Positions 1 to 56,520 of a DNA stretch of 56,520 nucleotides are shown in pieces (the stretch's first letter is position 1; each line of letters begins with the position of its first letter). This DNA comes from a candidate division WOR-3 bacterium. Its GTDB lineage: Bacteria > Hydrothermota > Tepidihabitantia > Tepidihabitantales > CAIPLT01. Position numbers and translations under genes: made by a program. The notes under the pieces were generated by a model. It ran no database searches, was not told the DNA's origin, and saw only the letters and a list, made by a program, of their open reading frames with translations. Where the stretch lies: NCBI GenBank assembly GCA_039801485.1, contig JBDRUR010000001.1, positions 1 through 56,520 on the forward strand. Reading direction: 5' to 3'.

Positions 1-1136
1 ATTTTTATCATCTCAGCTTCTTTCATACCGCGGGTAGTAAGTGCCGGTGTGCCAATTCGGATACCAGAAGTAATGAACGGCTTTTGAGGGTCATAAGGAA
101 TCGTATTGCGGTTAACGGTAATATTTGCCTGTCCTAGGGCTTGTTCGGCATCTCTGCCGGTAATGTTTTTATTACGTAAATCAACCAGCATTAAATGGGT
201 GTCGGTTCCGCCTGCCACCAATCGATAGCCAAGTTTCATAAGTTCTTCGGCCAGCGCTTTGGCATTCGCAACAACTTGCATTTGGTAAATCTTAAAATCA
301 TCACTCATTGCTTCTTTAAGTGCTACTGCCTTTGCCGCAATAACATGTTCTAATGGACCGCCCTGCATTCCTGGGAAAGTTGTTTTATCAATTAATTCAG
401 CGTGTTTGGCTTTACACATAATAATTGCTCCTCGCGGGCCGCGTAGCGTCTTATGAGTTGTTGTGGTAACAACATCAGCATACGGGATTGGCGAAGGATG
501 TAATCCGGTTGCAACCAAACCAGCAGTATGGGCAATATCGGCAACTTGATAAGCACCGATTTCATCACAGATTTCCTGGAACTTATCAAAATATAAAAAT
601 CGCGGATAAGCGCTGGCACCAGACACAATTATTTTCGGTTTATGTTCTAAAGCCAATTTCCGCAGTTCGGCATAATCGATTAATTCAGTCTCAGGGTTTA
701 CACCGTAATGAACTACCCGAAAATATTTACCCGAGAAATTTATTGGATGACCATGAGAAAGATGTCCACCGTGACTTAGGTTGAGACCAAAAATCAAATC
801 ACCCGGATTGGCTAAGGCAAAATATGCCGCCATATTGGCTTGGGTACCGGAATGTGGTTGGACATTAGCATGCTCGGCACCAAAAAGTTTTTTTGCGCGT
901 TCGATCGCCAAGCTTTCACCAATGTCAACAAACTCACATCCGCCGTAATATCGCTTTTTGGGAAGTCCCTCAGCATATTTGTTAGTTAAAACTGAACCGA
1001 GGGCGGCTAAAACTGCTTCAGAACAAAAATTTTCTGAGGCGATTAGTTCCAAAGTTGAGTGCTCACGTTCTGCTTCGCCTTTAACTACTTCGAAAATTTC
1101 TGGATCAACTTTTTTTAAAATCTTTTCATTATCCAT
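1..1136 (-). CDS. glyA: Serine hydroxymethyltransferase; N-terminal 378 codons present, C-terminus runs off the window start
   Basis: Minus-strand frame is open from the window edge to ATG at 1136. My translation reads [37 protein letters not shown]...[19 protein letters not shown]...[19 protein letters not shown], with the PLP-lysine motif [15 protein letters not shown] lies 6 nt upstream of the ATG. It is absent from the ORF track because no stop lies inside the window. Confidence 0.95.
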
Positions 1137-1225
1137 TCGCATCTCCCAATTTAACTTTAATATATTTATTAGATTAATTATAAAAATAAAATTGTCAAGG
1201 TTAACAAACTTTTTTTCTCTTATTG

Positions 1226-1253
1226 TTGACGATCGTCAAATTTTATTTATACT
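1226..1253 (+). promoter_or_regulatory. Sigma70-like promoter of mazG (TTGACG-16-TATACT), -10 ends 12 nt before the ATG
   Basis: TTGACG at 1226..1231, 16-nt spacer, TATACT at 1248..1253. There is no Shine-Dalgarno before ATG 1266. The -35 lies inside the perfect 14-nt palindrome TTGACGATCGTCAA. Confidence 0.4.
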
Positions 1254-1265
1254 TCAAAATACGAT

Positions 1266-2027
1266 ATGTTCGAACAATTTTTAAAACTGATAAAAAAATT
1301 ACGTCGAGAATGTCCGTGGGACCGAAAACAAACTCTGAATTCATCTCGTTCACTAATCCTAAATGAGGCTTATGAATTAGAAGAAGCAATTCAGGAAAAG
1401 AATTTCGATAAAATTATCGAGGAACTGGGTGATGTGATTTTCACGACACTTTTTGTTGCCCAAATCCTCAAAGAAAAGAAAAAAATTAGTTTTAACAAAA
1501 TTGTTCAAAAAACGGTAAACAAAATTATTTTAAGACATCCGCATGTATTTGGTAATGTTAGGGTCAAAAATGTTAAAGAGGTTTTAGCAAATTGGGAAAA
1601 TATTAAAAAAAGCAATGAAAAAATCCCAATGCTACAGAGAATTCCAAAGGCATTGCCAGCCCTGAAACGCGCCCAGATGATTCAGGAACGTGTTGCTCGC
1701 GTTGGTTTTGATTGGGAAAATAAAAGCGATGTTTACAAAAAAGTTGTTGAGGAAATAAAAGAATTAAAAACGGCAATGACGCGCAAAAATAAAATCGAAA
1801 TTGAAGCAGAACTTGGCGACTTGTTATTTGCGTTAGTAAATTTCGCCAGGCACTTAAATATTGATGCCGAAACAGCTTTAAACCAGGCAAATAATAAATT
1901 TATTAATCGTTTTACAAAATTAGAAAGACAACTAGAGCATAAAAATAAAAAATTAACAAATTGTACATTAGCCGAAATGGATGAGATCTGGGAGCAGATA
2001 AAACAACAAAAAAATAATAATGAATGA
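1266..2027 (+). CDS. mazG: Nucleoside triphosphate pyrophosphohydrolase MazG
   Basis: 253 aa with two MazG-type halves. Motifs: CPWDRKQT, EAYELEEAI, ELGDVIF, RHPHVFG, then a second EELGDLLFALVNFARHLNIDAE. Confidence 0.85.
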   Translation: MFEQFLKLIKKLRRECPWDRKQTLNSSRSLILNEAYELEEAIQEKNFDKIIEELGDVIFTTLFVAQILKEKKKISFNKIVQKTVNKIILRHPHVFGNVRVKNVKEVLANWENIKKSNEKIPMLQRIPKALPALKRAQMIQERVARVGFDWENKSDVYKKVVEEIKELKTAMTRKNKIEIEAELGDLLFALVNFARHLNIDAETALNQANNKFINRFTKLERQLEHKNKKLTNCTLAEMDEIWEQIKQQKNNNE

Positions 2028-2066
2028 TCTTGATTTTTATAAAACTAGTTTTATAACATAATAAAT

Positions 2067-2987
2067 ATGCCTGAAGATATTTTTGTTTTCACTAAAGAGA
2101 TGGCAGAACTATTAAAAATTATGCGGCAACGTGCCCATTTATCGCAACAAGAGGTTGCCATTCGGCTCGGGCTATCGCGAAAATCAGGTAAGTTTTACAT
2201 CTCATCATTAGAACGCGGTGAAATAAAAAATCCGACGATTGGTACCATACTTCGCTATTTAAAAGTTTGCGGTGTTTCATGGTCGAATTTCTTTGCAGAA
2301 CTCGCAACAATTAATTTTGGAATGGAGCAGGAAAAAATTGCCTCGAAATTCAATGTCGCTGAAACTTCTATAAGAACACCATCTCATATTTTACGTCCCG
2401 AAGCCGGCATTAAATATTTTCCTTATTACCAATACAAATATAATGACATTATGCGCCTTAAAAATACAATCGATGACAAAGTATTTGAAACCCTAAACCA
2501 AAATAAAGTTGAAAAAGAACTAATTCCTTATTATTTGCTATTTGCTGATGAGTACTTTAGTTTGCTGGAGGAAAAATTATTACGGGCATCGTTAAAACCT
2601 TCAATCCTTCAAAAGATTAAACGGATTGTGCAGAAAGTATTAAATGAAGAAAGAAAAAAAACGACCGGCAAAAAAACAAAAATATCTGAAAAGCAGATGC
2701 AAATACCGATTGGTTTCGAACGGACCCAAATTGCCATTGAGCCAATTCTTACCAGCGTCCGTAAGAAACTCCATCGAATCGCACCACAAATTGGTTGGAT
2801 TATGCTCTACGATGATTTTGCCCAAGAAATATGTGATATTTTAGTCACTCACCATAAAAATCCCGATAAATTACAATTGGCAATTGACGAAATAATTGAA
2901 AGGTGGTCAAGTCGCGGTTTAAAAAAAACCGACCTGTTAAAAATAAAAGATGTTACAATAACAGTATTTAATTCAATCAGTCGATAA
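2067..2987 (+). CDS. XRE-type helix-turn-helix domain protein with uncharacterised C-terminal region
   Basis: N-terminus LKIMRQRAHLSQQEVAIRLGLSRKSGKFYISSLERGEIKNPTIGTILRYLKVCG fits an HTH_XRE fold. I do not recognise a family for the remaining 230 aa. Confidence 0.55.
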   Translation: MPEDIFVFTKEMAELLKIMRQRAHLSQQEVAIRLGLSRKSGKFYISSLERGEIKNPTIGTILRYLKVCGVSWSNFFAELATINFGMEQEKIASKFNVAETSIRTPSHILRPEAGIKYFPYYQYKYNDIMRLKNTIDDKVFETLNQNKVEKELIPYYLLFADEYFSLLEEKLLRASLKPSILQKIKRIVQKVLNEERKKTTGKKTKISEKQMQIPIGFERTQIAIEPILTSVRKKLHRIAPQIGWIMLYDDFAQEICDILVTHHKNPDKLQLAIDEIIERWSSRGLKKTDLLKIKDVTITVFNSISR

Positions 2988-3093
2988 CAATATTCTTAAT
3001 AACTACCTAATAGAACAATTCATTATTGACAAATACAATAATTGCAATTAATATAACTCAATTTTTATAATAAAAGAATCTCTTTAATCTTAA

Positions 3094-4086
3094 ATGACCA
3101 GTAATATGAAGTTAAAACAAAGCCGATATAGTTATACTCGATTATCGAATAAGTTGTCAACTAAACTCTTAATATCTTCTTATCTGTTAATAATCTTTAC
3201 CGACCCTCAAATTTTTGCAACAAATTATGCCGGAGATTTTGAAGAATTCGGTGCCTCGGCACGCGCAATCGGGATCGGTGGTGCCTATGTTGCGGCAGTT
3301 AATGACCCTTCAGCAATTTATTACAATCCGGCAGCATCAATCACAATTACTAACCCGCAATTTATTTTTCTTCATTCGGAAAATTTCGAAAACGGTGTTG
3401 TCAAAAATAATTTTCTTGGCTTTGTTCTTCCTCAATCAAAACAAGTTTATGGTGTTGCAGTAATGACTAACCGCGTGCCGGAAATAAAGATCACCAAACT
3501 ACCTAATCCTAATTTACCGCCAAGTGATTCCAATCCACCGTATATTGATAAAATCGTAAATGCTGCTGATTGGATTGTTTACCTTAATTATGCCCGATTG
3601 GTTCATCCTAATATTTCGCTTGGGGGTAATTTAAAATTGATTTATCGCTCGATTGGCATCGGTTCATGTTATGGGATGGGATTAGACTTTGGCATACTTA
3701 CGGCATTAAATCAGAATTCAAAAATAGGTATCAAAGTTACAAATGTTACAACCTCACCACTGTTTTGGTCAAATCAAACTCGTGAGGCGATGTCTCCCAA
3801 AATAAGTTTCGGCATCGCCAAGTCGATTATGATAAAAACTTCATCACTACAATTGTCTTCAGATTTAGAAAGTAGTTTTGACAAATTTAATATTAATACA
3901 AATCTGGGGTTTGAATATGCCTATAAAAACGTTTTAGCGTTCCGCATCGGTCTTTTTCATTTTAACCCCACATTCGGTGTTGGTATTTCATATAAAAGAT
4001 TTTTTATTGACTATGCTTATCTAACCAATTATCACACTGAAGAACTTGGTGGAAGTCAAAAATTTAGTGGCGGTATTAGGTTATGA
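3094..4086 (+). CDS. PorV/PorQ-family-like outer-membrane beta-barrel protein
   Basis: Signal-like N-terminus. The motif GASARAIGIGGAYVAAVNDPSAIYYNPAA matches the hallmark N-terminal motif of PorV/PorQ-type barrels. The body shows an alternating hydrophobic pattern. Start could also be the ATG at 3109. Confidence 0.55.
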   Translation: MTSNMKLKQSRYSYTRLSNKLSTKLLISSYLLIIFTDPQIFATNYAGDFEEFGASARAIGIGGAYVAAVNDPSAIYYNPAASITITNPQFIFLHSENFENGVVKNNFLGFVLPQSKQVYGVAVMTNRVPEIKITKLPNPNLPPSDSNPPYIDKIVNAADWIVYLNYARLVHPNISLGGNLKLIYRSIGIGSCYGMGLDFGILTALNQNSKIGIKVTNVTTSPLFWSNQTREAMSPKISFGIAKSIMIKTSSLQLSSDLESSFDKFNINTNLGFEYAYKNVLAFRIGLFHFNPTFGVGISYKRFFIDYAYLTNYHTEELGGSQKFSGGIRL

Positions 4087-4676
4087 GTACCGAAGTTTCT
4101 CGTAAACTAGTCCATTTAATTGCGTTACTGATACCAATATTATATTATATAATTCCTCGGCGGGAATTGAGTATTTTACTTTTAGGACTGTTTACTTTGG
4201 GTTTCATTCTTATTGATTATATTCGATTGCATGTCGGGTCAATAAAAAGATTATTTTTATTATTATTTGGTCAGTTATTACGGAGAAAGGAATTATATAC
4301 TCTAACCGGCGGGAGTTATCTACTTTTAGCTTCATTTGTGGCAATAATTATCTTTCCCAATCGCGGCGTCTTCATTGCAGCAATATCTTTTTTAGTAATT
4401 GGTGATACGCTCGCGGCGCTTTTTGGACTCCGTTTTGGTCGAACCCGACTATTTAAAAAAACCCTTGCGGGCACAATTGCTTGTTTGGTCAGTTGTTTAA
4501 TCATTTCCTATATCGTTTATAAATTACCCAATACCAATTTTCCACTAATCGCTGGAATTATTGGTAGTATTGTTGCTTCAATTGTTGAAGCATTACCGAT
4601 TAATATCAATGATAATGTCGTTATCCCGATATCATCGGGAGCAATAATGCAAATCATAACTATTCTAATAAAATAA
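4083..4676 (+). CDS. Polytopic membrane protein, dolichol/phytol kinase - phosphatidate cytidylyltransferase family
   Basis: 197 aa with about 6 TM segments. C-terminal half GDTLAALFGLRFGRTRLFKKTLAGTIACL resembles CTP-dependent polyprenol kinase / CdsA-like proteins. A 4-nt ATGA overlap with the upstream gene suggests co-translation. Confidence 0.5.
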   Translation: MSTEVSRKLVHLIALLIPILYYIIPRRELSILLLGLFTLGFILIDYIRLHVGSIKRLFLLLFGQLLRRKELYTLTGGSYLLLASFVAIIIFPNRGVFIAAISFLVIGDTLAALFGLRFGRTRLFKKTLAGTIACLVSCLIISYIVYKLPNTNFPLIAGIIGSIVASIVEALPININDNVVIPISSGAIMQIITILIK

Positions 4677-4698
4677 TAATAAGGAAAGGAGCAAGGAT

Positions 4699-6720
4699 AT
4701 GATAAGGATAACCGCTTTAATCATATTAACAATAATAAACTTTAGCGCAACTAAAAATATCAATATTGATAATGAACTAAATAACATCACCATTTTATAT
4801 CTTAAAGAGGACTATCAGGCTGCCGAGCAAAAATTAATTGATTTGTCACATACGAACGAACCAACCCAACAGTTTGTGTTTAATTTAGAATTAGCCGATC
4901 TATATCTTGATAAACTCCAAAGATACAATCAAGCGGAAAGCATCTATAATTCCTTAATTGAAAAATTTCCCAAGCATAAGGATATCGCTGATATTTATTA
5001 TCGACTCGGTGTTGTTTATGAAAAGCAAGAGAGATATTTAGCCGCCGCCCAAATGTATGAATTGGTCGCAACTAAGTATTATAAATCAAAATATGCTCCC
5101 GATGCCCTTGATGCGATTGAACGTTGTTTCAAGAAAAATTACCAAGACATCGTTGCTAAAATTGACGGCTTTCCGATTACTCGAATCGAATTCGATGAGC
5201 GGATGGCATATAATCCCAGCGCGTATGAAAAATTCAGTGAGAAACAAAAATTATTGGACGAGATGATCGCTGAACATTTAATGTTCAAACAAGCCCAAAA
5301 AATCGGTATTGACCAAACAGCCGATTTTGGAAAACGCTTAGCGGAAAATCGCAAAAATATTATGTTCCAAAATTGGTATCAACAAGAGGTGGTCAATAAA
5401 GTAAAAGTGTCTGACCGAGAGAAAAAAGCATATTACAAAAAACATAAAACCGAATTTGTTATCCCAGAGCAAGCATCAGCGCGGGAAATTTTAGTAAAAA
5501 CTAAAGAAGAAGCTGAGTCATTATACAAATTAATTATTACTGATAGCTTACCATTTGATTCAATTGCCCGAGAAGTTTCTTTAGCCCCGACTAAAAGTGC
5601 TGGTGGCGACATGGGTTATTTTCGACGCGGCACGCATCCTAAAGAGGTTGAGAATGTCATTTTTAAGTTAAAGCCAAAATCAATTAGTAAACCATTCTAT
5701 TCAGAATCAAAAGCTGGCTACCTAATAATAAAGTTAGAAGATTATAAACCTAAGAAAGAACGAACCTATAAAGATGTTGCTTTAGAAATTGAAAACCGAT
5801 TGCGAAGTCAAAAAATCGACGAAACTTTCAGAACTAAAACTGAAGATTTTAAAAAGGCATGTAAACTTACTATCGATGAATTAGCCATTAAAGAAAACCG
5901 CGATACAATTGCGGTAATTGATGATATTCCGATAACGCAGGCAAATATTAATGAATATCTTGATCGCATTCCGCCATTTTACCGTGCCGAATTCGAGACC
6001 GCTGAAGGGAAAAAACGAATTTTAGACCAAATAATTTTAGAAAAAACTTGGCTGAAGCAACTAGAAAAAGAGAAGTATTGGCTTTTGAATGCGGTTTTTT
6101 CACAAATCGATAATGTTCGCCGACAACTACTGATTAATGACTTACGAAAACAAGAAATTAATGATAAAATTTTCATCTCAGAGACCGAGTTAAAATCTGA
6201 ATACAAACGTTGTCTTGATGAATTTAAAAATCCCAAACAAATACGCGCCCGTGAAATTACAGTTGCCAGCGAATCACTCGCGCAAGAAATAAGGAAATTA
6301 GCAATATCCGGCAAAATTCCATTTGATTCTTTAGCTCGCGAATATTCAATTGCTGCCAACAAACGGGTTGGCGGTGATATGGGATTTTTCTCGGCAGGCT
6401 CAAAACCAAAAGCAATCGAGGAAGTGGCATTTAAATTATCGAAAGGCCAGATTAGCAAAGTCATTAAGCAAAATGACACTACCTTTACAATCATCAAGAT
6501 TGAAGAAATAAAAGAAGCGTCGACGAAACCATTTGAAGATGTTAAAACGATCTTACAAAATCGATTACGCCAAAGCAAAGATAAGGAACTATATGAAAAT
6601 TACATTAGCGGATTGAAAAATCAATATCATATCGAGACATTTTTAGTTGAAGAACCAACTGAGCGCGAATCACCAGAAACAACTCCTTCGGAATCTAATA
6701 TGCCCAAGGAACAAAAATAA
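4699..6720 (+). CDS. Periplasmic peptidyl-prolyl isomerase with TPR-like N-terminus and two parvulin (PpiC) domains (SurA/PpiD-like)
   Basis: Signal peptide. Two rotamase cores: AREILV...GGDMGYFRRG and AREITV...GGDMGFFSAG. GGAAAGGAG SD precedes the ATG. Confidence 0.8.
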   Translation: MIRITALIILTIINFSATKNINIDNELNNITILYLKEDYQAAEQKLIDLSHTNEPTQQFVFNLELADLYLDKLQRYNQAESIYNSLIEKFPKHKDIADIYYRLGVVYEKQERYLAAAQMYELVATKYYKSKYAPDALDAIERCFKKNYQDIVAKIDGFPITRIEFDERMAYNPSAYEKFSEKQKLLDEMIAEHLMFKQAQKIGIDQTADFGKRLAENRKNIMFQNWYQQEVVNKVKVSDREKKAYYKKHKTEFVIPEQASAREILVKTKEEAESLYKLIITDSLPFDSIAREVSLAPTKSAGGDMGYFRRGTHPKEVENVIFKLKPKSISKPFYSESKAGYLIIKLEDYKPKKERTYKDVALEIENRLRSQKIDETFRTKTEDFKKACKLTIDELAIKENRDTIAVIDDIPITQANINEYLDRIPPFYRAEFETAEGKKRILDQIILEKTWLKQLEKEKYWLLNAVFSQIDNVRRQLLINDLRKQEINDKIFISETELKSEYKRCLDEFKNPKQIRAREITVASESLAQEIRKLAISGKIPFDSLAREYSIAANKRVGGDMGFFSAGSKPKAIEEVAFKLSKGQISKVIKQNDTTFTIIKIEEIKEASTKPFEDVKTILQNRLRQSKDKELYENYISGLKNQYHIETFLVEEPTERESPETTPSESNMPKEQK

Positions 6721-6744
6721 AAAATTAAAAACATTCTTTTATAT

Positions 6745-6770
6745 CCTCGGCTTTATTTTCTGAGCCGGGG
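6745..6770. terminator. Candidate bidirectional hairpin between convergent genes
   Basis: CCTCGGC (6745..6751) pairs with GCCGGGG (6764..6770) as 7 bp including one G-U, with a 12-nt loop. T-rich flanks on both strands. It sits in the 54-nt gap between the PPIase and transglutaminase stops. Confidence 0.4.
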
Positions 6771-6774
6771 ATAT

Positions 6775-8178
6775 TTATTTATATGATAAAATATTAATGC
6801 TGAGTTCGCCAACGATTTTTAGCACTTCGGCTTGTTGATCTAAATCACCTTCGGCTAATTTTATATGTGTGGCATCAACCGGCATCTGTCCAAAAGTCGG
6901 GTCGACCGTAATCCATTCATTTAAGAATACTTTGTTCCAGGCATGGTAATAAAACTTATTATTAACATACACTAACCCGACGCAAATTTGACAGGGAATA
7001 CCAGTAGCTCGGCACAGTGCGGCAAATAAAATTGCATGTTCATTACAATCACCCTCTCTATTTTTTAATACATCTAATGCCGACGGCAGTGAGGCGGTTG
7101 CCCGTTTATTAATATTTTGATAAACCCAATCAAGAATTCTTTTTACCGCCTTCAAGCCATCTTTTTCATTTTGGGTTATAGCGGCCGCTTGATTTTTTAT
7201 TTCACGATCGTCACTTTGAATATACGGTGTTGGTTTTAAAAATTCCGGCTTTGTTACAATTGGCAATTGTGCGGTTGCAATCGACTCTGGTATCTTTATT
7301 TCTAAAATTAAAGGATTATTCTGCAAAATTATTTGATAGTTATCAGCGATATCAAAATCAGAAAAATCACCGTTCCACAAAGTAACTTTCAAGTATTTTA
7401 AATTTCGTGGATTTGGAATAAGGGTATCAACTGAAATTGAGAACATTGAAAGTATGTCAATTTTTGAAATTGCTGATTCATCACTCAATGCTTGCTCGCG
7501 GGATTCCTCAATAATTGTCATGGCTGGCGGCGATTCTTCTTTGCGACTAATGCCATTTTCATCGACCCACATTGTTGTAGTCATATTTAACATTGTGACC
7601 GTCATTTTAGTTAAATGATAATCTTTATTATTAATATTTATTTTTTCTTTTTTGATTAATTTTATTTTCGCATCGATGGTTTTTAGTATTGTTGCGTCAA
7701 ATGCTTTTAACCGATAATCTTTATCAAATTGAAACTGTTTTTTTATTGCGACTAATGGTAGCACAACTACCGGGTAGACGATTTCGTTTAAAGTATCAAT
7801 TATTACTTTTGTTGTGCCAGCACTTTTTACTTCAATTGTTAACTGATTGTTTTTAATCATACCAGAAGCATTAAACGAGTTTCGTTTAGATTGAAAAGAA
7901 AACTCGAAACTTCTTAGTGCAAAATTAGTGTCGGTGGTACCGATAAAGTTAGACAGTACTTCTTCTAATTCGCCCATCATTGTTAATTTAAGCTTTAATC
8001 GATTAACAAACTGAAAATAATCTTTTTCTTTTTGAATTTGAAGCAGTGAATAGCCAATTTTTTGTTTTTGTAAATAAACACCACTCCATTGTTCAATCTT
8101 ATCAATTTTGGTATTGGAAGCCGGTTTCGGACAAGAGACAAAGACCAAGCCTAAAATTATTAATAAACATTTTTTCAT
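6775..8178 (-). CDS. Transglutaminase-like cysteine protease-fold lipoprotein
   Basis: Lipobox LVFVSC. C-terminal core REGDCNEHAILFAALCRATGIP...YHAWN...VDPT gives the Cys-His-Asp arrangement of transglutaminase-like domains. Confidence 0.8.
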   Translation of the reverse strand: MKKCLLIILGLVFVSCPKPASNTKIDKIEQWSGVYLQKQKIGYSLLQIQKEKDYFQFVNRLKLKLTMMGELEEVLSNFIGTTDTNFALRSFEFSFQSKRNSFNASGMIKNNQLTIEVKSAGTTKVIIDTLNEIVYPVVVLPLVAIKKQFQFDKDYRLKAFDATILKTIDAKIKLIKKEKININNKDYHLTKMTVTMLNMTTTMWVDENGISRKEESPPAMTIIEESREQALSDESAISKIDILSMFSISVDTLIPNPRNLKYLKVTLWNGDFSDFDIADNYQIILQNNPLILEIKIPESIATAQLPIVTKPEFLKPTPYIQSDDREIKNQAAAITQNEKDGLKAVKRILDWVYQNINKRATASLPSALDVLKNREGDCNEHAILFAALCRATGIPCQICVGLVYVNNKFYYHAWNKVFLNEWITVDPTFGQMPVDATHIKLAEGDLDQQAEVLKIVGELSINILSYK

Positions 8179-8250
8179 ATTGCTATTTAAAAGATACCGA
8201 AAATATTTTATTTGTCAACCAATCTCAAAACATTAATAATAAACAAACTC

Positions 8251-8278
8251 TTGACTATTGTTATTTGTTTTATATTAT
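8251..8278 (+). promoter_or_regulatory. Sigma70-like promoter of tRNA-Leu (TTGACT-16-TATTAT)
   Basis: TTGACT at 8251..8256, TATTAT at 8273..8278. The tRNA 5' end lies 19 nt downstream. Confidence 0.4.
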
Positions 8279-8297
8279 TGAATGATTAATTTGGTGA

Positions 8298-8381
8298 GCC
8301 GAAGTGACGGAACTGGGAGACGTAGCGGACTCAAAATCCGCCGCCCGCAAGGGCATGAGGGTTCAACTCCCTCCTTCGGCA
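8298..8381 (+). tRNA. tRNA-Leu (anticodon CAA), class II with long variable arm
   Basis: Acceptor GCCGAAG/CTTCGGC with discriminator A. Anticodon stem GCGGA/TCCGC with loop CTCAAAA. Variable arm GCCCGCAAGGGC. T-arm GAGGGTTCAACTCCCTC. No encoded CCA. Confidence 0.9.
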
Positions 8382-8423
8382 TTATAATTTTTCACGATGT
8401 TTATTTCGAAAAATTTCTAACTA

Positions 8424-8981
8424 ATGAAAATAAAAATTCTTAATCTCACCAAAGAAAATCTGAAAGATACCCCAGAATGGAAAAACCATCCTTTTAGTTG
8501 TAAATACTGTATCTACTGGGAGTTTCCCGAGCTATGTATTGACCCGCTAAAAGAGGAAAAGCAAGAGATGTTTTTAAAAAAATTACAATGGCTTCAAAAG
8601 ACTCATAAAATATTTGGCAATTGTGGGAAAATTGCCTACATCTCAAACAAAGCAGTTGCCTATGCACAGTATGCGCCGCCAGAACTTTTACCTAACTCAA
8701 AAAATTATCAGGCTGGACCACCGAATAAAGATGCTGTCTTGATTTCATGTCTATTTATTCCGCAAAAAGAATTCCAGCATTTAGGAATTGGTAGTCAGGT
8801 TCTTCAAAACATAATCCACGAATTAAAAGAACGTAAAATTAAAGCGATTGAAACCTTTGCCAGAAAAAATAATCCGGCTAATCCGTCAGGACCGGTCGCA
8901 TTCTATTTAAAAAATAGATTTAAAATCATTAAAGACGATGTTGAGTTCCCACTTCTAAGATTAACCCTTTCTGCTCATTAA
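8424..8981 (+). CDS. GNAT-family N-acetyltransferase-like protein
   Basis: Acetyl-CoA motif A-like QHLGIGSQVLQNIIHELKERKIKAIETFA. 185 aa; substrate unknown. Confidence 0.5.
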   Translation: MKIKILNLTKENLKDTPEWKNHPFSCKYCIYWEFPELCIDPLKEEKQEMFLKKLQWLQKTHKIFGNCGKIAYISNKAVAYAQYAPPELLPNSKNYQAGPPNKDAVLISCLFIPQKEFQHLGIGSQVLQNIIHELKERKIKAIETFARKNNPANPSGPVAFYLKNRFKIIKDDVEFPLLRLTLSAH

Positions 8982-9090
8982 CCAGTCAAAAACTCTTAAG
9001 AATTTGTTTTACTTTTGTTAATGCCTTTGCCAGATGACTTCTAAAGATAACTCGGCAAAAGTTTTAGCATAACCGTCTGATATACTAAAA

Positions 9091-11652
9091 TTAGTCATAT
9101 CCGAACTTACGCACAAACCATTTTTTTACCAATTGCACTAATAAAAGATAAAGAACAATAATAATAATAAGTGCCACAAAATATAAAGACGGCGGTTTGA
9201 CAAACCCAAATAGTTTTGCCAAAGGAGAAAATGGAATTAATATGCCAACTGTAACTATGAATGTCGAAGTAAATATTAAAAATCTACTTGGTTTGCTTTC
9301 AACAAACGGGATTTTCCCGGTTCGGATAATGTGGATAACTAATGTCTGAGTACACAATGATTCAAGAAACCAGCCGGTATGGAATAGTGCTTGGTTATTT
9401 GCTTTCGCCTTAAAAATAAAATACAGGACCGCAAAGGTAATAAAATCGAATATTGATGAGACCGGTCCTAAAGATATCATAAATTTCTTTATTGAATTAA
9501 CTTGCCAGGAACGGGGTTTTGATAAATACTCACTATCAACCTCATCGGACGGAATTGCTACTTGTGATAAATCATATAGAAAATTATTCAATAATACTTG
9601 AATCGGTAACATTGGTAAAAATGGTAAAAGCAAACTTGCACCAGTCATACTTATCATATTTCCGAAATTGGAACTTGAACCCATTTTAATATATTTAACA
9701 ATATTACCGAATGTTTTTCTACCCTCGATAATACCATCTTTTAGTACCATCAAACTCTTTTTAAGTAATATAATATTTGCAGATTCTTTTGCGATATCAA
9801 CCGCATTATTTACGGAAATTCCAACATCTGATGCCTTTAATGCTAACGCATCATTTATGCCATCGCCCAAATAACCGACGATATGGTTATTCGCATGTAA
9901 AGCTCGAATTACTCTTTCTTTTTGTATTGGTGAAAGCCGGGCGAATATATTAGTAGTTTTAACTAATTCTTTGAGTTCATCGTCATTTGCTTTTTCAACT
10001 TGGTCGCCAACAAGTAATCTCTTGACATCTAAACCGACTTCACTGCAAATCTTCTTTGTTACCAGCTCATTATCACCAGTCAAAACCTTAAATTCAATGC
10101 CCAATTTTTTCAAGGCGGCAATTGTTCGCTTAGCAGTTGGTCTTGGTGGATCAAGAAATGCGACATAACCTTTTAGAATCAAATTTTTCTCATCGTCCTT
10201 AGAATAAGCCGTTTGTTTATTATTAATTTCTTTATAGGCAATGGCAAGAACTCTAAAACCTTGATTGCTTAAATTATCACATTCTTCTTTCAAGTCTGCC
10301 AAAATCCAATCGCCAATGTCTAATATTGCACCTTCTAATTCATATTTAGAACATCTTTTAAAAATTTCCTCAGGGGCGCCTTTGGCAATGAGCAGATGTT
10401 TCCCATTAGCTTCAACTACGACTGACATTATCTTTCGAGAAAAGTCAAATGGTATTTCATCAACTTTTTTATATTCCTTTACTAAGAATTTTTCGTGTCG
10501 TAAAATTGCTCGGTCTAATAAGTTTTTCAGACCGGTTTGATAAAAACTATTGATATAAGCAAGTCTCAAAACATCTTCATTGTCTCTTCTTGCAACATCA
10601 CAATGTTGTTCAAGAATAATTCGGTCTAAAGTAATCGTACCGGTTTTATCAGTACATAATACATCCATTGCGCCAAGATTCTGGATGGAATTTAATCGTT
10701 TCACTATTACTTGCTTTTCGGACATGGCAATTGCGCCTTTGGAGAGATTAATAGTGACTAACATCGGTAGCATTTCAGGAGTGAGGCCAACAGCAACTGC
10801 CAAAGAAAACAATAGTGCTTGAATTGGATTGCCTTTTGAAATTGTATTTATCAAAAAGATGATTGCGACCAACAAAAGCATATACCGTATCATCAGCATC
10901 GTGAATTGATGTATTCCTTTATCAAAGCTGGTTTCAACTCGCATTGTTGTGAGGTGACGAGAAAGTTCGCCAAATTGGGTGGCGATGCCAGTTTTTATTA
11001 CTACTCCTAAACCTGTTCCGCTGACGACGCTCGAACCCATAAAAGCAATATTAGTTAGCTCAGTTATAGTATTACTTTTGGGCTCAATTGGTTCAGAACT
11101 CTTTTCAATTGGAAATGACTCGCCAGTTAAAGATGCCTGATTAATAAATAAGTCTTTGCATGATATTATTCGCAAATCGGCGGGAACAATGTCACCGGCA
11201 GATAATTCGACAATATCGCCAGGGACGATCTCCGAAATTTTTATCTCTTTTGGTTTACCATCGCGAAACACTGTGGCAGTTGTTCGGACCATTTCACTGA
11301 GCTTTTCGGCTTCTCTACCTGCCCGATATTCCTGAACAAAAGACAGAACCACGCTCATAATTGCCATCAATAACACCAGCAAAGCACTTATCTTTTCCCC
11401 AAATAAGAGTGAGAATATGGCAATGACCATAAGAACAATGACTAGCGGGCTAACAAATTTTGAAAGAATTTGAACAATAATCGTTCGTTCTTTTTTTCGG
11501 GCGGGTTCATTATAGCCATATTCTTCGAGACGCTTTCTTGCTTCATTATCAGTTAACCCTTTGATTGTTGTTTTCAATTTTTCGAAGATAAAATCCGGAC
11601 CGGTGCGAATATAGTCGAAGTCAACAACTTGTGGCTTTTTATTATCACTCAT
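9091..11652 (-). CDS. mgtA: Magnesium-translocating P-type ATPase
   Basis: 853 aa. Motifs: LTGES, phosphorylation site CTDKTGTIT, TGDN, GDGINDALALK. The MgtA-type C-terminal stretch LNNFLYDLSQVAIPSDEVD is present. Start overlaps the rdgB stop by 4 nt. Confidence 0.9.
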   Translation of the reverse strand: MSDNKKPQVVDFDYIRTGPDFIFEKLKTTIKGLTDNEARKRLEEYGYNEPARKKERTIIVQILSKFVSPLVIVLMVIAIFSLLFGEKISALLVLLMAIMSVVLSFVQEYRAGREAEKLSEMVRTTATVFRDGKPKEIKISEIVPGDIVELSAGDIVPADLRIISCKDLFINQASLTGESFPIEKSSEPIEPKSNTITELTNIAFMGSSVVSGTGLGVVIKTGIATQFGELSRHLTTMRVETSFDKGIHQFTMLMIRYMLLLVAIIFLINTISKGNPIQALLFSLAVAVGLTPEMLPMLVTINLSKGAIAMSEKQVIVKRLNSIQNLGAMDVLCTDKTGTITLDRIILEQHCDVARRDNEDVLRLAYINSFYQTGLKNLLDRAILRHEKFLVKEYKKVDEIPFDFSRKIMSVVVEANGKHLLIAKGAPEEIFKRCSKYELEGAILDIGDWILADLKEECDNLSNQGFRVLAIAYKEINNKQTAYSKDDEKNLILKGYVAFLDPPRPTAKRTIAALKKLGIEFKVLTGDNELVTKKICSEVGLDVKRLLVGDQVEKANDDELKELVKTTNIFARLSPIQKERVIRALHANNHIVGYLGDGINDALALKASDVGISVNNAVDIAKESANIILLKKSLMVLKDGIIEGRKTFGNIVKYIKMGSSSNFGNMISMTGASLLLPFLPMLPIQVLLNNFLYDLSQVAIPSDEVDSEYLSKPRSWQVNSIKKFMISLGPVSSIFDFITFAVLYFIFKAKANNQALFHTGWFLESLCTQTLVIHIIRTGKIPFVESKPSRFLIFTSTFIVTVGILIPFSPLAKLFGFVKPPSLYFVALIIIIVLYLLLVQLVKKWFVRKFGYD

Positions 11653-12254
11653 ACAATTTTTAATTGATTCAGATACTTTTTCACTTTCTCTAATGCTTTA
11701 GCTCGATGGCTAATTCTATTTTTTTCTTCTGCAGACATCTCGGCAAAGGTTTTGTCACAGCCGTTGGGCACAAAAATTGGGTCATAGCCAAAGCCAGTTT
11801 TACCTCTAACTTCATCAATAATATGACCTTCACAAATACCTTGAAACACTTCAGTTTTGCGATTAAACTGTCTGGGGAAGGCAACAGCACAGACACATAT
11901 AAATCTTGCTGTTCTTTTTTCTAATGGCACATTTTTAAGTTCTGCTAATAACTTTTTAACATTCTGCTCATAACTTGCGTTTTCACCGGCATACCTTGCT
12001 GAAAATATACCTGGTCGACTATTTAAAATATCAACTTCTAATCCGGTATCTTCGCCTAAGGTAATTAACCCAAATTTACTCATTACCGATTCTGCTTTTT
12101 TTATCGCATTTTCTTCAAAGGTTTTTCCGTCTTCGGTAATTGTAAAATCTGGGGCGAGGTCGGAAAGCGCTATTATTTCCCAGTTAAAATCTTTAAGAAT
12201 TGATTTAATCTCTAAAATTTTATGGCGATTTTTTGATGCCAGAATCAACTTCAC
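11649..12254 (-). CDS. rdgB: dITP/XTP pyrophosphatase (RdgB/HAM1 family)
   Basis: MKLILASKNRHKILEI, TFEENA, PGIFSARYAG, FGYDPIF, SHRAKAL. Confidence 0.9.
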   Translation of the reverse strand: MKLILASKNRHKILEIKSILKDFNWEIIALSDLAPDFTITEDGKTFEENAIKKAESVMSKFGLITLGEDTGLEVDILNSRPGIFSARYAGENASYEQNVKKLLAELKNVPLEKRTARFICVCAVAFPRQFNRKTEVFQGICEGHIIDEVRGKTGFGYDPIFVPNGCDKTFAEMSAEEKNRISHRAKALEKVKKYLNQLKIV

Positions 12255-13336
12255 AGATATTTCTTACCTTTAGGATCTTCGCCAATTAATTTAATGAGTT
12301 CTTTTAGTTGGGCTGATTTCTCCTTGGAAATAACCAGCGTAGCATTTCGGGTATTAATAATTATTAAACCTTTTACCCCCATAGCGGCAATTAAATTTTG
12401 ATTACTAACAATTATTGAATTTTTGGTATCTTTAACTACACAATTACCAATTTTTACATTGCCGGAAATATCTTTATCAAAATGTCTTTCTAATGCAAGC
12501 CATGAACCTACATCGTCCCAGAGAAAATTGGCTTTAATCACGACGATATTTTTAACTTTTTCTAAAACCGCATAGTCAATTGATGTTGCTGGTGCCTTTT
12601 GGTATATCTTATTAAGCAGTTTCTGTTCCTTATTTGTGCCAATCATTTCCTGAAAATATTTTAGCACATCATAAAATTCCGGCAAACATTGCTGAATTGC
12701 CGTAAGTATGGTGGAAGTTTTCCAAACAAACATCCCGCTATTCCAGAAATATGTTTTGGCTTTAAGATATTGCTTGGCGAGTTTCAGGTTCGGTTTCTCG
12801 ACAAAACGTTTTCCATAAAAGCTTTGAATCTTTCCTTTTGCCTTGTATCTTTCACCAACATGGATATAACCATAACCAGTATCTGGTGAAGTCGGCGGAA
12901 TGCCGAATGTGACCAGATATTCGTTTTGAGCAATTTCATAAGCAAACTTCACACAGTCGCAAAATTTATCTTCCTGACTAATTAAATGGTCTGCTGGCAG
13001 AACAATCATAGTTGAATTCGGCGATAGTTTTTCAAGATAAATTGCGGATAAGGCAATTGCCGGTGCGGTATTGCGTCCAATCGGTTCAATAATAATATTT
13101 TTGTCGGTCAATGGTATTTGACTTTTAAGTATCGGCACCAATCTTTTTGGAATTACATAAAATTGCTGCCTTAATGGAATTAATTTATTAATCCGTTTGT
13201 AGGTCTGTCGGATTAACGAATCCTTGCCAAACAAACTAATAAATTGTTTTGGGAAATCTGCTCGGCTCATTGGCCAGAACCTCTCGCCTTTGCCACCGGC
13301 AAGTATAACAGCGTAAAATTTTGATATTTGCTTCAT
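12251..13336 (-). CDS. manC: Mannose-1-phosphate guanylyltransferase (nucleotidyltransferase domain only, no cupin/PMI domain)
   Basis: AVILAGGKGERFWPMSR, GRNTAPAI, VLPADHLI, FVEKP, WNSGMFVW. 361 aa. First gene of the manC-rdgB-mgtA overlap-coupled operon. Confidence 0.85.
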   Translation of the reverse strand: MKQISKFYAVILAGGKGERFWPMSRADFPKQFISLFGKDSLIRQTYKRINKLIPLRQQFYVIPKRLVPILKSQIPLTDKNIIIEPIGRNTAPAIALSAIYLEKLSPNSTMIVLPADHLISQEDKFCDCVKFAYEIAQNEYLVTFGIPPTSPDTGYGYIHVGERYKAKGKIQSFYGKRFVEKPNLKLAKQYLKAKTYFWNSGMFVWKTSTILTAIQQCLPEFYDVLKYFQEMIGTNKEQKLLNKIYQKAPATSIDYAVLEKVKNIVVIKANFLWDDVGSWLALERHFDKDISGNVKIGNCVVKDTKNSIIVSNQNLIAAMGVKGLIIINTRNATLVISKEKSAQLKELIKLIGEDPKGKKYL

Positions 13337-13409
13337 TGTTTTTATATTATAAACTTATATTGATTTGTCAATTAAAATAATTGACTTTTAACCAATTATT
13401 AAGTAGATT
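13283..13409. repeat. Copy A of a duplicated ~127-bp segment (manC 5' end plus the manC / tRNA-Ser divergent promoter region)
   Basis: Aligns by eye at roughly 80 percent identity, with two 1-nt gaps, to 18250..18378. For example TTGCCACCGGCAAGTATAAC vs TTACCACCGGCAATTATAAC, and TTTTATATTATAA...ATTGATTTGT...AAAATAATTGA shared. Confidence 0.7.
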
Positions 13410-13453
13410 ATATTATAAATAAAATTTGCTCTTTTACAATTTGGAAATAATCA

Positions 13454-13540
13454 GGAGGGCTAGTCCTAATTTGGTAAGGCACCGGACTTGAAATCCGGCT
13501 CCCAGTAATGGGAATGTGGGTTCGAATCCCTCGCCCTCCG
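13454..13540 (+). tRNA. tRNA-Ser (anticodon TGA), class II
   Basis: Acceptor GGAGGGC/GCCCTCC with discriminator G. Perfect anticodon stem CCGGA/TCCGG with loop CTTGAAA. Long variable arm CCCAGTAATGGG. T-loop TTCGAAT. One T-T mismatch in the T-stem. Confidence 0.8.
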
Positions 13541-13551
13541 TTTTAGTAATC

Positions 13552-13642
13552 GGAGAGGTGGCCGAGAGTGGTCTAAGGCGCCCGCTTGCTAAGCGGTCGC
13601 ACGGGTAAAACCGTGCCGTGGGTTCGAATCCCACCCTCTCCG
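13552..13642 (+). tRNA. tRNA-Ser (anticodon GCT), class II
   Basis: GGAGAGGTGGCCGAGAGTGGTCTAAGGCG is a typical Ser 5' half. Anticodon loop TTGCTAA. Variable arm GCACGGGTAAAACCGTGC. T-arm GTGGGTTCGAATCCCAC. Acceptor closes with CCTCTCC plus G. Confidence 0.85.
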
Positions 13643-13701
13643 TTAATCCTAAAAAAGCGAGGCGAAGATATTACGGAGGCAAATCAACAACAAAAGTATT
13701 T

Positions 13702-13941
13702 ATGTCAGAGCTGCGCAAAGCTAAGGACAAAAGCAGAGATTCTGGCACAAATGTTGACAGCAGCCAACATCTGGAATATTGTTGTTACTGTTACCAAGTT
13801 GGGAAATTTACCGAACTAAACATAACAATGGAAGAGCTGATTGAAAAGTGCGCTAACATTATGAGGGAGATGAAAATGTCCGAAGTACAGATTGAACAAA
13901 CAAAAACATTTATCCCCATGTTTAAAAGATGGAGAGAATAA
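13702..13941 (+). CDS. Small putative zinc-ribbon-family protein, apparently lacking its N-terminal CxxC in frame (possible frameshift)
   Basis: From ATG 13702: MSELRKAKDKSRDSGTNVDSSQHLEYCCYCYQVGKFTELNITMEELIEKCANIMREMKMSEVQIEQTKTFIPMFKRWRE. This resembles the C-terminal two thirds of short zinc-ribbon proteins. A CQSC motif lies at 13703..13714 in a different frame. Confidence 0.5.
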   Translation: MSELRKAKDKSRDSGTNVDSSQHLEYCCYCYQVGKFTELNITMEELIEKCANIMREMKMSEVQIEQTKTFIPMFKRWRE

Positions 13942-13969
13942 TATAAGTAAAATTGAGGAAATTTTACAG

Positions 13970-14464
13970 GTGGCAATCAAACCAAAAGAGAAAGTTACAC
14001 TTTTGGCGAATGAGATAAAAAAGAATAAAAAGTTTGTTAATAAAATAATTGAATATTTTGAATCAGCGTCCGCTGGCGACCAAGGACATTTGATAGAATC
14101 TTTGGAATATGCATCTCAAGAGAAACCTGAATTTATTGAACCTCGCCTTGATTTTGTGATTCGCCATTTGAAAAACAAAGCACCGAGAGTGAAATGGGAA
14201 TGCGCCAGAATAATTGCCAATCTATCGGGAAAATTTCCGGATAAAACCGAAAAAGCGATTCCCAACTTATTGCAAAATGCAACTGATAAAGGCACAGTTG
14301 TTCGTTGGAGCGTGGCTTTAGCTTTAACTGAAATCGCCAAACAGAACCTTAGAACCAGAAAACAACTTCTCCCGATTTTTGAAAAGATGCTCAAAAGTGA
14401 AAAGAACAATGGTGTAAAGAATATTTACCTTAAAACACTGAAAACGATTAAGAAGGAGGAATGA
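13970..14464 (+). CDS. HEAT/ARM-like repeat protein (possibly AlkD-like DNA-alkylation-repair fold)
   Basis: Helical repeats: RLDFVIRHLKNKAPRVKWECARIIANL and AIPNLLQNATDKGTVVRWSVALALTEIA. I prefer GTG 13970 (GAGGA 10 nt upstream) over the track's TTG at 13892, which overlaps the previous gene. Confidence 0.45.
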   Translation: MAIKPKEKVTLLANEIKKNKKFVNKIIEYFESASAGDQGHLIESLEYASQEKPEFIEPRLDFVIRHLKNKAPRVKWECARIIANLSGKFPDKTEKAIPNLLQNATDKGTVVRWSVALALTEIAKQNLRTRKQLLPIFEKMLKSEKNNGVKNIYLKTLKTIKKEE

Positions 14465-14490
14465 TACATTAAAAATAATTAAACATAACT

Positions 14491-14988
14491 ATGAAAAAAA
14501 CCTGGATACAAAAATTAGAAGATAAAGGGACATTTCCGAAGGTAATAAAATTGGAAAAGCATAAACCTTGTTATAATGCACTCCATAAAATGGGGATAAA
14601 TGAAGGTGAACGGATAGTTTTAGTTAATCCTTCAGAAATAATGCCATTGATGGCAAAAGTGCCGAAAGGGAAAGTAATTACGATTAGGGAGATTTGTCAG
14701 AAAATTGCCAAAAATCACAAAGTTAAAGGATGTTGCACATTAACAACTGGTATTTTTATAATGATCATTGCTAACGCAGTGCAAGAAGCAATCGCCAAAA
14801 AGGAAAAATCAATGCTTGCTAAAATCCCATATTGGCGGACTCTTAAAGCCGAAGGATTCTTAAATGAAAAATACCCAGGTGGTCTTGAGTCACATAAAAA
14901 ACTATTGGAAAGCGAAGGCCATAATATAATTTCAAAAGGCAAAAAATATCAGGTAGTCGATTTTGAAAAATCACTAATACGATTATAA
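14491..14988 (+). CDS. MGMT-family / alkyltransferase-like (ATL) protein without the acceptor cysteine
   Basis: C-terminal region KIPYWRTLKAEGFLNEKYPGGLESHKKLLESEGHNI parallels the O6-alkylguanine transferase IPCHRVV...G.L.GY.GG...K..LL..EG segment. It has PYWR in place of PCHR. Confidence 0.45.
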   Translation: MKKTWIQKLEDKGTFPKVIKLEKHKPCYNALHKMGINEGERIVLVNPSEIMPLMAKVPKGKVITIREICQKIAKNHKVKGCCTLTTGIFIMIIANAVQEAIAKKEKSMLAKIPYWRTLKAEGFLNEKYPGGLESHKKLLESEGHNIISKGKKYQVVDFEKSLIRL

Positions 14989-15533
14989 TTATTCCCTAAT
15001 AATGCAATGTCAAAAGATCGTAGCCACTTCGGAGGAGGTTAGATGTTATTTTATTGATTTTTATTTATTTTCTAACCAAAAGACTAATTTTAACTATATG
15101 TACTGCATTCCTAACTTAATCCCAATCTGGCAATCAAAGTTACAATTAAGGTGGCTTAGTCACTAAGCACTTAACTGCCTGCTTAGCAAATTATCGTTTA
15201 GCCAACATAACAATTAATATTGTTGCAACTGTTTTATACGATTAAATATCAGTTACAACAACCAGATAATTACCAAGACAATTTCCGTTAATTCATTGGA
15301 TAAAACAAAATCTATAGGTCAGCCCCCTGTACTATACAGCATGGCAGAGCGATTTTTATAATAACCTTTTGTTTATCAATAAGTTATATAAAAATTCTGC
15401 GTTAAAATTTGTCTATATATAAATAGACTTTTGTGAATTAATGTTTAGTTAACTTTTCAGTGGAAAGATCAGTTCGAATAACAATTAAATCTCATAGACC
15501 GGATGGTATTTCTCGGATATATCGCATAATGTA

Positions 15534-15561
15534 TTGATTTTTTATCATAAGTTCGTATAAT
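15534..15561 (+). promoter_or_regulatory. Sigma70-like promoter of gltX (TTGATT-16-TATAAT), -10 ends 9 nt before the ATG
   Basis: TTGATT at 15534..15539, TATAAT at 15556..15561, ATG at 15571. No SD in between. Confidence 0.5.
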
Positions 15562-15570
15562 CATTATTGG

Positions 15571-16983
15571 ATGAATAATCAGGAAATTCGTGTTCGAATT
15601 GCGCCAAGCCCAACTGGTGCTCTACATGTTGGGTTAGTTCGTTCGGCGTTGTATAATTGGTTGTTTGCTCGTCATAATAATGGCAAGTTTATCTTAAGGA
15701 TTGAAGATACCGATGTTTCGCGTTCTACCCAAGAATCGGTCCAGGCAATCATTGAAGGTTTTAAATGGGTTGGGCTTGATTGGGATGAAGGACCGTATTT
15801 CCAGTCCCAAAGACTTAATATTTATCGTGCCTATGCCCAGAAGCTGCTTGATGAAAAAAAAGCCTATTATTGTTATTGTAATCCTGAAGAATTAGAAAGC
15901 GAGCGTCAAAAAGCCTGGCAAAAGAAAATTCCTTGGAGATATGACCGCCGTTGTTTTCATCTCAGCGCGGATATTAAAGCCAGATATGATAAGGAAAATC
16001 GACCAAAAGCCTTGCGTTTTCTCATTCCTAATGAGACGGTAATTTTTGATGATATTATTCATGGCACAATTAAAAAAGAACCTCAGGATATCGAAGATTT
16101 TATTATAATGCGTGCCGACGGAACGCCTACTTACAACTTTGCGGTCGTAATTGATGATGCTGAAATGAGGATTAATTACATCATTCGAGCAGTAGAACAT
16201 ATTGCGAATACGCCAAAACAGATTTTATTATATAAAGCCCTAAATTTTCCAATACCGAAATTTGCCCACTTGCCGTTGATATTAGGAACTGATAAAAAGA
16301 AACTGTCCAAGCGTCACGGCGCTCTTTCTTTATGGGAATATAAAAAGGCTGGTTTTTTACCGGATGCGATTATCAATTTCTTGGCACTACTTGGTTGGTC
16401 ACCAGGTCACGACATTGAGATTATGGACCGGAAACAAATGATCGAACTTTTTACATTAGAAAAGGTGAATAAAGCTAATGCAATCTTTGATATTAAGAAA
16501 TTAGAATGGATGAATAGCGTCTATATAAAGAATATGGCAAGTGAGAAATTGGGTAAAGAACTGAAACCATTTCTTAATGAAATAGATATTATGCCAAATG
16601 ATGATGAGCGGTTCTTAAAAATACTTGATTTAACTAAAGTTCGAGTTAGAACGCTAACTGAATTAAGAGATATGGTTTCAGCATTTTATCAAAAAGAACC
16701 CACATTTGACCAACAAGCCGTTAATAAATATATTACCCCAAAAACCAAAGAATACCTGAAGCTATTACAATCACGATTTGAAAAATTAACTGATTTTAAC
16801 GCATTGAATTTAGAAAATGAACTGAGAAATTTGGCGAGCGAATTAAATATTAAAGCCGCAGAATTAGTCCATCCCTGTCGCGTTGCCTTGACCGGTAAAA
16901 CAGTTGGACCACCATTGTTTGAGACCATTGAATTATTAGGCAAATCGGCTGTTCTTGAACGGCTAAACAATATTATTCAATGA
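15571..16983 (+). CDS. gltX: Glutamyl-tRNA synthetase
   Basis: RVRIAPSPTGALHVG (HIGH-type), KLSKRHG (KMSKS), YNFAVVIDD, ALLGWSP. 470 aa. Confidence 0.95.
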   Translation: MNNQEIRVRIAPSPTGALHVGLVRSALYNWLFARHNNGKFILRIEDTDVSRSTQESVQAIIEGFKWVGLDWDEGPYFQSQRLNIYRAYAQKLLDEKKAYYCYCNPEELESERQKAWQKKIPWRYDRRCFHLSADIKARYDKENRPKALRFLIPNETVIFDDIIHGTIKKEPQDIEDFIIMRADGTPTYNFAVVIDDAEMRINYIIRAVEHIANTPKQILLYKALNFPIPKFAHLPLILGTDKKKLSKRHGALSLWEYKKAGFLPDAIINFLALLGWSPGHDIEIMDRKQMIELFTLEKVNKANAIFDIKKLEWMNSVYIKNMASEKLGKELKPFLNEIDIMPNDDERFLKILDLTKVRVRTLTELRDMVSAFYQKEPTFDQQAVNKYITPKTKEYLKLLQSRFEKLTDFNALNLENELRNLASELNIKAAELVHPCRVALTGKTVGPPLFETIELLGKSAVLERLNNIIQ

Positions 16984-17192
16984 GACCATAGAAAAAATTT
17001 AACCACAGATTATACCACGTCGTCAGTCCGTACTTGACAATGTTCCAGTTTTTTCACAAATAAACACGAATAAAATAAATGTCACCCTGAATCCATTTCT
17101 GGGGCCGCAATCAATTTTAATTGATAAAAACCTTAACATGTTAGTAATCGCTATATTGAGCAGGGTATAGTTCTAAATATAATTAAATATTA

Positions 17193-17879
17193 TTACTCAT
17201 AATCTGTTTTTAAAGAATACCGAATTCTAGTTGGTTCTCCAGGAACACGAATAATTAATTCAAAAGCAGCTTGTTCATTCGGACCTAAGTTATATCCTGC
17301 AATATAATTCCAATCTTCCGCAAGTTTTGTTTGCTCGTTAGTATCATAGACTGTAGTCAATACCTTGACTCCATATGCTGTAATATTTTTACTCCTATTT
17401 TTAACACTACCGGTAACGGTAAGATATCCATAACGGTATTCACTTTTCGAATCAAGTATGAAAATATCTGCTTTCTGCTTGGGGATATAAGAAGAAGATT
17501 TATCGGCTGTTTTGTCTGATTTAAACATTCCACTAACGAATACAATTATTATTGCGATAATGATTAACGAAACACACCCTATTAAAGCGTTTTGCGTCTT
17601 TTTGGCTTCATCTTGTTCTTTTAATTTTTTTTGTATTTCAAATCGTGTTTTTTCTTCATCATATATTTTCTTTTTTTCTTCAGATGTTAATTCGTATTTT
17701 CGATTATCTTCAAAAATTGAAGTTTTTCCGATAGTTCTCCAAAATGGATCACCGAAGATTTCTTCCGATTGAATTTGTGCAACAGGCGAAATCTTCCCCT
17801 CTTGTATTTCTTTTATCAGGTGCTCTTTTGATTCAATGTATCTTTCTTGATTATCAATTTTAATTTTTATCATGTTCAC
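17193..17879 (-). CDS. Single-pass membrane protein, uncharacterised (C-terminal FxLYD-like beta domain possible)
   Basis: 228 aa. Charged helical linker (EEKKKIYDEEKTRFEIQKKLKEQDEAKK), one TM (LIGCVSLIIIAIIIVFVSGMF), and an extracytoplasmic beta-rich C-terminus. GGGGGTGAAC precedes the ATG. Confidence 0.5.
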   Translation of the reverse strand: MNMIKIKIDNQERYIESKEHLIKEIQEGKISPVAQIQSEEIFGDPFWRTIGKTSIFEDNRKYELTSEEKKKIYDEEKTRFEIQKKLKEQDEAKKTQNALIGCVSLIIIAIIIVFVSGMFKSDKTADKSSSYIPKQKADIFILDSKSEYRYGYLTVTGSVKNRSKNITAYGVKVLTTVYDTNEQTKLAEDWNYIAGYNLGPNEQAAFELIIRVPGEPTRIRYSLKTDYE

Positions 17880-17957
17880 CCCCAGCGCACAGAAGGTATT
17901 TTTCTCAAATTGGCTTCGACATCTCTAAAATAACAGTCTTGTCATCTTCATAATTAA

Positions 17958-17985
17958 ATAATACAGGATTTATTTAAATTGTCAA
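17958..17985 (-). promoter_or_regulatory. Sigma70-like promoter (TTGACA-16-TATTAT) for the 17193..17879 gene, with a leader of about 70 nt
   Basis: Reverse complement reads TTGACA (17985..17980), 16-nt spacer, TATTAT (17963..17958). Confidence 0.45.
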
Positions 17986-18174
17986 CTCTACAATATGATG
18001 GTTTAAAAATGCAATTGTGGAGATGATCCTTCAAACTGTGTCACACCCATTTTATTATATGTTTATGTGTTAGAGCTGTTAAGATGAAATCTGTATTTTG
18101 GATGCGTTCGAAGATGTCTCGGTCAAAACCACGCCGATCCATTTTGACATTAGCGCATTAACTTCGCACGAGGG

Positions 18175-18303
18175 TTATTTAATGCAGATGCGACTTGATA
18201 TACTTGTTAATAACCCTAAAAACTTAAAAATCCTACAAAATATAATGTCTTCGCTTTTACCACCGGCAATTATAACGGCATTAAAATTTGATGTTTGTTT
18301 CAT
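18175..18303 (-). pseudogene. Truncated paralogous fragment of a manC-like nucleotidyltransferase 5' end (42 codons)
   Basis: Reverse complement reads MKQTSNFNAVIIAGGKSEDIIFCRIF...*, compared with manC MKQISKFYAVILAGGKGERFWP. Similarity stops after about 20 codons and the GGxGxR motif is degraded (GGKSED). Confidence 0.5.
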
Positions 18304-18378
18304 TATATTTTTATATTATAAGCGTAGATTGATTTGTAAATAAAATAATTGAACTTTTACTAGTTGATTAAGAAACTT
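18250..18378. repeat. Copy B of the duplicated manC 5' end / promoter segment
   Basis: See copy A (13283..13409). Same orientation. Lies 55 nt upstream of the -35 box of the pgsB promoter. Confidence 0.7.
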
Positions 18379-18432
18379 GCCATTATGGTACATCTTTGCA
18401 TTATCTCTTAACGTTTGAAATGTTTAATTTTA

Positions 18433-18460
18433 TTGACTTTATAAATATAATATTTAAAAT
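18433..18460 (+). promoter_or_regulatory. Sigma70-like promoter of the pgs operon (TTGACT-16-TAAAAT), -10 ends 6 nt before the ATG
   Basis: TTGACT at 18433..18438, TAAAAT at 18455..18460, ATG at 18467. No SD. Confidence 0.5.
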
Positions 18461-18466
18461 AAACTA

Positions 18467-19633
18467 ATGTATTTTTTATTAATTATTTTACTCGTCTTTA
18501 TGATTGCTGGTATTGTAGAATATCAGCATCATCTCTGTAATGTAAGAAAAATTCCGATCCGTATTCAAGTCAACGGGACCCGGGGTAAATCATCAGTAAC
18601 TAGATTGATTGCTGGCGGACTTAGAGCCGGAGGCATCAAAGTCATTGCCAAAACTACCGGAACCAAACCGAGATTTATCATTAATGATAAAGAAGAAATA
18701 CCAATAAAGAGATTAGGCAAACCGAATATCGGCGAAGAAAAAATGATTTTTCGGCAAGCAGTCAAATATCAACCGCAGGCAATCGTGATGGAATGTATGG
18801 CATTAGTACCGGAATATCAGTGGACCGAAGCAAATCGTTTGGTCAAATCAACCCATTGTGTTATTACTAATGCGCGCGCTGACCACTTAGATGTCATGGG
18901 ACCAACAGTTATTGATGTTGCTAAAGCATTATCCAATACCATCACCAAGAATGCCAAGTTCTTTACTGCCGAACAAAAATATTTAGATATTTTTAAAGAC
19001 CGGGCTAAAAAATTAAATACCGAGGTATTTGTCTCAAATCCAAATTCAGTTAGTGATGAAGATATGAAGGGTTTCAGATATGTTGAACACAAGGAAAATG
19101 TTGCATTAGCACTTTTAGTCTGCGAAAGCTTGGGCGTTGATAAAAAGACCGCTTTGCTAGGGATGTATCAAACAACACCTGACCCCGGTGTTATGCGGAT
19201 ATATCAAATTAAAGACCAAGGTAAACAGTTCCGGTTAGTTAATACTTTGGCAGCTAACGACCCGGATTCAATTCTTTTGCTATGGGAACAAGTTAAGAAT
19301 TTAGCCAATGAAAAAATTGTTCTGGTTAATTGTCGCGACGACCGCGCTGACCGTTCAATTCAATTAGGCGAACTTACGGCTAAAAAATTTGAGGCTGATT
19401 GGTATCTTGCTACTGGGTTCTTAACCATGCCCTATATTCGCAAAGCAACCAGCCTTGGTATTCCTAAACATAAAATTGTTGATTTGGGTGAAAAGACACC
19501 AGAGCAAATATATCAAAAAGTTTTAAGTCTTGTTAAGTCTGATGCCTTGGTATTTGCCACGGGTAATACCGTAGGGTTTGGTGAAACAATCATTGCTTAT
19601 TTTGCCAGTAAAGGAGGAGAAATTGATTATTGA
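18467..19633 (+). CDS. pgsB: Poly-gamma-glutamate synthase, ATP-dependent amide ligase subunit PgsB/CapB
   Basis: N-terminal TM followed by the Mur-ligase P-loop VNGTRGKSSVTRL. AKTTGT, MECMALVPEYQ, ARADHLDVMGPT, TPDPGVMRIY, LAANDPDS and NCRDDRADRS track the B. subtilis PgsB sequence block by block, from memory. Confidence 0.9.
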   Translation: MYFLLIILLVFMIAGIVEYQHHLCNVRKIPIRIQVNGTRGKSSVTRLIAGGLRAGGIKVIAKTTGTKPRFIINDKEEIPIKRLGKPNIGEEKMIFRQAVKYQPQAIVMECMALVPEYQWTEANRLVKSTHCVITNARADHLDVMGPTVIDVAKALSNTITKNAKFFTAEQKYLDIFKDRAKKLNTEVFVSNPNSVSDEDMKGFRYVEHKENVALALLVCESLGVDKKTALLGMYQTTPDPGVMRIYQIKDQGKQFRLVNTLAANDPDSILLLWEQVKNLANEKIVLVNCRDDRADRSIQLGELTAKKFEADWYLATGFLTMPYIRKATSLGIPKHKIVDLGEKTPEQIYQKVLSLVKSDALVFATGNTVGFGETIIAYFASKGGEIDY

Positions 19634-20072
19634 AACAATTGGCTTAGGCATGTTAGCCAGTTTATTTTTAACTGAGACAATTGGTTTGGCTGCTGGTGGC
19701 ATTGTTGTGCCTGGTTATATTGCGCTCTATTTACAACAACCACTAAGGGTTATCGGCACTGTTCTGGTTGGATTAATCGTTTATCTATTAATAAAATTTT
19801 TAGGACGATTTATGCTTTTATATGGTCGTCGATTGTTAGTTATCGGTGTTTTATTGGGCTATTTAATTGGCTATCTTATCCGTCTTTTTCCGCCAATTAC
19901 CTTTACTGATTTCAAGTTAGATGTTAATGTTATTGGTTATGTAATTCCTGGTTTATTGGCATATTGGATGAATCGTCAAGGTATTATTGAAACGATTACG
20001 ACGATGACAATTGCGGCAATCTTAACCCGATTAATCATTATTATTATATCAAATGGCAGTATTACAATTTAA
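19623..20072 (+). CDS. pgsC: Poly-gamma-glutamate synthase membrane subunit PgsC/CapC
   Basis: AAGGIVVPGYIALYL, LYGRR and VIPGLLAYW match PgsC (AGLVVPGYLGLVF, LYGRRKF, IVPGLIANT). I take TTG 19623 as start, 4 nt after GGAGGA and overlapping the pgsB stop. The track's 19578 start lies inside pgsB. Confidence 0.85.
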   Translation: MIIETIGLGMLASLFLTETIGLAAGGIVVPGYIALYLQQPLRVIGTVLVGLIVYLLIKFLGRFMLLYGRRLLVIGVLLGYLIGYLIRLFPPITFTDFKLDVNVIGYVIPGLLAYWMNRQGIIETITTMTIAAILTRLIIIIISNGSITI

Positions 20073-20075
20073 TTT

Positions 20076-21164
20076 ATGAAAAAAAGAATCGATAAAGTTG
20101 GGAGAAGTGTTTTAATAATTTTTACAATAATTACGATTTTGCTTTTTATAGTTGAGTTGAATACGAAACGAGATGTAAAAATTCATTATTACGAAGAAAA
20201 GATTAAAGCTGGTCAGATCTTTCAGGAAATGATGAGAAGAGTAAAAATTGAAAAAGAAAAAAGAGGAATTGTTATTGACCTGATTAATGACCCAAATCAG
20301 ACCGGTATCATTGGGCAACAATATACCCCAATAACATTTCAACGGAGTGATTTATCCGCAAGCTTAACTTCAACTAATCCGAATTTTGTTGCAGTTTTTA
20401 TTGAGATGTTTAAAAAATTAAAACTCAAAAGCGGTGATACAATCGCCGTTGGTTTGGACGGTTCTTTTCCGGCAGTAAATATGGCATTATATTCAGCATT
20501 ACGAGTAATGGATATCAAGCCGATAATAATCACCAATGTTAGTTCAGCAATGTGGGGTGCCAACGACCCAAATTTCACCTGGCTTGACATTGAACATATT
20601 CTATATCAGGACAAACTTACCAGTCATAAGTCAGTGGCAGCATCACTTGGTGGCGAAGATGATTTAGGTCGGGGGTTCAGTCCGCAGGCACGACAATTCT
20701 TGCTTGATGCCGTCAGTCGTAATCAAGTTGAGCTCATCTCATCAGAAAACCTGGAGACTAATATCAAAAAGCATTTGGACGTCTATTTTAAGTGCAAGAA
20801 GATAAAGGCATTTATTAATGTTGGTAAATCAGTTGCCAATATCGGTGAAAATCAATCGTCTTTTATTAATGGCATTATCCGTCGATTGCCATCAAAATAT
20901 AATCGGCAGTCGGTAATTGCTGAGATGTTGAGTAAAAATATCCCAGTAATAAATATCACTGATGTCAACAAAATCGCTATGCGTTATGGTTTACCAATCG
21001 CACCGGTGCCATTGCCACCATTAGGTAAAGGAAAATTATTTATTGAAAAGAGGTTTTCACCAATAGTTGCGTTGATATTTGCTATCATAATTTTGATATG
21101 TTTGTTTTTTGTAATCAGATATGATTTAGAATATTATCTATCGAAAAAAAAGGAGAACAAATGA
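20076..21164 (+). CDS. Bitopic membrane protein in the PgsA/CapA position but not CapA-like; probably the alternative 'poly-gamma-glutamate system protein'
   Basis: 362 aa with TM segments at both ends (VLIIFTIITILLFIV and IVALIFAIIILICLFFVI). It starts 3 nt after pgsC. I see none of the metallophosphatase-type CapA motifs (GNFE, NNH, GHHPH). Confidence 0.5.
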   Translation: MKKRIDKVGRSVLIIFTIITILLFIVELNTKRDVKIHYYEEKIKAGQIFQEMMRRVKIEKEKRGIVIDLINDPNQTGIIGQQYTPITFQRSDLSASLTSTNPNFVAVFIEMFKKLKLKSGDTIAVGLDGSFPAVNMALYSALRVMDIKPIIITNVSSAMWGANDPNFTWLDIEHILYQDKLTSHKSVAASLGGEDDLGRGFSPQARQFLLDAVSRNQVELISSENLETNIKKHLDVYFKCKKIKAFINVGKSVANIGENQSSFINGIIRRLPSKYNRQSVIAEMLSKNIPVINITDVNKIAMRYGLPIAPVPLPPLGKGKLFIEKRFSPIVALIFAIIILICLFFVIRYDLEYYLSKKKENK

Positions 21165-22039
21165 AAATTGACCGGATAAAAGTTTTATTATCATTGCTGT
21201 TAATGACAGCTATATTAGTCGCTCAAGAACAAAAAATCGAAGTAAAGAAAATAACACCACGAACAGTTATCAGTGTCGTCAAACGAGTTGAACAAGAGTA
21301 TTATTTATTAACAAAAAATCAACCAGTGGAATTTTCGGTCACAGGTCCAACAACAGTTAGAGTTTTCACTCGTTTGCTATGGCACGATGATATGCAGGAT
21401 AAACAGAACTACAAACTTATCGTCAAGTATGGCGAAGAAGAAAAAATAGTATCATTGGAATCCGAAGTTTCCAAATCAGCCTGGGGAAATAAAAAGCAGT
21501 ATTATGGCAAATGGCGGTCATTTTATCTCGATGTTCCAAAAGGTACGGCGGATTATCAAATAAGACTTTTAGAAGCAAAATCTGACACGGTCGCAATTCG
21601 GTTTAGTTTGGAAAAACCGAAAGAATATAAGAAAAAGGCACCGGAACCACCTTATACTGAATTGCAATTTGTCGAAAAAGAGAAAATAACTTCATATTAT
21701 GAGGTTAAATTAAATAAACCAATAAAAATCAAAGTTGAAGGTCCGGTGCGTTTAAAAGCAACCTGTCGATTAAATTACGATTATACCTTAGAAGGCAAGC
21801 AGAATTTTACGGTTAGCGCCGTTGTTAGTAATAAAGAATGGCAATCAAAAACATTCCGGGTCTCCAAATCTGAAACTGGCCTATATAAGAATGCTCAACA
21901 ATATCTACCATCGACGCCTGTAAACTTCTATCTCAATATCCCACCGGGCAACTATTTAATTGAGTTTTATTTAAAGAATACCTTAGCCCAAAGTGCTGGT
22001 ATTAGTTTTTATACCAAACCACTCGAAGACTATGAATAA
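21161..22039 (+). CDS. Secreted protein made of two tandem homologous ~110-aa domains, no recognised family
   Basis: Signal peptide LLSLLLMTAILVAQEQ. Repeat 1 is YYLLTKNQPVEFSVTGP...KQNYKL...VSKS...FYLDVPKGTADYQI...IRFS. Repeat 2 is YYEVKLNKPIKIKVEGP...KQNFTV...VSKS...FYLNIPPGNYLI...ISFY. ATGA overlap with the upstream gene. Confidence 0.6.
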   Translation: MKIDRIKVLLSLLLMTAILVAQEQKIEVKKITPRTVISVVKRVEQEYYLLTKNQPVEFSVTGPTTVRVFTRLLWHDDMQDKQNYKLIVKYGEEEKIVSLESEVSKSAWGNKKQYYGKWRSFYLDVPKGTADYQIRLLEAKSDTVAIRFSLEKPKEYKKKAPEPPYTELQFVEKEKITSYYEVKLNKPIKIKVEGPVRLKATCRLNYDYTLEGKQNFTVSAVVSNKEWQSKTFRVSKSETGLYKNAQQYLPSTPVNFYLNIPPGNYLIEFYLKNTLAQSAGISFYTKPLEDYE

Positions 22040-23063
22040 CTGGACAAAAGCTACATTGATAATTTCTTTACTCTTTGTAACTTTACTTAATGCTGAAGTG
22101 GTAAAGTTTACTCGAAAGATAAGTTTCGGCGTTCAGATTAATACCATCTATGATAATAATATCTATTTATATTCACCTGATTATATCGCTGATTTCAGAG
22201 AACAAATTCGCGCTTATCGATTCCCAATCAATACCTATGACGATTTTATTACCAATATTAATCTATCACTACGAATACCTCATGCTAAATCGTCAAACAT
22301 TTATCTTTATTATAAACAATATTTGTATGCGATGAATGCTGAAAAATCCTATCAAATAGTTTCGATGACAATTAGTCAAAACATTGCTAACAATCTGAAG
22401 TCGAAAATAGGGTACTTATTCTTACCGCAATATCTAATTCGTTATTATCGAGACCCATTGGGTTCAGCAACTCGTTATATTGCATGCGCCTTTGCCGAAC
22501 ATCTTTTTACTTTTGGTTTTGAGTACAATCTATCTAATATCAAATTAAATCCATTTGTCCGCTATGAAATTGACAACTATAAAAAGAACTTTAATTTTTA
22601 TGATGGCGAAGCCTTCCGTTTCGGGCTCTCATTAATGGTTCCAATAAAATTTATTAATCTTACTGCCCAAGCAGAACGAAAGTTAAATAATGCTATGGGA
22701 CCAGTGCCTGATATTTCTTATAACCAGAATGCTTATCAATTGACCTTAACCAGCCCATTTTATCAAAAAAAATTGAGTTTTAATATTAGTGGTAGTTTTC
22801 AAACTCGTATCTACACAACTGAAAACGCATTTGAAATTGACCCATACCACAAAGACCGTAACGATAAAATATTTTCATTCGGGACTGGACTCAATTATCG
22901 ATTATCAAAAAAAATCCAAATGAGCCTTGAGTATGAAAAAGAAAAACGGAGTGTCAACACGCCGTATAACATCAATATTGAAGAAATAAAAGATTATCAA
23001 GCTGAACGCATTTCACTTGGAATAAGATTGAATCCAAATTTTGTTATACAACAAGGAGAATAA
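22032..23063 (+). CDS. Predicted outer-membrane beta-barrel protein, no recognised family
   Basis: ATG 22032 overlaps the previous stop by 8 nt. Signal peptide ATLIISLLFVTLLNAEV. Many short amphipathic strands rich in Y/F/N/G (FGFEYNLS, FRFGLSLMV, FSFGTGLNYRLS, MSLEYEK, ISLGIRLNPNF). Confidence 0.45.
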   Translation: MNNWTKATLIISLLFVTLLNAEVVKFTRKISFGVQINTIYDNNIYLYSPDYIADFREQIRAYRFPINTYDDFITNINLSLRIPHAKSSNIYLYYKQYLYAMNAEKSYQIVSMTISQNIANNLKSKIGYLFLPQYLIRYYRDPLGSATRYIACAFAEHLFTFGFEYNLSNIKLNPFVRYEIDNYKKNFNFYDGEAFRFGLSLMVPIKFINLTAQAERKLNNAMGPVPDISYNQNAYQLTLTSPFYQKKLSFNISGSFQTRIYTTENAFEIDPYHKDRNDKIFSFGTGLNYRLSKKIQMSLEYEKEKRSVNTPYNINIEEIKDYQAERISLGIRLNPNFVIQQGE

Positions 23064-23067
23064 AATT

Positions 23068-24063
23068 ATGATGAAAAAATTTAAAAATATCTGGAAAGAC
23101 ATTTTGCCTTATGTGAGTTTATTCTTAATAATTTTTCTGATATCAAATTGTGGAAAACCGATTGAGAAAATAGCACAATTTAAAATTGTTGGTCAATGCC
23201 CTAATCCTGGATATGCCCAGTCTATTTGGGTTGATACCATCAATAATAAACATTATGCCTTTTTGGCATCGGGTCAAGCAGGACTTGTTATCTATAATAT
23301 TGATAATCCTGAGTCAACTTATATTGTTAGTCAGTGGTTAGATTCAATAAATTCTTGTTGGGATGTTACGACATTGCGTGGTTATGCATATTTAGCTTAT
23401 GGCAAAAGAGAATTAATTGTTCTGAATGCAAGAATCATTGACAGTTTGCAATATGTTGACGAATATAATTGGCCATTTCCGGGTAATTCGCGTTCGATAT
23501 TTATTCAAGACACCAGCTATATTTTCGTAGGTGCTCTTGACCGATTACTGGTTTCTGCAGTCGCAACACCGGCATATCCCGACGAATATAACCCACCATC
23601 AAATGTTCGGGGTATATTTATTGTTGATTCTTTTGCTTACATTGCCTCCGAGCAACTTGGCATTTATATAATGAATGTGTTAACAACCCCAAGAAGGATT
23701 GTTAATCTCTGTAATACGCCAAGTAATGCCCGGGGAGTCTTTGCTGATAAGCATTATTGTTATGTTGCTGATGGCAGAAATGGATTAGTTATTATTGATG
23801 TTAGCAATCCTTATCAACCGTCGATTGTATCGCAACTATCATTATCGGGTTATGCTAATAAACCATTTGTAAAAGATACTTTGGCTTATGTTGCTTGTGG
23901 CGAAGCCGGATTGGCAATTGTTAATATTAAAGATATAACAAATCCTATTCTTGTTGAATATGTAAAAACTTCTTATGCCAAAAGTGTTTATGTTACAAAA
24001 GACAATTATATTTATCTTGCTGACCGGGATTTAGGATTAGTTGTCATAAAACAGGAGGACTGA
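23068..24063 (+). CDS. LVIVD-repeat beta-propeller lipoprotein
   Basis: AAGGAGA SD before ATGATG at 23068. Lipobox FLISNC. Repeats: GLVIYNIDNPES, ELIVLNA, GIYIMNV, GLVIIDVSNPYQP, GLAIVNIKDITNP, GLVVIKQ. Confidence 0.7.
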   Translation: MMKKFKNIWKDILPYVSLFLIIFLISNCGKPIEKIAQFKIVGQCPNPGYAQSIWVDTINNKHYAFLASGQAGLVIYNIDNPESTYIVSQWLDSINSCWDVTTLRGYAYLAYGKRELIVLNARIIDSLQYVDEYNWPFPGNSRSIFIQDTSYIFVGALDRLLVSAVATPAYPDEYNPPSNVRGIFIVDSFAYIASEQLGIYIMNVLTTPRRIVNLCNTPSNARGVFADKHYCYVADGRNGLVIIDVSNPYQPSIVSQLSLSGYANKPFVKDTLAYVACGEAGLAIVNIKDITNPILVEYVKTSYAKSVYVTKDNYIYLADRDLGLVVIKQED

Positions 24064-27000
24064 TGATTAAAAAAACGCATAACTCCCACCTGCTATTAGC
24101 TAAGATTTATCTTGTCGTAATCTTACTTTCTTTAGTTTCTCTTTTTGCAGAGACAATGAATTATCCTCTCGGCTATTATACTGCTTTCGAGATTAAAAGC
24201 AAAACAAGTAATCAAATCGACATTGCCGTTAATACTCCGGTAAATATTACAAATGATGTCATCGAAAAGATTATTGACGAATTCAATTTTGTTGACTTAC
24301 CTTATATTTATCAATCAAGATTAATCACAGTACCGGAAAACAGTGATGTTCAGATAATGATAAAACACTATGACTCGCTAATTATTCCCTATAATCAATC
24401 AATAAATCTTGCTCGCGATGAATTTATTGATACCTTGCCACTGGTCTTTTTGGGCAAAGCTGGAATTATGCGAGATTTCAAAGTCGCGCCGTTAAATGTT
24501 CGGCAGTACTTTTTTGATAAATCTAATCGAAATATCATTTGTTATAATAACTTTGATATTGAAATTAAGTTTCCCGAGTCACCCACGCAACTGAGTAATC
24601 TAATCAATATATCAAATGATTGGCTTAGTTTCTATGAAAAATCAATCTTAAACTTTGATAAAAGCGCATTTGGCTCATTAAATTTAGGATTACCCCAAGG
24701 TTATTTAATAATTGTTGCCGACAATTTATATAATAATATCTTGCCGTTAGCGCGATGGAAAAATCTCAAAGGTTGGACAGTAACCGTGAAATTAAAATCA
24801 GAAGTTGGGTCCTCTTGGACCGAAATAAGAAATTATATCAAACAGGCATATTTAACTTGGTCTCCCAAGATTGAATATGTGCTATTAGTTGGCGTTGGTG
24901 GTTCGAGTTCGTCCAATTATATCCCTGCGGTGCCGAGTTATGCGACTTATGGTGACCATCTATATAGTTGCGTTGACGGCGATGATTTATATCCTGATTT
25001 GTTCATTGGCCGATTACCTGCTGCCACAACTTCTGAATTAGCGGTAATGGTTGCCAAAATTATTGGCTATGAACAAACTCCTTATTTAACCGATACAATG
25101 TGGTTTCGACGAGCATTAATGGTTGGAACCAGTTATCAACAAAATTCAACGGTGCCGGTGTGGACCGCGTTAGCTTTAAAACGAAACATAAGGAATTTAT
25201 TATTACAACACGATTATATTACAGTCGATACGGTATTTTATCCACCAACTGCCTCAGGTGTTGGTAGTATTGATACCATTATCAATCGCGGTGTTACATT
25301 TGTTAACGGTCGTGGTTGGGGAAATCGCGAAGGGTGGAACTATCCTTATTTTAAAATTCAAGAAGTCATCAACCTAAATAATGGGTGGAAATTACCGATA
25401 GTAACTAGTTTTTATTGTGCAACTGGAAATTACACTGCATATCCTTCTCGTTGTTTTGGTGAAGCCTGGCTATATGCTGGTTCACCGACCAATCCAAAGG
25501 GCGCGGTTGCATTTTATGGACCAATCTATGCTAATACTTCAACGCGGTTCAATAATTGCCAGGATTTGGCAATTTATTGGGGAATATTCAAAGAAAATAT
25601 ATTTAATTGCGGTCCGGCAATGTTTCGAGGAAAGATAGAAATGCTTAACAATTTTCCGTTATTGTGTGATACTTTAGCACTAAATACTCATGTTAATACT
25701 TATAATCTATTGGGAGACCCTTCATTAGATATGTGGGCTGGAGTTGTTCCAACACAACTTATTGTTAGTTACCCATCAGAGATTCCGGTCGGCAGTTCAA
25801 CGATTACAATTACGGTTACTAACACCAGCTCCCAACGAATAGCGAATGCTCTTGTTTCGTTATATAAACAAAATGAAATTAAACAATCGGCTTTTACTGA
25901 TAATTTAGGTAATGTGACATTTAATTTTACAACTAACACGCCAGATACGCTATTTGTAACAGTTACAAAACATAATTATATTCCTCATCTCGGTCATATT
26001 CGAGTTGTATCGCAACCGGTTTATGTTGGTTTCTATTCATATTCTGGCAACACAATTGCTGGCCAACAGGCTAATCTGATGATATCTTTGAAAAATTACG
26101 GAACAACACAATCGGCTAATAATACTATTGCCACGCTCAGAACTACAGATAATCATATTACGATGATTGACTCGATAAAAAATTATGGTGATATTGCCCC
26201 GGGACAAATTGTCACTAACGGTCCTTTTCAATTCGCTATTGCCCCGAATTGCACCAATAATCATGTGGTTAACTTTCAATTGATAGTAAATAGTGGCAGC
26301 AATAATTGGCAGGCAGGTTTTTCGGTTTTAGTTAGTGCTACTGAATTAGCATATCGTAGTCACATTTTTAATGACGGCAACAATAATGTGTTAGAGCCCG
26401 GGGAGACCAGCAATCTGATAATTAAAATCTTTAATTACGGGTCTCAAAATATTACTAATGTTTTAGGAATTTTACGTGCAACTAACCCTTATGCCATTAG
26501 TGTTGTTGATTCGTTGGGCTATTTTGGGAACATCAATGTCGGTGATACAGTTCAAAATAGTACTGATTATTTTGTCGTATCGGCATCGCCGTTAATTGGC
26601 ATTGGCAGAAAATTCTACTTACAATTATTACTCCGGAGTGGTAATTATCAAAGATTAATTGAGTTTCCAATTATCATCGGTCAAATTTCCAGCACATCAC
26701 CATTAGGACCTGATGGTTACGGTTATTGGGCATATGATAATTCTGATATTGGTTATAGCGAATGCCCGACTTACGATTGGTATGAAATTGACCCGAATTT
26801 TGGTGGTAGTGGCACACGAATATCACTTGGCGATGATGGAATAAGAACAATAAATTTACCTTTTGTTTTTAGATATTATGGCAATAATTACACAAAAATT
26901 TCAATCTGTTCTAATGGTTATGCTGCCTTAGATTCTACCACTGTTATTGACCCGTATAATTGGATGATTCCTTCGCCACTTGGTCCTCGGAATATGTTAG

Positions 27001-27719
27001 CAATTATGTGGGATGATTTTCATCCAGATACAATGAATGCATCTGGCGTCTATTATTATTATGATAATACTAATCACCGTTTTATCATCGAATGGAGTCG
27101 GGTTCATCATGTTCATGGATATCGTAATCCCAATATTGCTGAATTGCAAACCTTCCAAATTTTGCTATTAAATCCTGCTTATTATCCAACGCGCACTGGT
27201 GATGGCCCGATAATTTTCCAATATCATACGGTAGTCAATGACGACTCTTTTCCAACCGATTGTCATAATTATGCCACGGTAGGTATCGAGAACTATTCAC
27301 AAGATATCGGCATTGAATATACATTTGCTAATCGCTATCCGCCGTCGGCGGCAATATTACAGAATGGACGAGCAATTAAATTCACAACCAATGCTCCGGA
27401 TACCTTTACGAGCATTATAGAAATTCCGGATATAAAAATCCAGACGCAAAATCTTAAATTCACAGCAATACCTAATCCAATGCACAACCAAACAATATTA
27501 GAGTATAATTTGCCTTTTGATGCCGAAGTGAACTTAGTAATCTATGATATTACTGGGAAAATTATCAAGGCATTGGTGAATTCACAAAAAAAACATTGGG
27601 GATATCATAAAGTGCGGTGGGATAAAAATACAATTAGGTCCGGTATCTATTTTGCATTGTTGACAATTAAACAGCACAATTTTATAATAACTAAGCAGAT
27701 AAAATTAACAATATTATAA
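24063..27719 (+). CDS. Gingipain-like (peptidase C25 family) multidomain surface protein with T9SS C-terminal sorting domain
   Basis: 1218 aa. C25 core is about aa 213-556: YLIIVADNLYNNILPLARWKNLKGWTV, EYVLLVG, DLYPDLFIGRLPA, LPIVTSFYCATGNY, LLGDPSLDMW. Then two CARDB-like modules, a ~225-aa conserved module (aa 882-1108) and a C-terminal tail AIPNPMHNQTILEYNL...VNLVIYDITGKII...SGIYFALL. TGATG overlap with the upstream gene. Confidence 0.75.
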   Translation: MIKKTHNSHLLLAKIYLVVILLSLVSLFAETMNYPLGYYTAFEIKSKTSNQIDIAVNTPVNITNDVIEKIIDEFNFVDLPYIYQSRLITVPENSDVQIMIKHYDSLIIPYNQSINLARDEFIDTLPLVFLGKAGIMRDFKVAPLNVRQYFFDKSNRNIICYNNFDIEIKFPESPTQLSNLINISNDWLSFYEKSILNFDKSAFGSLNLGLPQGYLIIVADNLYNNILPLARWKNLKGWTVTVKLKSEVGSSWTEIRNYIKQAYLTWSPKIEYVLLVGVGGSSSSNYIPAVPSYATYGDHLYSCVDGDDLYPDLFIGRLPAATTSELAVMVAKIIGYEQTPYLTDTMWFRRALMVGTSYQQNSTVPVWTALALKRNIRNLLLQHDYITVDTVFYPPTASGVGSIDTIINRGVTFVNGRGWGNREGWNYPYFKIQEVINLNNGWKLPIVTSFYCATGNYTAYPSRCFGEAWLYAGSPTNPKGAVAFYGPIYANTSTRFNNCQDLAIYWGIFKENIFNCGPAMFRGKIEMLNNFPLLCDTLALNTHVNTYNLLGDPSLDMWAGVVPTQLIVSYPSEIPVGSSTITITVTNTSSQRIANALVSLYKQNEIKQSAFTDNLGNVTFNFTTNTPDTLFVTVTKHNYIPHLGHIRVVSQPVYVGFYSYSGNTIAGQQANLMISLKNYGTTQSANNTIATLRTTDNHITMIDSIKNYGDIAPGQIVTNGPFQFAIAPNCTNNHVVNFQLIVNSGSNNWQAGFSVLVSATELAYRSHIFNDGNNNVLEPGETSNLIIKIFNYGSQNITNVLGILRATNPYAISVVDSLGYFGNINVGDTVQNSTDYFVVSASPLIGIGRKFYLQLLLRSGNYQRLIEFPIIIGQISSTSPLGPDGYGYWAYDNSDIGYSECPTYDWYEIDPNFGGSGTRISLGDDGIRTINLPFVFRYYGNNYTKISICSNGYAALDSTTVIDPYNWMIPSPLGPRNMLAIMWDDFHPDTMNASGVYYYYDNTNHRFIIEWSRVHHVHGYRNPNIAELQTFQILLLNPAYYPTRTGDGPIIFQYHTVVNDDSFPTDCHNYATVGIENYSQDIGIEYTFANRYPPSAAILQNGRAIKFTTNAPDTFTSIIEIPDIKIQTQNLKFTAIPNPMHNQTILEYNLPFDAEVNLVIYDITGKIIKALVNSQKKHWGYHKVRWDKNTIRSGIYFALLTIKQHNFIITKQIKLTIL

Positions 27720-27724
27720 CAAAA

Positions 27725-29053
27725 ATGGAGCGGATAATGATCAAAAAATATAGCGTTGTTTTATTGATGATTATAACAATTTCGTTGCTTAGCGCACACA
27801 ATTTTCACGGTGCCGCGATGGCACCGAACTCATTAAATGGCTGGGTAGTCACAATTGACACACCGATGGTTTTTTATACACCTGATGGTGGGCATAACTG
27901 GATAAATCGAAGTTTCTTAGATGCTTTATCTTATTTTGATGTCTTCGCCCTTAACTCACAAAAAGTTTGGATTGGCGGTGTGCAGGGATTTATTCATTAT
28001 AGCCCAAATCAAGGGCAAAATTGGTATGTTCAAAGAATGGGATTATCAAAATGGACGGCGCGAATTTTCTTCCTAAACGACACACTTGGTTGGGCGGCAT
28101 GTGGCAGTGCCATCATTGGAAAAACAATTCATGGAAGCGATACCATTTATCAAATGGATTTATGGGAACAAATTAACTTAACAAACCCGCCTTTTTCGGC
28201 TGACTCTTGTGATATTTATGGCATTCACTTCATTAATGAAAATATTGGCTGGTTTTGTGCCGGCCGTTATCCGGAAAATGATACCGAATACATAAAAGGG
28301 CAAGGTTATATTGCTAAAACAACCGATGGTGGTAGTAATCCATTGACTTGGCAACTTCTGCTCAGAGATACAATAAATGACTTTTTTGATATTAAGTTTA
28401 TTGATGCCTTACATGGGATAGTTGTTGGCGGTAATGACCGAACGAACGCTGGTATTGTTTTGAAAACCCAAGATGGTGGTATCACTTGGCAACCAGTAAC
28501 GGTTCCACCTGGAACCAAAATACTTCGAGCATTAGAACTGGTCGGCAATACCCATTTATGGGCAGTTGGTCGCAACGGAACAATTATAAAAAGCACTGAT
28601 GGCGGAAATACCTGGACAGCCCAAATTAGCGGAGTCGACACTACTTTGTTTGATGTTGATTTTGCTGATACCTTGAACGGCTTAATTGCCGGTAATGGTT
28701 ATGTGCTTTATACCCATAATGGGGGAACAACTTGGTACATTGCCAATGTTTATGGGATCGAAGAACCATCAGATAAAATGACAAATTTAAATCAGAATTC
28801 CCTAGTAAGAGTCAATCCAAATCCATTCTACAATCAGATAACTATCAATATTCCTACACAGAATTTGAATGATAATGTCTGTCAAATTTATGACATTATG
28901 GGTAATTTAGTAAGGACAATTAATGTGACAACGCCCTCAATAATTTGGAACGGCAAAGATATGCATAGTCGCTATGTTCCTGCTGGTGTTTATTTTATAA
29001 AAGTTGAATTTGCAAACCGCTCTTCAATCACGCCTGTCATTTTTGTTCGGTGA
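27725..29053 (+). CDS. BNR/Asp-box (Ycf48/sialidase-like) beta-propeller with T9SS C-terminal sorting domain
   Basis: Asp-boxes: TPDGGHNW, SPNQGQNW, TTDGGSNPLTW, TQDGGITW, STDGGNTW, THNGGTTW. Tail VNPNPFYNQITINI...CQIYDIMGNLV...AGVYFIKV. Start may be ATG 27737 (MIKKY). Confidence 0.7.
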   Translation: MERIMIKKYSVVLLMIITISLLSAHNFHGAAMAPNSLNGWVVTIDTPMVFYTPDGGHNWINRSFLDALSYFDVFALNSQKVWIGGVQGFIHYSPNQGQNWYVQRMGLSKWTARIFFLNDTLGWAACGSAIIGKTIHGSDTIYQMDLWEQINLTNPPFSADSCDIYGIHFINENIGWFCAGRYPENDTEYIKGQGYIAKTTDGGSNPLTWQLLLRDTINDFFDIKFIDALHGIVVGGNDRTNAGIVLKTQDGGITWQPVTVPPGTKILRALELVGNTHLWAVGRNGTIIKSTDGGNTWTAQISGVDTTLFDVDFADTLNGLIAGNGYVLYTHNGGTTWYIANVYGIEEPSDKMTNLNQNSLVRVNPNPFYNQITINIPTQNLNDNVCQIYDIMGNLVRTINVTTPSIIWNGKDMHSRYVPAGVYFIKVEFANRSSITPVIFVR

Positions 29054-29062
29054 GGAGTTCTT

Positions 29063-32000
29063 ATGGGACATAAAAATTATAAAGTCCGGAAAATTTTGTA
29101 TACCGTAATGCTTCTTTTATTTATAGGTAATTTATATGCCCGTAGCGGTGCAAAATATCTAATTATTGCTCCAGATAACTTTGTTTCGGCGTTACAACCA
29201 TTAGCTGATTGGAAAACTAAAAAGGGCGTCAAGGCAATGATTGTGCCCTTGTCGGTTACCGGGAATACTGCCAGTCAAATAAAAAACTATATCTTAAACG
29301 CCTACAATACTTGGGAAATAAGGCCGGAATATATTTTACTGGCTGGAGCAAGTTCAGTTTTACCAGCATCGGGTTCTACTGATGATTATTATGCAAATAT
29401 TGATGGTAACTATTTGATTGAACTGAGTATCGGTCGTTTCCCTGGCACAACAGTTGACCAAATCAGTAACATTGTAAATAAAACTTTGCACTATGAGCGA
29501 TATCCATATATTGATGACCCCAGCTGGTTTTTAAAAGGTATGACGATTGTCCGTGAAGATTACTCCGCATATCCGCCAACTTCCTATCCGGATACTTATT
29601 ATTGGGAAAACGCCCGATATTGTATTAATCGCTGGTTAGAAAATGGCTATGTATTAATTGATTCGTTATCAAAAAATCTTGGGCATTCTGCTACCAATAT
29701 TATCAACGGCATTAATAACGGTCGAGCATATGTTATATTTCGGGGACAATCAACGACCAATTGGTGGACACCTTTTCAAGTTGACCCAGCCAGCACTACC
29801 AATGGTTATAAATTACCGGTAATTGTATCTGGCACTTGTGCGACGATGTCACTATCTTCTTCGAATTATTTAGGGAATATGTTTATTAATGCCGGTTCGG
29901 TTGATAATCCCAAAGGTGCGGTGGGATATTTTGCGTCAACAATGACTTCCAGTGGTTCTGGTTTAGCACAACAACGGGGGACAGTTGCAGTTGGTTTTTA
30001 TCAAGCATTATTTGCCGAAGGCATTTATAAAATGGGCGACGCGGCAAAGCGTGCCAAGTTTTTACTTGACTCAATTAGACCACCGGGTTTTTCTCAGGAC
30101 CGTTATAATGAATGGAACCTGTTTGGAGACCCAGAATTAAACCTATGGACAAATGTACCTAAGCGATTGATTGTGACTTACGATTCGGTAATACCACAAT
30201 CACAAACAAACTTATTAGTTACTGTCCGAGGCGAATTTCTTCAGCCGATTGCTAATGCCTTAGTTTGCGTGCGAATGGACACGAGTGTCTATTCGACCGG
30301 TTATACTAATTCAGCAGGGCAGGTACAATTGCCAATTAATTCAAGCGTCACCGGGATAATGGATGTGACTGTCACTGCTCGTAATTGTATTCCATTTGAA
30401 GGAACTGCTAGGTTGGTCCCGGCCAATGTGCCATTTATAAACATCCAGTCAATAGTGTATAATGATTCACTTAGCAATAACGATGGTCAAATTAACCCAG
30501 GCGAGTATATTAATTTAAGAATTTTTTTAAGAAATGATGGCGGTATCAGTGCTGAAAATACAAATGCCACTTTACGCACAACCGACCCCAATATTGTAAT
30601 TATTGATAGTTTCGCTTCATATGGAACAATTGGCATTGGCCAAAGTCTTCCCTCACAAACTTATTATAAATTTTTCGTCAATCCAAATCTTCCTCATAAT
30701 TACCAACTAAACTTTTCTCTCTATATTTATGACCAACAGAACAATTATTGGCTCCGTTCTTTTTCGTTGCCCATTCATGCTGGTAAAATTACTTATTCAA
30801 CTCATTATCTTATCGATACTTTATTTAATGGTAATAACAATTCCTATTTAGGTCCCAATGAAAATGCTTTATTAAAACTAAGATTAGATAATATTGGTAG
30901 TTCGTTAAATGACGTAATCGCCATTCTACATACTGACAATCCTTATCTGATAATAACTGATTCATCAGCTAGTTTTGGTTCAATCGCTGGTGGTGGTAAT
31001 AATATAAACAACACTGATCCATTTATTATTAGTGCCTCGCCCTCTTTGCCCAAGAATTATCAGATAAATTTCAAACTTAGAATCATTGGTCATGGCGACA
31101 CTTATCTTTATACTGATTCATTAACATTTACAGTTACCACTGAACAAGGGACTACTCAAGACCCGACCGGTCCGGATCAATATGGTTATTGGGCTTATGA
31201 TAATACCGATACCTTATCCGGCCGGGCACCGATTTACAATTGGCTGGAAATTGGTCCCGGTGGTCCGGGGACATTAATTGAGGCGATAACAAATCACGAT
31301 GCAGCGGTTACGACAATGCGCTTGCCATTTACTTTCAAATATTATGGTCAGAATTATGATTCGATATCGGTTTGTTCTAATGGTTTTTTGGCAATGGGAC
31401 GGACATCGTATCGCTTTGGTAATAATACTTCAGGGATTCCTGATACCTCGGGCCCAGCAGCAATGATTGCGCCGCTGTGGTGTGATTTAGATCCGAGTCT
31501 TGCCGGTGACATTTATCAATACTATGATGCCGCCAATCATTGCTGGATTGTAGAGTTTTATCAAGTAGCTATCTACAATCAAGCAACTAACAACCAGACT
31601 TTTCAAGTGGTGCTATATGACCCGATATATTATCCAACTACAACTGGTGATGGCCAAATTGAATTCCTCTATCAAACCGTGAATCCGCCTTCATTAAATA
31701 CCGTCGGTATTGAAAATGGATTGCAAACTATCGGTATTCAGTATATGCGAGATAACATCTACCATCAGAACGCAGCAATTTTAACAAGCGGTCGGGCAAT
31801 AAAGTTCACCACGCTACCGCCGATCTCATATCAAAATCCCTGGATCGTTTTAACCAACAGTCAAATCGCCGATTCTTTAAATGGTAATAACAACCATATT
31901 CCGGAGCCGAGTGAGACAATCCAGTTGGTGATTACTTTGCGTAATAACGGTGCGGTGTCCGCGCAGAATGTTTCAGTAATCTTACAAAATCTTGATGGCG

Positions 32001-32518
32001 ACGCGATTGTTTTAGATTCGGTAAAGACTTTTGGTAATATCCCAGTTTCGGGTCAAGTTAATAATCTTAATAATCCTTTTAGTTTTCAAATAGTTGCCAA
32101 TCCGGCTGATACTATTTGTGATTTTTGTCTAATAATTACTGCACAAAACAATAATTACACCAATGTCCAATATTTTTCAATCGGGCTCTGTCATTATGCC
32201 GGGATTGAAACTAGTCCAGATAAAATCAATCTACATCACTTAGCATACAACTTACATCAAAATTTCCCTAATCCTTTCAAAACCAAAACTACTATTCGAT
32301 ATTCGTTACCACTAAAAGAATTTATCTTCTTAAAAATCTACAATATCAACGGTGAGTTGGTTCGCAACCTAATTCAAGACTACCAAGAACCAGGTAATTA
32401 TCAGATAGTTTGGGACCGAAAAGATAACAAAGGGAATGTAGTGGCTAATGGCATATATTTCTACTCACTTTCAACTACGACTCATAAAAAATTCACTCGC
32501 AAGATGCTAATTTATTAA
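29063..32518 (+). CDS. Gingipain-like (peptidase C25 family) multidomain surface protein, paralogue of 24063..27719, with T9SS C-terminal sorting domain
   Basis: 1151 aa. GAGGAG SD. C25 core starts right after the signal peptide: YLIIAPDNFVSALQPLADWKTKKGVKAMIV, EYILLAG, LSIGRFPG, LPVIVSGTCATMS, LFGDPELNLW. Then three CARDB-like modules, the shared conserved module (aa 703-917) and tail NFPNPFKTKTTIRYSL...LKIYNINGELV...NGIYFYSL. Confidence 0.75.
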   Translation: MGHKNYKVRKILYTVMLLLFIGNLYARSGAKYLIIAPDNFVSALQPLADWKTKKGVKAMIVPLSVTGNTASQIKNYILNAYNTWEIRPEYILLAGASSVLPASGSTDDYYANIDGNYLIELSIGRFPGTTVDQISNIVNKTLHYERYPYIDDPSWFLKGMTIVREDYSAYPPTSYPDTYYWENARYCINRWLENGYVLIDSLSKNLGHSATNIINGINNGRAYVIFRGQSTTNWWTPFQVDPASTTNGYKLPVIVSGTCATMSLSSSNYLGNMFINAGSVDNPKGAVGYFASTMTSSGSGLAQQRGTVAVGFYQALFAEGIYKMGDAAKRAKFLLDSIRPPGFSQDRYNEWNLFGDPELNLWTNVPKRLIVTYDSVIPQSQTNLLVTVRGEFLQPIANALVCVRMDTSVYSTGYTNSAGQVQLPINSSVTGIMDVTVTARNCIPFEGTARLVPANVPFINIQSIVYNDSLSNNDGQINPGEYINLRIFLRNDGGISAENTNATLRTTDPNIVIIDSFASYGTIGIGQSLPSQTYYKFFVNPNLPHNYQLNFSLYIYDQQNNYWLRSFSLPIHAGKITYSTHYLIDTLFNGNNNSYLGPNENALLKLRLDNIGSSLNDVIAILHTDNPYLIITDSSASFGSIAGGGNNINNTDPFIISASPSLPKNYQINFKLRIIGHGDTYLYTDSLTFTVTTEQGTTQDPTGPDQYGYWAYDNTDTLSGRAPIYNWLEIGPGGPGTLIEAITNHDAAVTTMRLPFTFKYYGQNYDSISVCSNGFLAMGRTSYRFGNNTSGIPDTSGPAAMIAPLWCDLDPSLAGDIYQYYDAANHCWIVEFYQVAIYNQATNNQTFQVVLYDPIYYPTTTGDGQIEFLYQTVNPPSLNTVGIENGLQTIGIQYMRDNIYHQNAAILTSGRAIKFTTLPPISYQNPWIVLTNSQIADSLNGNNNHIPEPSETIQLVITLRNNGAVSAQNVSVILQNLDGDAIVLDSVKTFGNIPVSGQVNNLNNPFSFQIVANPADTICDFCLIITAQNNNYTNVQYFSIGLCHYAGIETSPDKINLHHLAYNLHQNFPNPFKTKTTIRYSLPLKEFIFLKIYNINGELVRNLIQDYQEPGNYQIVWDRKDNKGNVVANGIYFYSLSTTTHKKFTRKMLIY

Positions 32519-34077
32519 TGCCCTCTAAATATCAAGCATTTATTTTCATCTCCGGTTTTATATTTCTGTTCAGTAATCTGACATTAGCTATTGACTCCCG
32601 TTATCATACCTATGGTGAAGTAATTGACGAAATGCGATTAATTTGGCTGAATCATCAAGACATCACAAAAATTTATACGATTGGTTATACCACGGGATTT
32701 AATTTGCCAATTTTAGCAATGAAAATATCAGATAATCCCGAAATTGACGAAGACGAACCGGCTATCCTATTTAATGGTATTCATCATGCGCCCGAAGTTA
32801 TTGGTCCGGAGATTTGCTTATATTTAATGGCAGATTTAGTAGCCAAATATGGAAACGATTCATTAATTACTGAGATAATTAATTCTTCAGAAATTTGGGT
32901 GGTGCCAATGGTTAACCCGGATGGTAATTATATTGTCCATGCCGGTTTTGATACCTTGTGGCGTAAGAATTGTCGGGATAATAATCAAAATGGCATATGG
33001 GATTTCGGCGACGGTGTTGATTTGAATCGTAATTACGACTTTTTATGGAGTATGGGCGGCACATCGACGCCCTCAGACCGTAATTATCGGGGGCCTTATC
33101 CTTTCTCTGAAAACGAAACCCAGGCAATTCGGGATTTAGCTTTACGAGAAAAATTTGTCTTCGATATCTGTTATCATAGTAGCAAGGAATCCTGGGAAGG
33201 CGAAGCAGTTTATTATCCCTGGCGTTGGGGGAATCCTTTCGCCCCTGACCATAATCACATTCGACCAATTGCCGAAAGTATTGCGCTAAGTATTGTTAAT
33301 GATGCCGGCACCGGTACCTATTATGCCACCTATGGTCGTGCTACCGAAGGCGGTTTGACGCGTAATTGGCTTTACTACGCAATCGGCACATTTGCATTTA
33401 CTATCGAAGTGAGTCATGGTTATTTTCCTCCAGGTTACCGCGTTGATTCCATCTGCCAAAGAAACTTACCCGGCGCTTACTATCTGTTACGAAGAATGCA
33501 CGGTAGTCAAATCACCGGGCATATTACTGATTCAATAACTGGTGAACCAATGGTTGCTGAAGTGAGAATCCTTCAGGCATACGCGCCACCAGAGACTATT
33601 GCTCCACGCACATCTGACCCGATATTTGGACGATATTTCCGAATTTTATCACCAGGAAATTACACGGTTCAAGTCATCAAACCCGGTTATGATACCGTGA
33701 CGATTCCGAATGTAAATGTTACTTTTGGTCAGCCAACAGTATTAGATATAAAAATGCAACCCAGTCGAGCAATGGAGAAGAAAAACCAAGTATTAAATAT
33801 GTCCTATGATGACTGTCAAGTGGCGTCAACAATCGGAACAAATTTCGCCAATATTGTGATTTCACTAAAAAAACAATCTGATGTCACAATCAAAATTTAT
33901 ACCAGTGATGGCCGATTAATTAAAGATTTTGCAACCCACTCCTATCAGCCGGGCAAGCATATTCTCTGGTGGCATTTTGATGACCAAAATGGTAATAAAG
34001 TTAACAATGGTATCTACTTTATAAAAATAATTACACCTTCTTTTGAGAAAATAAAGAAAATTGTTTTAATAGATTAA
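32518..34077 (+). CDS. M14-family zinc carboxypeptidase with carboxypeptidase-regulatory-like domain and T9SS C-terminal sorting domain
   Basis: GIHHAPE (HxxE zinc site), NPDG, WRKNCRD, DLNRNY, CYHSS, FTIEVS (catalytic Glu). Then GHITDSITGEPMVAEVRI (CarbopepD_reg-like). Tail VTIKIYTSDGRLI...NGIYFIKI. TAATG overlap with the upstream gene. Confidence 0.8.
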   Translation: MPSKYQAFIFISGFIFLFSNLTLAIDSRYHTYGEVIDEMRLIWLNHQDITKIYTIGYTTGFNLPILAMKISDNPEIDEDEPAILFNGIHHAPEVIGPEICLYLMADLVAKYGNDSLITEIINSSEIWVVPMVNPDGNYIVHAGFDTLWRKNCRDNNQNGIWDFGDGVDLNRNYDFLWSMGGTSTPSDRNYRGPYPFSENETQAIRDLALREKFVFDICYHSSKESWEGEAVYYPWRWGNPFAPDHNHIRPIAESIALSIVNDAGTGTYYATYGRATEGGLTRNWLYYAIGTFAFTIEVSHGYFPPGYRVDSICQRNLPGAYYLLRRMHGSQITGHITDSITGEPMVAEVRILQAYAPPETIAPRTSDPIFGRYFRILSPGNYTVQVIKPGYDTVTIPNVNVTFGQPTVLDIKMQPSRAMEKKNQVLNMSYDDCQVASTIGTNFANIVISLKKQSDVTIKIYTSDGRLIKDFATHSYQPGKHILWWHFDDQNGNKVNNGIYFIKIITPSFEKIKKIVLID

Positions 34078-34221
34078 AGTTTTAATCCCCATTATTAAAT
34101 GTGAACATAAAATTTGATGGATTATTTATCTAATTTAGATAGGTTAGCTAAAATTTCTTGATTGATACGGTAATATATCAGAGTCATTACCAATAAGTAA
34201 AATGAACCGGGACAATTGCAA

Positions 34222-34614
34222 CTACGGGTATACTTTGTTAGCATAATCTTCGAGTATTTGAAGATGGTCAAATGCAATCGGAGTTGGCAGGTTATCAATT
34301 GAAAAAACACCAATCGCTGTGGCGTCATCGCTTGCTTTTGGTTCGCCGATGCCTTTGGCGGTAAATACAACTGAAACAGTGTGCCCACGCGGGTCTCTAT
34401 CCGGTTTTGAATATACATGAAATTGTTTTAAGTCTTTTATCTCAAGTCCAGTCTCTTCTTTAATTTCTCTGATTGCTGCTTCTTCAACTGATTCTCCATA
34501 TTCGACAAAGCCACCGGGTAATGCCCAACCATAAGGGGGATTTTTCCGTCTGATTAATATTACCTTGCCGGCGATATCAATAATTACATCAACAGCTAAT
34601 TTTATTGTTTTCAT
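34222..34614 (-). CDS. NUDIX hydrolase
   Basis: Nudix box [25 protein letters not shown]. 130 aa. Start overlaps the rfbD stop by 4 nt. Confidence 0.85.
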
Positions 34615-35462
34615 TTTTTGATTTTGAGTTCAAGTAAAAAGTCTTTTAATGCCAACTCCCAGGGACGTAAGCTGTCTTTGAAAAAGTATTGATAATTTCT
34701 ATTTTCCAGCACCGAATTTGCTGGTCGCTTGGCTAAACGACTAATTTTGTCCGAAGTAATTGGAATGATTTGGTTTATTAGATTTTCTTCTTTTATAATT
34801 GCCTGGGCAAATTTATACCACGAAGTCTCGCCCGAGTTTGTTAAGTGATAGATTCCGTAATGTTCGCTATTAGCAATTTTCAGTAATGGTTCACATAAAT
34901 CGCGGGTGTAGGTTGGACAGCCAATTTGGTCGCTAACAACCTCAATACATTCTTGTTCTTTGGCAAGATTAAGAATTGTTGTAACAAAGTTTTTGCCGTG
35001 TTTGCCAAAAAGCCAGGATGTCCGAACAATAAAATATTTCTTCAAGTGTTCTTTGATTGTTTTTTCTCCTAAAAATTTTGTCTGACCATAATAATTTATT
35101 GGGTTAGGTGTATCTGATTCAAGATAAGCCGATTCTTTGGTACCGTCAAAAACATAATCAGTGCTCATATATAAAAGTTTTGCCTTAAGTTCTTTTGCCG
35201 CGATCGCAATTGCCCAGGTACCCAGGGTGTTTACGGAATAGGCCTGCGACTTATTTTTTTCAGCTTCATCAACATCAGTAAACGCCGCGAAATGAAAAAT
35301 AAAGTCAGGTTTAGCATTAACAATCTGTTTAATTGTTTGATTAATATTAGTAATGTCCATTTCTGGTAAATCCCATTCAATCGGTACGATATTATTATAT
35401 TTTAGAAAAGTACAAAAATCGGTTCCAAGCATTCCCCGGGCGCCAATTATTGCAAATTTCAT
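34611..35462 (-). CDS. rfbD: dTDP-4-dehydrorhamnose reductase
   Basis: [13 protein letters not shown] Rossmann motif, [24 protein letters not shown], and the RmlD-like C-terminus RPANSVL. Confidence 0.8.
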
Positions 35463-35515
35463 ATCCGATAATAATTTATTATGCTCGCGCTGTCAACATC
35501 AAGCTAATTGCCATT

Positions 35516-36253
35516 TTATTTAATACATTCGATTATTAAATAATAGCCGTATTTATTCAGTTTCGGTAAATGGTGTGAGATTGCGTGGTCAATATCATTT
35601 AAGAATTTTGCTAATCTTCGTAACTTTTTATAATCAAGGATGTGTCGGTCAAATAACCAAAAGAAACTAAATTCAGGAAAATGTAAATTAATCCTATTGA
35701 ATAATTGCTGGGCGTAGAAGATTTCATCAGCAGTGAGCGGTTTCTCATTAATTGTCCCTAGTCGTCGGATTCCGAATTTACCAACAAAATGTTTTCGAAT
35801 GAATTTAGTTATCGGGTTTAAATAAGATGTTTCAATAAAAACTGCTCGGCCATTTGATTTCAAAGTCCAGAAAATTTTATTACATGCCAGTTTGAAATCA
35901 AGATGGTGCAATATCCATTTACCAAACACATAATCAAACTCGCCCTGAGTAAAGGTAGTTTCTTCGAATGCTTTATTAATAAATTTTACCTTTGTTATCC
36001 AACCGGCTCGACGAATCCGATTTTCGGCAATTTCGATTGCGCTATTCGAGATATCCACCGCGACTACTTGACCACCCCTTTTACATAGTTCTAATGTTAG
36101 TCTTCCTGTTCCACAACCAATTTCTAATATTTGTTTGCCGGAAATATTACCTAAGAGTTCAAGTGCATAAATATCCCAATTCGATAGCTGTTCAAACTCC
36201 ACTAGTGATTTATCTGCTATTTCATCAAAGAATTGTTCTTCTTTTGCTTGCAA
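35516..36253 (-). CDS. Class I SAM-dependent methyltransferase
   Basis: Motif I ILEIGCGTGRLTLEL, followed by VVAVDIS. 245 aa; substrate unknown. Confidence 0.7.
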   Translation of the reverse strand: MQAKEEQFFDEIADKSLVEFEQLSNWDIYALELLGNISGKQILEIGCGTGRLTLELCKRGGQVVAVDISNSAIEIAENRIRRAGWITKVKFINKAFEETTFTQGEFDYVFGKWILHHLDFKLACNKIFWTLKSNGRAVFIETSYLNPITKFIRKHFVGKFGIRRLGTINEKPLTADEIFYAQQLFNRINLHFPEFSFFWLFDRHILDYKKLRRLAKFLNDIDHAISHHLPKLNKYGYYLIIECIK

Positions 36254-36279
36254 ATTACTTCTTGAAATATTCGTAAAAA

Positions 36280-37470
36280 TTATTTTAAGACCTTTTTAAT
36301 TTTTTCTAATGCCCAGTTTATCTCTTGCTTTTTAATAATCAATGGCGGTGCGAATCGGATAACATAATCATGGGTTTCCTTGGCTAAAATCCCTTCTGCC
36401 ATTAATTTTTCACAAAATGGTCTGGCTTTTTCATACAGTTCAACACCGATTAACAGACCTTTGCCACGGACTTCTTTAATATGCTTTGATTTTATTTGCT
36501 TTAATTCGTTAATGAAATAAGTTCCCATTTTCAAGGCATTATCAGCTAATTTCTCTTTAATGATTACTGCTAACGCTGTTTGGGCAATGGCACAGGCTAA
36601 AGGATTTCCACCAAAGGTTGAGCCATGGTCACCGGGTGTAAAAACATCCATAATGTTATTATCAGCGCAAATCGCTGAAACTGGATAAAATCCGCCACTT
36701 AATGCTTTACCGATTATTAATATGTCCGGTGGCGCATTCTCGTATTCATAAGCAAATAATTTCCCGGTTCTGCCCAGGCCAGTTTGGATTTCGTCTAAAA
36801 TAAACAAGATGTTATTGGCTTTACAGATTTCATATGATTGCCGGAGATAACCTTGTTGAGGAATTATCACCCCGCCTTCGCCTTGAATTGGCTCGACCAA
36901 AAATCCGACTGTGTTCTCATTAATCGCGCTTTTTAACGCTGTGATATCGTTGTAAGGAATGAGTTTAAAACCCGGCGTAAATGGACCAAAACCAAATCGG
37001 TATTGTTTTTCAGAAGAGAAACTAATAATCGTTGTTGTGCGACCATGAAAGTTATTTTCGCAAACGATGATTTCAGCGCAATTCTCCTTAACTCTTTTCT
37101 TAAGATAGCCCCATTTTCTTGCTGCTTTAATTGCAGTTTCGACTGCTTCAGCACCAGAATTCATTAACAATACTTTATCTTTTTTCGTGACTTCACACAA
37201 AAATTTACAAAATGGACCAAACTGGTCATTATGAAATGCACGGGAAGTCAAGGTTAATCTTGCCGCTTGTTTCTTCAATGTCTGTAAAATTTTTTGATGA
37301 CAGTGACCTTGGTTAAGAGCGGAATAAGACGAAAGCATATCAAGATATCTTTTGCCATCAACATCATAAACCCAAACACCTTTGCCTTTGGATAAAACAA
37401 CCGGTAACGGATTATAATTTATAGCACTATAATTAAAACTTAAATTAATTAACTTCTTGCTATTACTCAT
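36280..37470 (-). CDS. rocD: Ornithine--oxo-acid aminotransferase (class III PLP aminotransferase)
   Basis: SSYSALNQGHCHQKI (OAT-type), NSGAEAVETAIK, LDEIQTGLGRTGK, GKALSGG, STFGGNPLA. Confidence 0.8.
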   Translation of the reverse strand: MSNSKKLINLSFNYSAINYNPLPVVLSKGKGVWVYDVDGKRYLDMLSSYSALNQGHCHQKILQTLKKQAARLTLTSRAFHNDQFGPFCKFLCEVTKKDKVLLMNSGAEAVETAIKAARKWGYLKKRVKENCAEIIVCENNFHGRTTTIISFSSEKQYRFGFGPFTPGFKLIPYNDITALKSAINENTVGFLVEPIQGEGGVIIPQQGYLRQSYEICKANNILFILDEIQTGLGRTGKLFAYEYENAPPDILIIGKALSGGFYPVSAICADNNIMDVFTPGDHGSTFGGNPLACAIAQTALAVIIKEKLADNALKMGTYFINELKQIKSKHIKEVRGKGLLIGVELYEKARPFCEKLMAEGILAKETHDYVIRFAPPLIIKKQEINWALEKIKKVLK

Positions 37471-37483
37471 TTTACTCCTTTCT

Positions 37484-37846
37484 TTAATACAAAATAATTG
37501 GGCACGGTAATTGTTCTAAAAAATCGTCAAACTCATCATGCGCCAATGTTAGAAATTTCGATTTCGGAACAATTACTAAATCGGATTCTAATGTCTCGGC
37601 AATGCCGATGATATTGAAAAGAGAACCACGTTCAGTACCGATCGAAACTGAAAATCCTTGCCTTTCCAATTCTTCTTGGATTATAAATAAATTGTGCCAA
37701 CAATTACATTCTTCTTGGAAATTTTTATGATTGGGTGCGGCTAAAAGTCCAAGCAAAATAATTTTATAATTGGTAGTGGTAAACCATTTCGTTAGTTTAT
37801 CTTTGATCACCTTTTCCCCATCAATTACTAAGATTATATTAGCCAT
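37484..37846 (-). CDS. Small cytoplasmic protein, uncharacterised (possibly USP-like alpha/beta fold)
   Basis: 120 aa. Begins with beta strand IILVIDG and ends with DLVIVPKS...LPCPIILY, reminiscent of universal stress protein topology. Lies 2 nt downstream of the permease gene. Confidence 0.3.
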   Translation of the reverse strand: MANIILVIDGEKVIKDKLTKWFTTTNYKIILLGLLAAPNHKNFQEECNCWHNLFIIQEELERQGFSVSIGTERGSLFNIIGIAETLESDLVIVPKSKFLTLAHDEFDDFLEQLPCPIILY

Positions 37847-37848
37847 AC

Positions 37849-39807
37849 TTATTTATTAATTAACAATTTTAAAAGCAATAACAAATTTGCTAATAATAAC
37901 GATAAGACTGTTACAATAATTCCAATTTTCACCCACTCTTTAAATAAAAACTTTCGTCGATATGACTTTTCATAGACTCCAATTGCTACCAAGTTAGCAG
38001 TTGAGCCGATCATTGTTAAATTTCCGCCAAAACAACCACCGATCAGCAGACTCCACCAAAAAAGATTGGCACCGATAATCCCTTGGGCATTTAAATCTTT
38101 TACTACCGGTACCAAAGCGGCAACAATCGGGAGATTATCGACAAAACCCGATAAGATGCCTGAGCCCCATAAAAGTAAAGTCATAATGCCGGCACTTTCT
38201 TTCAAATGCCCTAAAAATTGTAATGGTAAATGTTTTGATGCTTGCACTAAAAGATGCGCTAATTTTACGGTAACCCCAGTGTATTCCAAACAAGCAGCAT
38301 TAGCAAATAAAAACATAAAATAGAGGATAGTCCACCAATCCGGTCCTTTCTCAATAAAATATCGTCCCCGTTCTTCTTCTCGTAAAACAATAAAACCAAC
38401 AATTCCTAAAGCAGTTGCCAAAAGCACGGTCCTTTCTTCTACTTTTAATAATGCTTCTAAAAACGAATGGGAAACAACAAAAGCAACAAAAATTATAAAG
38501 ATTAAAACTGCCAATAATAATTCTTTATGTTCAGGCAGTTCTACTTTTTCTTCAATTTCGCTAATATCAAAAGCGATATTTCCGCCTTTGATTGTTTTCC
38601 GGTAATAGAGGGCGACAATTAAAGTTATTAATATTACGGTTAAAATTGAGATAACAGTTGAATTTTTTAAAAAATCAACAAATGTTAACTTGCCGGCAAA
38701 AGCAAGATAGATACCAATTGGGTTGCCAATTAAGGTTAAAGCACTACCAAGATTGGTTGCCATAACTAGTCCAAGTAAGTAAGGTATGATACCGACTTTT
38801 GTCCGACGAGCAATCTCAATGGCAATGCCAAAGGTAATTAAAATCGCTGAAACTTCGTCAATTAAACCGGCTAAAATTGCCGAAAAAAACATTAAGGCAC
38901 TGAACAACAACACCGGCGAATGGAAAAAATGTTTCAATGCCTTGACTACCAGAAATCGAAAAACCCCTTTGGCTTCAAACCATTTTACCAAGACCATCAC
39001 ACAAACAATAAAAAGAATTGTTGGAATCGACATGTATTTTACCGTTGTTTCAATATCCAACACCCCACCAACTAATAGTAAACTTAAAGCAATACCGCCA
39101 AATGCAACTCGATAGCGAAAGAATAATAATGTCCCCAAAACCATGCTAAAAAACAACACGACCGAGAGAACTTCTTTATTCACCCATTGCGTCTCATTAA
39201 ACCGCAGATAATCTAAACGATAATAGATATCGATATCCGGCAGTTTGACTAACGAGAATATTAATTTTGCCATCAAGAAAACGAAAATCATTCCTAAAAC
39301 AAACAAAATTACGCGCTGATATTTTTCCCAAAAAGATGGTGCATATCCAGTAGTTAGCAATTTATAAATCACCGTTGGCTTTTGTGATTTAATTATTTTA
39401 TTAAGCAATTCTGGAATGTTTAGAATTTGGGCGACTTCAGATAATATTCGCAAATACTCTTTCCGCAAAGACTCTGGTGCAAACAAAAATACAATTAATT
39501 TTACAGGCTTACCGTCTAATGCTTGCCAATCAATGCCCTTTTCACTTTTAAAAATACAACCAAATATTCGATTAGCACTATTAAGGATGATATGCGGAAT
39601 GGCGATTTCGCGACCAATCCCGGTCGAAGTAACATTTTCTCTAGCTTTTAATGCTGCGATGACTTCGGTTATTTGTGATTCGGATATTAATTGCTTATCC
39701 TTAAGTTTATTAACGACAAAGGAAAAGACTTCATCTTGATTGGATACTTTCGAATCAATAAATACTAAATCTAAAGAAAAGATGTCTTTAAGTTCAAAAT
39801 TATTCAC
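37849..39807 (-). CDS. Fusion of a PTS EIIA(Ntr/fructose-type 2) regulatory domain to an ArsB/NhaD/CitMHS-superfamily ion permease
   Basis: N-terminal ~150 aa include TSTGIGREIAIPHII (EIIA-2 phospho-His context). About 12 TM segments follow, with a GNLTMIGSTANL-type permease motif. GTG start. Confidence 0.65.
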   Translation of the reverse strand: MNNFELKDIFSLDLVFIDSKVSNQDEVFSFVVNKLKDKQLISESQITEVIAALKARENVTSTGIGREIAIPHIILNSANRIFGCIFKSEKGIDWQALDGKPVKLIVFLFAPESLRKEYLRILSEVAQILNIPELLNKIIKSQKPTVIYKLLTTGYAPSFWEKYQRVILFVLGMIFVFLMAKLIFSLVKLPDIDIYYRLDYLRFNETQWVNKEVLSVVLFFSMVLGTLLFFRYRVAFGGIALSLLLVGGVLDIETTVKYMSIPTILFIVCVMVLVKWFEAKGVFRFLVVKALKHFFHSPVLLFSALMFFSAILAGLIDEVSAILITFGIAIEIARRTKVGIIPYLLGLVMATNLGSALTLIGNPIGIYLAFAGKLTFVDFLKNSTVISILTVILITLIVALYYRKTIKGGNIAFDISEIEEKVELPEHKELLLAVLIFIIFVAFVVSHSFLEALLKVEERTVLLATALGIVGFIVLREEERGRYFIEKGPDWWTILYFMFLFANAACLEYTGVTVKLAHLLVQASKHLPLQFLGHLKESAGIMTLLLWGSGILSGFVDNLPIVAALVPVVKDLNAQGIIGANLFWWSLLIGGCFGGNLTMIGSTANLVAIGVYEKSYRRKFLFKEWVKIGIIVTVLSLLLANLLLLLKLLINK

Positions 39808-39813
39808 AATACC

Positions 39814-39841
39814 ATTCTATGCGTGTTTTGAGTTTTGTCAA
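39814..39841 (-). promoter_or_regulatory. Sigma70-like promoter (TTGACA-16-TAGAAT), -10 ends 6 nt before the GTG start
   Basis: Reverse complement reads TTGACA (39841..39836), 16-nt spacer, TAGAAT (39819..39814), GGTATT, then GTG at 39807. Confidence 0.45.
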
Positions 39842-40410
39842 TTTACTTAAATATCAGCCCCGGCTTTTTTGATGACAATGGTTGTTGTTTAATGCTAAAG
39901 ATGACTATTATACAACAGTGCCAAGCTATACAACACAACGACTAAGACTTAATGAGAATATAAAAATAAAAAGAGATTGCTTCGTCATTTACATTCCTTG
40001 CAATGACCTAAAAGTTTTTTACAAAGTCTAATCCTTGACCTTGTCCTCGATCCGATCCTTAACCTGCTTCTGAACATGATGCTGAAGCCGATGCTTTTTC
40101 TCGTTCTGAGTATGTTGCTGAGTTGCTATCTGGCGCCGAACCTGACATCTATTTCTTATTTTTAACTCTCAATGAGTTAGCTTCCCATTCTGAACTCCAA
40201 TCTTCTTTTGATTCTGAGAATTATTCCGAGCTTACGTCTTACTCCCTGAGTGCATTCGGGTGATGTCCGGGACTAGCCTTTTTTAATTTAACAGTGAAGG
40301 TAATTTACATTTTAATGCTATATATAATAGACTAATTTTTTAATAAAAAGGTTTCAGTAATTAGAAATTATCCGTGTCAAAATTATTGTTAAGAAATGTA
40401 TTAAATTTTG

Positions 40411-41901
40411 TTAATGTCGAAAGTGTCTTATGCCAGTAAAGACCAAGCAAATGTCATTTTCATTAGCGGCATTGATAACTTCATTATCATTGATGGAGCC
40501 GCCTGGTTCAATAATTACTTTGATGCCATTTTTCGCCGCCAAATCAATAGAATCTCTGAACGGGAAAAAGCCATCCGATGCCATTACGGCACCGGTCAGT
40601 TTTCCCTGGGCTTTTTTCAAGGCAATCTCAACTGCATCGACTCTTGATGTTTGTCCGCCGCCAATGCCAATTGTTGCTTTATCTTTTGAGATTACGATTG
40701 CATTGGATTTAACAAACTTTACCACCTTCCAAGCAAAAGCTAATTCGTTTAATTCATCTTGGTTGGGAGTTCGGTTGGATACTACTTTCCAGCTATTAAT
40801 ATCTGCTTTCAATTCATCACGCTCTTGAAGTAAAATTCCGCCCAAACAATTGCGAAATTGCTTTTTAGTTAGTTCGCCATGAAATTGAATAACTCTTAAA
40901 TTCTTCTTAGATTTTAATATTGCTAATGATTCGTTGCTAAACGCTGGGGCAGCGATGACTTCTAAGAATATTTTGGTCATTTCCTTGGCGGTTGTTTCGT
41001 CAACCAAACAATTAAATGCCACGATTCCTCCGAAAGCAGATTTTGGGTCCGATGCTAAGGCTTTTAAATATGCGTCAGCGGGATTGTTGGCCGAAGCGAC
41101 ACCACAAGGGGTGTTATGTTTAACGATGGCACAAGTGATTTCTGAAAAATCCGAAACAATTGAAATTACCGCATCTAAATCTAAAAGATTGTTATAAGAA
41201 AGTTCTTTTCCTTGAATTTGTTTCATTGAGAAATTGGTAAATGGGTCTTGATAATAAAATGCCTTTTGATGAGGATTTTCGCCATAGCGTAAAGGTAAAG
41301 ATTTAATATAGCTTTTGGTATAATATTCTTCAAAATTAACTGATTTAAAATAATTAAAGAAATATTCTTTGATAATGGCATCATAGTGGGCAACAATTTC
41401 CAAAGTTTTCAAGGCTAACAATTGCCGAGTTGCTAAAGAAATTTCTTTTTTTTCCTGAATTTCCGAAATTATCATTGGATAAAACTTTTTATCTGGTACA
41501 ACTGTGACAAATTCATAGTTTTTCGCACCAGCACGAAGTAAAGTAATGCCACCGATGTCAATCAGTTCAATCATGCTGTCATGAGTTAAGTTTTCTTTAA
41601 GTGATTTTTCAAACGGGTATAGATTACAGATAACAATATCAATTGGTAAGATATCTTTGTCTCGGCGATAGGATAAAATGCCCGCGGCGATTTTCGGATG
41701 TAATGTTTTTACTCGACCGCCTAAAATTTCTTCGGCACCGGTAAATTCTGAAACTTCAATGACTGGGATATTGGCATTACGCAAAAGTTCAGCAGTTTTG
41801 CTGGTAGCGATGATTTCAATTTGATGAAGAGATAATACTTTGGCTAAATCGATAATGCCTTCTTTATTATAAACACTGATTATTGCTCGTTGGATTTTCA
41901 T
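40411..41901 (-). CDS. purH: Bifunctional AICAR transformylase / IMP cyclohydrolase
   Basis: MGS-like N-terminus ISVYNKEGI...GGRVKTLHPKI, AICARFT domain, C-terminal FTGIRHFRH. Confidence 0.95.
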   Translation of the reverse strand: MKIQRAIISVYNKEGIIDLAKVLSLHQIEIIATSKTAELLRNANIPVIEVSEFTGAEEILGGRVKTLHPKIAAGILSYRRDKDILPIDIVICNLYPFEKSLKENLTHDSMIELIDIGGITLLRAGAKNYEFVTVVPDKKFYPMIISEIQEKKEISLATRQLLALKTLEIVAHYDAIIKEYFFNYFKSVNFEEYYTKSYIKSLPLRYGENPHQKAFYYQDPFTNFSMKQIQGKELSYNNLLDLDAVISIVSDFSEITCAIVKHNTPCGVASANNPADAYLKALASDPKSAFGGIVAFNCLVDETTAKEMTKIFLEVIAAPAFSNESLAILKSKKNLRVIQFHGELTKKQFRNCLGGILLQERDELKADINSWKVVSNRTPNQDELNELAFAWKVVKFVKSNAIVISKDKATIGIGGGQTSRVDAVEIALKKAQGKLTGAVMASDGFFPFRDSIDLAAKNGIKVIIEPGGSINDNEVINAANENDICLVFTGIRHFRH

Positions 41902-41904
41902 TTT

Positions 41905-43098
41905 TTAGGCACCGAATTTTTTAAGTTTCAAACTGTGTGCCAAAAGCAATTGCATAACTTTTAATTGAGGGAAAATACCTAAACTGCCTTGGGCACAGTT
42001 CTTTTCAGAAAATTTTTCAAAACCATCTTGCCGGCAATAACGGGAATAAAGTAAAAAGGGATTGGGATGCCACGAGTGTGATTTTAAAATTGCTGGCGTT
42101 GAATGATCTGATGTGATTGCGATAACATCAAAATCTAACCTGAGTATTTTAGGTAGTAACCGATCAAAATCTTCAATAAGTTTTACTTTGCCCATAAAGT
42201 TTCCATCTTCGCCCATCATGTCAACTTCTTTGAAATGGAGATAGAAAAAATCGTAAAAGTTATAGTTGTTGGCTAAGGTAAAGATTTCTGATTGCCAATC
42301 TTCAGAACATTCCAAGACATCCATTCCAACTAACTTGGCGATACCGCGATACATTGGGTAGGAAGCGATTGCTGCTGGTTTTATTTTGTAAATTTCCGAT
42401 ATCGGAGGTAAATTCGGATTATGGGCAAAACCCCTTAACAAGATGTAATTAGCAATTTTTTCATTTTTTAATATTTCATGGGCTTGTTCCAAAAACTGAT
42501 TTATGACCTTGGCGGTATGACGGGCTTTGGGTGTTAATGCCGCAATCTTTATTGGTTTTAAATTATCCTTTTGTGGGTCAGATTCGGTAATCTCGGCACT
42601 TAAATTTTCACCACGAAAAACTACGACAAATCGATGTCCTTTGCCGGATTTAATAATAACTTCAACATCATCAATTGTTTTTATCTGTTCTGATAGAACT
42701 CGACAAATTTTTTGATTTTCAATGGTTGAAATCCTACCTGCCCGACGGTCAACAATAATACCATCTTTAATTGTCGCAAAATTTGCCCGAACACATAAAT
42801 CATTAGGGCCAATTTCTAAGCCAACACCAAGTGCTTCTAAAATCCCGCGACCGATCTGATATTTTATTGGGTCATAGCCAAATAATGCTAAATGCGCTGG
42901 CCCACTTCCGGGAGTAATGCCGATATCAATCGGGATTGTCAAACCAAGACTACTTTTGAAGGTCAATTTATCAAGGTTAGGTGTCTTGGCTGTTTCTAAT
43001 TCAGTGTGACCATTTTGGGGCAGTCCGCCCAAACCATCAATAACAATCAGTAATATCTTTTTAGGGTTAGTGGTGATAGATGCTTCTAAAATATCCAT
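41905..43098 (-). CDS. apgM: Cofactor-independent phosphoglycerate mutase, archaeal-type (ApgM family)
   Basis: KILLIVIDGLGG, GPAHLALFGYDP, ITSDHSTP. I prefer ATG 43098 because the track's TTG at 43131 coincides with the -35 box of a TTGACT-16-TAAATT promoter. Confidence 0.8.
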   Translation of the reverse strand: MDILEASITTNPKKILLIVIDGLGGLPQNGHTELETAKTPNLDKLTFKSSLGLTIPIDIGITPGSGPAHLALFGYDPIKYQIGRGILEALGVGLEIGPNDLCVRANFATIKDGIIVDRRAGRISTIENQKICRVLSEQIKTIDDVEVIIKSGKGHRFVVVFRGENLSAEITESDPQKDNLKPIKIAALTPKARHTAKVINQFLEQAHEILKNEKIANYILLRGFAHNPNLPPISEIYKIKPAAIASYPMYRGIAKLVGMDVLECSEDWQSEIFTLANNYNFYDFFYLHFKEVDMMGEDGNFMGKVKLIEDFDRLLPKILRLDFDVIAITSDHSTPAILKSHSWHPNPFLLYSRYCRQDGFEKFSEKNCAQGSLGIFPQLKVMQLLLAHSLKLKKFGA

Positions 43099-43103
43099 AT
43101 ACC

Positions 43104-43131
43104 AATTTATTAAATAATTGCTAAAAGTCAA
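43104..43131 (-). promoter_or_regulatory. Sigma70-like promoter of apgM-purH (TTGACT-16-TAAATT), -10 ends 5 nt before the ATG
   Basis: Reverse complement reads TTGACT (43131..43126), 16-nt spacer, TAAATT (43109..43104), GGTAT, then ATG at 43098. Confidence 0.45.
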
Positions 43132-43138
43132 GATGATA

Positions 43139-43166
43139 TTGACAACTGCTATTTTATAGTTAAAAT
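43139..43166 (+). promoter_or_regulatory. Sigma70-like promoter of rpmF-plsX (TTGACA-16-TAAAAT), back-to-back with the apgM promoter
   Basis: TTGACA at 43139..43144, TAAAAT at 43161..43166. Here a ~95-nt leader with GGGAGG SD precedes the ATG at 43263. Confidence 0.45.
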
Positions 43167-43262
43167 GCTTAATATCATATTTATCATATTATTAAGTAGC
43201 TATGAAAATTATTAAAGAAAAATTAACAAATATTTTTTATTATTTAAGATTGGGAGGTAAAT

Positions 43263-43454
43263 ATGCCTTTACCAAAACGGCGACATTCTAAACAACGAGG
43301 GCGAAAACGACGAACCCATTGGAAATTAACTATTCCGAATTTGGTTGAATGTCCACATTGTCATGAAATGAAGTTGTCGCACCGGGTTTGCTTACATTGT
43401 GGGTTCTATGCCGGTGAAGAAGTTTTGGTTGTGAAGAAAAAAGAGAAGACTTAA
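43263..43454 (+). CDS. rpmF: 50S ribosomal protein L32
   Basis: [22 protein letters not shown]...CPHCHE...CLHCGFY. GGGAGG SD. Confidence 0.95.
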
Positions 43455-43483
43455 AGAACCTTATTGGCTAAAAGTTCCTTATC

Positions 43484-44479
43484 ATGAAAATTGCCTTAGA
43501 TGTTATGGGTAGCGATAATGCGCCGGAAGTCGAAATCCTTGGTATGAAACAAGTGCTCCAGGAGTTTGACGATCTATATATCAGTTTGTATGGTAAAAAG
43601 GATATCATCAATCATGGAATTGAAGAATTTAAAGAGCGTTTAGAAATAGTCGACGCCCAAGAAACGATTGGGATGCATGAACAACCGTCGGTTGCACTAA
43701 AAACTAAGGCTAATTCTTCAATTGCCTTAGCCATTAAATCCTTAAAAGAAAAGCAAAATGATGCGGTTGTTAGTGCTGGGAACACCGGCGCGGTCATGGC
43801 TTTTGCGATATCGTTACTTGGCTGTATCGCTGGTGTCGACCGACCAGCACTTGCAGCACCATTTCCGACACCGAAGGGCAATACTTTGATGGTTGATATT
43901 GGCGCCAATGTCAATGTTAAACCAATAAATCTCTATCAGTTTGCGGTTATGGGCTCAATTGCCGCCAGTTATATCTTCAAGAAAGCCAATCCGACAGTCG
44001 GGCTATTAAATGTCGGTAAAGAACAGATTAAGGGACCAGAAGTTAATCAAACTGCTTATAAACTGCTCTCAGAAAGCGAACTTAATTTTATTGGTAATAT
44101 CGAAGGACAGGATATCTTAAAAGGCGTCTGCGACGTAATTGTCTGCGATGGTTATGTCGGTAATATTGTTTTAAAGTTTGGAGAAGGTATTGCCGAGGTT
44201 ATTCACGAACTTTTAAGGGATTATTTGGCATCAGAGTCGAAATATCGTGTGCGTCGTTGGTTTTCAAAACCAGTCTTCAGCGAATTTCTTAATCGATTAA
44301 GTTATGAAGAATATGGTGGTGCGTTGTTATTGGGTGTCAAAGGAACGGTTATCATCGCTCACGGGCGTTCAACAGTCAAAGCAATGAAGAATGCGATAAG
44401 AACCGCGGTCTATGCTGCTCGAAGTAAAATTACTGAGCACATCGAAGAAAGATTTCATCACTCAATCAATAAACCGTGA
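43484..44479 (+). CDS. plsX: Phosphate acyltransferase PlsX
   Basis: MKIALDVMGSDNAPE, SAGNTGAVMA, CDGYVGNIVLK. Canonical rpmF-plsX linkage. Confidence 0.95.
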   Translation: MKIALDVMGSDNAPEVEILGMKQVLQEFDDLYISLYGKKDIINHGIEEFKERLEIVDAQETIGMHEQPSVALKTKANSSIALAIKSLKEKQNDAVVSAGNTGAVMAFAISLLGCIAGVDRPALAAPFPTPKGNTLMVDIGANVNVKPINLYQFAVMGSIAASYIFKKANPTVGLLNVGKEQIKGPEVNQTAYKLLSESELNFIGNIEGQDILKGVCDVIVCDGYVGNIVLKFGEGIAEVIHELLRDYLASESKYRVRRWFSKPVFSEFLNRLSYEEYGGALLLGVKGTVIIAHGRSTVKAMKNAIRTAVYAARSKITEHIEERFHHSINKP

Positions 44480-44498
44480 CACAAAATAAAATTCATTT

Positions 44499-45614
44499 AT
44501 GATTAGGCGATATTGTTTTTTAATTATTTTATTATTGGTATATTTTTTAGTTTCATGTAATAAAGACCCAATCGGATTTAATGAATTAGAACGAGAATTA
44601 TCGGTACCATTAACTCAAACCTTATATCCTATCGAACAATATTGTTATGGTAAAAATGTGCCCTTAGGTTGGGCTGATTATCTGGTGCTTGGAAAAAATA
44701 ACGAGTATGAGTCGCGGATTTTGCTAAAATTCCCAATAGACACTTTAACGCTCGACGGTATTACTTCATTGAATTTGGTGCTATATCCATATAAATACAA
44801 TGGAATAAACTTTGACATTTATTTAATCACCAAAATCAGTGAATGGCAAGAAAATTCAGTTACGTGGAACCGAACATACGAAGGACAATCATGGCTAAAC
44901 CCCGGCGGTGATTATTATCCGCATTTAATAACAAATGTTGATTTAACAACTGATAGTTGTATTATCTCAATCGGAGTCAATCCAGCACTTTTAGATACAT
45001 TAAGGAATTATGCTAATGGTTTTATTTTAATTCCAACATCTAATGGCTTATTTGCGACAATAAATTCTCGGCACATTGGCAAAGCGCCAAAGTTAATTGT
45101 GGAATATGGTGTAACGAAAAAAACATTTACTGCTGTGCAGGATGCTCACATTATTAAAGCAATCAATTTGACACCTGACCCATATCAAGATGCTTGGCTC
45201 GGTGCCGGTTATCCTTTTCGGACAATGCTAAAGTTTGATTTAGATTCAATTCCTGATAATACGACAATTGTCTTTGCCGAACTCGTCTTGCCTGTCCAAT
45301 CTAGTTTTTCGCTATCAGATACTTTTGATATTGCGGTTTGGAAGGTGTTGGAACCGTATTTTGCTTCATTTACAAGTTTTGCCGACAATCGTTTTGCCCA
45401 AAGTCGATTTCATGCAGCTAATGATAGTATTATTAAATTTGATTTACGGAATATTGTCCAATTTTGGAAAACAAAACCAGATTCCAATTTTGGGATATTA
45501 ATTTCGTGTTATCCGCAAAATCATGAGATAAGCCGAGTGCAACTTAGAACGAATCCGGTTGGTCCTTATCTGAAAGTTGCCTATATTCTGCCACCAGAAA
45601 GGCGTTTTAAATGA
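44499..45614 (+). CDS. Lipoprotein with two DNRLRE-like carbohydrate-binding-type repeats
   Basis: Lipobox YFLVSC. Motifs: ILLKFPIDTL...ISEWQENSVTWN and TMLKFDLDSIPDNTTIVFAELVL. Family assignment is tentative. Confidence 0.4.
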   Translation: MIRRYCFLIILLLVYFLVSCNKDPIGFNELERELSVPLTQTLYPIEQYCYGKNVPLGWADYLVLGKNNEYESRILLKFPIDTLTLDGITSLNLVLYPYKYNGINFDIYLITKISEWQENSVTWNRTYEGQSWLNPGGDYYPHLITNVDLTTDSCIISIGVNPALLDTLRNYANGFILIPTSNGLFATINSRHIGKAPKLIVEYGVTKKTFTAVQDAHIIKAINLTPDPYQDAWLGAGYPFRTMLKFDLDSIPDNTTIVFAELVLPVQSSFSLSDTFDIAVWKVLEPYFASFTSFADNRFAQSRFHAANDSIIKFDLRNIVQFWKTKPDSNFGILISCYPQNHEISRVQLRTNPVGPYLKVAYILPPERRFK

Positions 45615-46765
45615 GATATTTTCATATTAAAAATACAATAATCGGTTTGTTAATTTTGACAACATTGATTAATGCCCAGTCTTTTTTTTCAATGAAGTCG
45701 TTTGGCGAAGAGCTATTATCTAATAATGCAACTGCTCTCGGATTAGGTGGTCTGGTCAGTCTTCATCGAGAAAACCCATCATTTCCATTAGTGTTAAACA
45801 AGACATCTTTTTACGCATCGGTATTATCGAACTTGGTCTATGGAAAATATCGAGAAAATGGTAGGTTAATTTATGATGTTAGACCAATGCTGGTCGAAGG
45901 TAAAATTCCGTTGCCTTATCACTTTCGAATCGGGGTTAGACTATCAGAGATTTTTAACCAAAATTTTGATGTTTATTCAGAAACTACTTCATTTGCTGGT
46001 TATCATTATCAACGACATGTCATTGGTAAAGGGGGGATGTATCGAATTGGCATTAATTGTAGTAAGTCATTTTTAAATAATAAATTCAGTTGTGGTTTTG
46101 AATACGCCAAAATTCTTGGTCAGTCCCTTGAGCAATGGACCTTTGAAGTTTTAGATAGAAATTATATTACATTAGACACGGTAATTACTGGTTATTCAAC
46201 TCATAATCTGAAATTTGGTGTCTTTACAGATGTATCATTTTTAACAATCGGAGCTATTTTCGAGAATTTTCTAACCGGTGTAATTAATAGCAAGGTAATA
46301 AGCCATAATACAATTGTTGATTCAATCAGTGGTTTAAAGTTTAATTTGCCTCAGGGTTTTGGTGCCGGTATTATTTTTAATAAGCTCACTAATACTAAGT
46401 TTTATTTAGATATATTTTACCGTAATTGGACAAAGACTTTAATTGCGGATACCGTCGTCACTAAATATCAAAACAGCATTAAATATTCTTTGGCGTTAGA
46501 ACACTGGTTTATGGAAAGTTACCCATTAAGAATTGGTATGCGTTATTATTTGTCGTATTTACGCGATTATCAGAACATCCCAATAAAAGAGTATGCCTTA
46601 ACTACCGGGAGTCGCATACCAATTGCGAATTTTGGTGCCTTTGATTATTCACTTGAACTTATTAGAAGATTTGGTAAAGAAACAAAAGAAACAATTGGCC
46701 GTATCAATTTTTCATTGGCATTTGAAGAATCGTGGAAAAAACGGACTCGGCGCTGGGGATATTAA
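45611..46765 (+). CDS. Predicted outer-membrane beta-barrel protein
   Basis: Signal peptide LLILTTLINAQS, N-terminal NATALGLGGLVSL motif, amphipathic strands throughout, terminal aromatic (..RRWGY). ATGA overlap with the upstream lipoprotein gene. Confidence 0.4.
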   Translation: MRYFHIKNTIIGLLILTTLINAQSFFSMKSFGEELLSNNATALGLGGLVSLHRENPSFPLVLNKTSFYASVLSNLVYGKYRENGRLIYDVRPMLVEGKIPLPYHFRIGVRLSEIFNQNFDVYSETTSFAGYHYQRHVIGKGGMYRIGINCSKSFLNNKFSCGFEYAKILGQSLEQWTFEVLDRNYITLDTVITGYSTHNLKFGVFTDVSFLTIGAIFENFLTGVINSKVISHNTIVDSISGLKFNLPQGFGAGIIFNKLTNTKFYLDIFYRNWTKTLIADTVVTKYQNSIKYSLALEHWFMESYPLRIGMRYYLSYLRDYQNIPIKEYALTTGSRIPIANFGAFDYSLELIRRFGKETKETIGRINFSLAFEESWKKRTRRWGY

Positions 46766-46768
46766 TCA

Positions 46769-47473
46769 ATGCTGCTAATCAGGAATTTTCGTTTGGGGCG
46801 ATTTCTTTGGACCTTATTTGTTGTCTGGTACTTTATAAATTTTAGTCATAATTTCTTTAATTCATTAAATCCATTAAAAGCGAGTATTCCATTTCTTTTC
46901 TTTATAATCTTAGTCTGCTGGATGGGTATTGAATATTATTTTAACTCGCCATTTTGGCAGTCAGGGATTATTGTACCACCAAAACTGGAACAAACTTTAT
47001 TAGCAATTTTTCTTTATGGCAGTGCAATTTATTCGATTGCTGACTATAGTGCCTTAAACCTAACACAACTGGATTTTTTAAATCCCTATATTAATATTTT
47101 GGGTATCGCGATTTTCTTGGTTGGCGTTTTGTTAAGAATTTACACATTATTAGAGTTATTAAAAAATCCGCATCAACATTTTTTTAAGATTACGATATTT
47201 CAAACTTGTCGTCATCCCCGTCACTTAGGAACAATTTTGCAAGTAATTGCAATTCCTTTAATTTTTTCGTCATATTTAGGGTTAGTAATTATTTTTGTAT
47301 GTTTATATCTAATCTATCGAATTATGAGCAATGAAGAAAAAGCCAACGAAAAAAATTTTAAGGATGAATATTTAAATTATCGGCAAGCGGTACCTTTTAT
47401 TATCCCTAAATTTTCACGAAGACGCTTTGCTAAAGTAAAATCAAAGCGTAAACCAAATGCAAGGACAAAATAA
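46769..47473 (+). CDS. Isoprenylcysteine carboxyl methyltransferase (ICMT)/phospholipid methyltransferase-family membrane protein
   Basis: Polytopic. Motif CRHPRHLGTILQVIAIPL followed by NEEKANEKNFKDEYLNYRQAVP (RHPxYxG ... E..L...FG..Y..Y type). Confidence 0.55.
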   Translation: MLLIRNFRLGRFLWTLFVVWYFINFSHNFFNSLNPLKASIPFLFFIILVCWMGIEYYFNSPFWQSGIIVPPKLEQTLLAIFLYGSAIYSIADYSALNLTQLDFLNPYINILGIAIFLVGVLLRIYTLLELLKNPHQHFFKITIFQTCRHPRHLGTILQVIAIPLIFSSYLGLVIIFVCLYLIYRIMSNEEKANEKNFKDEYLNYRQAVPFIIPKFSRRRFAKVKSKRKPNARTK

Positions 47474-47512
47474 TATTGGCATATTCAATGCAATATTGCC
47501 CGACTCTCTGCC

Positions 47513-47541
47513 TTGACAATATTTATAAATCCTATTAAAAT
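47513..47541 (+). promoter_or_regulatory. Sigma70-like promoter of clpC-bamA (TTGACA-17-TAAAAT), -10 ends 8 nt before the ATG
   Basis: TTGACA at 47513..47518, TAAAAT at 47536..47541, ATG at 47550. No SD. Confidence 0.5.
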
Positions 47542-47549
47542 TATATTAT

Positions 47550-49988
47550 ATGCAAGAACGATTTACTGAACGTGTAAGAAAAATCTTAAATTTAGCAAGA
47601 CAAGAAGCAATTAGACTACATAACGATTATATTGGTACCGAGCATATTCTTTTAAGTTTAGTTAAAGAAGGCGAAGGGGTCGCGGCAATGGTGCTAACCG
47701 ATTTAGGAATCAATTTAGATGATTTAAGAAGGGCAATTGAAAATGCGGTTAGTTACGGTTCCAAAACCTTGGTGTTAGGAGATATTCCCTTAAATCAACA
47801 AGCACGTAATGCACTCAATTGGGCAGTTGATGAGGCGCGGCGAATGAATCATACCTATATTGGTACCGAGCATATCCTGTTAGGTATTTTGCGAGAAGAA
47901 GAAAGTATCGGCTGCCAGATATTACAATCATTAGGTATTGAATTAGAAATTGTTCGGCAAGAAACGCTACGGATACTAGGTGGCGAAGTAGTCGAAACTC
48001 CCAAAAAGCAAAAATCAAAAACACCAGCTTTAGACTTTTTCTCACGCGATTTGACCCAACTTGCTCGTGAAGATAAACTCGACCCAATTATCGGACGAGA
48101 AAAAGAAATTGAGCGGGTAATTCAGATTTTAGCAAGACGCAAAAAAAACAATCCGGTCTTAATTGGCGAAGCCGGTGTTGGTAAAACCGCGATTGTTGAA
48201 GGTCTGGCACAACGAATTGTTGACGGTAGAATTCCAAGCGTCTTAAAAAATAAACGAGTTTTAGCTTTAGATATGGCAGCAATCGTTGCCGGAACAAAAT
48301 ACCGGGGTCAATTTGAAGAACGCCTCAAAGCAGTTATCAACGAAATTACTAATCAAGGCGACAGCATTATATTCATTGATGAATTGCATACAATTGTCGG
48401 CGCGGGGGCGGCCGAAGGTTCAATCGACGCATCTAATATCTTAAAACCAGCATTGGCGCGTGGAGAATTACAATGTATTGGTGCAACAACCTTAGAAGAA
48501 TATCGGAGATATATTGAGAAACACTCAGCTTTAGAACGACGATTCCAACCGGTGATGGTCGACCCGCCGTCAGTTGAAGAAACAATAAGGATTTTAATGG
48601 GACTTAAGGAAAAATATGAGTTACACCATAAAGTAGTTTATACTGATTCGGCAATTAAGGCAGCAGCATATTTGGCTGACCGGTATATTACTGACCGATT
48701 TATGCCCGATAAGGCAATCGATGTTCTTGACGAAGCCGGTTCACGGGTAAAATTACTTAGAGCAACAGTTAATCCCGAATTAGAAGAAATTGAAAAAAAG
48801 ATTGAAAAAGTACGGAAGGCAAAGGAAGAAGCAATCAAACAGCAAAAATTTGAAAAAGCGGCACTATTGCGTGATGAACAAAAAAATTTGATTGAAACCT
48901 TGAAAATGAAACGAAAAGAATGGGAGATATCTGGTAATTATCCGGTTGTTAATGAAGAAGACATTGCCTATGTCGTTGCATCCTGGTCATCAGTGCCGTT
49001 GACGAAATTAGAAGAAAATGAGCAACAACGACTATTAAAAATGGAAGAGGAAATAAAACAGCGAATAGTTGGACAAGAACATGCAATTGAGGCGATTGCC
49101 AAAGCAATTCGCAGAAGTCGTGCCGGTATTAAAGACCCACGAAGGCCAATTGGTTCTTTTATCTTTTTAGGACCGACCGGAGTTGGCAAAACCGAATTGG
49201 CGAGAGTTCTAGCAAAGTTTCTTTTTGGTCACGAAGATGCGCTGATTAGATTGGATATGAGTGAATATATGGAAAAGTTTAATGTCTCACGATTGGTCGG
49301 TGCACCACCGGGTTATGTTGGCTATGAAGAAGGTGGACAGCTGACGGAAAAAGTTCGCCGGAAACCATATTCAGTAGTTTTATTTGATGAAATTGAAAAA
49401 GCCCACCCGGATATTTTTAATATTCTGCTTCAAATATTAGAGGATGGACAACTAACTGATTCGTTAGGCCGGAAAGTTAATTTTAAGAATGCGGTCATCA
49501 TTATGACTTCCAATATCGCTACTGCTGAAATTAAAAAGGCAACTTCGTTAGGATTCCAATCTAATACTGAAGCGGAATCTTACGAAAAAATAAAAGAAAA
49601 GTTGTTAAATGAAGTTAAAAAAGTTTTTCGTCCCGAATTTTTAAATCGAGTTGACGAAATTATTGTTTTTAAATCATTAGACCGCACCCAAATGGAAAAA
49701 ATTGTTGACATTCAGATAAATGATATCGCCGAGCGTCTAAAAGAAAATAAATTGACGATTGTTCTTGAAAAAAATGCCAAAGATTTATTAGTGGAGCAAG
49801 GTTTTGACCCAGAGTTTGGTGCGCGACCGATTAAACGCGCCATTAGAAGATTGTTAGAAGACCCATTAAGTGAAGAAATATTAAAAAATAAATTTAGTCC
49901 AGGCTCGGTCATTAGGATTACTCGTGATGGCGAAAAACTTGTATTTACCAGTGAAGAAATTTCTTCATCGGTCAAAATTCCGGATTAA
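47550..49988 (+). CDS. clpC: ATP-dependent Clp protease ATP-binding subunit ClpC
   Basis: Two Clp_N repeats (GTEHILLSL and GTEHILLGI), Walker [10 protein letters not shown] and [12 protein letters not shown]-like [12 protein letters not shown]. 812 aa. Confidence 0.9.
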
Positions 49989-49996
49989 AAACACTT

Positions 49997-52213
49997 GTGT
50001 TTTCGTTAATTCTATTTTTTCTAATTAATACCCAAATCATTACTAATATTGAGGCAGAAACCAAATTCACCGACCCTAATTTAATAATCAAAACTTCCGG
50101 GATAAAAGTCGGCGAGCAATATTCTAAATATCAAATTGCCTTAGCGATTCAACGTTTATACCAACTAAAACTTTTTGAAACCATTGAGGTTGACACTATT
50201 CATATTGCTGATGGCGTTCAGGTAAAGTTTATAGTTAAAGAATTTCCGATTCTTCAAGATGTGAAGTTTTTTGGAAATCGTAAAATAAAAACTAAAGATT
50301 TAATCGAAAAAACAAAAATTAAAATTGGCGAAGTTGTCACAAACCAGAAAATTTTTGATTGGAAATTAGCAATCCAAGATTTATATAAACAAAAAGGTTA
50401 TATTTTAATTAAAGTCAATGTTCAAAAATCAGAACCCGATTCGATGAATCGAGTAAATATTATTTTCCAAATTGATGAAGGGGAGAAAGTTAGAATAAAG
50501 AAGATTGAGATAATTGGTAATTCAGCACTTTCTGATAAAAAAATAAAAAAACGGATGGCGAATAAAGAAAAAGTTTGGTATCGCAAAGGTTTATTTAGCG
50601 AGGATAAATTTAAACAAGACTTAGATAACATAATCGAGTTATACAAAGAACATGGGTTCTTGGATGCCCAGATTGTAAATTATGATATTAAATTTGATGA
50701 ACAGGATAACAATCAGTGGTTAGATTTAATAATCAACATCGATGAAGGTCAACAATACTATATTGGTGATATTTCATTCGTTGGTGATAGTGTGATAAAA
50801 TCGGAAGAGTTAAAGTCGGCATTACGGATTAAACCTAACCAAGTATATAACATCAAAAAGATAAATCAAACATTGGTAGAACTATATAGTATTTATTCGG
50901 AACAAGGCTTTATTTACGCGCAGATTACACCAAATGAAGACATTATTAACAATACAGTCTATATCAAATATTCAATCGTCGAAAATCAACCGGCGAAAAT
51001 TCGATTGGTAATTATTGAAGGCAATGAACGAACTCATGATAAAGTCATCAGAAGACAAATTAGCACTTTACCGGGTTCGATATTTAAACGTTCTGATGTT
51101 ATCAGAAGTCAACGGGACATTTTTAATCTTGGCTTTTTTGAAGATGTTAAACTTGATTATAATCGTGTCAACGAACAAGGCGATATTGATTTAATATACC
51201 AAGTTAAAGAAAAAAGTTCATTCGGCACTATTGGCGCTGGAATTTCTTACTCAGCTCAAGATAAACTTACTGGTTATATCGAATTAACCCAACCCAACTT
51301 ATTTGGTAAAGGACAACAATTATCAATTAAAGCAGAAAAAGGTGGTGCCAAAACAAATCTCCAACTCGGATTTGTTGAACCATATCTCTTTGATAAACCG
51401 ATCGCCGGTGGTATTAATGTTTCCTACTTAACTCGTCAATATGACTATTATGAAAAAAAGGAGAACGCAATTAGTTTAAGTTTTTCTCGACCATTACTGT
51501 TAGATTATTCAAGAATCCATCTGGGGATAAATATCAGCGATGTCGTCGTTCCGAGCAAATCAATTAGTGCCAATTATAAACCAACCGGTATCTATTCAGT
51601 TTATCGCGATACAACTCATCGAATAACCTTGATGCCCAGTATAAGTTTTAATCGTGATTCTCGCGATTATATATATAACCCATTATCAGGTTCATTAATA
51701 TCTTATGGGTTGGATTTCTCGACAATCGACATTTTCTTTCATCGTCATATAATTGATGCCAGCGTCTACTTTCCGATGTTTAAAAAGTTTTGTCTAATGT
51801 TTCGCACGCGAATGGGAGTGATTGAAGGGTTTCGTAATAAAGATACCGTCCCAATTTACGAACGATTTTATGCTGGCGGTACTGGTGTTGATGGAATTCG
51901 TGGTTATGGTGACCGTTCAATTGGTGTTAATGAAGGAGGCTATAATATCGGTGGTAAGGCCGAGGCAATATATTCATCAGAATTTAAGTTCCGCCCTTCG
52001 CATCAGCTTGCGTTTCTTGTTTTTGTTGATGCGGGTAATACTTGGAATTCTTTTAGAGAATTTAATATTTCTAACCTAAAACGCGGTGCCGGTGTCGGTG
52101 TCCGCCTCGAAATTCCGATGCTTGGTCTTATTGGATTTGATTTTGGCTATGGATTTGACCGAGATGGCAGAGGTCGATGGGAACCACATTTTCAATTCGG
52201 GCGAACTTTTTAA
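49997..52213 (+). CDS. bamA: Outer membrane protein assembly factor BamA
   Basis: POTRA repeats (IKVGEQYS..., IKKIEIIGNSALSD, IGDISFVGDS, IRLVIIEGNERT), Omp85 barrel with YAGG...GIRGY and C-terminal HFQFGRTF. GTG start 8 nt after the clpC stop. Confidence 0.85.
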   Translation: MFSLILFFLINTQIITNIEAETKFTDPNLIIKTSGIKVGEQYSKYQIALAIQRLYQLKLFETIEVDTIHIADGVQVKFIVKEFPILQDVKFFGNRKIKTKDLIEKTKIKIGEVVTNQKIFDWKLAIQDLYKQKGYILIKVNVQKSEPDSMNRVNIIFQIDEGEKVRIKKIEIIGNSALSDKKIKKRMANKEKVWYRKGLFSEDKFKQDLDNIIELYKEHGFLDAQIVNYDIKFDEQDNNQWLDLIINIDEGQQYYIGDISFVGDSVIKSEELKSALRIKPNQVYNIKKINQTLVELYSIYSEQGFIYAQITPNEDIINNTVYIKYSIVENQPAKIRLVIIEGNERTHDKVIRRQISTLPGSIFKRSDVIRSQRDIFNLGFFEDVKLDYNRVNEQGDIDLIYQVKEKSSFGTIGAGISYSAQDKLTGYIELTQPNLFGKGQQLSIKAEKGGAKTNLQLGFVEPYLFDKPIAGGINVSYLTRQYDYYEKKENAISLSFSRPLLLDYSRIHLGINISDVVVPSKSISANYKPTGIYSVYRDTTHRITLMPSISFNRDSRDYIYNPLSGSLISYGLDFSTIDIFFHRHIIDASVYFPMFKKFCLMFRTRMGVIEGFRNKDTVPIYERFYAGGTGVDGIRGYGDRSIGVNEGGYNIGGKAEAIYSSEFKFRPSHQLAFLVFVDAGNTWNSFREFNISNLKRGAGVGVRLEIPMLGLIGFDFGYGFDRDGRGRWEPHFQFGRTF

Positions 52214-52261
52214 CTAATAAGCATATTAATATTGAATTCGATTCTTGTTTGATAAAAAGCC

Positions 52262-52289
52262 TTGACATATAAAAATGTTATATTAATCT
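52262..52289 (+). promoter_or_regulatory. Sigma70-like promoter of speB (TTGACA-16-TAATCT)
   Basis: TTGACA at 52262..52267, TAATCT at 52284..52289. TTG at 52298 and ATG at 52304 follow with no SD. Confidence 0.4.
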
Positions 52290-52303
52290 TGCTATAGTTG
52301 TTT

Positions 52304-53134
52304 ATGAACATAGAATTTGCGAACGCTTCATATGAACAAGCAAACACGATAATATTGGGTATTCCTTATGACCGGACTAGTTCTTTTATGCCTGGAAGCC
52401 GATTTGCACCAAATGAGATTCGCATCGCGACACAAAATATTGAATATTTCAGTCCCTATTTTCAAAAGGATGTAACAAATTATAAAATTTATGATGCTGG
52501 TGATCTTGATTTATCTTATAAAACGATTCAACAAACTTTTAGGCAGATTCGACAGGTAATTACGAAACATCTAAAAAATCATAAGAAAATAATATCACTA
52601 GGTGGTGAACATACAATTACGCTACCGATTGTGACTGAGTTTGCAAAACATTATTCAAATTTGTTTGTAATTCAACTTGATGCCCACCCGGATACGCGGG
52701 TGGAGTTTTTGGGAGAAAAATTCTGTCATGCAACTGTCATGAACAACATTTCTCAAGTAATACCCTGGGAAAATATTTTCCAACTTGGATTACGATCAAT
52801 AACTGGTCCGGTAGCAAAAAATCAATATTTGTTTAATGTCGAAAAATATTTGGACGGAATAATAAAAAGAATTGGCAAAAATCCGTGTTATCTAACTTTA
52901 GATATCGATGTAATTGATTGCGGACTTTTCCCGTCAGTTCAAACTCCGATTCCTAACGGTATCACTTATCAAGAATTGTTTTCTGCTATTTATAAGATGC
53001 GCGAGTTAAATATTGTTGGTTGTGATATTGTTGAGTTCAACCCTTTAATTTCAAACAATTTAACTTATGCTTCGGTTGTTGCCGAAATATTAAGAGAATT
53101 AGTTATCATGATGAATTATAAAAAACATAAATGA
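52304..53134 (+). CDS. speB: Agmatinase (ureohydrolase family)
   Basis: GIPYDRTSSFMPGSRFAPNEIR, GGEHTITLP, QLDAHPD, TLDIDVID (Mn-binding set). The track starts at TTG 52298; the ATG two codons later is preferred. Confidence 0.85.
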   Translation: MNIEFANASYEQANTIILGIPYDRTSSFMPGSRFAPNEIRIATQNIEYFSPYFQKDVTNYKIYDAGDLDLSYKTIQQTFRQIRQVITKHLKNHKKIISLGGEHTITLPIVTEFAKHYSNLFVIQLDAHPDTRVEFLGEKFCHATVMNNISQVIPWENIFQLGLRSITGPVAKNQYLFNVEKYLDGIIKRIGKNPCYLTLDIDVIDCGLFPSVQTPIPNGITYQELFSAIYKMRELNIVGCDIVEFNPLISNNLTYASVVAEILRELVIMMNYKKHK

Positions 53135-53178
53135 AATTAATAAAAACAGTTTGTAAAAAATAGGAGGAAAAATTAGCA

Positions 53179-53343
53179 ATGTGTTGTCGTGCTTGTTCTG
53201 GTTATGAAATATGTTTTAATAAGTCTCAATTACGAGATGATTGCTGCTATCAATGTAAATATTTCGATTCCTGTATGGATTTATCAAAAGAGGAAAAAAT
53301 TAAACCGAAAATAAACTTAGCTAAAAAGAAATATATAAAATGA
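53179..53343 (+). CDS. Unannotated 54-aa cysteine-rich mini-protein with lysine-rich tail
   Basis: GGAGG at 53163..53167, 11 nt before the ATG. Translation: MCCRACSGYEICFNKSQLRDDCCYQCKYFDSCMDLSKEEKIKPKINLAKKKYIK. Eight Cys at positions 2,3,6,12,22,23,26,32. Below the 60-aa cutoff of the ORF track. Confidence 0.6.
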   Translation: MCCRACSGYEICFNKSQLRDDCCYQCKYFDSCMDLSKEEKIKPKINLAKKKYIK

Positions 53344-53380
53344 ACTATTAAATACATTCACAAAAACTAAGGAGGAGATA

Positions 53381-53530
53381 ATGTGTTGTGACATCTGTCC
53401 CTTTTATGATGAATGTCAAGAATTAGATAAACTGGATGAGAACTGTTGTAGCGAATGTCCTGACTATTCAGATTGTCAAGGTGAAAAATTTGACGAAGAA
53501 GATTACGACGAAGACCTTGATGAATTTTAA
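53381..53530 (+). CDS. Unannotated 49-aa cysteine-rich mini-protein with acidic tail, paralogue of 53179..53343
   Basis: GGAGGAG at 53371..53377, 3 nt before the ATG. Translation: MCCDICPFYDECQELDKLDENCCSECPDYSDCQGEKFDEEDYDEDLDEF. Cys at the identical positions 2,3,6,12,22,23,26,32. Confidence 0.6.
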   Translation: MCCDICPFYDECQELDKLDENCCSECPDYSDCQGEKFDEEDYDEDLDEF

Positions 53531-55668
53531 CGAATTACTGCAAATTTAGCAATACGAATCTTCTTTTCAGTAATAACTAACGCTAAATAGATGCCAGAAC
53601 GCAAAGAAGTTGGATGCCATCTTACGGCATTATATAGCATATTTGGTTTAATTTCGGTGATAAATTCACCTTGGATAGTATAAATTTTAATCGAAGCATT
53701 AAACGGTAAACTATCAAATGTGATCACCTGGTGCTCTTTGGCAATAAATGGATTGGGATAAATCTTTATTTCAGATAATGATTCTAATGGCGGATTTCGA
53801 TAATCAAACTGACTAATGCCTTCTTTGGTGCCAATCAATAAATATCCTTGTTCTTGACTTATTGATAACCAATCATAAAACTTATTATCGTTTTCAATAT
53901 TGGGAAGTAAATTACTGTTTTCAGCAGTATAGGATGTCCAAATTTTTGTATAGATGTTGTAATAAAAAAGTCCTTTGTTAGTTAATATCCATACGCCACC
54001 CCAATTGTCAGTTTTTATTCTTGTTACTTTATCGGCATCAATCGCCATAATTCTAAATGTATCATTTTTTAAGATTGCTGGACCATCGACAGTTGCACAC
54101 CATATTTGATTTTCGGCATCGATTGCTACTGAATTGATATCTGCTTCCGATAAACCCTGACGAAATATTCGATAAGTATCATCTGATTGGTCGAATAAGG
54201 TATTATTGTAATCAATCATGACAAGACCATCTTGTGAAGCTAGCCAAACCCTATTTTTAATATCGAAAGCGAACTCATATCCTCTGCCGTGTCGGTCATG
54301 GAGAAGTCCTAGTCCGGGTATGTTAAATTCAATTGTTTGGTTTGTTGAGTCAATGGCAGATATTGTGCCGCTTTCCGTATAAATCCATTTAGTATCGTGT
54401 TTATCGATTCCAATGGCGGCAATTACACCACGTGGTCCAGTCCAAGTTTGAACATACCAGCTGTTGGTATTAAAATCATAACAACTTATGCCGCCGTCGC
54501 GAAACCAATGGCCAAGCCAAATGCGATTTTTGCTATCAATTGCTCCAATATTGCAATTCATTAAGGTGTCATATAATAACTGCCAATCGTCGAATGCTTT
54601 TTTATAGCTTATTGTCCGATTTCCCCATATTGCTAATGTAAAATGTAATGCATAAATTGAACCTTCATTATCAACCATGAGACAGGAAACATAATTTGAT
54701 TTTAATCCATTTGAGAAGTAACTTTTTATATTGCCATTAACTAAACACTTTATTCCTCCCCCGAAATATTCTGACCCACCGATACCGGCCCAAATTTCGT
54801 CATTAATAAAAATACTTCTGGTATCTTCGTTTAGAATAAATGACATCGACCCACCATATTGATATTTTATCAAGCCACAGGTTGCCGCAATATAAAAATT
54901 ATTTTCCGCATATTTTAAATCAAACACCAGATAATCTTCTGGGAAATAAATTATTGGAACAAAGGTAGTGTCATTATATTTTGCTAGTCCTTTCTCGGTT
55001 AAGATAAATAAAGTGTCGTAAACAAAAATCATTGCTTTAACTGAATCACCAAATGGATGAGGAAAACAGGTATATGATTGTAAATTTCGATTCAATTTGA
55101 TGATGCCTGGGCTGGCGCCGACCCAAAAATCATTATTAACATTAACCGAAAATATATTACGAGTAAAACTGCCTGGAAAATTAGGGATAATAAGATTATC
55201 GTCAGCGGTTGAGACAGTGCCCTTGGTGTCAATGAGATATAATCCAGTTTTTGTACCAACTAATATTGTATCGCCGCAGCGATTTAGACAGGAAATTATA
55301 ACTTGGTTAAGTTCGCCAAATTGATTATAATTTGTAATCTTCTTAGTTATCGGATTAAAAATTGAAATTCCACGATAAGAACCCACCCAAATATTTTGAA
55401 ACTTATCAAATAGCAAGCAGGTTAATCGATTAGTATTCAATCCATCGACATTGGTATAGGTCGCAATGAATGAACTCTCGGCAAAAGAGAAAATAGTTAA
55501 CCCGCCATGAGTTGCACAGTATAAATAATTAGAATCACCAATAAGGTAATTAATGAAATTAGTATTAGTATAACTATGCCATTCATTAGCTTTTAATGGA
55601 TTAATTAAGATAAAAAGCATAGAAAATGCAATAAATCGCACAAGACTTTTTTTCATAATTTTCGTCAA
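53527..55668 (-). CDS. Two-component-regulator-propeller (Reg_prop)-repeat protein with T9SS C-terminal sorting domain
   Basis: 713 aa. Signal peptide. Many repeats of the type NIWVGSYRGISIFN, DFWVGASPGIIKL, RIWLGHW, RVWLASQDGLVMID, QIWCATVDGPAIL, GVWILTNKGLFYYN. Tail IKIYPNPFIAKEHQVITF...IKIYTIQGEFI...SGIYLALV. Confidence 0.6.
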   Translation of the reverse strand: MTKIMKKSLVRFIAFSMLFILINPLKANEWHSYTNTNFINYLIGDSNYLYCATHGGLTIFSFAESSFIATYTNVDGLNTNRLTCLLFDKFQNIWVGSYRGISIFNPITKKITNYNQFGELNQVIISCLNRCGDTILVGTKTGLYLIDTKGTVSTADDNLIIPNFPGSFTRNIFSVNVNNDFWVGASPGIIKLNRNLQSYTCFPHPFGDSVKAMIFVYDTLFILTEKGLAKYNDTTFVPIIYFPEDYLVFDLKYAENNFYIAATCGLIKYQYGGSMSFILNEDTRSIFINDEIWAGIGGSEYFGGGIKCLVNGNIKSYFSNGLKSNYVSCLMVDNEGSIYALHFTLAIWGNRTISYKKAFDDWQLLYDTLMNCNIGAIDSKNRIWLGHWFRDGGISCYDFNTNSWYVQTWTGPRGVIAAIGIDKHDTKWIYTESGTISAIDSTNQTIEFNIPGLGLLHDRHGRGYEFAFDIKNRVWLASQDGLVMIDYNNTLFDQSDDTYRIFRQGLSEADINSVAIDAENQIWCATVDGPAILKNDTFRIMAIDADKVTRIKTDNWGGVWILTNKGLFYYNIYTKIWTSYTAENSNLLPNIENDNKFYDWLSISQEQGYLLIGTKEGISQFDYRNPPLESLSEIKIYPNPFIAKEHQVITFDSLPFNASIKIYTIQGEFITEIKPNMLYNAVRWHPTSLRSGIYLALVITEKKIRIAKFAVIR

Positions 55669-56520
55669 TACGCTCCTTCGGCTTTAAATAATACGGCGAT
55701 GGTTTTTACTAATATCACAATATCAGTCCATATTGACCAATTTTTAACATAGAATTCGTCTAATCGCAACCGTTCGGCAAATGTCAATTGACTTCTTCCT
55801 GAAACTTGCCACAGACCAGTAAGCCCTGGTTTTACCTTGGTGATAATCCCGATTTCTTTTCCGATGTCTTTCACCTCATTAGGTAAATAAGGTCGCGGTC
55901 CGACCAAACTCATTTCGCCTTTGATTACATTTAATAGTTGGGGTAATTCATCAAAACTGCTTCGTCGTAAAAATTTACCCAAAGGTGTTACTCTGGGGTC
56001 ATTGGTGATTTTAAAATACTTCTCCCATTCTGTTCTTTGCGCTACTGATTTTTGCAAAGTTTCTGTTAATCTTTTTTCGGCATCGAGATACATCGTTCGA
56101 AATTTATAGCACTGAAATAATTTCATTCCTTTGCCCAGTCGCGATTGGATAAAAAAAATTGGTCCCGTAGATGTAATTTTAATAAGTAACGAAATTATTA
56201 AAATTAATGGCAAAGAAATTATTAAGGCAATACTGGCAATTGCTAAATCAAATATGCGTTTGGCAATTTGACTTTCTTTCTTTAGCAGATTATAACTAAA
56301 TTTCATCAATAAAACTGACTCTAACTGCTCAATCTCAACACCGGCGGTTTGAAGTTGTGATAATGCTGGTATCACAAAAAAATTATGGATTTTGCCTTCG
56401 GCAATTTCGTAGAGTTCCAAAATTTGGGTTTGATCGAAGTCTTCGGCATTTACAATTATGCTATCAACTTTATGATTGTTTAATAAATGTGCTATTGAAC
56501 TTTGATTAATACTATTCAAG
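55665..56520 (-). CDS. Polyprenyl-phosphate glycosyl-1-phosphate transferase (bacterial sugar transferase, WbaP/EpsL type), probably N-terminally truncated by the window end
   Basis: RIFDLAIASIALIISLPLILI, YKFRTM, DPRVTPLGKFLRRSSFDELPQL, GEMSLVGPRP, KPGLTGLWQVSGRS. Stop overlaps the start of the downstream gene by 4 nt. Confidence 0.85.
   Translation of the reverse strand, partial: LNSINQSSIAHLLNNHKVDSIIVNAEDFDQTQILELYEIAEGKIHNFFVIPALSQLQTAGVEIEQLESVLLMKFSYNLLKKESQIAKRIFDLAIASIALIISLPLILIISLLIKITSTGPIFFIQSRLGKGMKLFQCYKFRTMYLDAEKRLTETLQKSVAQRTEWEKYFKITNDPRVTPLGKFLRRSSFDELPQLLNVIKGEMSLVGPRPYLPNEVKDIGKEIGIITKVKPGLTGLWQVSGRSQLTFAERLRLDEFYVKNWSIWTDIVILVKTIAVLFKAEGAY

Follow-up and report, generated by a model that had tools for sequence, protein, structure and literature searches.

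The ten same-strand genes that run without gaps from 18467 to 34077 (+) of the window (i.e., the whole 56,520-nt stretch of DNA analysed here, from a bacterium of candidate phylum WOR-3) most probably form, at a probability of roughly 60%, a conserved envelope-spanning poly-gamma-glutamate (PGA) synthesis and export system of FCB-group diderms, in which the polymer would be handled at the surface by type IX secretion system (T9SS) cargo. PGA synthesis genes are here joined to those of a putative outer-membrane (OM) pore, a lipoprotein and unusual protease-like surface proteins, and the core of this arrangement recurs in several related phyla. As the original prediction had supposed, no paper describing such a composition was found in the literature.

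The run had been read at first as an 11-gene translationally coupled operon with nine open reading frames after pgsC; our reading of the window retained the absence of gaps and the junction distances of −11 to +9 nt, but counted ten genes, with eight after pgsC (Table 1). The successive junctions are −11 (pgsB/pgsC, with the TTG start of pgsC at 19623 preceded by AAGGAGG), +3 (pgsC/g3), −4 (g3/g4, ATGA at 21161), −8 (g4/g5, ATG 22032), +4 (g5/g6, ATG 23068), −1 (g6/g7, TGATG at 24063), +5 (g7/g8), +9 (g8/g9) and −1 (g9/g10, TAATG at 32518), and the four that had been specified beforehand (at 21161, 22032, 24063 and 32518) were all read in the sequence. Such overlapping stop and start codons would couple translation. 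Shine-Dalgarno-like motifs were read before five starts (pgsC, g4, g6, g7 and g9), and none ahead of the pgsB ATG. In agreement with the reported lack of a hairpin or T-run before 34077, terminator-like matches within the run occur at chance level (13 found vs. 13.0 expected). Note that an assembly chimera at about 21.1–24.1 kb, raised as a concern with the prediction, is excluded because the same junctions recur in more than 80 independent assemblies.

Transcription would start at the promoter that abuts the pgsB ATG. The TTGACT-16-TAAAAT motif reported there is indeed present; on its own, its match stands at chance level (100 promoter-like matches vs. 77 expected), but many WOR-3 relatives (L001, L003, L005, L006, L007, L013, L014, L028-L031, L034 and L035) have a TTGACA-17-TATAAT-type promoter at the same position, ending ~6–10 nt short of the pgsB ATG. 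Since this position is kept despite differing genes upstream of pgsB, the promoter is very probably real, and the pgsB mRNA is probably leaderless or near-leaderless. In addition, a perfect sigma-70 consensus lies 37 nt ahead of g8. L003 and L005 likewise have a perfect match there, and L011 and L012 a near-perfect one, with different encoded residues. The site may serve as an internal promoter for g8–g10 and split the operon, and given its conservation in relatives, a single transcript for the whole run is not assured.

Table 1. Features of the putative PGA gene cluster and its proposed promoters in the window
Feature	Position	Strand	Description
Sigma-70-type promoter	18433..18460	+	TTGACT-16-TAAAAT, very probable; end 6 nt 5′ of pgsB ATG
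pgsB	18467..19633	+	PGA synthase ligase subunit; TIGR04012, Mur_ligase_M
pgsC	19623..20072	+	Polytopic membrane subunit; TIGR04011, Caps_synth_CapC
g3	20076..21164	+	TIGR04332 'poly-gamma-glutamate system protein'; profile match
g4	21161..22039	+	Secreted tandem-repeat protein; two beta-rich repeats, each ~120 aa
g5	22032..23063	+	14-stranded OM beta-barrel; structure model, Foldseek
g6	23068..24063	+	LVIVD-repeat (beta-propeller) lipoprotein; LVIVD profile, signal peptide and Cys
g7	24063..27719	+	C25-family surface protein; Peptidase_C25, TIGR04183 tail
Sigma-70 consensus	27660..27688	+	TTGACA-17-TATAAT, 12/12 match, within 3′ end of g7; possible internal promoter
g8	27725..29053	+	BNR/Ycf48-like beta-propeller and T9SS tail; PSII_BNR, Por_Secre_tail, TIGR04183
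g9	29063..32518	+	Second C25-family Arg/Cys protein; Peptidase_C25, TIGR04183 tail
g10	32518..34077	+	M14 zinc carboxypeptidase, CarboxypepD_reg, marginal T9SS tail; Peptidase_M14

The synthase assignments rest on NCBI equivalog cut-offs, which PgsB (TIGR04012, 441 bits vs. 222.7) and PgsC (TIGR04011, 116.5 vs. 96.45; Caps_synth_CapC, 113 bits) both pass. PgsB carries an N-terminal membrane anchor (TM segment, residues 1–19) and PgsC homologues measure 141–150 aa; the membrane-anchored, ATP-dependent ligase and its polytopic partner would polymerise glutamate at the inner membrane. The third product, announced as a non-CapA bitopic protein, proved to be a TIGR04332 member (305 bits vs. a cut-off of 100) with two TM helices instead of one, N- and C-terminal (10–29 and 329–361), around an alpha/beta domain of ~300 aa (model pLDDT 82.6) with a predicted periplasmic orientation; its termini are rich in K/R. 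Held by these helices in place of PgsA/CapA, the domain would take the nascent chain. It has no PDB relative by sequence or by fold (TM-score at most 0.24), and its role is therefore a guess. The expected absence of known PGA partners stood only in part, as profile searches gave no PGA_cap/CapA, GGT or NlpC/P60 match in any of the ten products and did not find CapA/PgsA, PgsE or CapD among them, but g3 itself belongs to a known PGA-system family. There is no glutamate racemase gene within the cluster.

These missing partners (CapA/PgsA, PgsE and CapD), together with a TIGR04332 domain that lacks a recognisable fold relative, would also fit a quite unlikely alternative, in which a PgsBC-type ligase makes no free capsule polymer but attaches gamma-glutamyl chains to some component of the envelope (a lipid, an LPS-like glycan or a protein), while the other cluster genes move and process the conjugate, as suspected for Francisella capBCA. 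The latter locus is required for virulence and has not been tied to capsule production (PMC5362203, PMC4688374); its 'CapA' bears the annotation poly-gamma-glutamate system protein (PMC5362203), and capB and capC reportedly play no part in the production of the LVS capsule, pointing to some other function (PMC4688374). In contrast, PgsB and PgsC here score far above equivalog cut-offs built on PGA producers, and the porin-like barrel of g5 suits the export of a linear soluble polymer. Moreover, Fusobacterium nucleatum, a Gram-negative bacterium, makes PGA.

For a free polymer, passage through the periplasm and the OM would rely on g4 (periplasmic), the lipoprotein g6 and the barrel g5, and the cluster is organised like synthase-dependent exopolysaccharide pathways. 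The tandem duplication proposed for g4 is evident from the alignment of its N and C halves (hhalign, 99.7%, E 5e-26); the protein has no family match in Pfam, NCBIfam or PDB, and its own family counts 300 representatives of 50%-identity clusters, nearly all about 275–320 aa long. The predicted OM barrel was recovered in the structure model of g5 (14 strands, pLDDT 81.9), whereas profile matches alone (OMP_b-brl and EpsL) remained sub-threshold. Indeed, the fold of the model resembles the monomeric porins OmpG and CymA, its top Foldseek matches (E 2e-10, prob 1.0, TMt up to 0.67), making g5 a candidate polymer exit pore. The LVIVD lipoprotein was likewise correctly named, with an LVIVD match of 73–73.7 bits and a signal peptide followed by Cys (LISNC|GKP) in g6, and a Cys past the hydrophobic stretch in 71/80 of its homologues.

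A porin-like barrel gene adjoining surface peptidase-like genes could also be read as catabolic, the surface C25 and M14 proteins degrading external PGA or peptides, g5 importing the fragments and the PgsBC-like proteins being misnamed; the known PGA hydrolase PghP is a Zn enzyme and a relative of carboxypeptidase A (PMC4497714). However, PgsB is an ATP-dependent synthetase of the Mur-ligase type that matches the PGA synthase equivalog at 441 bits, profile searches of the cluster recovered neither an inner-membrane importer nor a gene of glutamate catabolism, and the C25 proteins have no catalytic His, so that we consider this reading highly improbable.

In the PGA synthesis and export system that we favor, at least one C25-family protein with a T9SS tail would be displayed on the cell surface and would bind, cut or attach the polymer as it emerges, a role comparable to that of CapD or PgdS in Bacillus. 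The two proteins previously termed gingipain-like are C25-family members (200 bits for g7 and 159 bits for g9), but the gingipain catalytic His is replaced by Arg. g7 comprises an N-terminal propeptide-like region, the C25 domain (Arg417/Cys452), Ig-like domains, a NIDO-like domain and the T9SS C-terminal tail; g9 is its paralogue (35% identical across ~900 aa), from which the N-terminal region is absent and in which the NIDO match is sub-threshold (23.4 bits, E 7e-5). When g7 is aligned to RgpB (1cvr), Arg stands at the His211 position and Cys244 is kept, and this Arg/Cys pair is found in all 94 pgsBC-linked C25 homologues with residues at those columns, their alignment giving no conserved His elsewhere in the domain. 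RgpB uses a catalytic His and Cys, whereas g7-type proteins combine Arg and Cys, and 'trimming by gingipain-like proteases' is therefore an unsafe reading. Judging from these residues, the linked C25 proteins may be non-enzymatic.

A TIGR04332 relative is encoded in 509 species-level genomes, of which the best 80 (spanning WOR-3, Stahlbacteria, Hydrothermota, TA06, Latescibacterota, Ignavibacteriota, Bacteroidota and Neomarinimicrobiota, with a Melioribacter roseus MAG among the Ignavibacteriota) were used for locus comparison. Within these 80 genomes, the order pgsB-pgsC-TIGR04332-g4-g5-LVIVD is retained in essentially every sufficiently long locus, and presence counts, limited to loci whose contig has room, reach 77/77 for g4, 71/72 for g5, 69/69 for pgsBC and 62/63 for LVIVD. 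In 47/47 loci with room on both sides, the cluster is adjoined by a C25-family gene that carries a T9SS tail (24 upstream, 22 downstream and 1 both); WOR-3-type loci have this gene downstream, and those of the Ignavibacteria/Bacteroidales type upstream. The gene order is unchanged in a divergent variant (L092) and the gene set in a rearranged one (L170), and genes outside the cluster vary between relatives. pgsBC thus keeps its neighbors, as anticipated. Reciprocally, on metagenome contigs, 41/47 Ignavibacteria/Bacteroidales-type C25 genes have pgsB directly 3′ and one more lies within a rearranged cluster, so that 42/47 are linked. By sequence comparison, the conserved core is made of seven genes, the C25 gene plus pgsB, pgsC, TIGR04332, g4, g5 and LVIVD.

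The same comparison bears on an unlikely reading with two adjacent units, in which pgsB through LVIVD form the PGA system, while C25, BNR and M14 are ordinary T9SS-secreted hydrolases or adhesins (e.g., for protein foraging) that do not act on the polymer, the neighborhood being due to shared regulation or history. Arg/Cys C25 tandem arrays do occur away from pgsBC (5/47 metagenome loci, L108, L136, L150, L157 and L166; in L114 and L133, the arrays comprise up to six genes), and the clade is therefore not exclusively dedicated to PGA; the C25 side switches between lineages, BNR and M14 are found only in WOR-3-type and unlabelled relatives (none beside Ignavibacteria/Bacteroidales-type clusters among the loci compared), and the conserved sigma-70 consensus precedes g8. 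The gingipains of Porphyromonas gingivalis are processed by CPG70, itself an M14 carboxypeptidase of the T9SS, and by this parallel, M14 could serve the C25 proteins instead of PGA. However, C25 adjacency in all 47 loci, over several phyla and in two arrangements, would scarcely be expected unless linkage were under selection; moreover, g6/g7 share TGATG and g9/g10 share TAATG, the reciprocal linkage is high, and the C25 gene stays while the flanks outside the cluster change. The original interpretation, with its dedicated set of surface proteins, is partly supported.

Under the favored PGA synthesis and export reading, the BNR propeller and the M14 carboxypeptidase would be additions in WOR-3-type clusters. 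Both identifications were sustained (PSII_BNR, 65 bits for g8; Peptidase_M14, 175 bits for g10). g8 lies between both C25 genes in WOR-3-type loci of sufficient extent, and g10 is the last gene of this cluster type, being terminal in L089, L090 and L091; the genes past it differ in L090 and L091, and L089 is like the window downstream. Among solved structures, carboxypeptidase T comes nearest to g10 (E 1e-35), in which the HxxE and NR motifs as well as the catalytic Glu are conserved, and the relation of PghP to carboxypeptidase A gives precedent for an M14 enzyme acting on PGA. The T9SS tails attributed to the last four products exceed the type-A model cut-off (TIGR04183, 23) in g7 (25.5), g8 (31.3; Por_Secre_tail, 31.7) and g9 (26.9), but fall just under it in g10 (22.5); most of the homologues listed for g10 have precomputed FlgD_ig and/or Por_Secre_tail domains. 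Genes for the T9SS machinery itself are absent from the window. A hydropathy scan gave an N-terminal hydrophobic segment in 9/10 products, that of g9 being under the scan threshold yet evident by reading the sequence. Finally, the window encodes BamA and a SurA-like protein, and the organism is therefore a diderm, as predicted.

The ten genes of the cluster (pgsB, pgsC and g3 to g10) are best read as a module for the synthesis and export of poly-gamma-glutamate (PGA), built like the synthase-dependent exopolysaccharide systems, and a catabolic role is unlikely. Both synthase assignments of the original prediction exceed their equivalog cut-offs in profile searches: PgsB scores 441 bits with TIGR04012 (cut-off 222.7; full-length match, residues 4-379), and PgsC scores 116.5 with TIGR04011 (cut-off 96.45) and 113 against 27 with Caps_synth_CapC (PF14102). 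The third product, encoded directly after pgsC, had been described as a non-CapA bitopic protein; it shows no PGA_cap/CapA match, but it is not anonymous, since it matches TIGR04332, ‘poly-gamma-glutamate system protein’, at 305 bits (cut-off 100) and is therefore a named PGA partner. Its structural model (pLDDT 82.6) comprises an N-terminal helix (residues 10-29), a long C-terminal helix (329-361) and an alpha/beta domain between them, which should face the periplasm because both termini are rich in Lys and Arg. No solved relative was found by sequence profile against the PDB or by Foldseek (TM-score at most 0.24, i.e., noise). The predicted absences also held: PGA_cap/CapA has no match among the ten products (for g3-g6 even at E up to 10), and GGT/CapD and NlpC/P60 (PgdS) have no Pfam or NCBIfam match in the cluster.

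As in the Bacillus pgsBCAE/capBCADE loci, PgsB and PgsC orthologues scoring over equivalog cut-offs head the operon in the same order, and the next gene encodes a further membrane-anchored protein, most of it a large domain outside the cytoplasm. In contrast to these loci, the cluster is without PgsA/CapA (PGA_cap), PgsE/CapE, CapD/GGT and PgdS, adds an outer-membrane (OM) barrel, a lipoprotein, a duplicated periplasmic protein and proteins with type IX secretion system (T9SS) tails, and belongs to a cell that must be diderm since BamA and a SurA-like protein are encoded in the same window. A three-gene head of the PgsB/PgsC/TIGR04332 type is also present in a Gram-negative, Francisella tularensis, whose CapA (FTT_0807) carries the annotation poly-gamma-glutamate system protein (PMC5362203). 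The capBCA locus of Francisella has three genes and an unsettled function, and, unlike in our cluster, g4/g5/LVIVD/C25 partners are not mentioned in its published description, on which this comparison is based (PMC4688374). This precedent keeps alive our second alternative, namely that the ligase decorates an envelope component and no free polymer is made.

Synthesis and export of PGA would be served by a compact operon. The ten ORFs lie on one strand and are tiled without a gap (Table); eleven genes had been claimed, whereas the count is ten, as it is in the product list of the original prediction itself, and the tight junctions described there were all recovered when the sequence was re-read. 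Shine-Dalgarno-like motifs precede five starts (pgsC, g4, g6, g7 and g9), and terminator-like hairpins within the run remain at chance level (13 found, 13.0 expected), in agreement with the claim that no hairpin or T-run stands before 34077. On the 3' side the cluster is flanked by a convergent NUDIX gene, and on the 5' side by a 587-nt spacer followed by a divergent ORF.

Features of the cluster and its surroundings, with positions in the window
Feature	Position	Detail
SurA-like protein gene	4699-6720	
Transglutaminase-core protein gene	6775-8178 (-)	467 aa
tRNA-Leu gene	8298-8381	CAA anticodon
Two tRNA-Ser genes	13454-13643	UGA and GCU anticodons; 10 nt between
GltX (glutamyl-tRNA synthetase) gene	15571-16983	
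Divergent ORF	17193-17879	228 aa
Promoter-like site ahead of pgsB	18433-18460	TTGACT-16-TAAAAT
Ten-ORF run	18467-34077	one strand
pgsB/pgsC junction	TTG 19623	11-nt overlap; start preceded by AAGGAGG; read from sequence
pgsC/g3 junction		+3 nt (g3 start 3 nt past pgsC stop); read from sequence
g3/g4 junction		ATGA; read from sequence
g4/g5 junction	ATG 22032	8-nt overlap; read from sequence
g5/g6 junction	ATG 23068	+4; read from sequence
g6/g7 junction		TGATG; read from sequence
NIDO-like domain (~230 aa) of g7	~26700-27400	residues ~880-1115
Promoter-like site within g7	27660-27688	TTGACA-17-TATAAT
g7/g8 junction		+5; read from sequence
g8/g9 junction		+9; read from sequence
NIDO-like domain (~230 aa) of g9	~31150-31850	residues ~700-930
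g9/g10 junction		TAATG; read from sequence
Two neighbouring ORFs	44499-46765	371 and 384 aa
BamA gene	49997-52213	

The promoter proposed directly before pgsB is by itself unremarkable, but at the same site the relative loci L001, L003, L005-L007, L013, L014, L028-L031, L034 and L035 carry TTGACA-17-TATAAT. Only 6-10 nt separate the -10 box from the pgsB ATG in many WOR-3 relatives as well as in the window, and no Shine-Dalgarno motif precedes this ATG. Because of this conserved position and the missing motif, we regard the site as a real promoter; the mRNA that it yields is probably leaderless or nearly so at pgsB, whereas several internal genes have strong Shine-Dalgarno motifs. A perfect consensus site also lies within the region coding for the T9SS tail of g7, 37 nt 5' of g8; relatives L003 and L005 have the perfect sequence too, and L011 and L012 a near-perfect one, despite differing encoded residues. 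As a rough estimate, ~0.04 perfect matches are expected by chance in the stretch. This conserved consensus suggests that g8-g10 may have a promoter of their own in addition to that of the operon, so that the single operon originally proposed keeps its gapless ten-gene run and may not be the only transcription unit. This possible internal promoter also favours our chief alternative, in which the C25, BNR and M14 proteins (g7-g10) are T9SS cargo unrelated to the PGA system.

This alternative has to be weighed against the conservation of the cluster. Scanning one genome per GTDB species with the TIGR04332 alignment as query, we found relatives in 509 genomes, and iterated HMMs built from the window proteins were mapped onto the best 80 of these loci. 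By record title, the 80 are labelled WOR-3 (22), Stahlbacteria (3), Hydrothermota (1), TA06 (1), Latescibacterota (1), Neomarinimicrobiota (1), Ignavibacteria-type (11, including a Melioribacter roseus MAG), Bacteroidota-type (25) and ‘Clostridia’ (1, probably mis-binned), while 14 are unlabelled. Across these best 80 of 509 loci the order pgsB-pgsC-TIGR04332-g4-g5-LVIVD is conserved, and among the loci whose contig extends far enough, g4 was found in 77/77, g5 in 71/72, pgsBC in 69/69 and LVIVD in 62/63; the TIGR04332 gene directly follows pgsC in 69/69 loci. A C25 gene adjoins the cluster in all 47 loci with room on both sides, either directly after LVIVD (WOR-3 type, 22 loci, often as C25-BNR-C25), directly before pgsB (Ignavibacteria/Bacteroidales type, 24 loci) or on both sides (1 locus). 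This constant adjacency, in two differing arrangements, argues against unrelated cargo.

The genes beyond the cluster vary among relatives. M14 remains the last gene in WOR-3-type relatives with a g3 only 42-51% identical, and it is followed by other genes in L090 and L091 and by the same genes as in the window in L089. Beside Ignavibacteria/Bacteroidales-type clusters neither M14 nor BNR was seen, both being found only in WOR-3-type and unlabelled relatives. The expected linkage of pgsBC thus stands for LVIVD and C25, but for M14 it was seen only in these relatives. An assembly chimera at 21-24 kb, which the original prediction had named as a danger, is ruled out by the same gene junctions in >80 independent assemblies; the comparative results therefore dispel this concern and delimit a core of seven genes, with further genes seen in WOR-3-type clusters.

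As a reciprocal test, metagenome contigs were scanned with the Ignavibacteria/Bacteroidales-type C25 domain only, which gave 47 loci whose contig continues far enough past the last C25 gene. The C25 gene runs directly into pgsB in 41 of them, one holds a rearranged cluster (L170), and five have no PGA gene within the flank. No examined PGA cluster with enough sequence on both sides lacked a C25 partner, but the C25 clade extends beyond the PGA system: in relative loci L114, L133 and L139, up to six C25 genes with the Arg/Cys pair described below stand in tandem on recovered contigs that show no PGA genes, and such arrays elsewhere again favour the unrelated-cargo alternative.

Some relatives depart from the common layout. 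In the rearranged L170 (9200-19124) the gene set is intact and the order is C25-g5-LVIVD-pgsB-pgsC-TIGR04332-g4. The divergent variant L092 retains C25-pgsB-pgsC-TIGR04332-g4-g5-LVIVD, but in its stretch 11553-15229 LVIVD is fused to an FGE-sulfatase domain and followed by an HGSNAT_cat-type membrane acyltransferase; the same acyltransferase family is found beside the Ignavibacteriota cluster L008 (15252-16292). The fusion and the acyltransferase neighbours hint at polymer modification. Note that L082 (SABY01000068.1), from a MAG labelled ‘Clostridia bacterium’, holds a full Bacteroidales-type cluster, T9SS-tailed C25 included, on a contig that is probably mis-binned.

The three genes following the head would provide the export route. 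The tandem duplication and secretion predicted for g4 are borne out by a signal peptide and by two repeats of ~120 aa that are homologous to each other (hhalign 99.7%, E 5e-26), and neither Pfam, NCBIfam nor the PDB gave a match. When 1.84 billion representatives were searched exhaustively, only 300 relatives emerged, nearly all of 275-320 aa, which points to a small, uniform family without a name. A fused g4+g5 query found relatives of g5 only, and the relative protein P0253 was rejected as a g4-g5 fusion since its N-terminal extension resembles the g4 repeat weakly (hhalign 11.6%) and a separate g4 is present in the same locus. The OM barrel predicted for g5 was borne out by a 14-stranded model (pLDDT 81.9), which Foldseek places closest to OmpG and CymA, both monomeric channels with a large pore (E 2e-10, probability 1.0, TMt up to 0.67), with the PNAG secretin PgaA (4y25) also among the fold matches. 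Similarly, the LVIVD lipoprotein, g6, matches LVIVD, and its signal peptide runs up to a Cys (LISNC, followed by GKP), a Cys past a hydrophobic stretch being found in 71/80 homologues; a sequence search of the PDB gave nothing useful for g6.

In synthase-dependent exopolysaccharide secretion (alginate Alg8/44-AlgK-AlgE, PNAG PgaCD-PgaB-PgaA, cellulose BcsAB-BcsC), an inner-membrane polymerase, periplasmic or lipoprotein accessories, an OM barrel and a polymer-modifying enzyme are likewise encoded in one operon. However, the polymer here would be a polyamide, the barrel is of the OmpG/CymA kind with 14 strands (polysaccharide-export barrels have 16-18), and a TPR-type periplasmic scaffold is missing, with no TPR match in the cluster and different folds for g4 and g6. 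The likeness is a working analogy and not family membership, as homology ends at the barrel fold. By this analogy, PgsB and PgsC would form the inner-membrane polymerase with the TIGR04332 protein as periplasm-facing partner, g4 (periplasmic) and g6 (lipoprotein) would act as accessories and g5 as the dedicated barrel, and the C25 protein(s) would handle the polymer at the surface, joined by BNR and M14 in WOR-3-type clusters. What the data show of this scheme are the identities of the genes, the classes of fold, the linkage and the conserved promoter; what the product is, how it travels and how the surface proteins act are inferred.

The surface partners are not ordinary gingipains. Peptidase_C25 (cut-off 23) is matched at 199.8 bits by g7 and 158.7 bits by g9, and residues 215-584 of g7 align with RgpB (1cvr, E 1e-27). 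Like the gingipains (RgpB, Kgp) and PorU of family C25, the cluster proteins have a C25 domain, the catalytic Cys, an Ig-like domain and a T9SS tail; unlike them, they carry Arg for His, Ala opposite Asp163 and an extra NIDO-like domain. RgpB Cys244 is kept as g7 Cys452, RgpB His211 is replaced by g7 Arg417, and Asp163, the S1 residue, stands opposite Ala by our reading of the alignment. Among 97 PGA-linked C25 sequences from L001-L088, which include g7 and g9, Arg and Cys occupy the catalytic columns in each of the 94 that cover them, Arg317 and Arg374 are also near-invariant, and no other conserved His was found in the alignment. The PorU model NF033707 gives only 54.5 and 61.9 bits (cut-off 420), and PorU keeps the Cys/His dyad (PMC4560394), so that g7 and g9 are not PorU; gingipain-like Arg/Lys specificity is likewise ruled out by the changes at Asp163 and His211. 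In functional terms, then, neither protein is a gingipain or a PorU, and what stands of the ‘gingipain-like’ description is the C25 domain, well over threshold, and the Cys.

The proteins g7 and g9 are paralogues (35% identity over ~900 aa) with common Ig-like domains. They also share, with the Ignavibacteria/Bacteroidales-type C25 proteins, a ~230-aa domain (GPDxYGYxAYD...LPFxFxYYG...SNG) with a below-threshold match to NIDO (nidogen-like; 23.4 bits, E 7e-5); the g7 region containing it (650-1115) has no useful PDB match by sequence. The large FCB C25 clade with invariant Arg for His would be either a new catalytic variant or a pseudo-protease family serving as binding modules. A canonical HG motif was seen in two neighbours, in L157 (5069-9238) and L164 (5414-9238). 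In a bolder reading, which we consider improbable, the Arg/Cys C25 would be a new kind of clan-CD enzyme whose Arg grips PGA alpha-carboxylates, i.e., a surface PGA transpeptidase or depolymerase and the diderm counterpart of CapD; in its strongest form, PGA would tether T9SS cargo in place of A-LPS, the anionic surface polymer with this role in Porphyromonas. If true, this would link the making of polyglutamate with T9SS in several phyla.

The remaining surface candidates were identified as predicted, with profile matches of g8 to a BNR/Ycf48-like propeller and of g10 to Peptidase_M14 (175 bits) and CarboxypepD_reg. Of the T9SS-type tails expected in the last four products, those of g7 (25.5), g8 (31.3) and g9 (26.9) exceed the type-A cut-off of 23 (TIGR04183), and that of g10 is marginal (22.5), the domain being present in most g10 homologues listed. 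The N-termini of the tailed products are signal-peptide-like, and no T9SS machinery (porKLMN, sov, porV) was found within the 56.5-kb window. An M14 enzyme secreted by T9SS is known in P. gingivalis, where CPG70 trims gingipains. The nearest structure to g10 is carboxypeptidase T (E 1e-35), with HxxE, NR (for the Arg145-type carboxylate binder) and the catalytic Glu kept (HHAPE, DLNRNY, FTIEV) and a less clean alignment at the third Zn ligand His. Thus g10 has the fold of a Zn carboxypeptidase and an intact active site, like PghP, a carboxypeptidase-A-related phage PGA hydrolase (PMC4497714); unlike PghP, it is closest to carboxypeptidase T (M14A-like) and, as noted for M14, was seen only in WOR-3-type and unlabelled relatives.

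The three-gene head is already known as a curated family. For the extended cluster (barrel, lipoprotein, g4 family and Arg/Cys C25 with T9SS tail) we found no describing paper, as the original prediction had supposed, and the literature search returned nothing joining PgsB with type IX secretion or Bacteroidota, PGA with Ignavibacteria, or WOR-3 with T9SS. Our understanding of PGA comes almost wholly from Bacillus, a monoderm. The cluster offers concrete candidates for PGA transit in diderms (a 14-strand barrel, a lipoprotein, an unnamed periplasmic family and a surface partner), which also bear on the product of the PgsB/PgsC/TIGR04332 cassette in Francisella and other Gram-negatives. Since it is conserved across hundreds of species-level genomes and some of these belong to lineages with cultured members (Melioribacter, Bacteroidales), the question is directly testable, and a cluster so widespread and coherent is of fairly high interest; given the industrial use of PGA, a new way of making and exporting it would also be of applied interest.

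The genes around the cluster are housekeeping genes, G+C is ~35%, and the nearest protein matches, 87% identical for g3 and 98% for g10, come from MAGs of candidate division WOR-3. GltX is encoded upstream of this glutamate-polymerising operon, with the divergent ORF in between; the latter has no family match, shares the 587-nt promoter region with the operon and could encode a regulator. A transglutaminase-core protein, with a Cys-protease-like fold known to act on Gln/Glu side chains, is encoded ~10 kb upstream, outside the conserved cluster. The window also contains three tRNA genes (Table) and two neighbouring ORFs, the second without a family and the first with weak CBM96 and disaggregatase-repeat matches.

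Follow-up and report, generated by a model that had tools for sequence, protein, structure and literature searches.

Two gingipain-fold proteins of a poly-gamma-glutamate operon in a WOR-3 bacterium lack the catalytic histidine and keep the cysteine

The window analyzed here is a stretch of 56,520 nucleotides from an uncultured bacterium of candidate division WOR-3, which is named after the White Oak River site. It carries an operon for poly-gamma-glutamate (PGA) that includes the genes of two proteins, termed A and B, of a type that appears in public records as "C25 family cysteine peptidase". The genes are arranged as follows.

18467..19633, plus strand: pgsB (TIGR04012, 441 bits, cut-off 222.7)
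19578..20072, plus strand: pgsC (TIGR04011, 116.5 bits, cut-off 96.45)
20076..21164, plus strand: "poly-gamma-glutamate system protein" (TIGR04332, 305.4 bits, cut-off 100)
21161..24063, plus strand: an unknown 292-residue protein, an outer-membrane beta-barrel-like protein and an LVIVD-repeat protein, in the same order in four other genomes
24063..27719, plus strand: protein A, 1218 residues (open reading frame; Pfam, NCBIfam, AlphaFold)
27725..29053, plus strand: BNR/Ycf48-like beta-propeller with a type IX secretion (T9SS) sorting domain, between A and B (PF14870, 7.8e-18; PF18962)
29063..32518, plus strand: protein B, 1151 residues (open reading frame; Pfam, AlphaFold)
32518..34077, plus strand: the operon's last gene, encoding an M14 zinc carboxypeptidase that carries a T9SS sorting domain (PF00246, 2.9e-51)

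The operon comprises 10-11 genes in the order pgsB-pgsC-TIGR04332-...-A-BNR-B-(M14) and recurs in four other genomes, with 49-72% identity and different flanks. The position of the BNR/Ycf48-like gene is conserved in the operons of other genomes, and the M14 gene is present in three of the four other operon contexts examined, being missing from L017. Protein A is a fixed member of this conserved pgsB-pgsC operon.

Both proteins combine a gingipain-type head with a secretion tail, and their main domains map as follows.

24153..24662, plus strand: pro-domain-like N-terminal domain of A, about residues 31-200 (Foldseek)
24702..25730, plus strand: C25 (gingipain-fold) domain of A (PF01364, Foldseek)
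27471..27698, plus strand: T9SS type A C-terminal sorting domain of A (PF18962, residues 1137-1212; TIGR04183)
29156..30145, plus strand: C25 (gingipain-fold) domain of B (PF01364, Foldseek)

Protein A begins with a signal peptide and a gingipain-type pro-domain, followed by a C25 domain without the histidine, an Ig-like domain, further beta domains and a T9SS type A C-terminal sorting domain; B has the same order without a pro-domain. Pfam matches were PF01364 (1e-58, residues 214-556), PF03785 and PF18962 in A, and PF01364 (3e-46, residues 32-361), PF13860 and PF18962 in B. The PF01364 matches cover profile positions 1-373 of 374, at 199.8 bits for A and 158.7 bits for B against a cut-off of 23. 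TIGR04183 scored 25.5 bits in A and 26.9 bits in B (cut-off 23), both N-termini are hydrophobic and the genome encodes PorU, so both proteins qualify as T9SS type A cargo. The N-terminal domain of A resembles the RgpB pro-domain chains 4ief_C/A/E/G (Foldseek, E 4.5e-6 to 9e-6, probability 1.00) and the Kgp pro-domain 5mun, and PF08126 is present in some homologues. The alignment of homologues revealed no invariant residue in this pro-domain region.

The AlphaFold models, with pLDDT values of 89.5 for residues 31-660 of A and 94.1 for residues 26-455 of B, show a caspase-like alpha/beta catalytic fold followed by an Ig-like domain in both proteins. Foldseek matched A to RgpB 1cvr with E 1.8e-30 and a TM of 0.89 normalised to the target; B matched the same structure with E 7.6e-32 (TM 0.86/0.85) and Kgp 4rbm with TM 0.84/0.80. 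A and B thus have in common with the gingipains RgpB and Kgp of Porphyromonas gingivalis (MEROPS C25; PDB 1cvr, 4ief, 4rbm) a full-length PF01364 match, the caspase-like fold with an Ig-like domain (TM 0.80-0.89), a cysteine after strand beta4, the pro-domain fold in A, and an architecture in which a head is followed by adhesin-like domains and a T9SS C-terminal domain. They differ from them in the replacement of the catalytic histidine, in a new invariant arginine at the position of RgpB Thr209, and in the location of their genes within a PGA operon. The residues concerned are given below.

25182..25184, plus strand: R374 of A, a second arginine, at the RgpB Asn168 column on helix alpha1 (alignment)
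25311..25322, plus strand: former G-H-G turn of A, R417-G418-W419-G420 (cgt ggt tgg gga)
25317..25319, plus strand: W419 of A, catalytic His position (alignment to RgpB/Kgp)
25416..25418, plus strand: C452 of A (TGT), equivalent of RgpB Cys244 (alignment)
29741..29752, plus strand: former G-H-G turn of B, R227-G228-Q229-S230 (codons, alignment)
29747..29749, plus strand: Q229 of B, catalytic His position (alignment to RgpB/Kgp)
29837..29839, plus strand: C259 of B, equivalent of the catalytic Cys, within the clade motif S-x-T-C-x-T (alignment)

In phmmer searches against the PDB, 'vngrgwg' of A pairs with 'vnytghg' of RgpB and 'anytahg' of Kgp (E 1e-27), and 'ifrgq.s' of B with 'nytghgs' of RgpB and 'nytahgs' of Kgp (E 2e-16). 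W419 and Q229 therefore stand at the position of RgpB His211 and Kgp His444, and C452 and C259 align with RgpB Cys244. The models place the same residues at the ends of the corresponding strands: strand 413-416 of A runs into R417-G418-W419 and strand 446-449 into F-Y-C452, and strand 223-228 of B runs into Q229 and strand 253-256 into G-T-C259. The preliminary description, made from the sequence alone, had read the two turns as RGWG and RGQS, placed Trp and Gln at the His position by manual alignment and considered the downstream cysteines retained. The codons in both open reading frames bear out the two turns, the manual register proved right, both cysteines fall on the catalytic one, and the strings quoted there, VTFVNGRGWGNREGW, AYVIFRGQSTTNWW, LPIVTSFYCATG and LPVIVSGTCATM, all occur in the proteins as stated.

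The loss of the histidine extends well beyond this genome. Among 240 close homologues, none has His at this position and all keep the Cys, well beyond what chance would give and in agreement with the earlier view that the canonical dyad is gone; close homologues with a canonical G-H-G turn, named at the time as grounds for doubt, were not found in this set. The His is replaced and the Cys kept in 130 of 138 relatives of B (representatives at 50% clustering). Of 375 His-less sequences with a mean identity of 40%, 374 have the Cys and 371 have an Arg at the second position ahead of the lost His; both belong to the 18 of 376 columns that are conserved at 97% or more. This arginine (R417, invariant in clade A, and R227, invariant in B) takes the place of RgpB Thr209, and the same position reads T, I, Y, A, R, V, V and F in the genome's eight full-length canonical paralogues. 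G418/G228 shows no variation, and the former His position is followed mostly by Gly, Ala or Ser. At the column of R374 in A and R185 in B, Arg is found in 118 of 121 and 120 of 124 sequences of the close A and B homologue sets; its conservation falls to about one half in the broader B superfamily, and the column is variable in the canonical paralogues. The loops that line the pocket are among the best conserved parts, including a conserved T-S-T-R-x-N-N-C loop of A at the place of the RgpB S1 lid. A and B are members of a large, unstudied His-less family; literature searches on His-less C25 proteins, on C25 in WOR-3 and on PGA in connection with WOR-3 or T9SS returned nothing relevant.

The former His position itself varies widely: 15 residue types occur there, with Leu, Val, Ile and Gly among them, clade A having W, I or D and clade B having Q, E, S, T, L or others. 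Because of this drift, Trp or Gln is unlikely to serve as a replacement base. The preliminary description had suggested surveying the conservation of W/Q and had listed pseudo-proteases, binding modules and enzymes with another general base, perhaps transpeptidases acting on PGA, as possible functions. The survey shows that His is absent from all 240 close homologues and that W and Q are not fixed; of the earlier points, the loss of the canonical dyad and the link to PGA stand, and W or Q as a base at the same position is disfavoured. An internal Cys-Gln thioester, as in thioester-domain adhesins, was considered because Gln is the commonest residue at the former His position in B; with Gln in only 126 of the 375 sequences, it is unlikely as a general feature.

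We also considered whether the register is wrong, or a distant His reaches the Cys in three dimensions, such that A and B would be ordinary His/Cys peptidases. H299, present in 68% of group A, is the best candidate for such a residue. However, the best His columns reach 68% in A and 60% in B, and the two groups have none in common, so that the conserved His elsewhere, which the preliminary description had set as a refutation, is missing from both alignments. In addition, neither turn holds a His from which a local shift could start, and the phmmer alignments to RgpB and Kgp, the HMM alignment with nine canonical paralogues and the strand positions in the models all give the same register. We regard this explanation as very improbable. 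Since the His of the His/Cys dyad is lost, A and B are best read as proteins that are probably not classical gingipain-type endopeptidases, and with a catalytic residue replaced they would class, by sequence, as C25 non-peptidase homologues.

Two further RgpB columns were compared. The Glu152 column holds Tyr in A and Asp (D166) in B. Asp163 is the acidic S1 residue that sets specificity for Arg or Lys at P1; Ala369 in A (95 Ala and 22 Pro among 121 sequences) and D177 in B (82% kept in the wider clade) align with it, in a loop whose alignment has indels.

To place these proteins in their genomic setting, we surveyed 151 genomes of the phylum, parsing the result tables for A-like proteins and PgsB by hand. 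A-like proteins and PgsB occur together in 50 genomes, PgsB alone in 11, A-like proteins alone in none, and neither in 90. Of the 49 other genomes that have an A-like match, 31 carry pgsB on the same strand at a distance of 5-7.5 kb upstream. B-type matches were found in 45 genomes, all of them PgsB-positive, at three to eleven per genome in the closest relatives. Within genus g30, three genomes have PgsB, A and B together and four have none of them. This co-occurrence is confounded by shared ancestry; the joint gain or loss with PgsB within genera g30, g52 and g48 speaks for a functional coupling. The link to PGA is thus stronger than the preliminary description could know, given the conserved pgs operon and the strict co-occurrence with PgsB.

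These data bear on the possibility that the domains are inert pseudo-protease scaffolds that display the downstream domains, associated with PGA genes through co-inheritance in some WOR-3 lineages, with Cys and Arg kept for folding or stability, for example through an R227-D177 pair or a C452-C499 bond. The loss of the His, of the RgpB Glu152 equivalent and, in A, of the S1 Asp fits such a role, as do C499 of A, a second near-invariant Cys (116 of 121) in a loop beside the active site, and the restriction of both D177 and R227 of B to the His-less clade. Clan CD offers a precedent in the cyanobacterial pseudo-orthocaspases (PMC6426788), which likewise have a caspase fold, have lost dyad residues and are nevertheless conserved and numerous; in these, both His and Cys are replaced (by Tyr and Ser), whereas A and B have lost the His alone and keep a highly conserved Cys. 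Against inert scaffolds, the pocket loops are well conserved in comparison with the pro-domain, which has no invariant residue, and the domains come and go with PgsB inside genera. A role of the Cys solely as half of a disulfide is also weakened, as the five group A sequences without C499 all retain C452, which also persists where C464 is lost, and C259 has no partner Cys within the group B domain. We consider inert scaffolds unlikely.

The reading that we prefer, although we place it slightly below an even chance, is that a Cys/Arg pocket on a gingipain scaffold serves the PGA system in surface binding or tethering. A and B are type IX-secreted surface proteins with a gingipain-fold (C25, clan CD) head and would act as accessory parts of the PGA system; the B-type head is reused on several surface proteins with varied middle domains. 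Selection keeps the old nucleophile Cys, the new Arg (R417/R227) that ends the 'His strand', the small residues on either side of the missing His, a Ser/Thr-rich Cys loop and, in A, the T-S-T-R-x-N-N-C loop, which together would form a rebuilt pocket lined by both Cys and Arg. This pocket may recognize the polyanionic PGA chain via its alpha-carboxylates, so that PGA would be held or organized at the cell surface rather than turned over, while the T9SS tail would fix the protein to the outer membrane. We infer from topology only that R417 and R374 lie near C452, and likewise the form and charge of the pocket; statements on the pocket draw on this topology and on the published description of RgpB (PMC4357240).

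Several observations run against this binding role. Retention of the Cys in 374 of 375 sequences this diverged is typical of chemistry more than of mere binding. R227 might do no more than pair with D177, and surface attachment is already supplied by the T9SS tail. Furthermore, the pocket of B could still prefer a basic ligand, because D166 and D177 are kept at the RgpB Glu152 and Asp163 columns. On the other hand, paralogues of the B type have head and tail in common and differ in their middle domains, an arrangement that typically characterizes cell-surface polymer-binding modules and may, by analogy, point the same way here. SLH, LysM and choline-binding repeats likewise place one module on many surface proteins with varied payloads, and occur only in genomes that produce the polymer concerned. 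Their folds are unrelated to that of A and B, which carry a 330-residue former protease domain with a conserved thiol and whose binding is putative.

The main competitor to the binding role, which we hold possible but less likely, is that the domains are His-independent Cys enzymes that cut, transfer or covalently anchor PGA, in line with the transpeptidase idea of the preliminary description. Proton transfer would fall to the alpha-carboxylate of an Arg-held substrate (substrate-assisted catalysis) or to an Arg/Asp/Thr network. The Cys is invariant (374 of 375) even though the neighboring former His position drifts, small residues still fill the oxyanion-hole positions, A retains a pro-domain of the zymogen type, and PgsB co-occurrence is strict. 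Cys hydrolases without His do exist, such as those of the nitrilase superfamily (Cys-Glu-Lys) and the isochorismatase-like amidases (Cys-Asp-Lys). Within clan CD, in contrast, we know of no enzyme that functions without the His, and no alternative acid/base is conserved in both A and B, as the Tyr and Asp of the Glu152 column illustrate. The three to eleven B-type matches per genome among the closest relatives, and the varied middle domains of the paralogues in this genome, also suit a binding head more than an enzyme dedicated to polymer processing, and the M14 carboxypeptidase of the operon could already provide gamma-glutamyl hydrolysis.

Enzymes known to act on PGA offer a further comparison. 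CapD (gamma-glutamyltranspeptidase family), PgdS (NlpC/P60) and phage PghP use an N-terminal Thr, a Cys-His dyad or zinc. Like A and B, they are associated with pgsB/pgsC and extracellular, and anchoring, trimming or release of PGA are possible roles common to both sides; the enzyme explanation would make A and B functional analogues of CapD or PgdS. In contrast, there is no kinship in sequence or fold, and none of the three belongs to clan CD. Pfam and NCBIfam gave no match of A or B to the CapD/GGT, PgdS NlpC/P60 or PghP families, and no CapD/GGT or PgdS homologue was present among the operon genes scanned, a vacancy that favors the enzymatic explanation.

PorU, the T9SS C-terminal signal peptidase/sortase (NF033707, PDB 6za2), is similar to A and B in its C25-type fold and its T9SS-dependent surface location. 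An identity of A or B with PorU was rejected, with NF033707 scores of 54.5 bits (A) and 61.9 bits (B) against a cut-off of 420, and by Foldseek they resemble 6za2 only in part (target-normalised TM 0.17-0.19). The genome's true PorU lies on contig C64 (1221..5222, 444.5 bits) and has an intact G-H-G turn and Cys. Cys-dependent transpeptidation as in PorU is, for A and B, an idea only. In its boldest version, which we rate as a long shot, the His-less head would be a thiol-dependent, His-independent 'polymer sortase' or self-anchoring module, in which an Arg-positioned alpha-carboxylate of PGA replaces the His, the Cys forms a gamma-glutamyl thioester, and the PGA capsule is covalently tethered or transferred to diderm surface proteins.

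The dropping of the His with Cys and Arg fixed over about 60% divergence suggests either a new use of the site for a ligand or a His-independent thiol mechanism in clan CD. We know of no account of how diderms retain PGA; the His-less proteins, together with the conserved operon of 10-11 genes, are a candidate for its handling at the diderm surface.

The genome carries 14 C25 genes, five of them without the His and nine canonical. In White Oak River sediments, C25 genes are reported to make up 41-45% of all signal-peptide-bearing peptidase genes, and these C25 genes were interpreted as Arg-specific endopeptidases (PMC6752024). With the His missing in five of the 14 C25 genes here and in 130 of 138 relatives of B in the representative library, protease potential deduced from C25 counts may therefore be overestimated, and many "C25 peptidase" annotations are probably not ordinary proteases.

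In the tree, A and B form separate clades that are not sisters, with long branches that leave the deep order unsure. The nearest kin of B in this genome, C23, has a T-G-H-G turn, and rare R-G-H forms are scattered in the tree. Because of this distribution, at least five to six changes of the His state are required, and a single loss of the His is not what the tree shows. The preliminary description did not mention the near-invariant Arg at the second position ahead of the lost His, nor the separation of A and B into clades, with a pro-domain in one only.

Two long open reading frames on the same strand of the window encode proteins A and B, and codon reading places the tetrapeptides at their former His positions as follows.

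Features in the window
24063..27719, forward strand: protein A, long open reading frame, 1218 aa
25311..25322, forward strand: R417-G418-W419-G420 of protein A
29063..32518, forward strand: protein B, long open reading frame, 1151 aa
29741..29752, forward strand: R227-G228-Q229-S230 of protein B

Pfam Peptidase_C25 matches both proteins over the full length of the profile (A, 1e-58; B, 3e-46), and the only real matches in a phmmer search of all PDB sequences are RgpB (1cvr, 4ief) and Kgp (4rbm). W419 of A and Q229 of B align exactly onto His211 of RgpB and His444 of Kgp, and Cys244 of RgpB aligns with C452 (A) and C259 (B). The hand alignment of the preliminary description, which had assigned the same His and Cys positions, was therefore in the correct register.

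AlphaFold models, with input alignments of 58 sequences for A and 60 for B, reached pLDDT 89.5 and pTM 0.91 for A (aa 31-660) and pLDDT 94.1 and pTM 0.92 for B (aa 26-455). Both match RgpB (Foldseek E about 1e-30, TM 0.85-0.89) and also Kgp. The models place the ex-His residue after the end of one strand and the Cys after the following strand, where clan CD has its His/Cys dyad, at the ends of adjacent strands (PMC4357240). In mature A, the N-terminal ~170 residues match the pro-domains of RgpB (4ief_C) and Kgp (5mun) by Foldseek; B has no pro-domain, its C25 domain beginning directly after the signal peptide. Each protein has a type A T9SS sorting domain at its C-terminus. Their C-terminal halves (window 26700..27400 and 31170..31810) have in common a strongly conserved module (GPDxYGYxAYD, LPFxFxYYG, SxxxNGY, GRAIKFTT), nearly invariant among A orthologues (alignment A1).

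The loss of His extends to the homologues. At the His position, the 120 top-scoring database homologues of A have W (95), I (14) or D (11), and the corresponding 120 for B have Q (70), E (24), S (9), T (7), L (6), W (2), V (1) or R (1). All 240 retain the Cys. A library of 1.84 billion representatives (50% clusters) searched with B gave 8479 matches, 647 of them below 1e-30; of the best 150, 138 were new representatives, 130 of them without the His. We pooled 375 His-less sequences (pairwise identity mean 40%, minimum 23%). Conservation of at least 97% is confined to 18 of 376 aligned columns, among them the Cys (374/375) and an Arg (371/375) placed two residues ahead of the lost His. A survey for conservation of Trp or Gln at this site had been suggested. 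Replacement of His holds in all 240 close homologues, but conservation of W or Q does not, since the pooled column contains 15 different residues. On these alignments, His loss is a family trait, not a lesion. One representative, P0244, is the sole His-less one without the Arg and with Ser in the aligned Cys column ('YQGIG ... ISACSPTV'); its Cys lies one residue earlier, which may reflect an alignment shift rather than true Cys loss.

A conserved His elsewhere in the sequence, raised earlier as a possible objection, was sought in the A and B homologue sets; no such column was found, the maxima being 68% (A, H299) and 60% (B) in different columns. A hidden His is thus highly improbable, far less likely than a binding or a chemical role for the domain. 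Two columns hold a near-invariant Arg in the close homologues of both His-less clades but vary in the canonical paralogues of the same genome; across the broader B superfamily only about half of the sequences keep the second Arg (R374/R185). R417/R227 occupies the RgpB Thr209 column, adjoining Gly210, which in RgpB contacts the P1 residue (PMC4357240). R374/R185 occupies the Asn168 column on helix alpha1, the helix that also bears the S1 Asp163. The Asp163 column itself is Ala or Pro in A and aligns with D177 in B (phmmer), and at the position of Glu152 A has Tyr (118/121) and B has Asp (118/124). Clade A is further marked by T368, T448-S449-x-x-C452 and an invariant T-S-T-R-x-N-N-C loop in place of the RgpB S1 lid, and clade B by D177, Y180, R227-G228, W234, S-x-T-C-x-T and R305. 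Few residues of the domain are as conserved as the Cys, the flanking Gly and the new Arg, so the site is not decaying. An inert scaffold is an improbable account, also ranking below binding and chemistry. A disulfide with the second conserved Cys of A (C499) was rejected as the sole reason for C452, which is kept in 5/5 sequences without C499; the B domain has no partner Cys for C259.

Over the C25 domain, A and B are 32% identical. In a maximum-likelihood tree, clade A (W/I/D) forms one supported branch. Clade B groups not with A but with a His-bearing paralogue on contig C23 (T-G-H-G) and then with other canonical paralogues, which suggests that His was lost twice, separately, although long branches limit confidence and the deep order is uncertain. 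Within B, Q, E, S, T and L have repeatedly replaced one another at the ex-His position, and a larger tree requires at least 5-6 His-state changes, with rare R-G-H forms scattered among His-less ones. The position therefore behaves as an unconstrained site, which counts against W or Q as a replacement base. The C23 gene (19123..20511, forward strand) encodes a short protein (463 aa), without a T9SS tail by inspection of its C-terminus; it is the nearest His-bearing relative of clade B and may represent the state ancestral to the His-less B head. In a T-G-H-G group related to it, P0322 reads Y-T-G-E-G: here His has changed to Glu separately, and the Arg is absent.

The same-strand block opens with three genes that match the NCBIfam equivalog models for PgsB (441 bits), PgsC (116.5) and TIGR04332 (305.4). 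The third (20076..21164) is thus a 'poly-gamma-glutamate system protein', not a PgsA/CapA homologue, and had no Pfam match. The operon order (pgsB, pgsC, TIGR04332, unknown, outer-membrane barrel, LVIVD protein, A, BNR propeller, one or two copies of B, M14) recurs on four other contigs with A orthologues 49-72% identical and different flanking genes. The 3' end varies: L017 (GCA_049969595.1 contig, 266765-290130) lacks the M14 carboxypeptidase, and L018 (SRR9700687 contig) has two tandem B-type genes ahead of M14.

Of 151 sampled genomes from the phylum (hand-parsed tables), 50 combine an A-like match (E ≤ 1e-60) with PgsB above cut-off, 11 have PgsB only, none an A-like match only and 90 neither. 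All 45 genomes with a B-type match (E ≤ 1e-70) are PgsB-positive; these cut-offs admit some other paralogues, such as the canonical C23 gene at 7.5e-75 in the B-type search. Among the 49 other A-like genomes, 31 have pgsB on the same contig and strand, 5-7.5 kb upstream, and two have the genes linked in a different order; in the rest they are on different contigs, mostly in fragmented assemblies or with matches of at most 46% identity. Genus g30 has three genomes with PgsB, A and B and four with none, and g52 and g48 show the same split. Since related genomes are not independent, this co-occurrence is strong circumstantial evidence, not statistical proof. In a related genome, G109 (contig C39, 17373..18351), pgsB is split by an in-frame TGA and falls below cut-off; its PGA system may be decaying.

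In clan CD, His is needed for proton transfer. As the ex-His position tolerates Leu, Val, Gly and Trp, the domain of A and B is not a classical gingipain-type peptidase. Our tentatively preferred reading is a rebuilt Cys/Arg pocket. The predicted pocket would recognise the polyanionic product of the co-inherited PGA synthase, and the bound PGA would be held or organised at the cell surface. The main rival, possible but rather doubtful, has the Cys still doing chemistry without His, for example in a substrate-assisted manner with the PGA alpha-carboxylate held by Arg, resulting in PGA transfer or trimming; the invariant thiol and the zymogen-like pro-domain of A speak for such chemistry, but A and B have no alternative base in common and the paralogues are many. 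The B-type paralogues of the genome (538, 769, 918 and 1151 aa) have a common head and T9SS tail and differ in the middle, with CARDB-like and other domains, and database relatives of B add MAM, Kelch, NIDO (PF06119, in some), cleaved-adhesin and dockerin domains. Such a combination of a single head with many payloads recalls known polymer-binding anchor modules, in keeping with the proposed binding pocket.

By sequence and fold A and B belong to C25, yet they fail its defining His and are best classed as non-canonical and probably non-peptidase homologues. Pseudo-orthocaspases differ in losing both dyad residues, and CapD, PgdS and PghP are unrelated to A and B. A literature search found no paper on His-less members of C25, on C25 in WOR-3 or on T9SS cargo encoded in a PGA operon. 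The finding bears on sediment ecology: among predicted secreted peptidases there, C25 genes are the dominant group and are interpreted as Arg-specific endopeptidases (PMC6752024).

The 1.5 Mb genome, which by the names of its best matches appears to belong to candidate division WOR-3, has 14 C25-domain genes and one fragment, those beyond the window lying on contigs C23, C25, C30, C33, C64, C70, C82, C92 and C104. Nine have x-H-G and Cys intact, four (B and three paralogues) have R-G-Q or R-G-E with S-G-T-C, and one, A, has R-G-W-G, so that the cell carries gingipain-like proteins of two kinds, presumably active and His-less. PorU identity was rejected for A and B (54 and 62 bits against the 420-bit cut-off of NF033707). 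The genuine T9SS sortase PorU is on contig C64 (1221..5222, forward strand; 444.5 bits) and has an intact F-F-G-H-G turn and a G-S-C-G-V-G motif.
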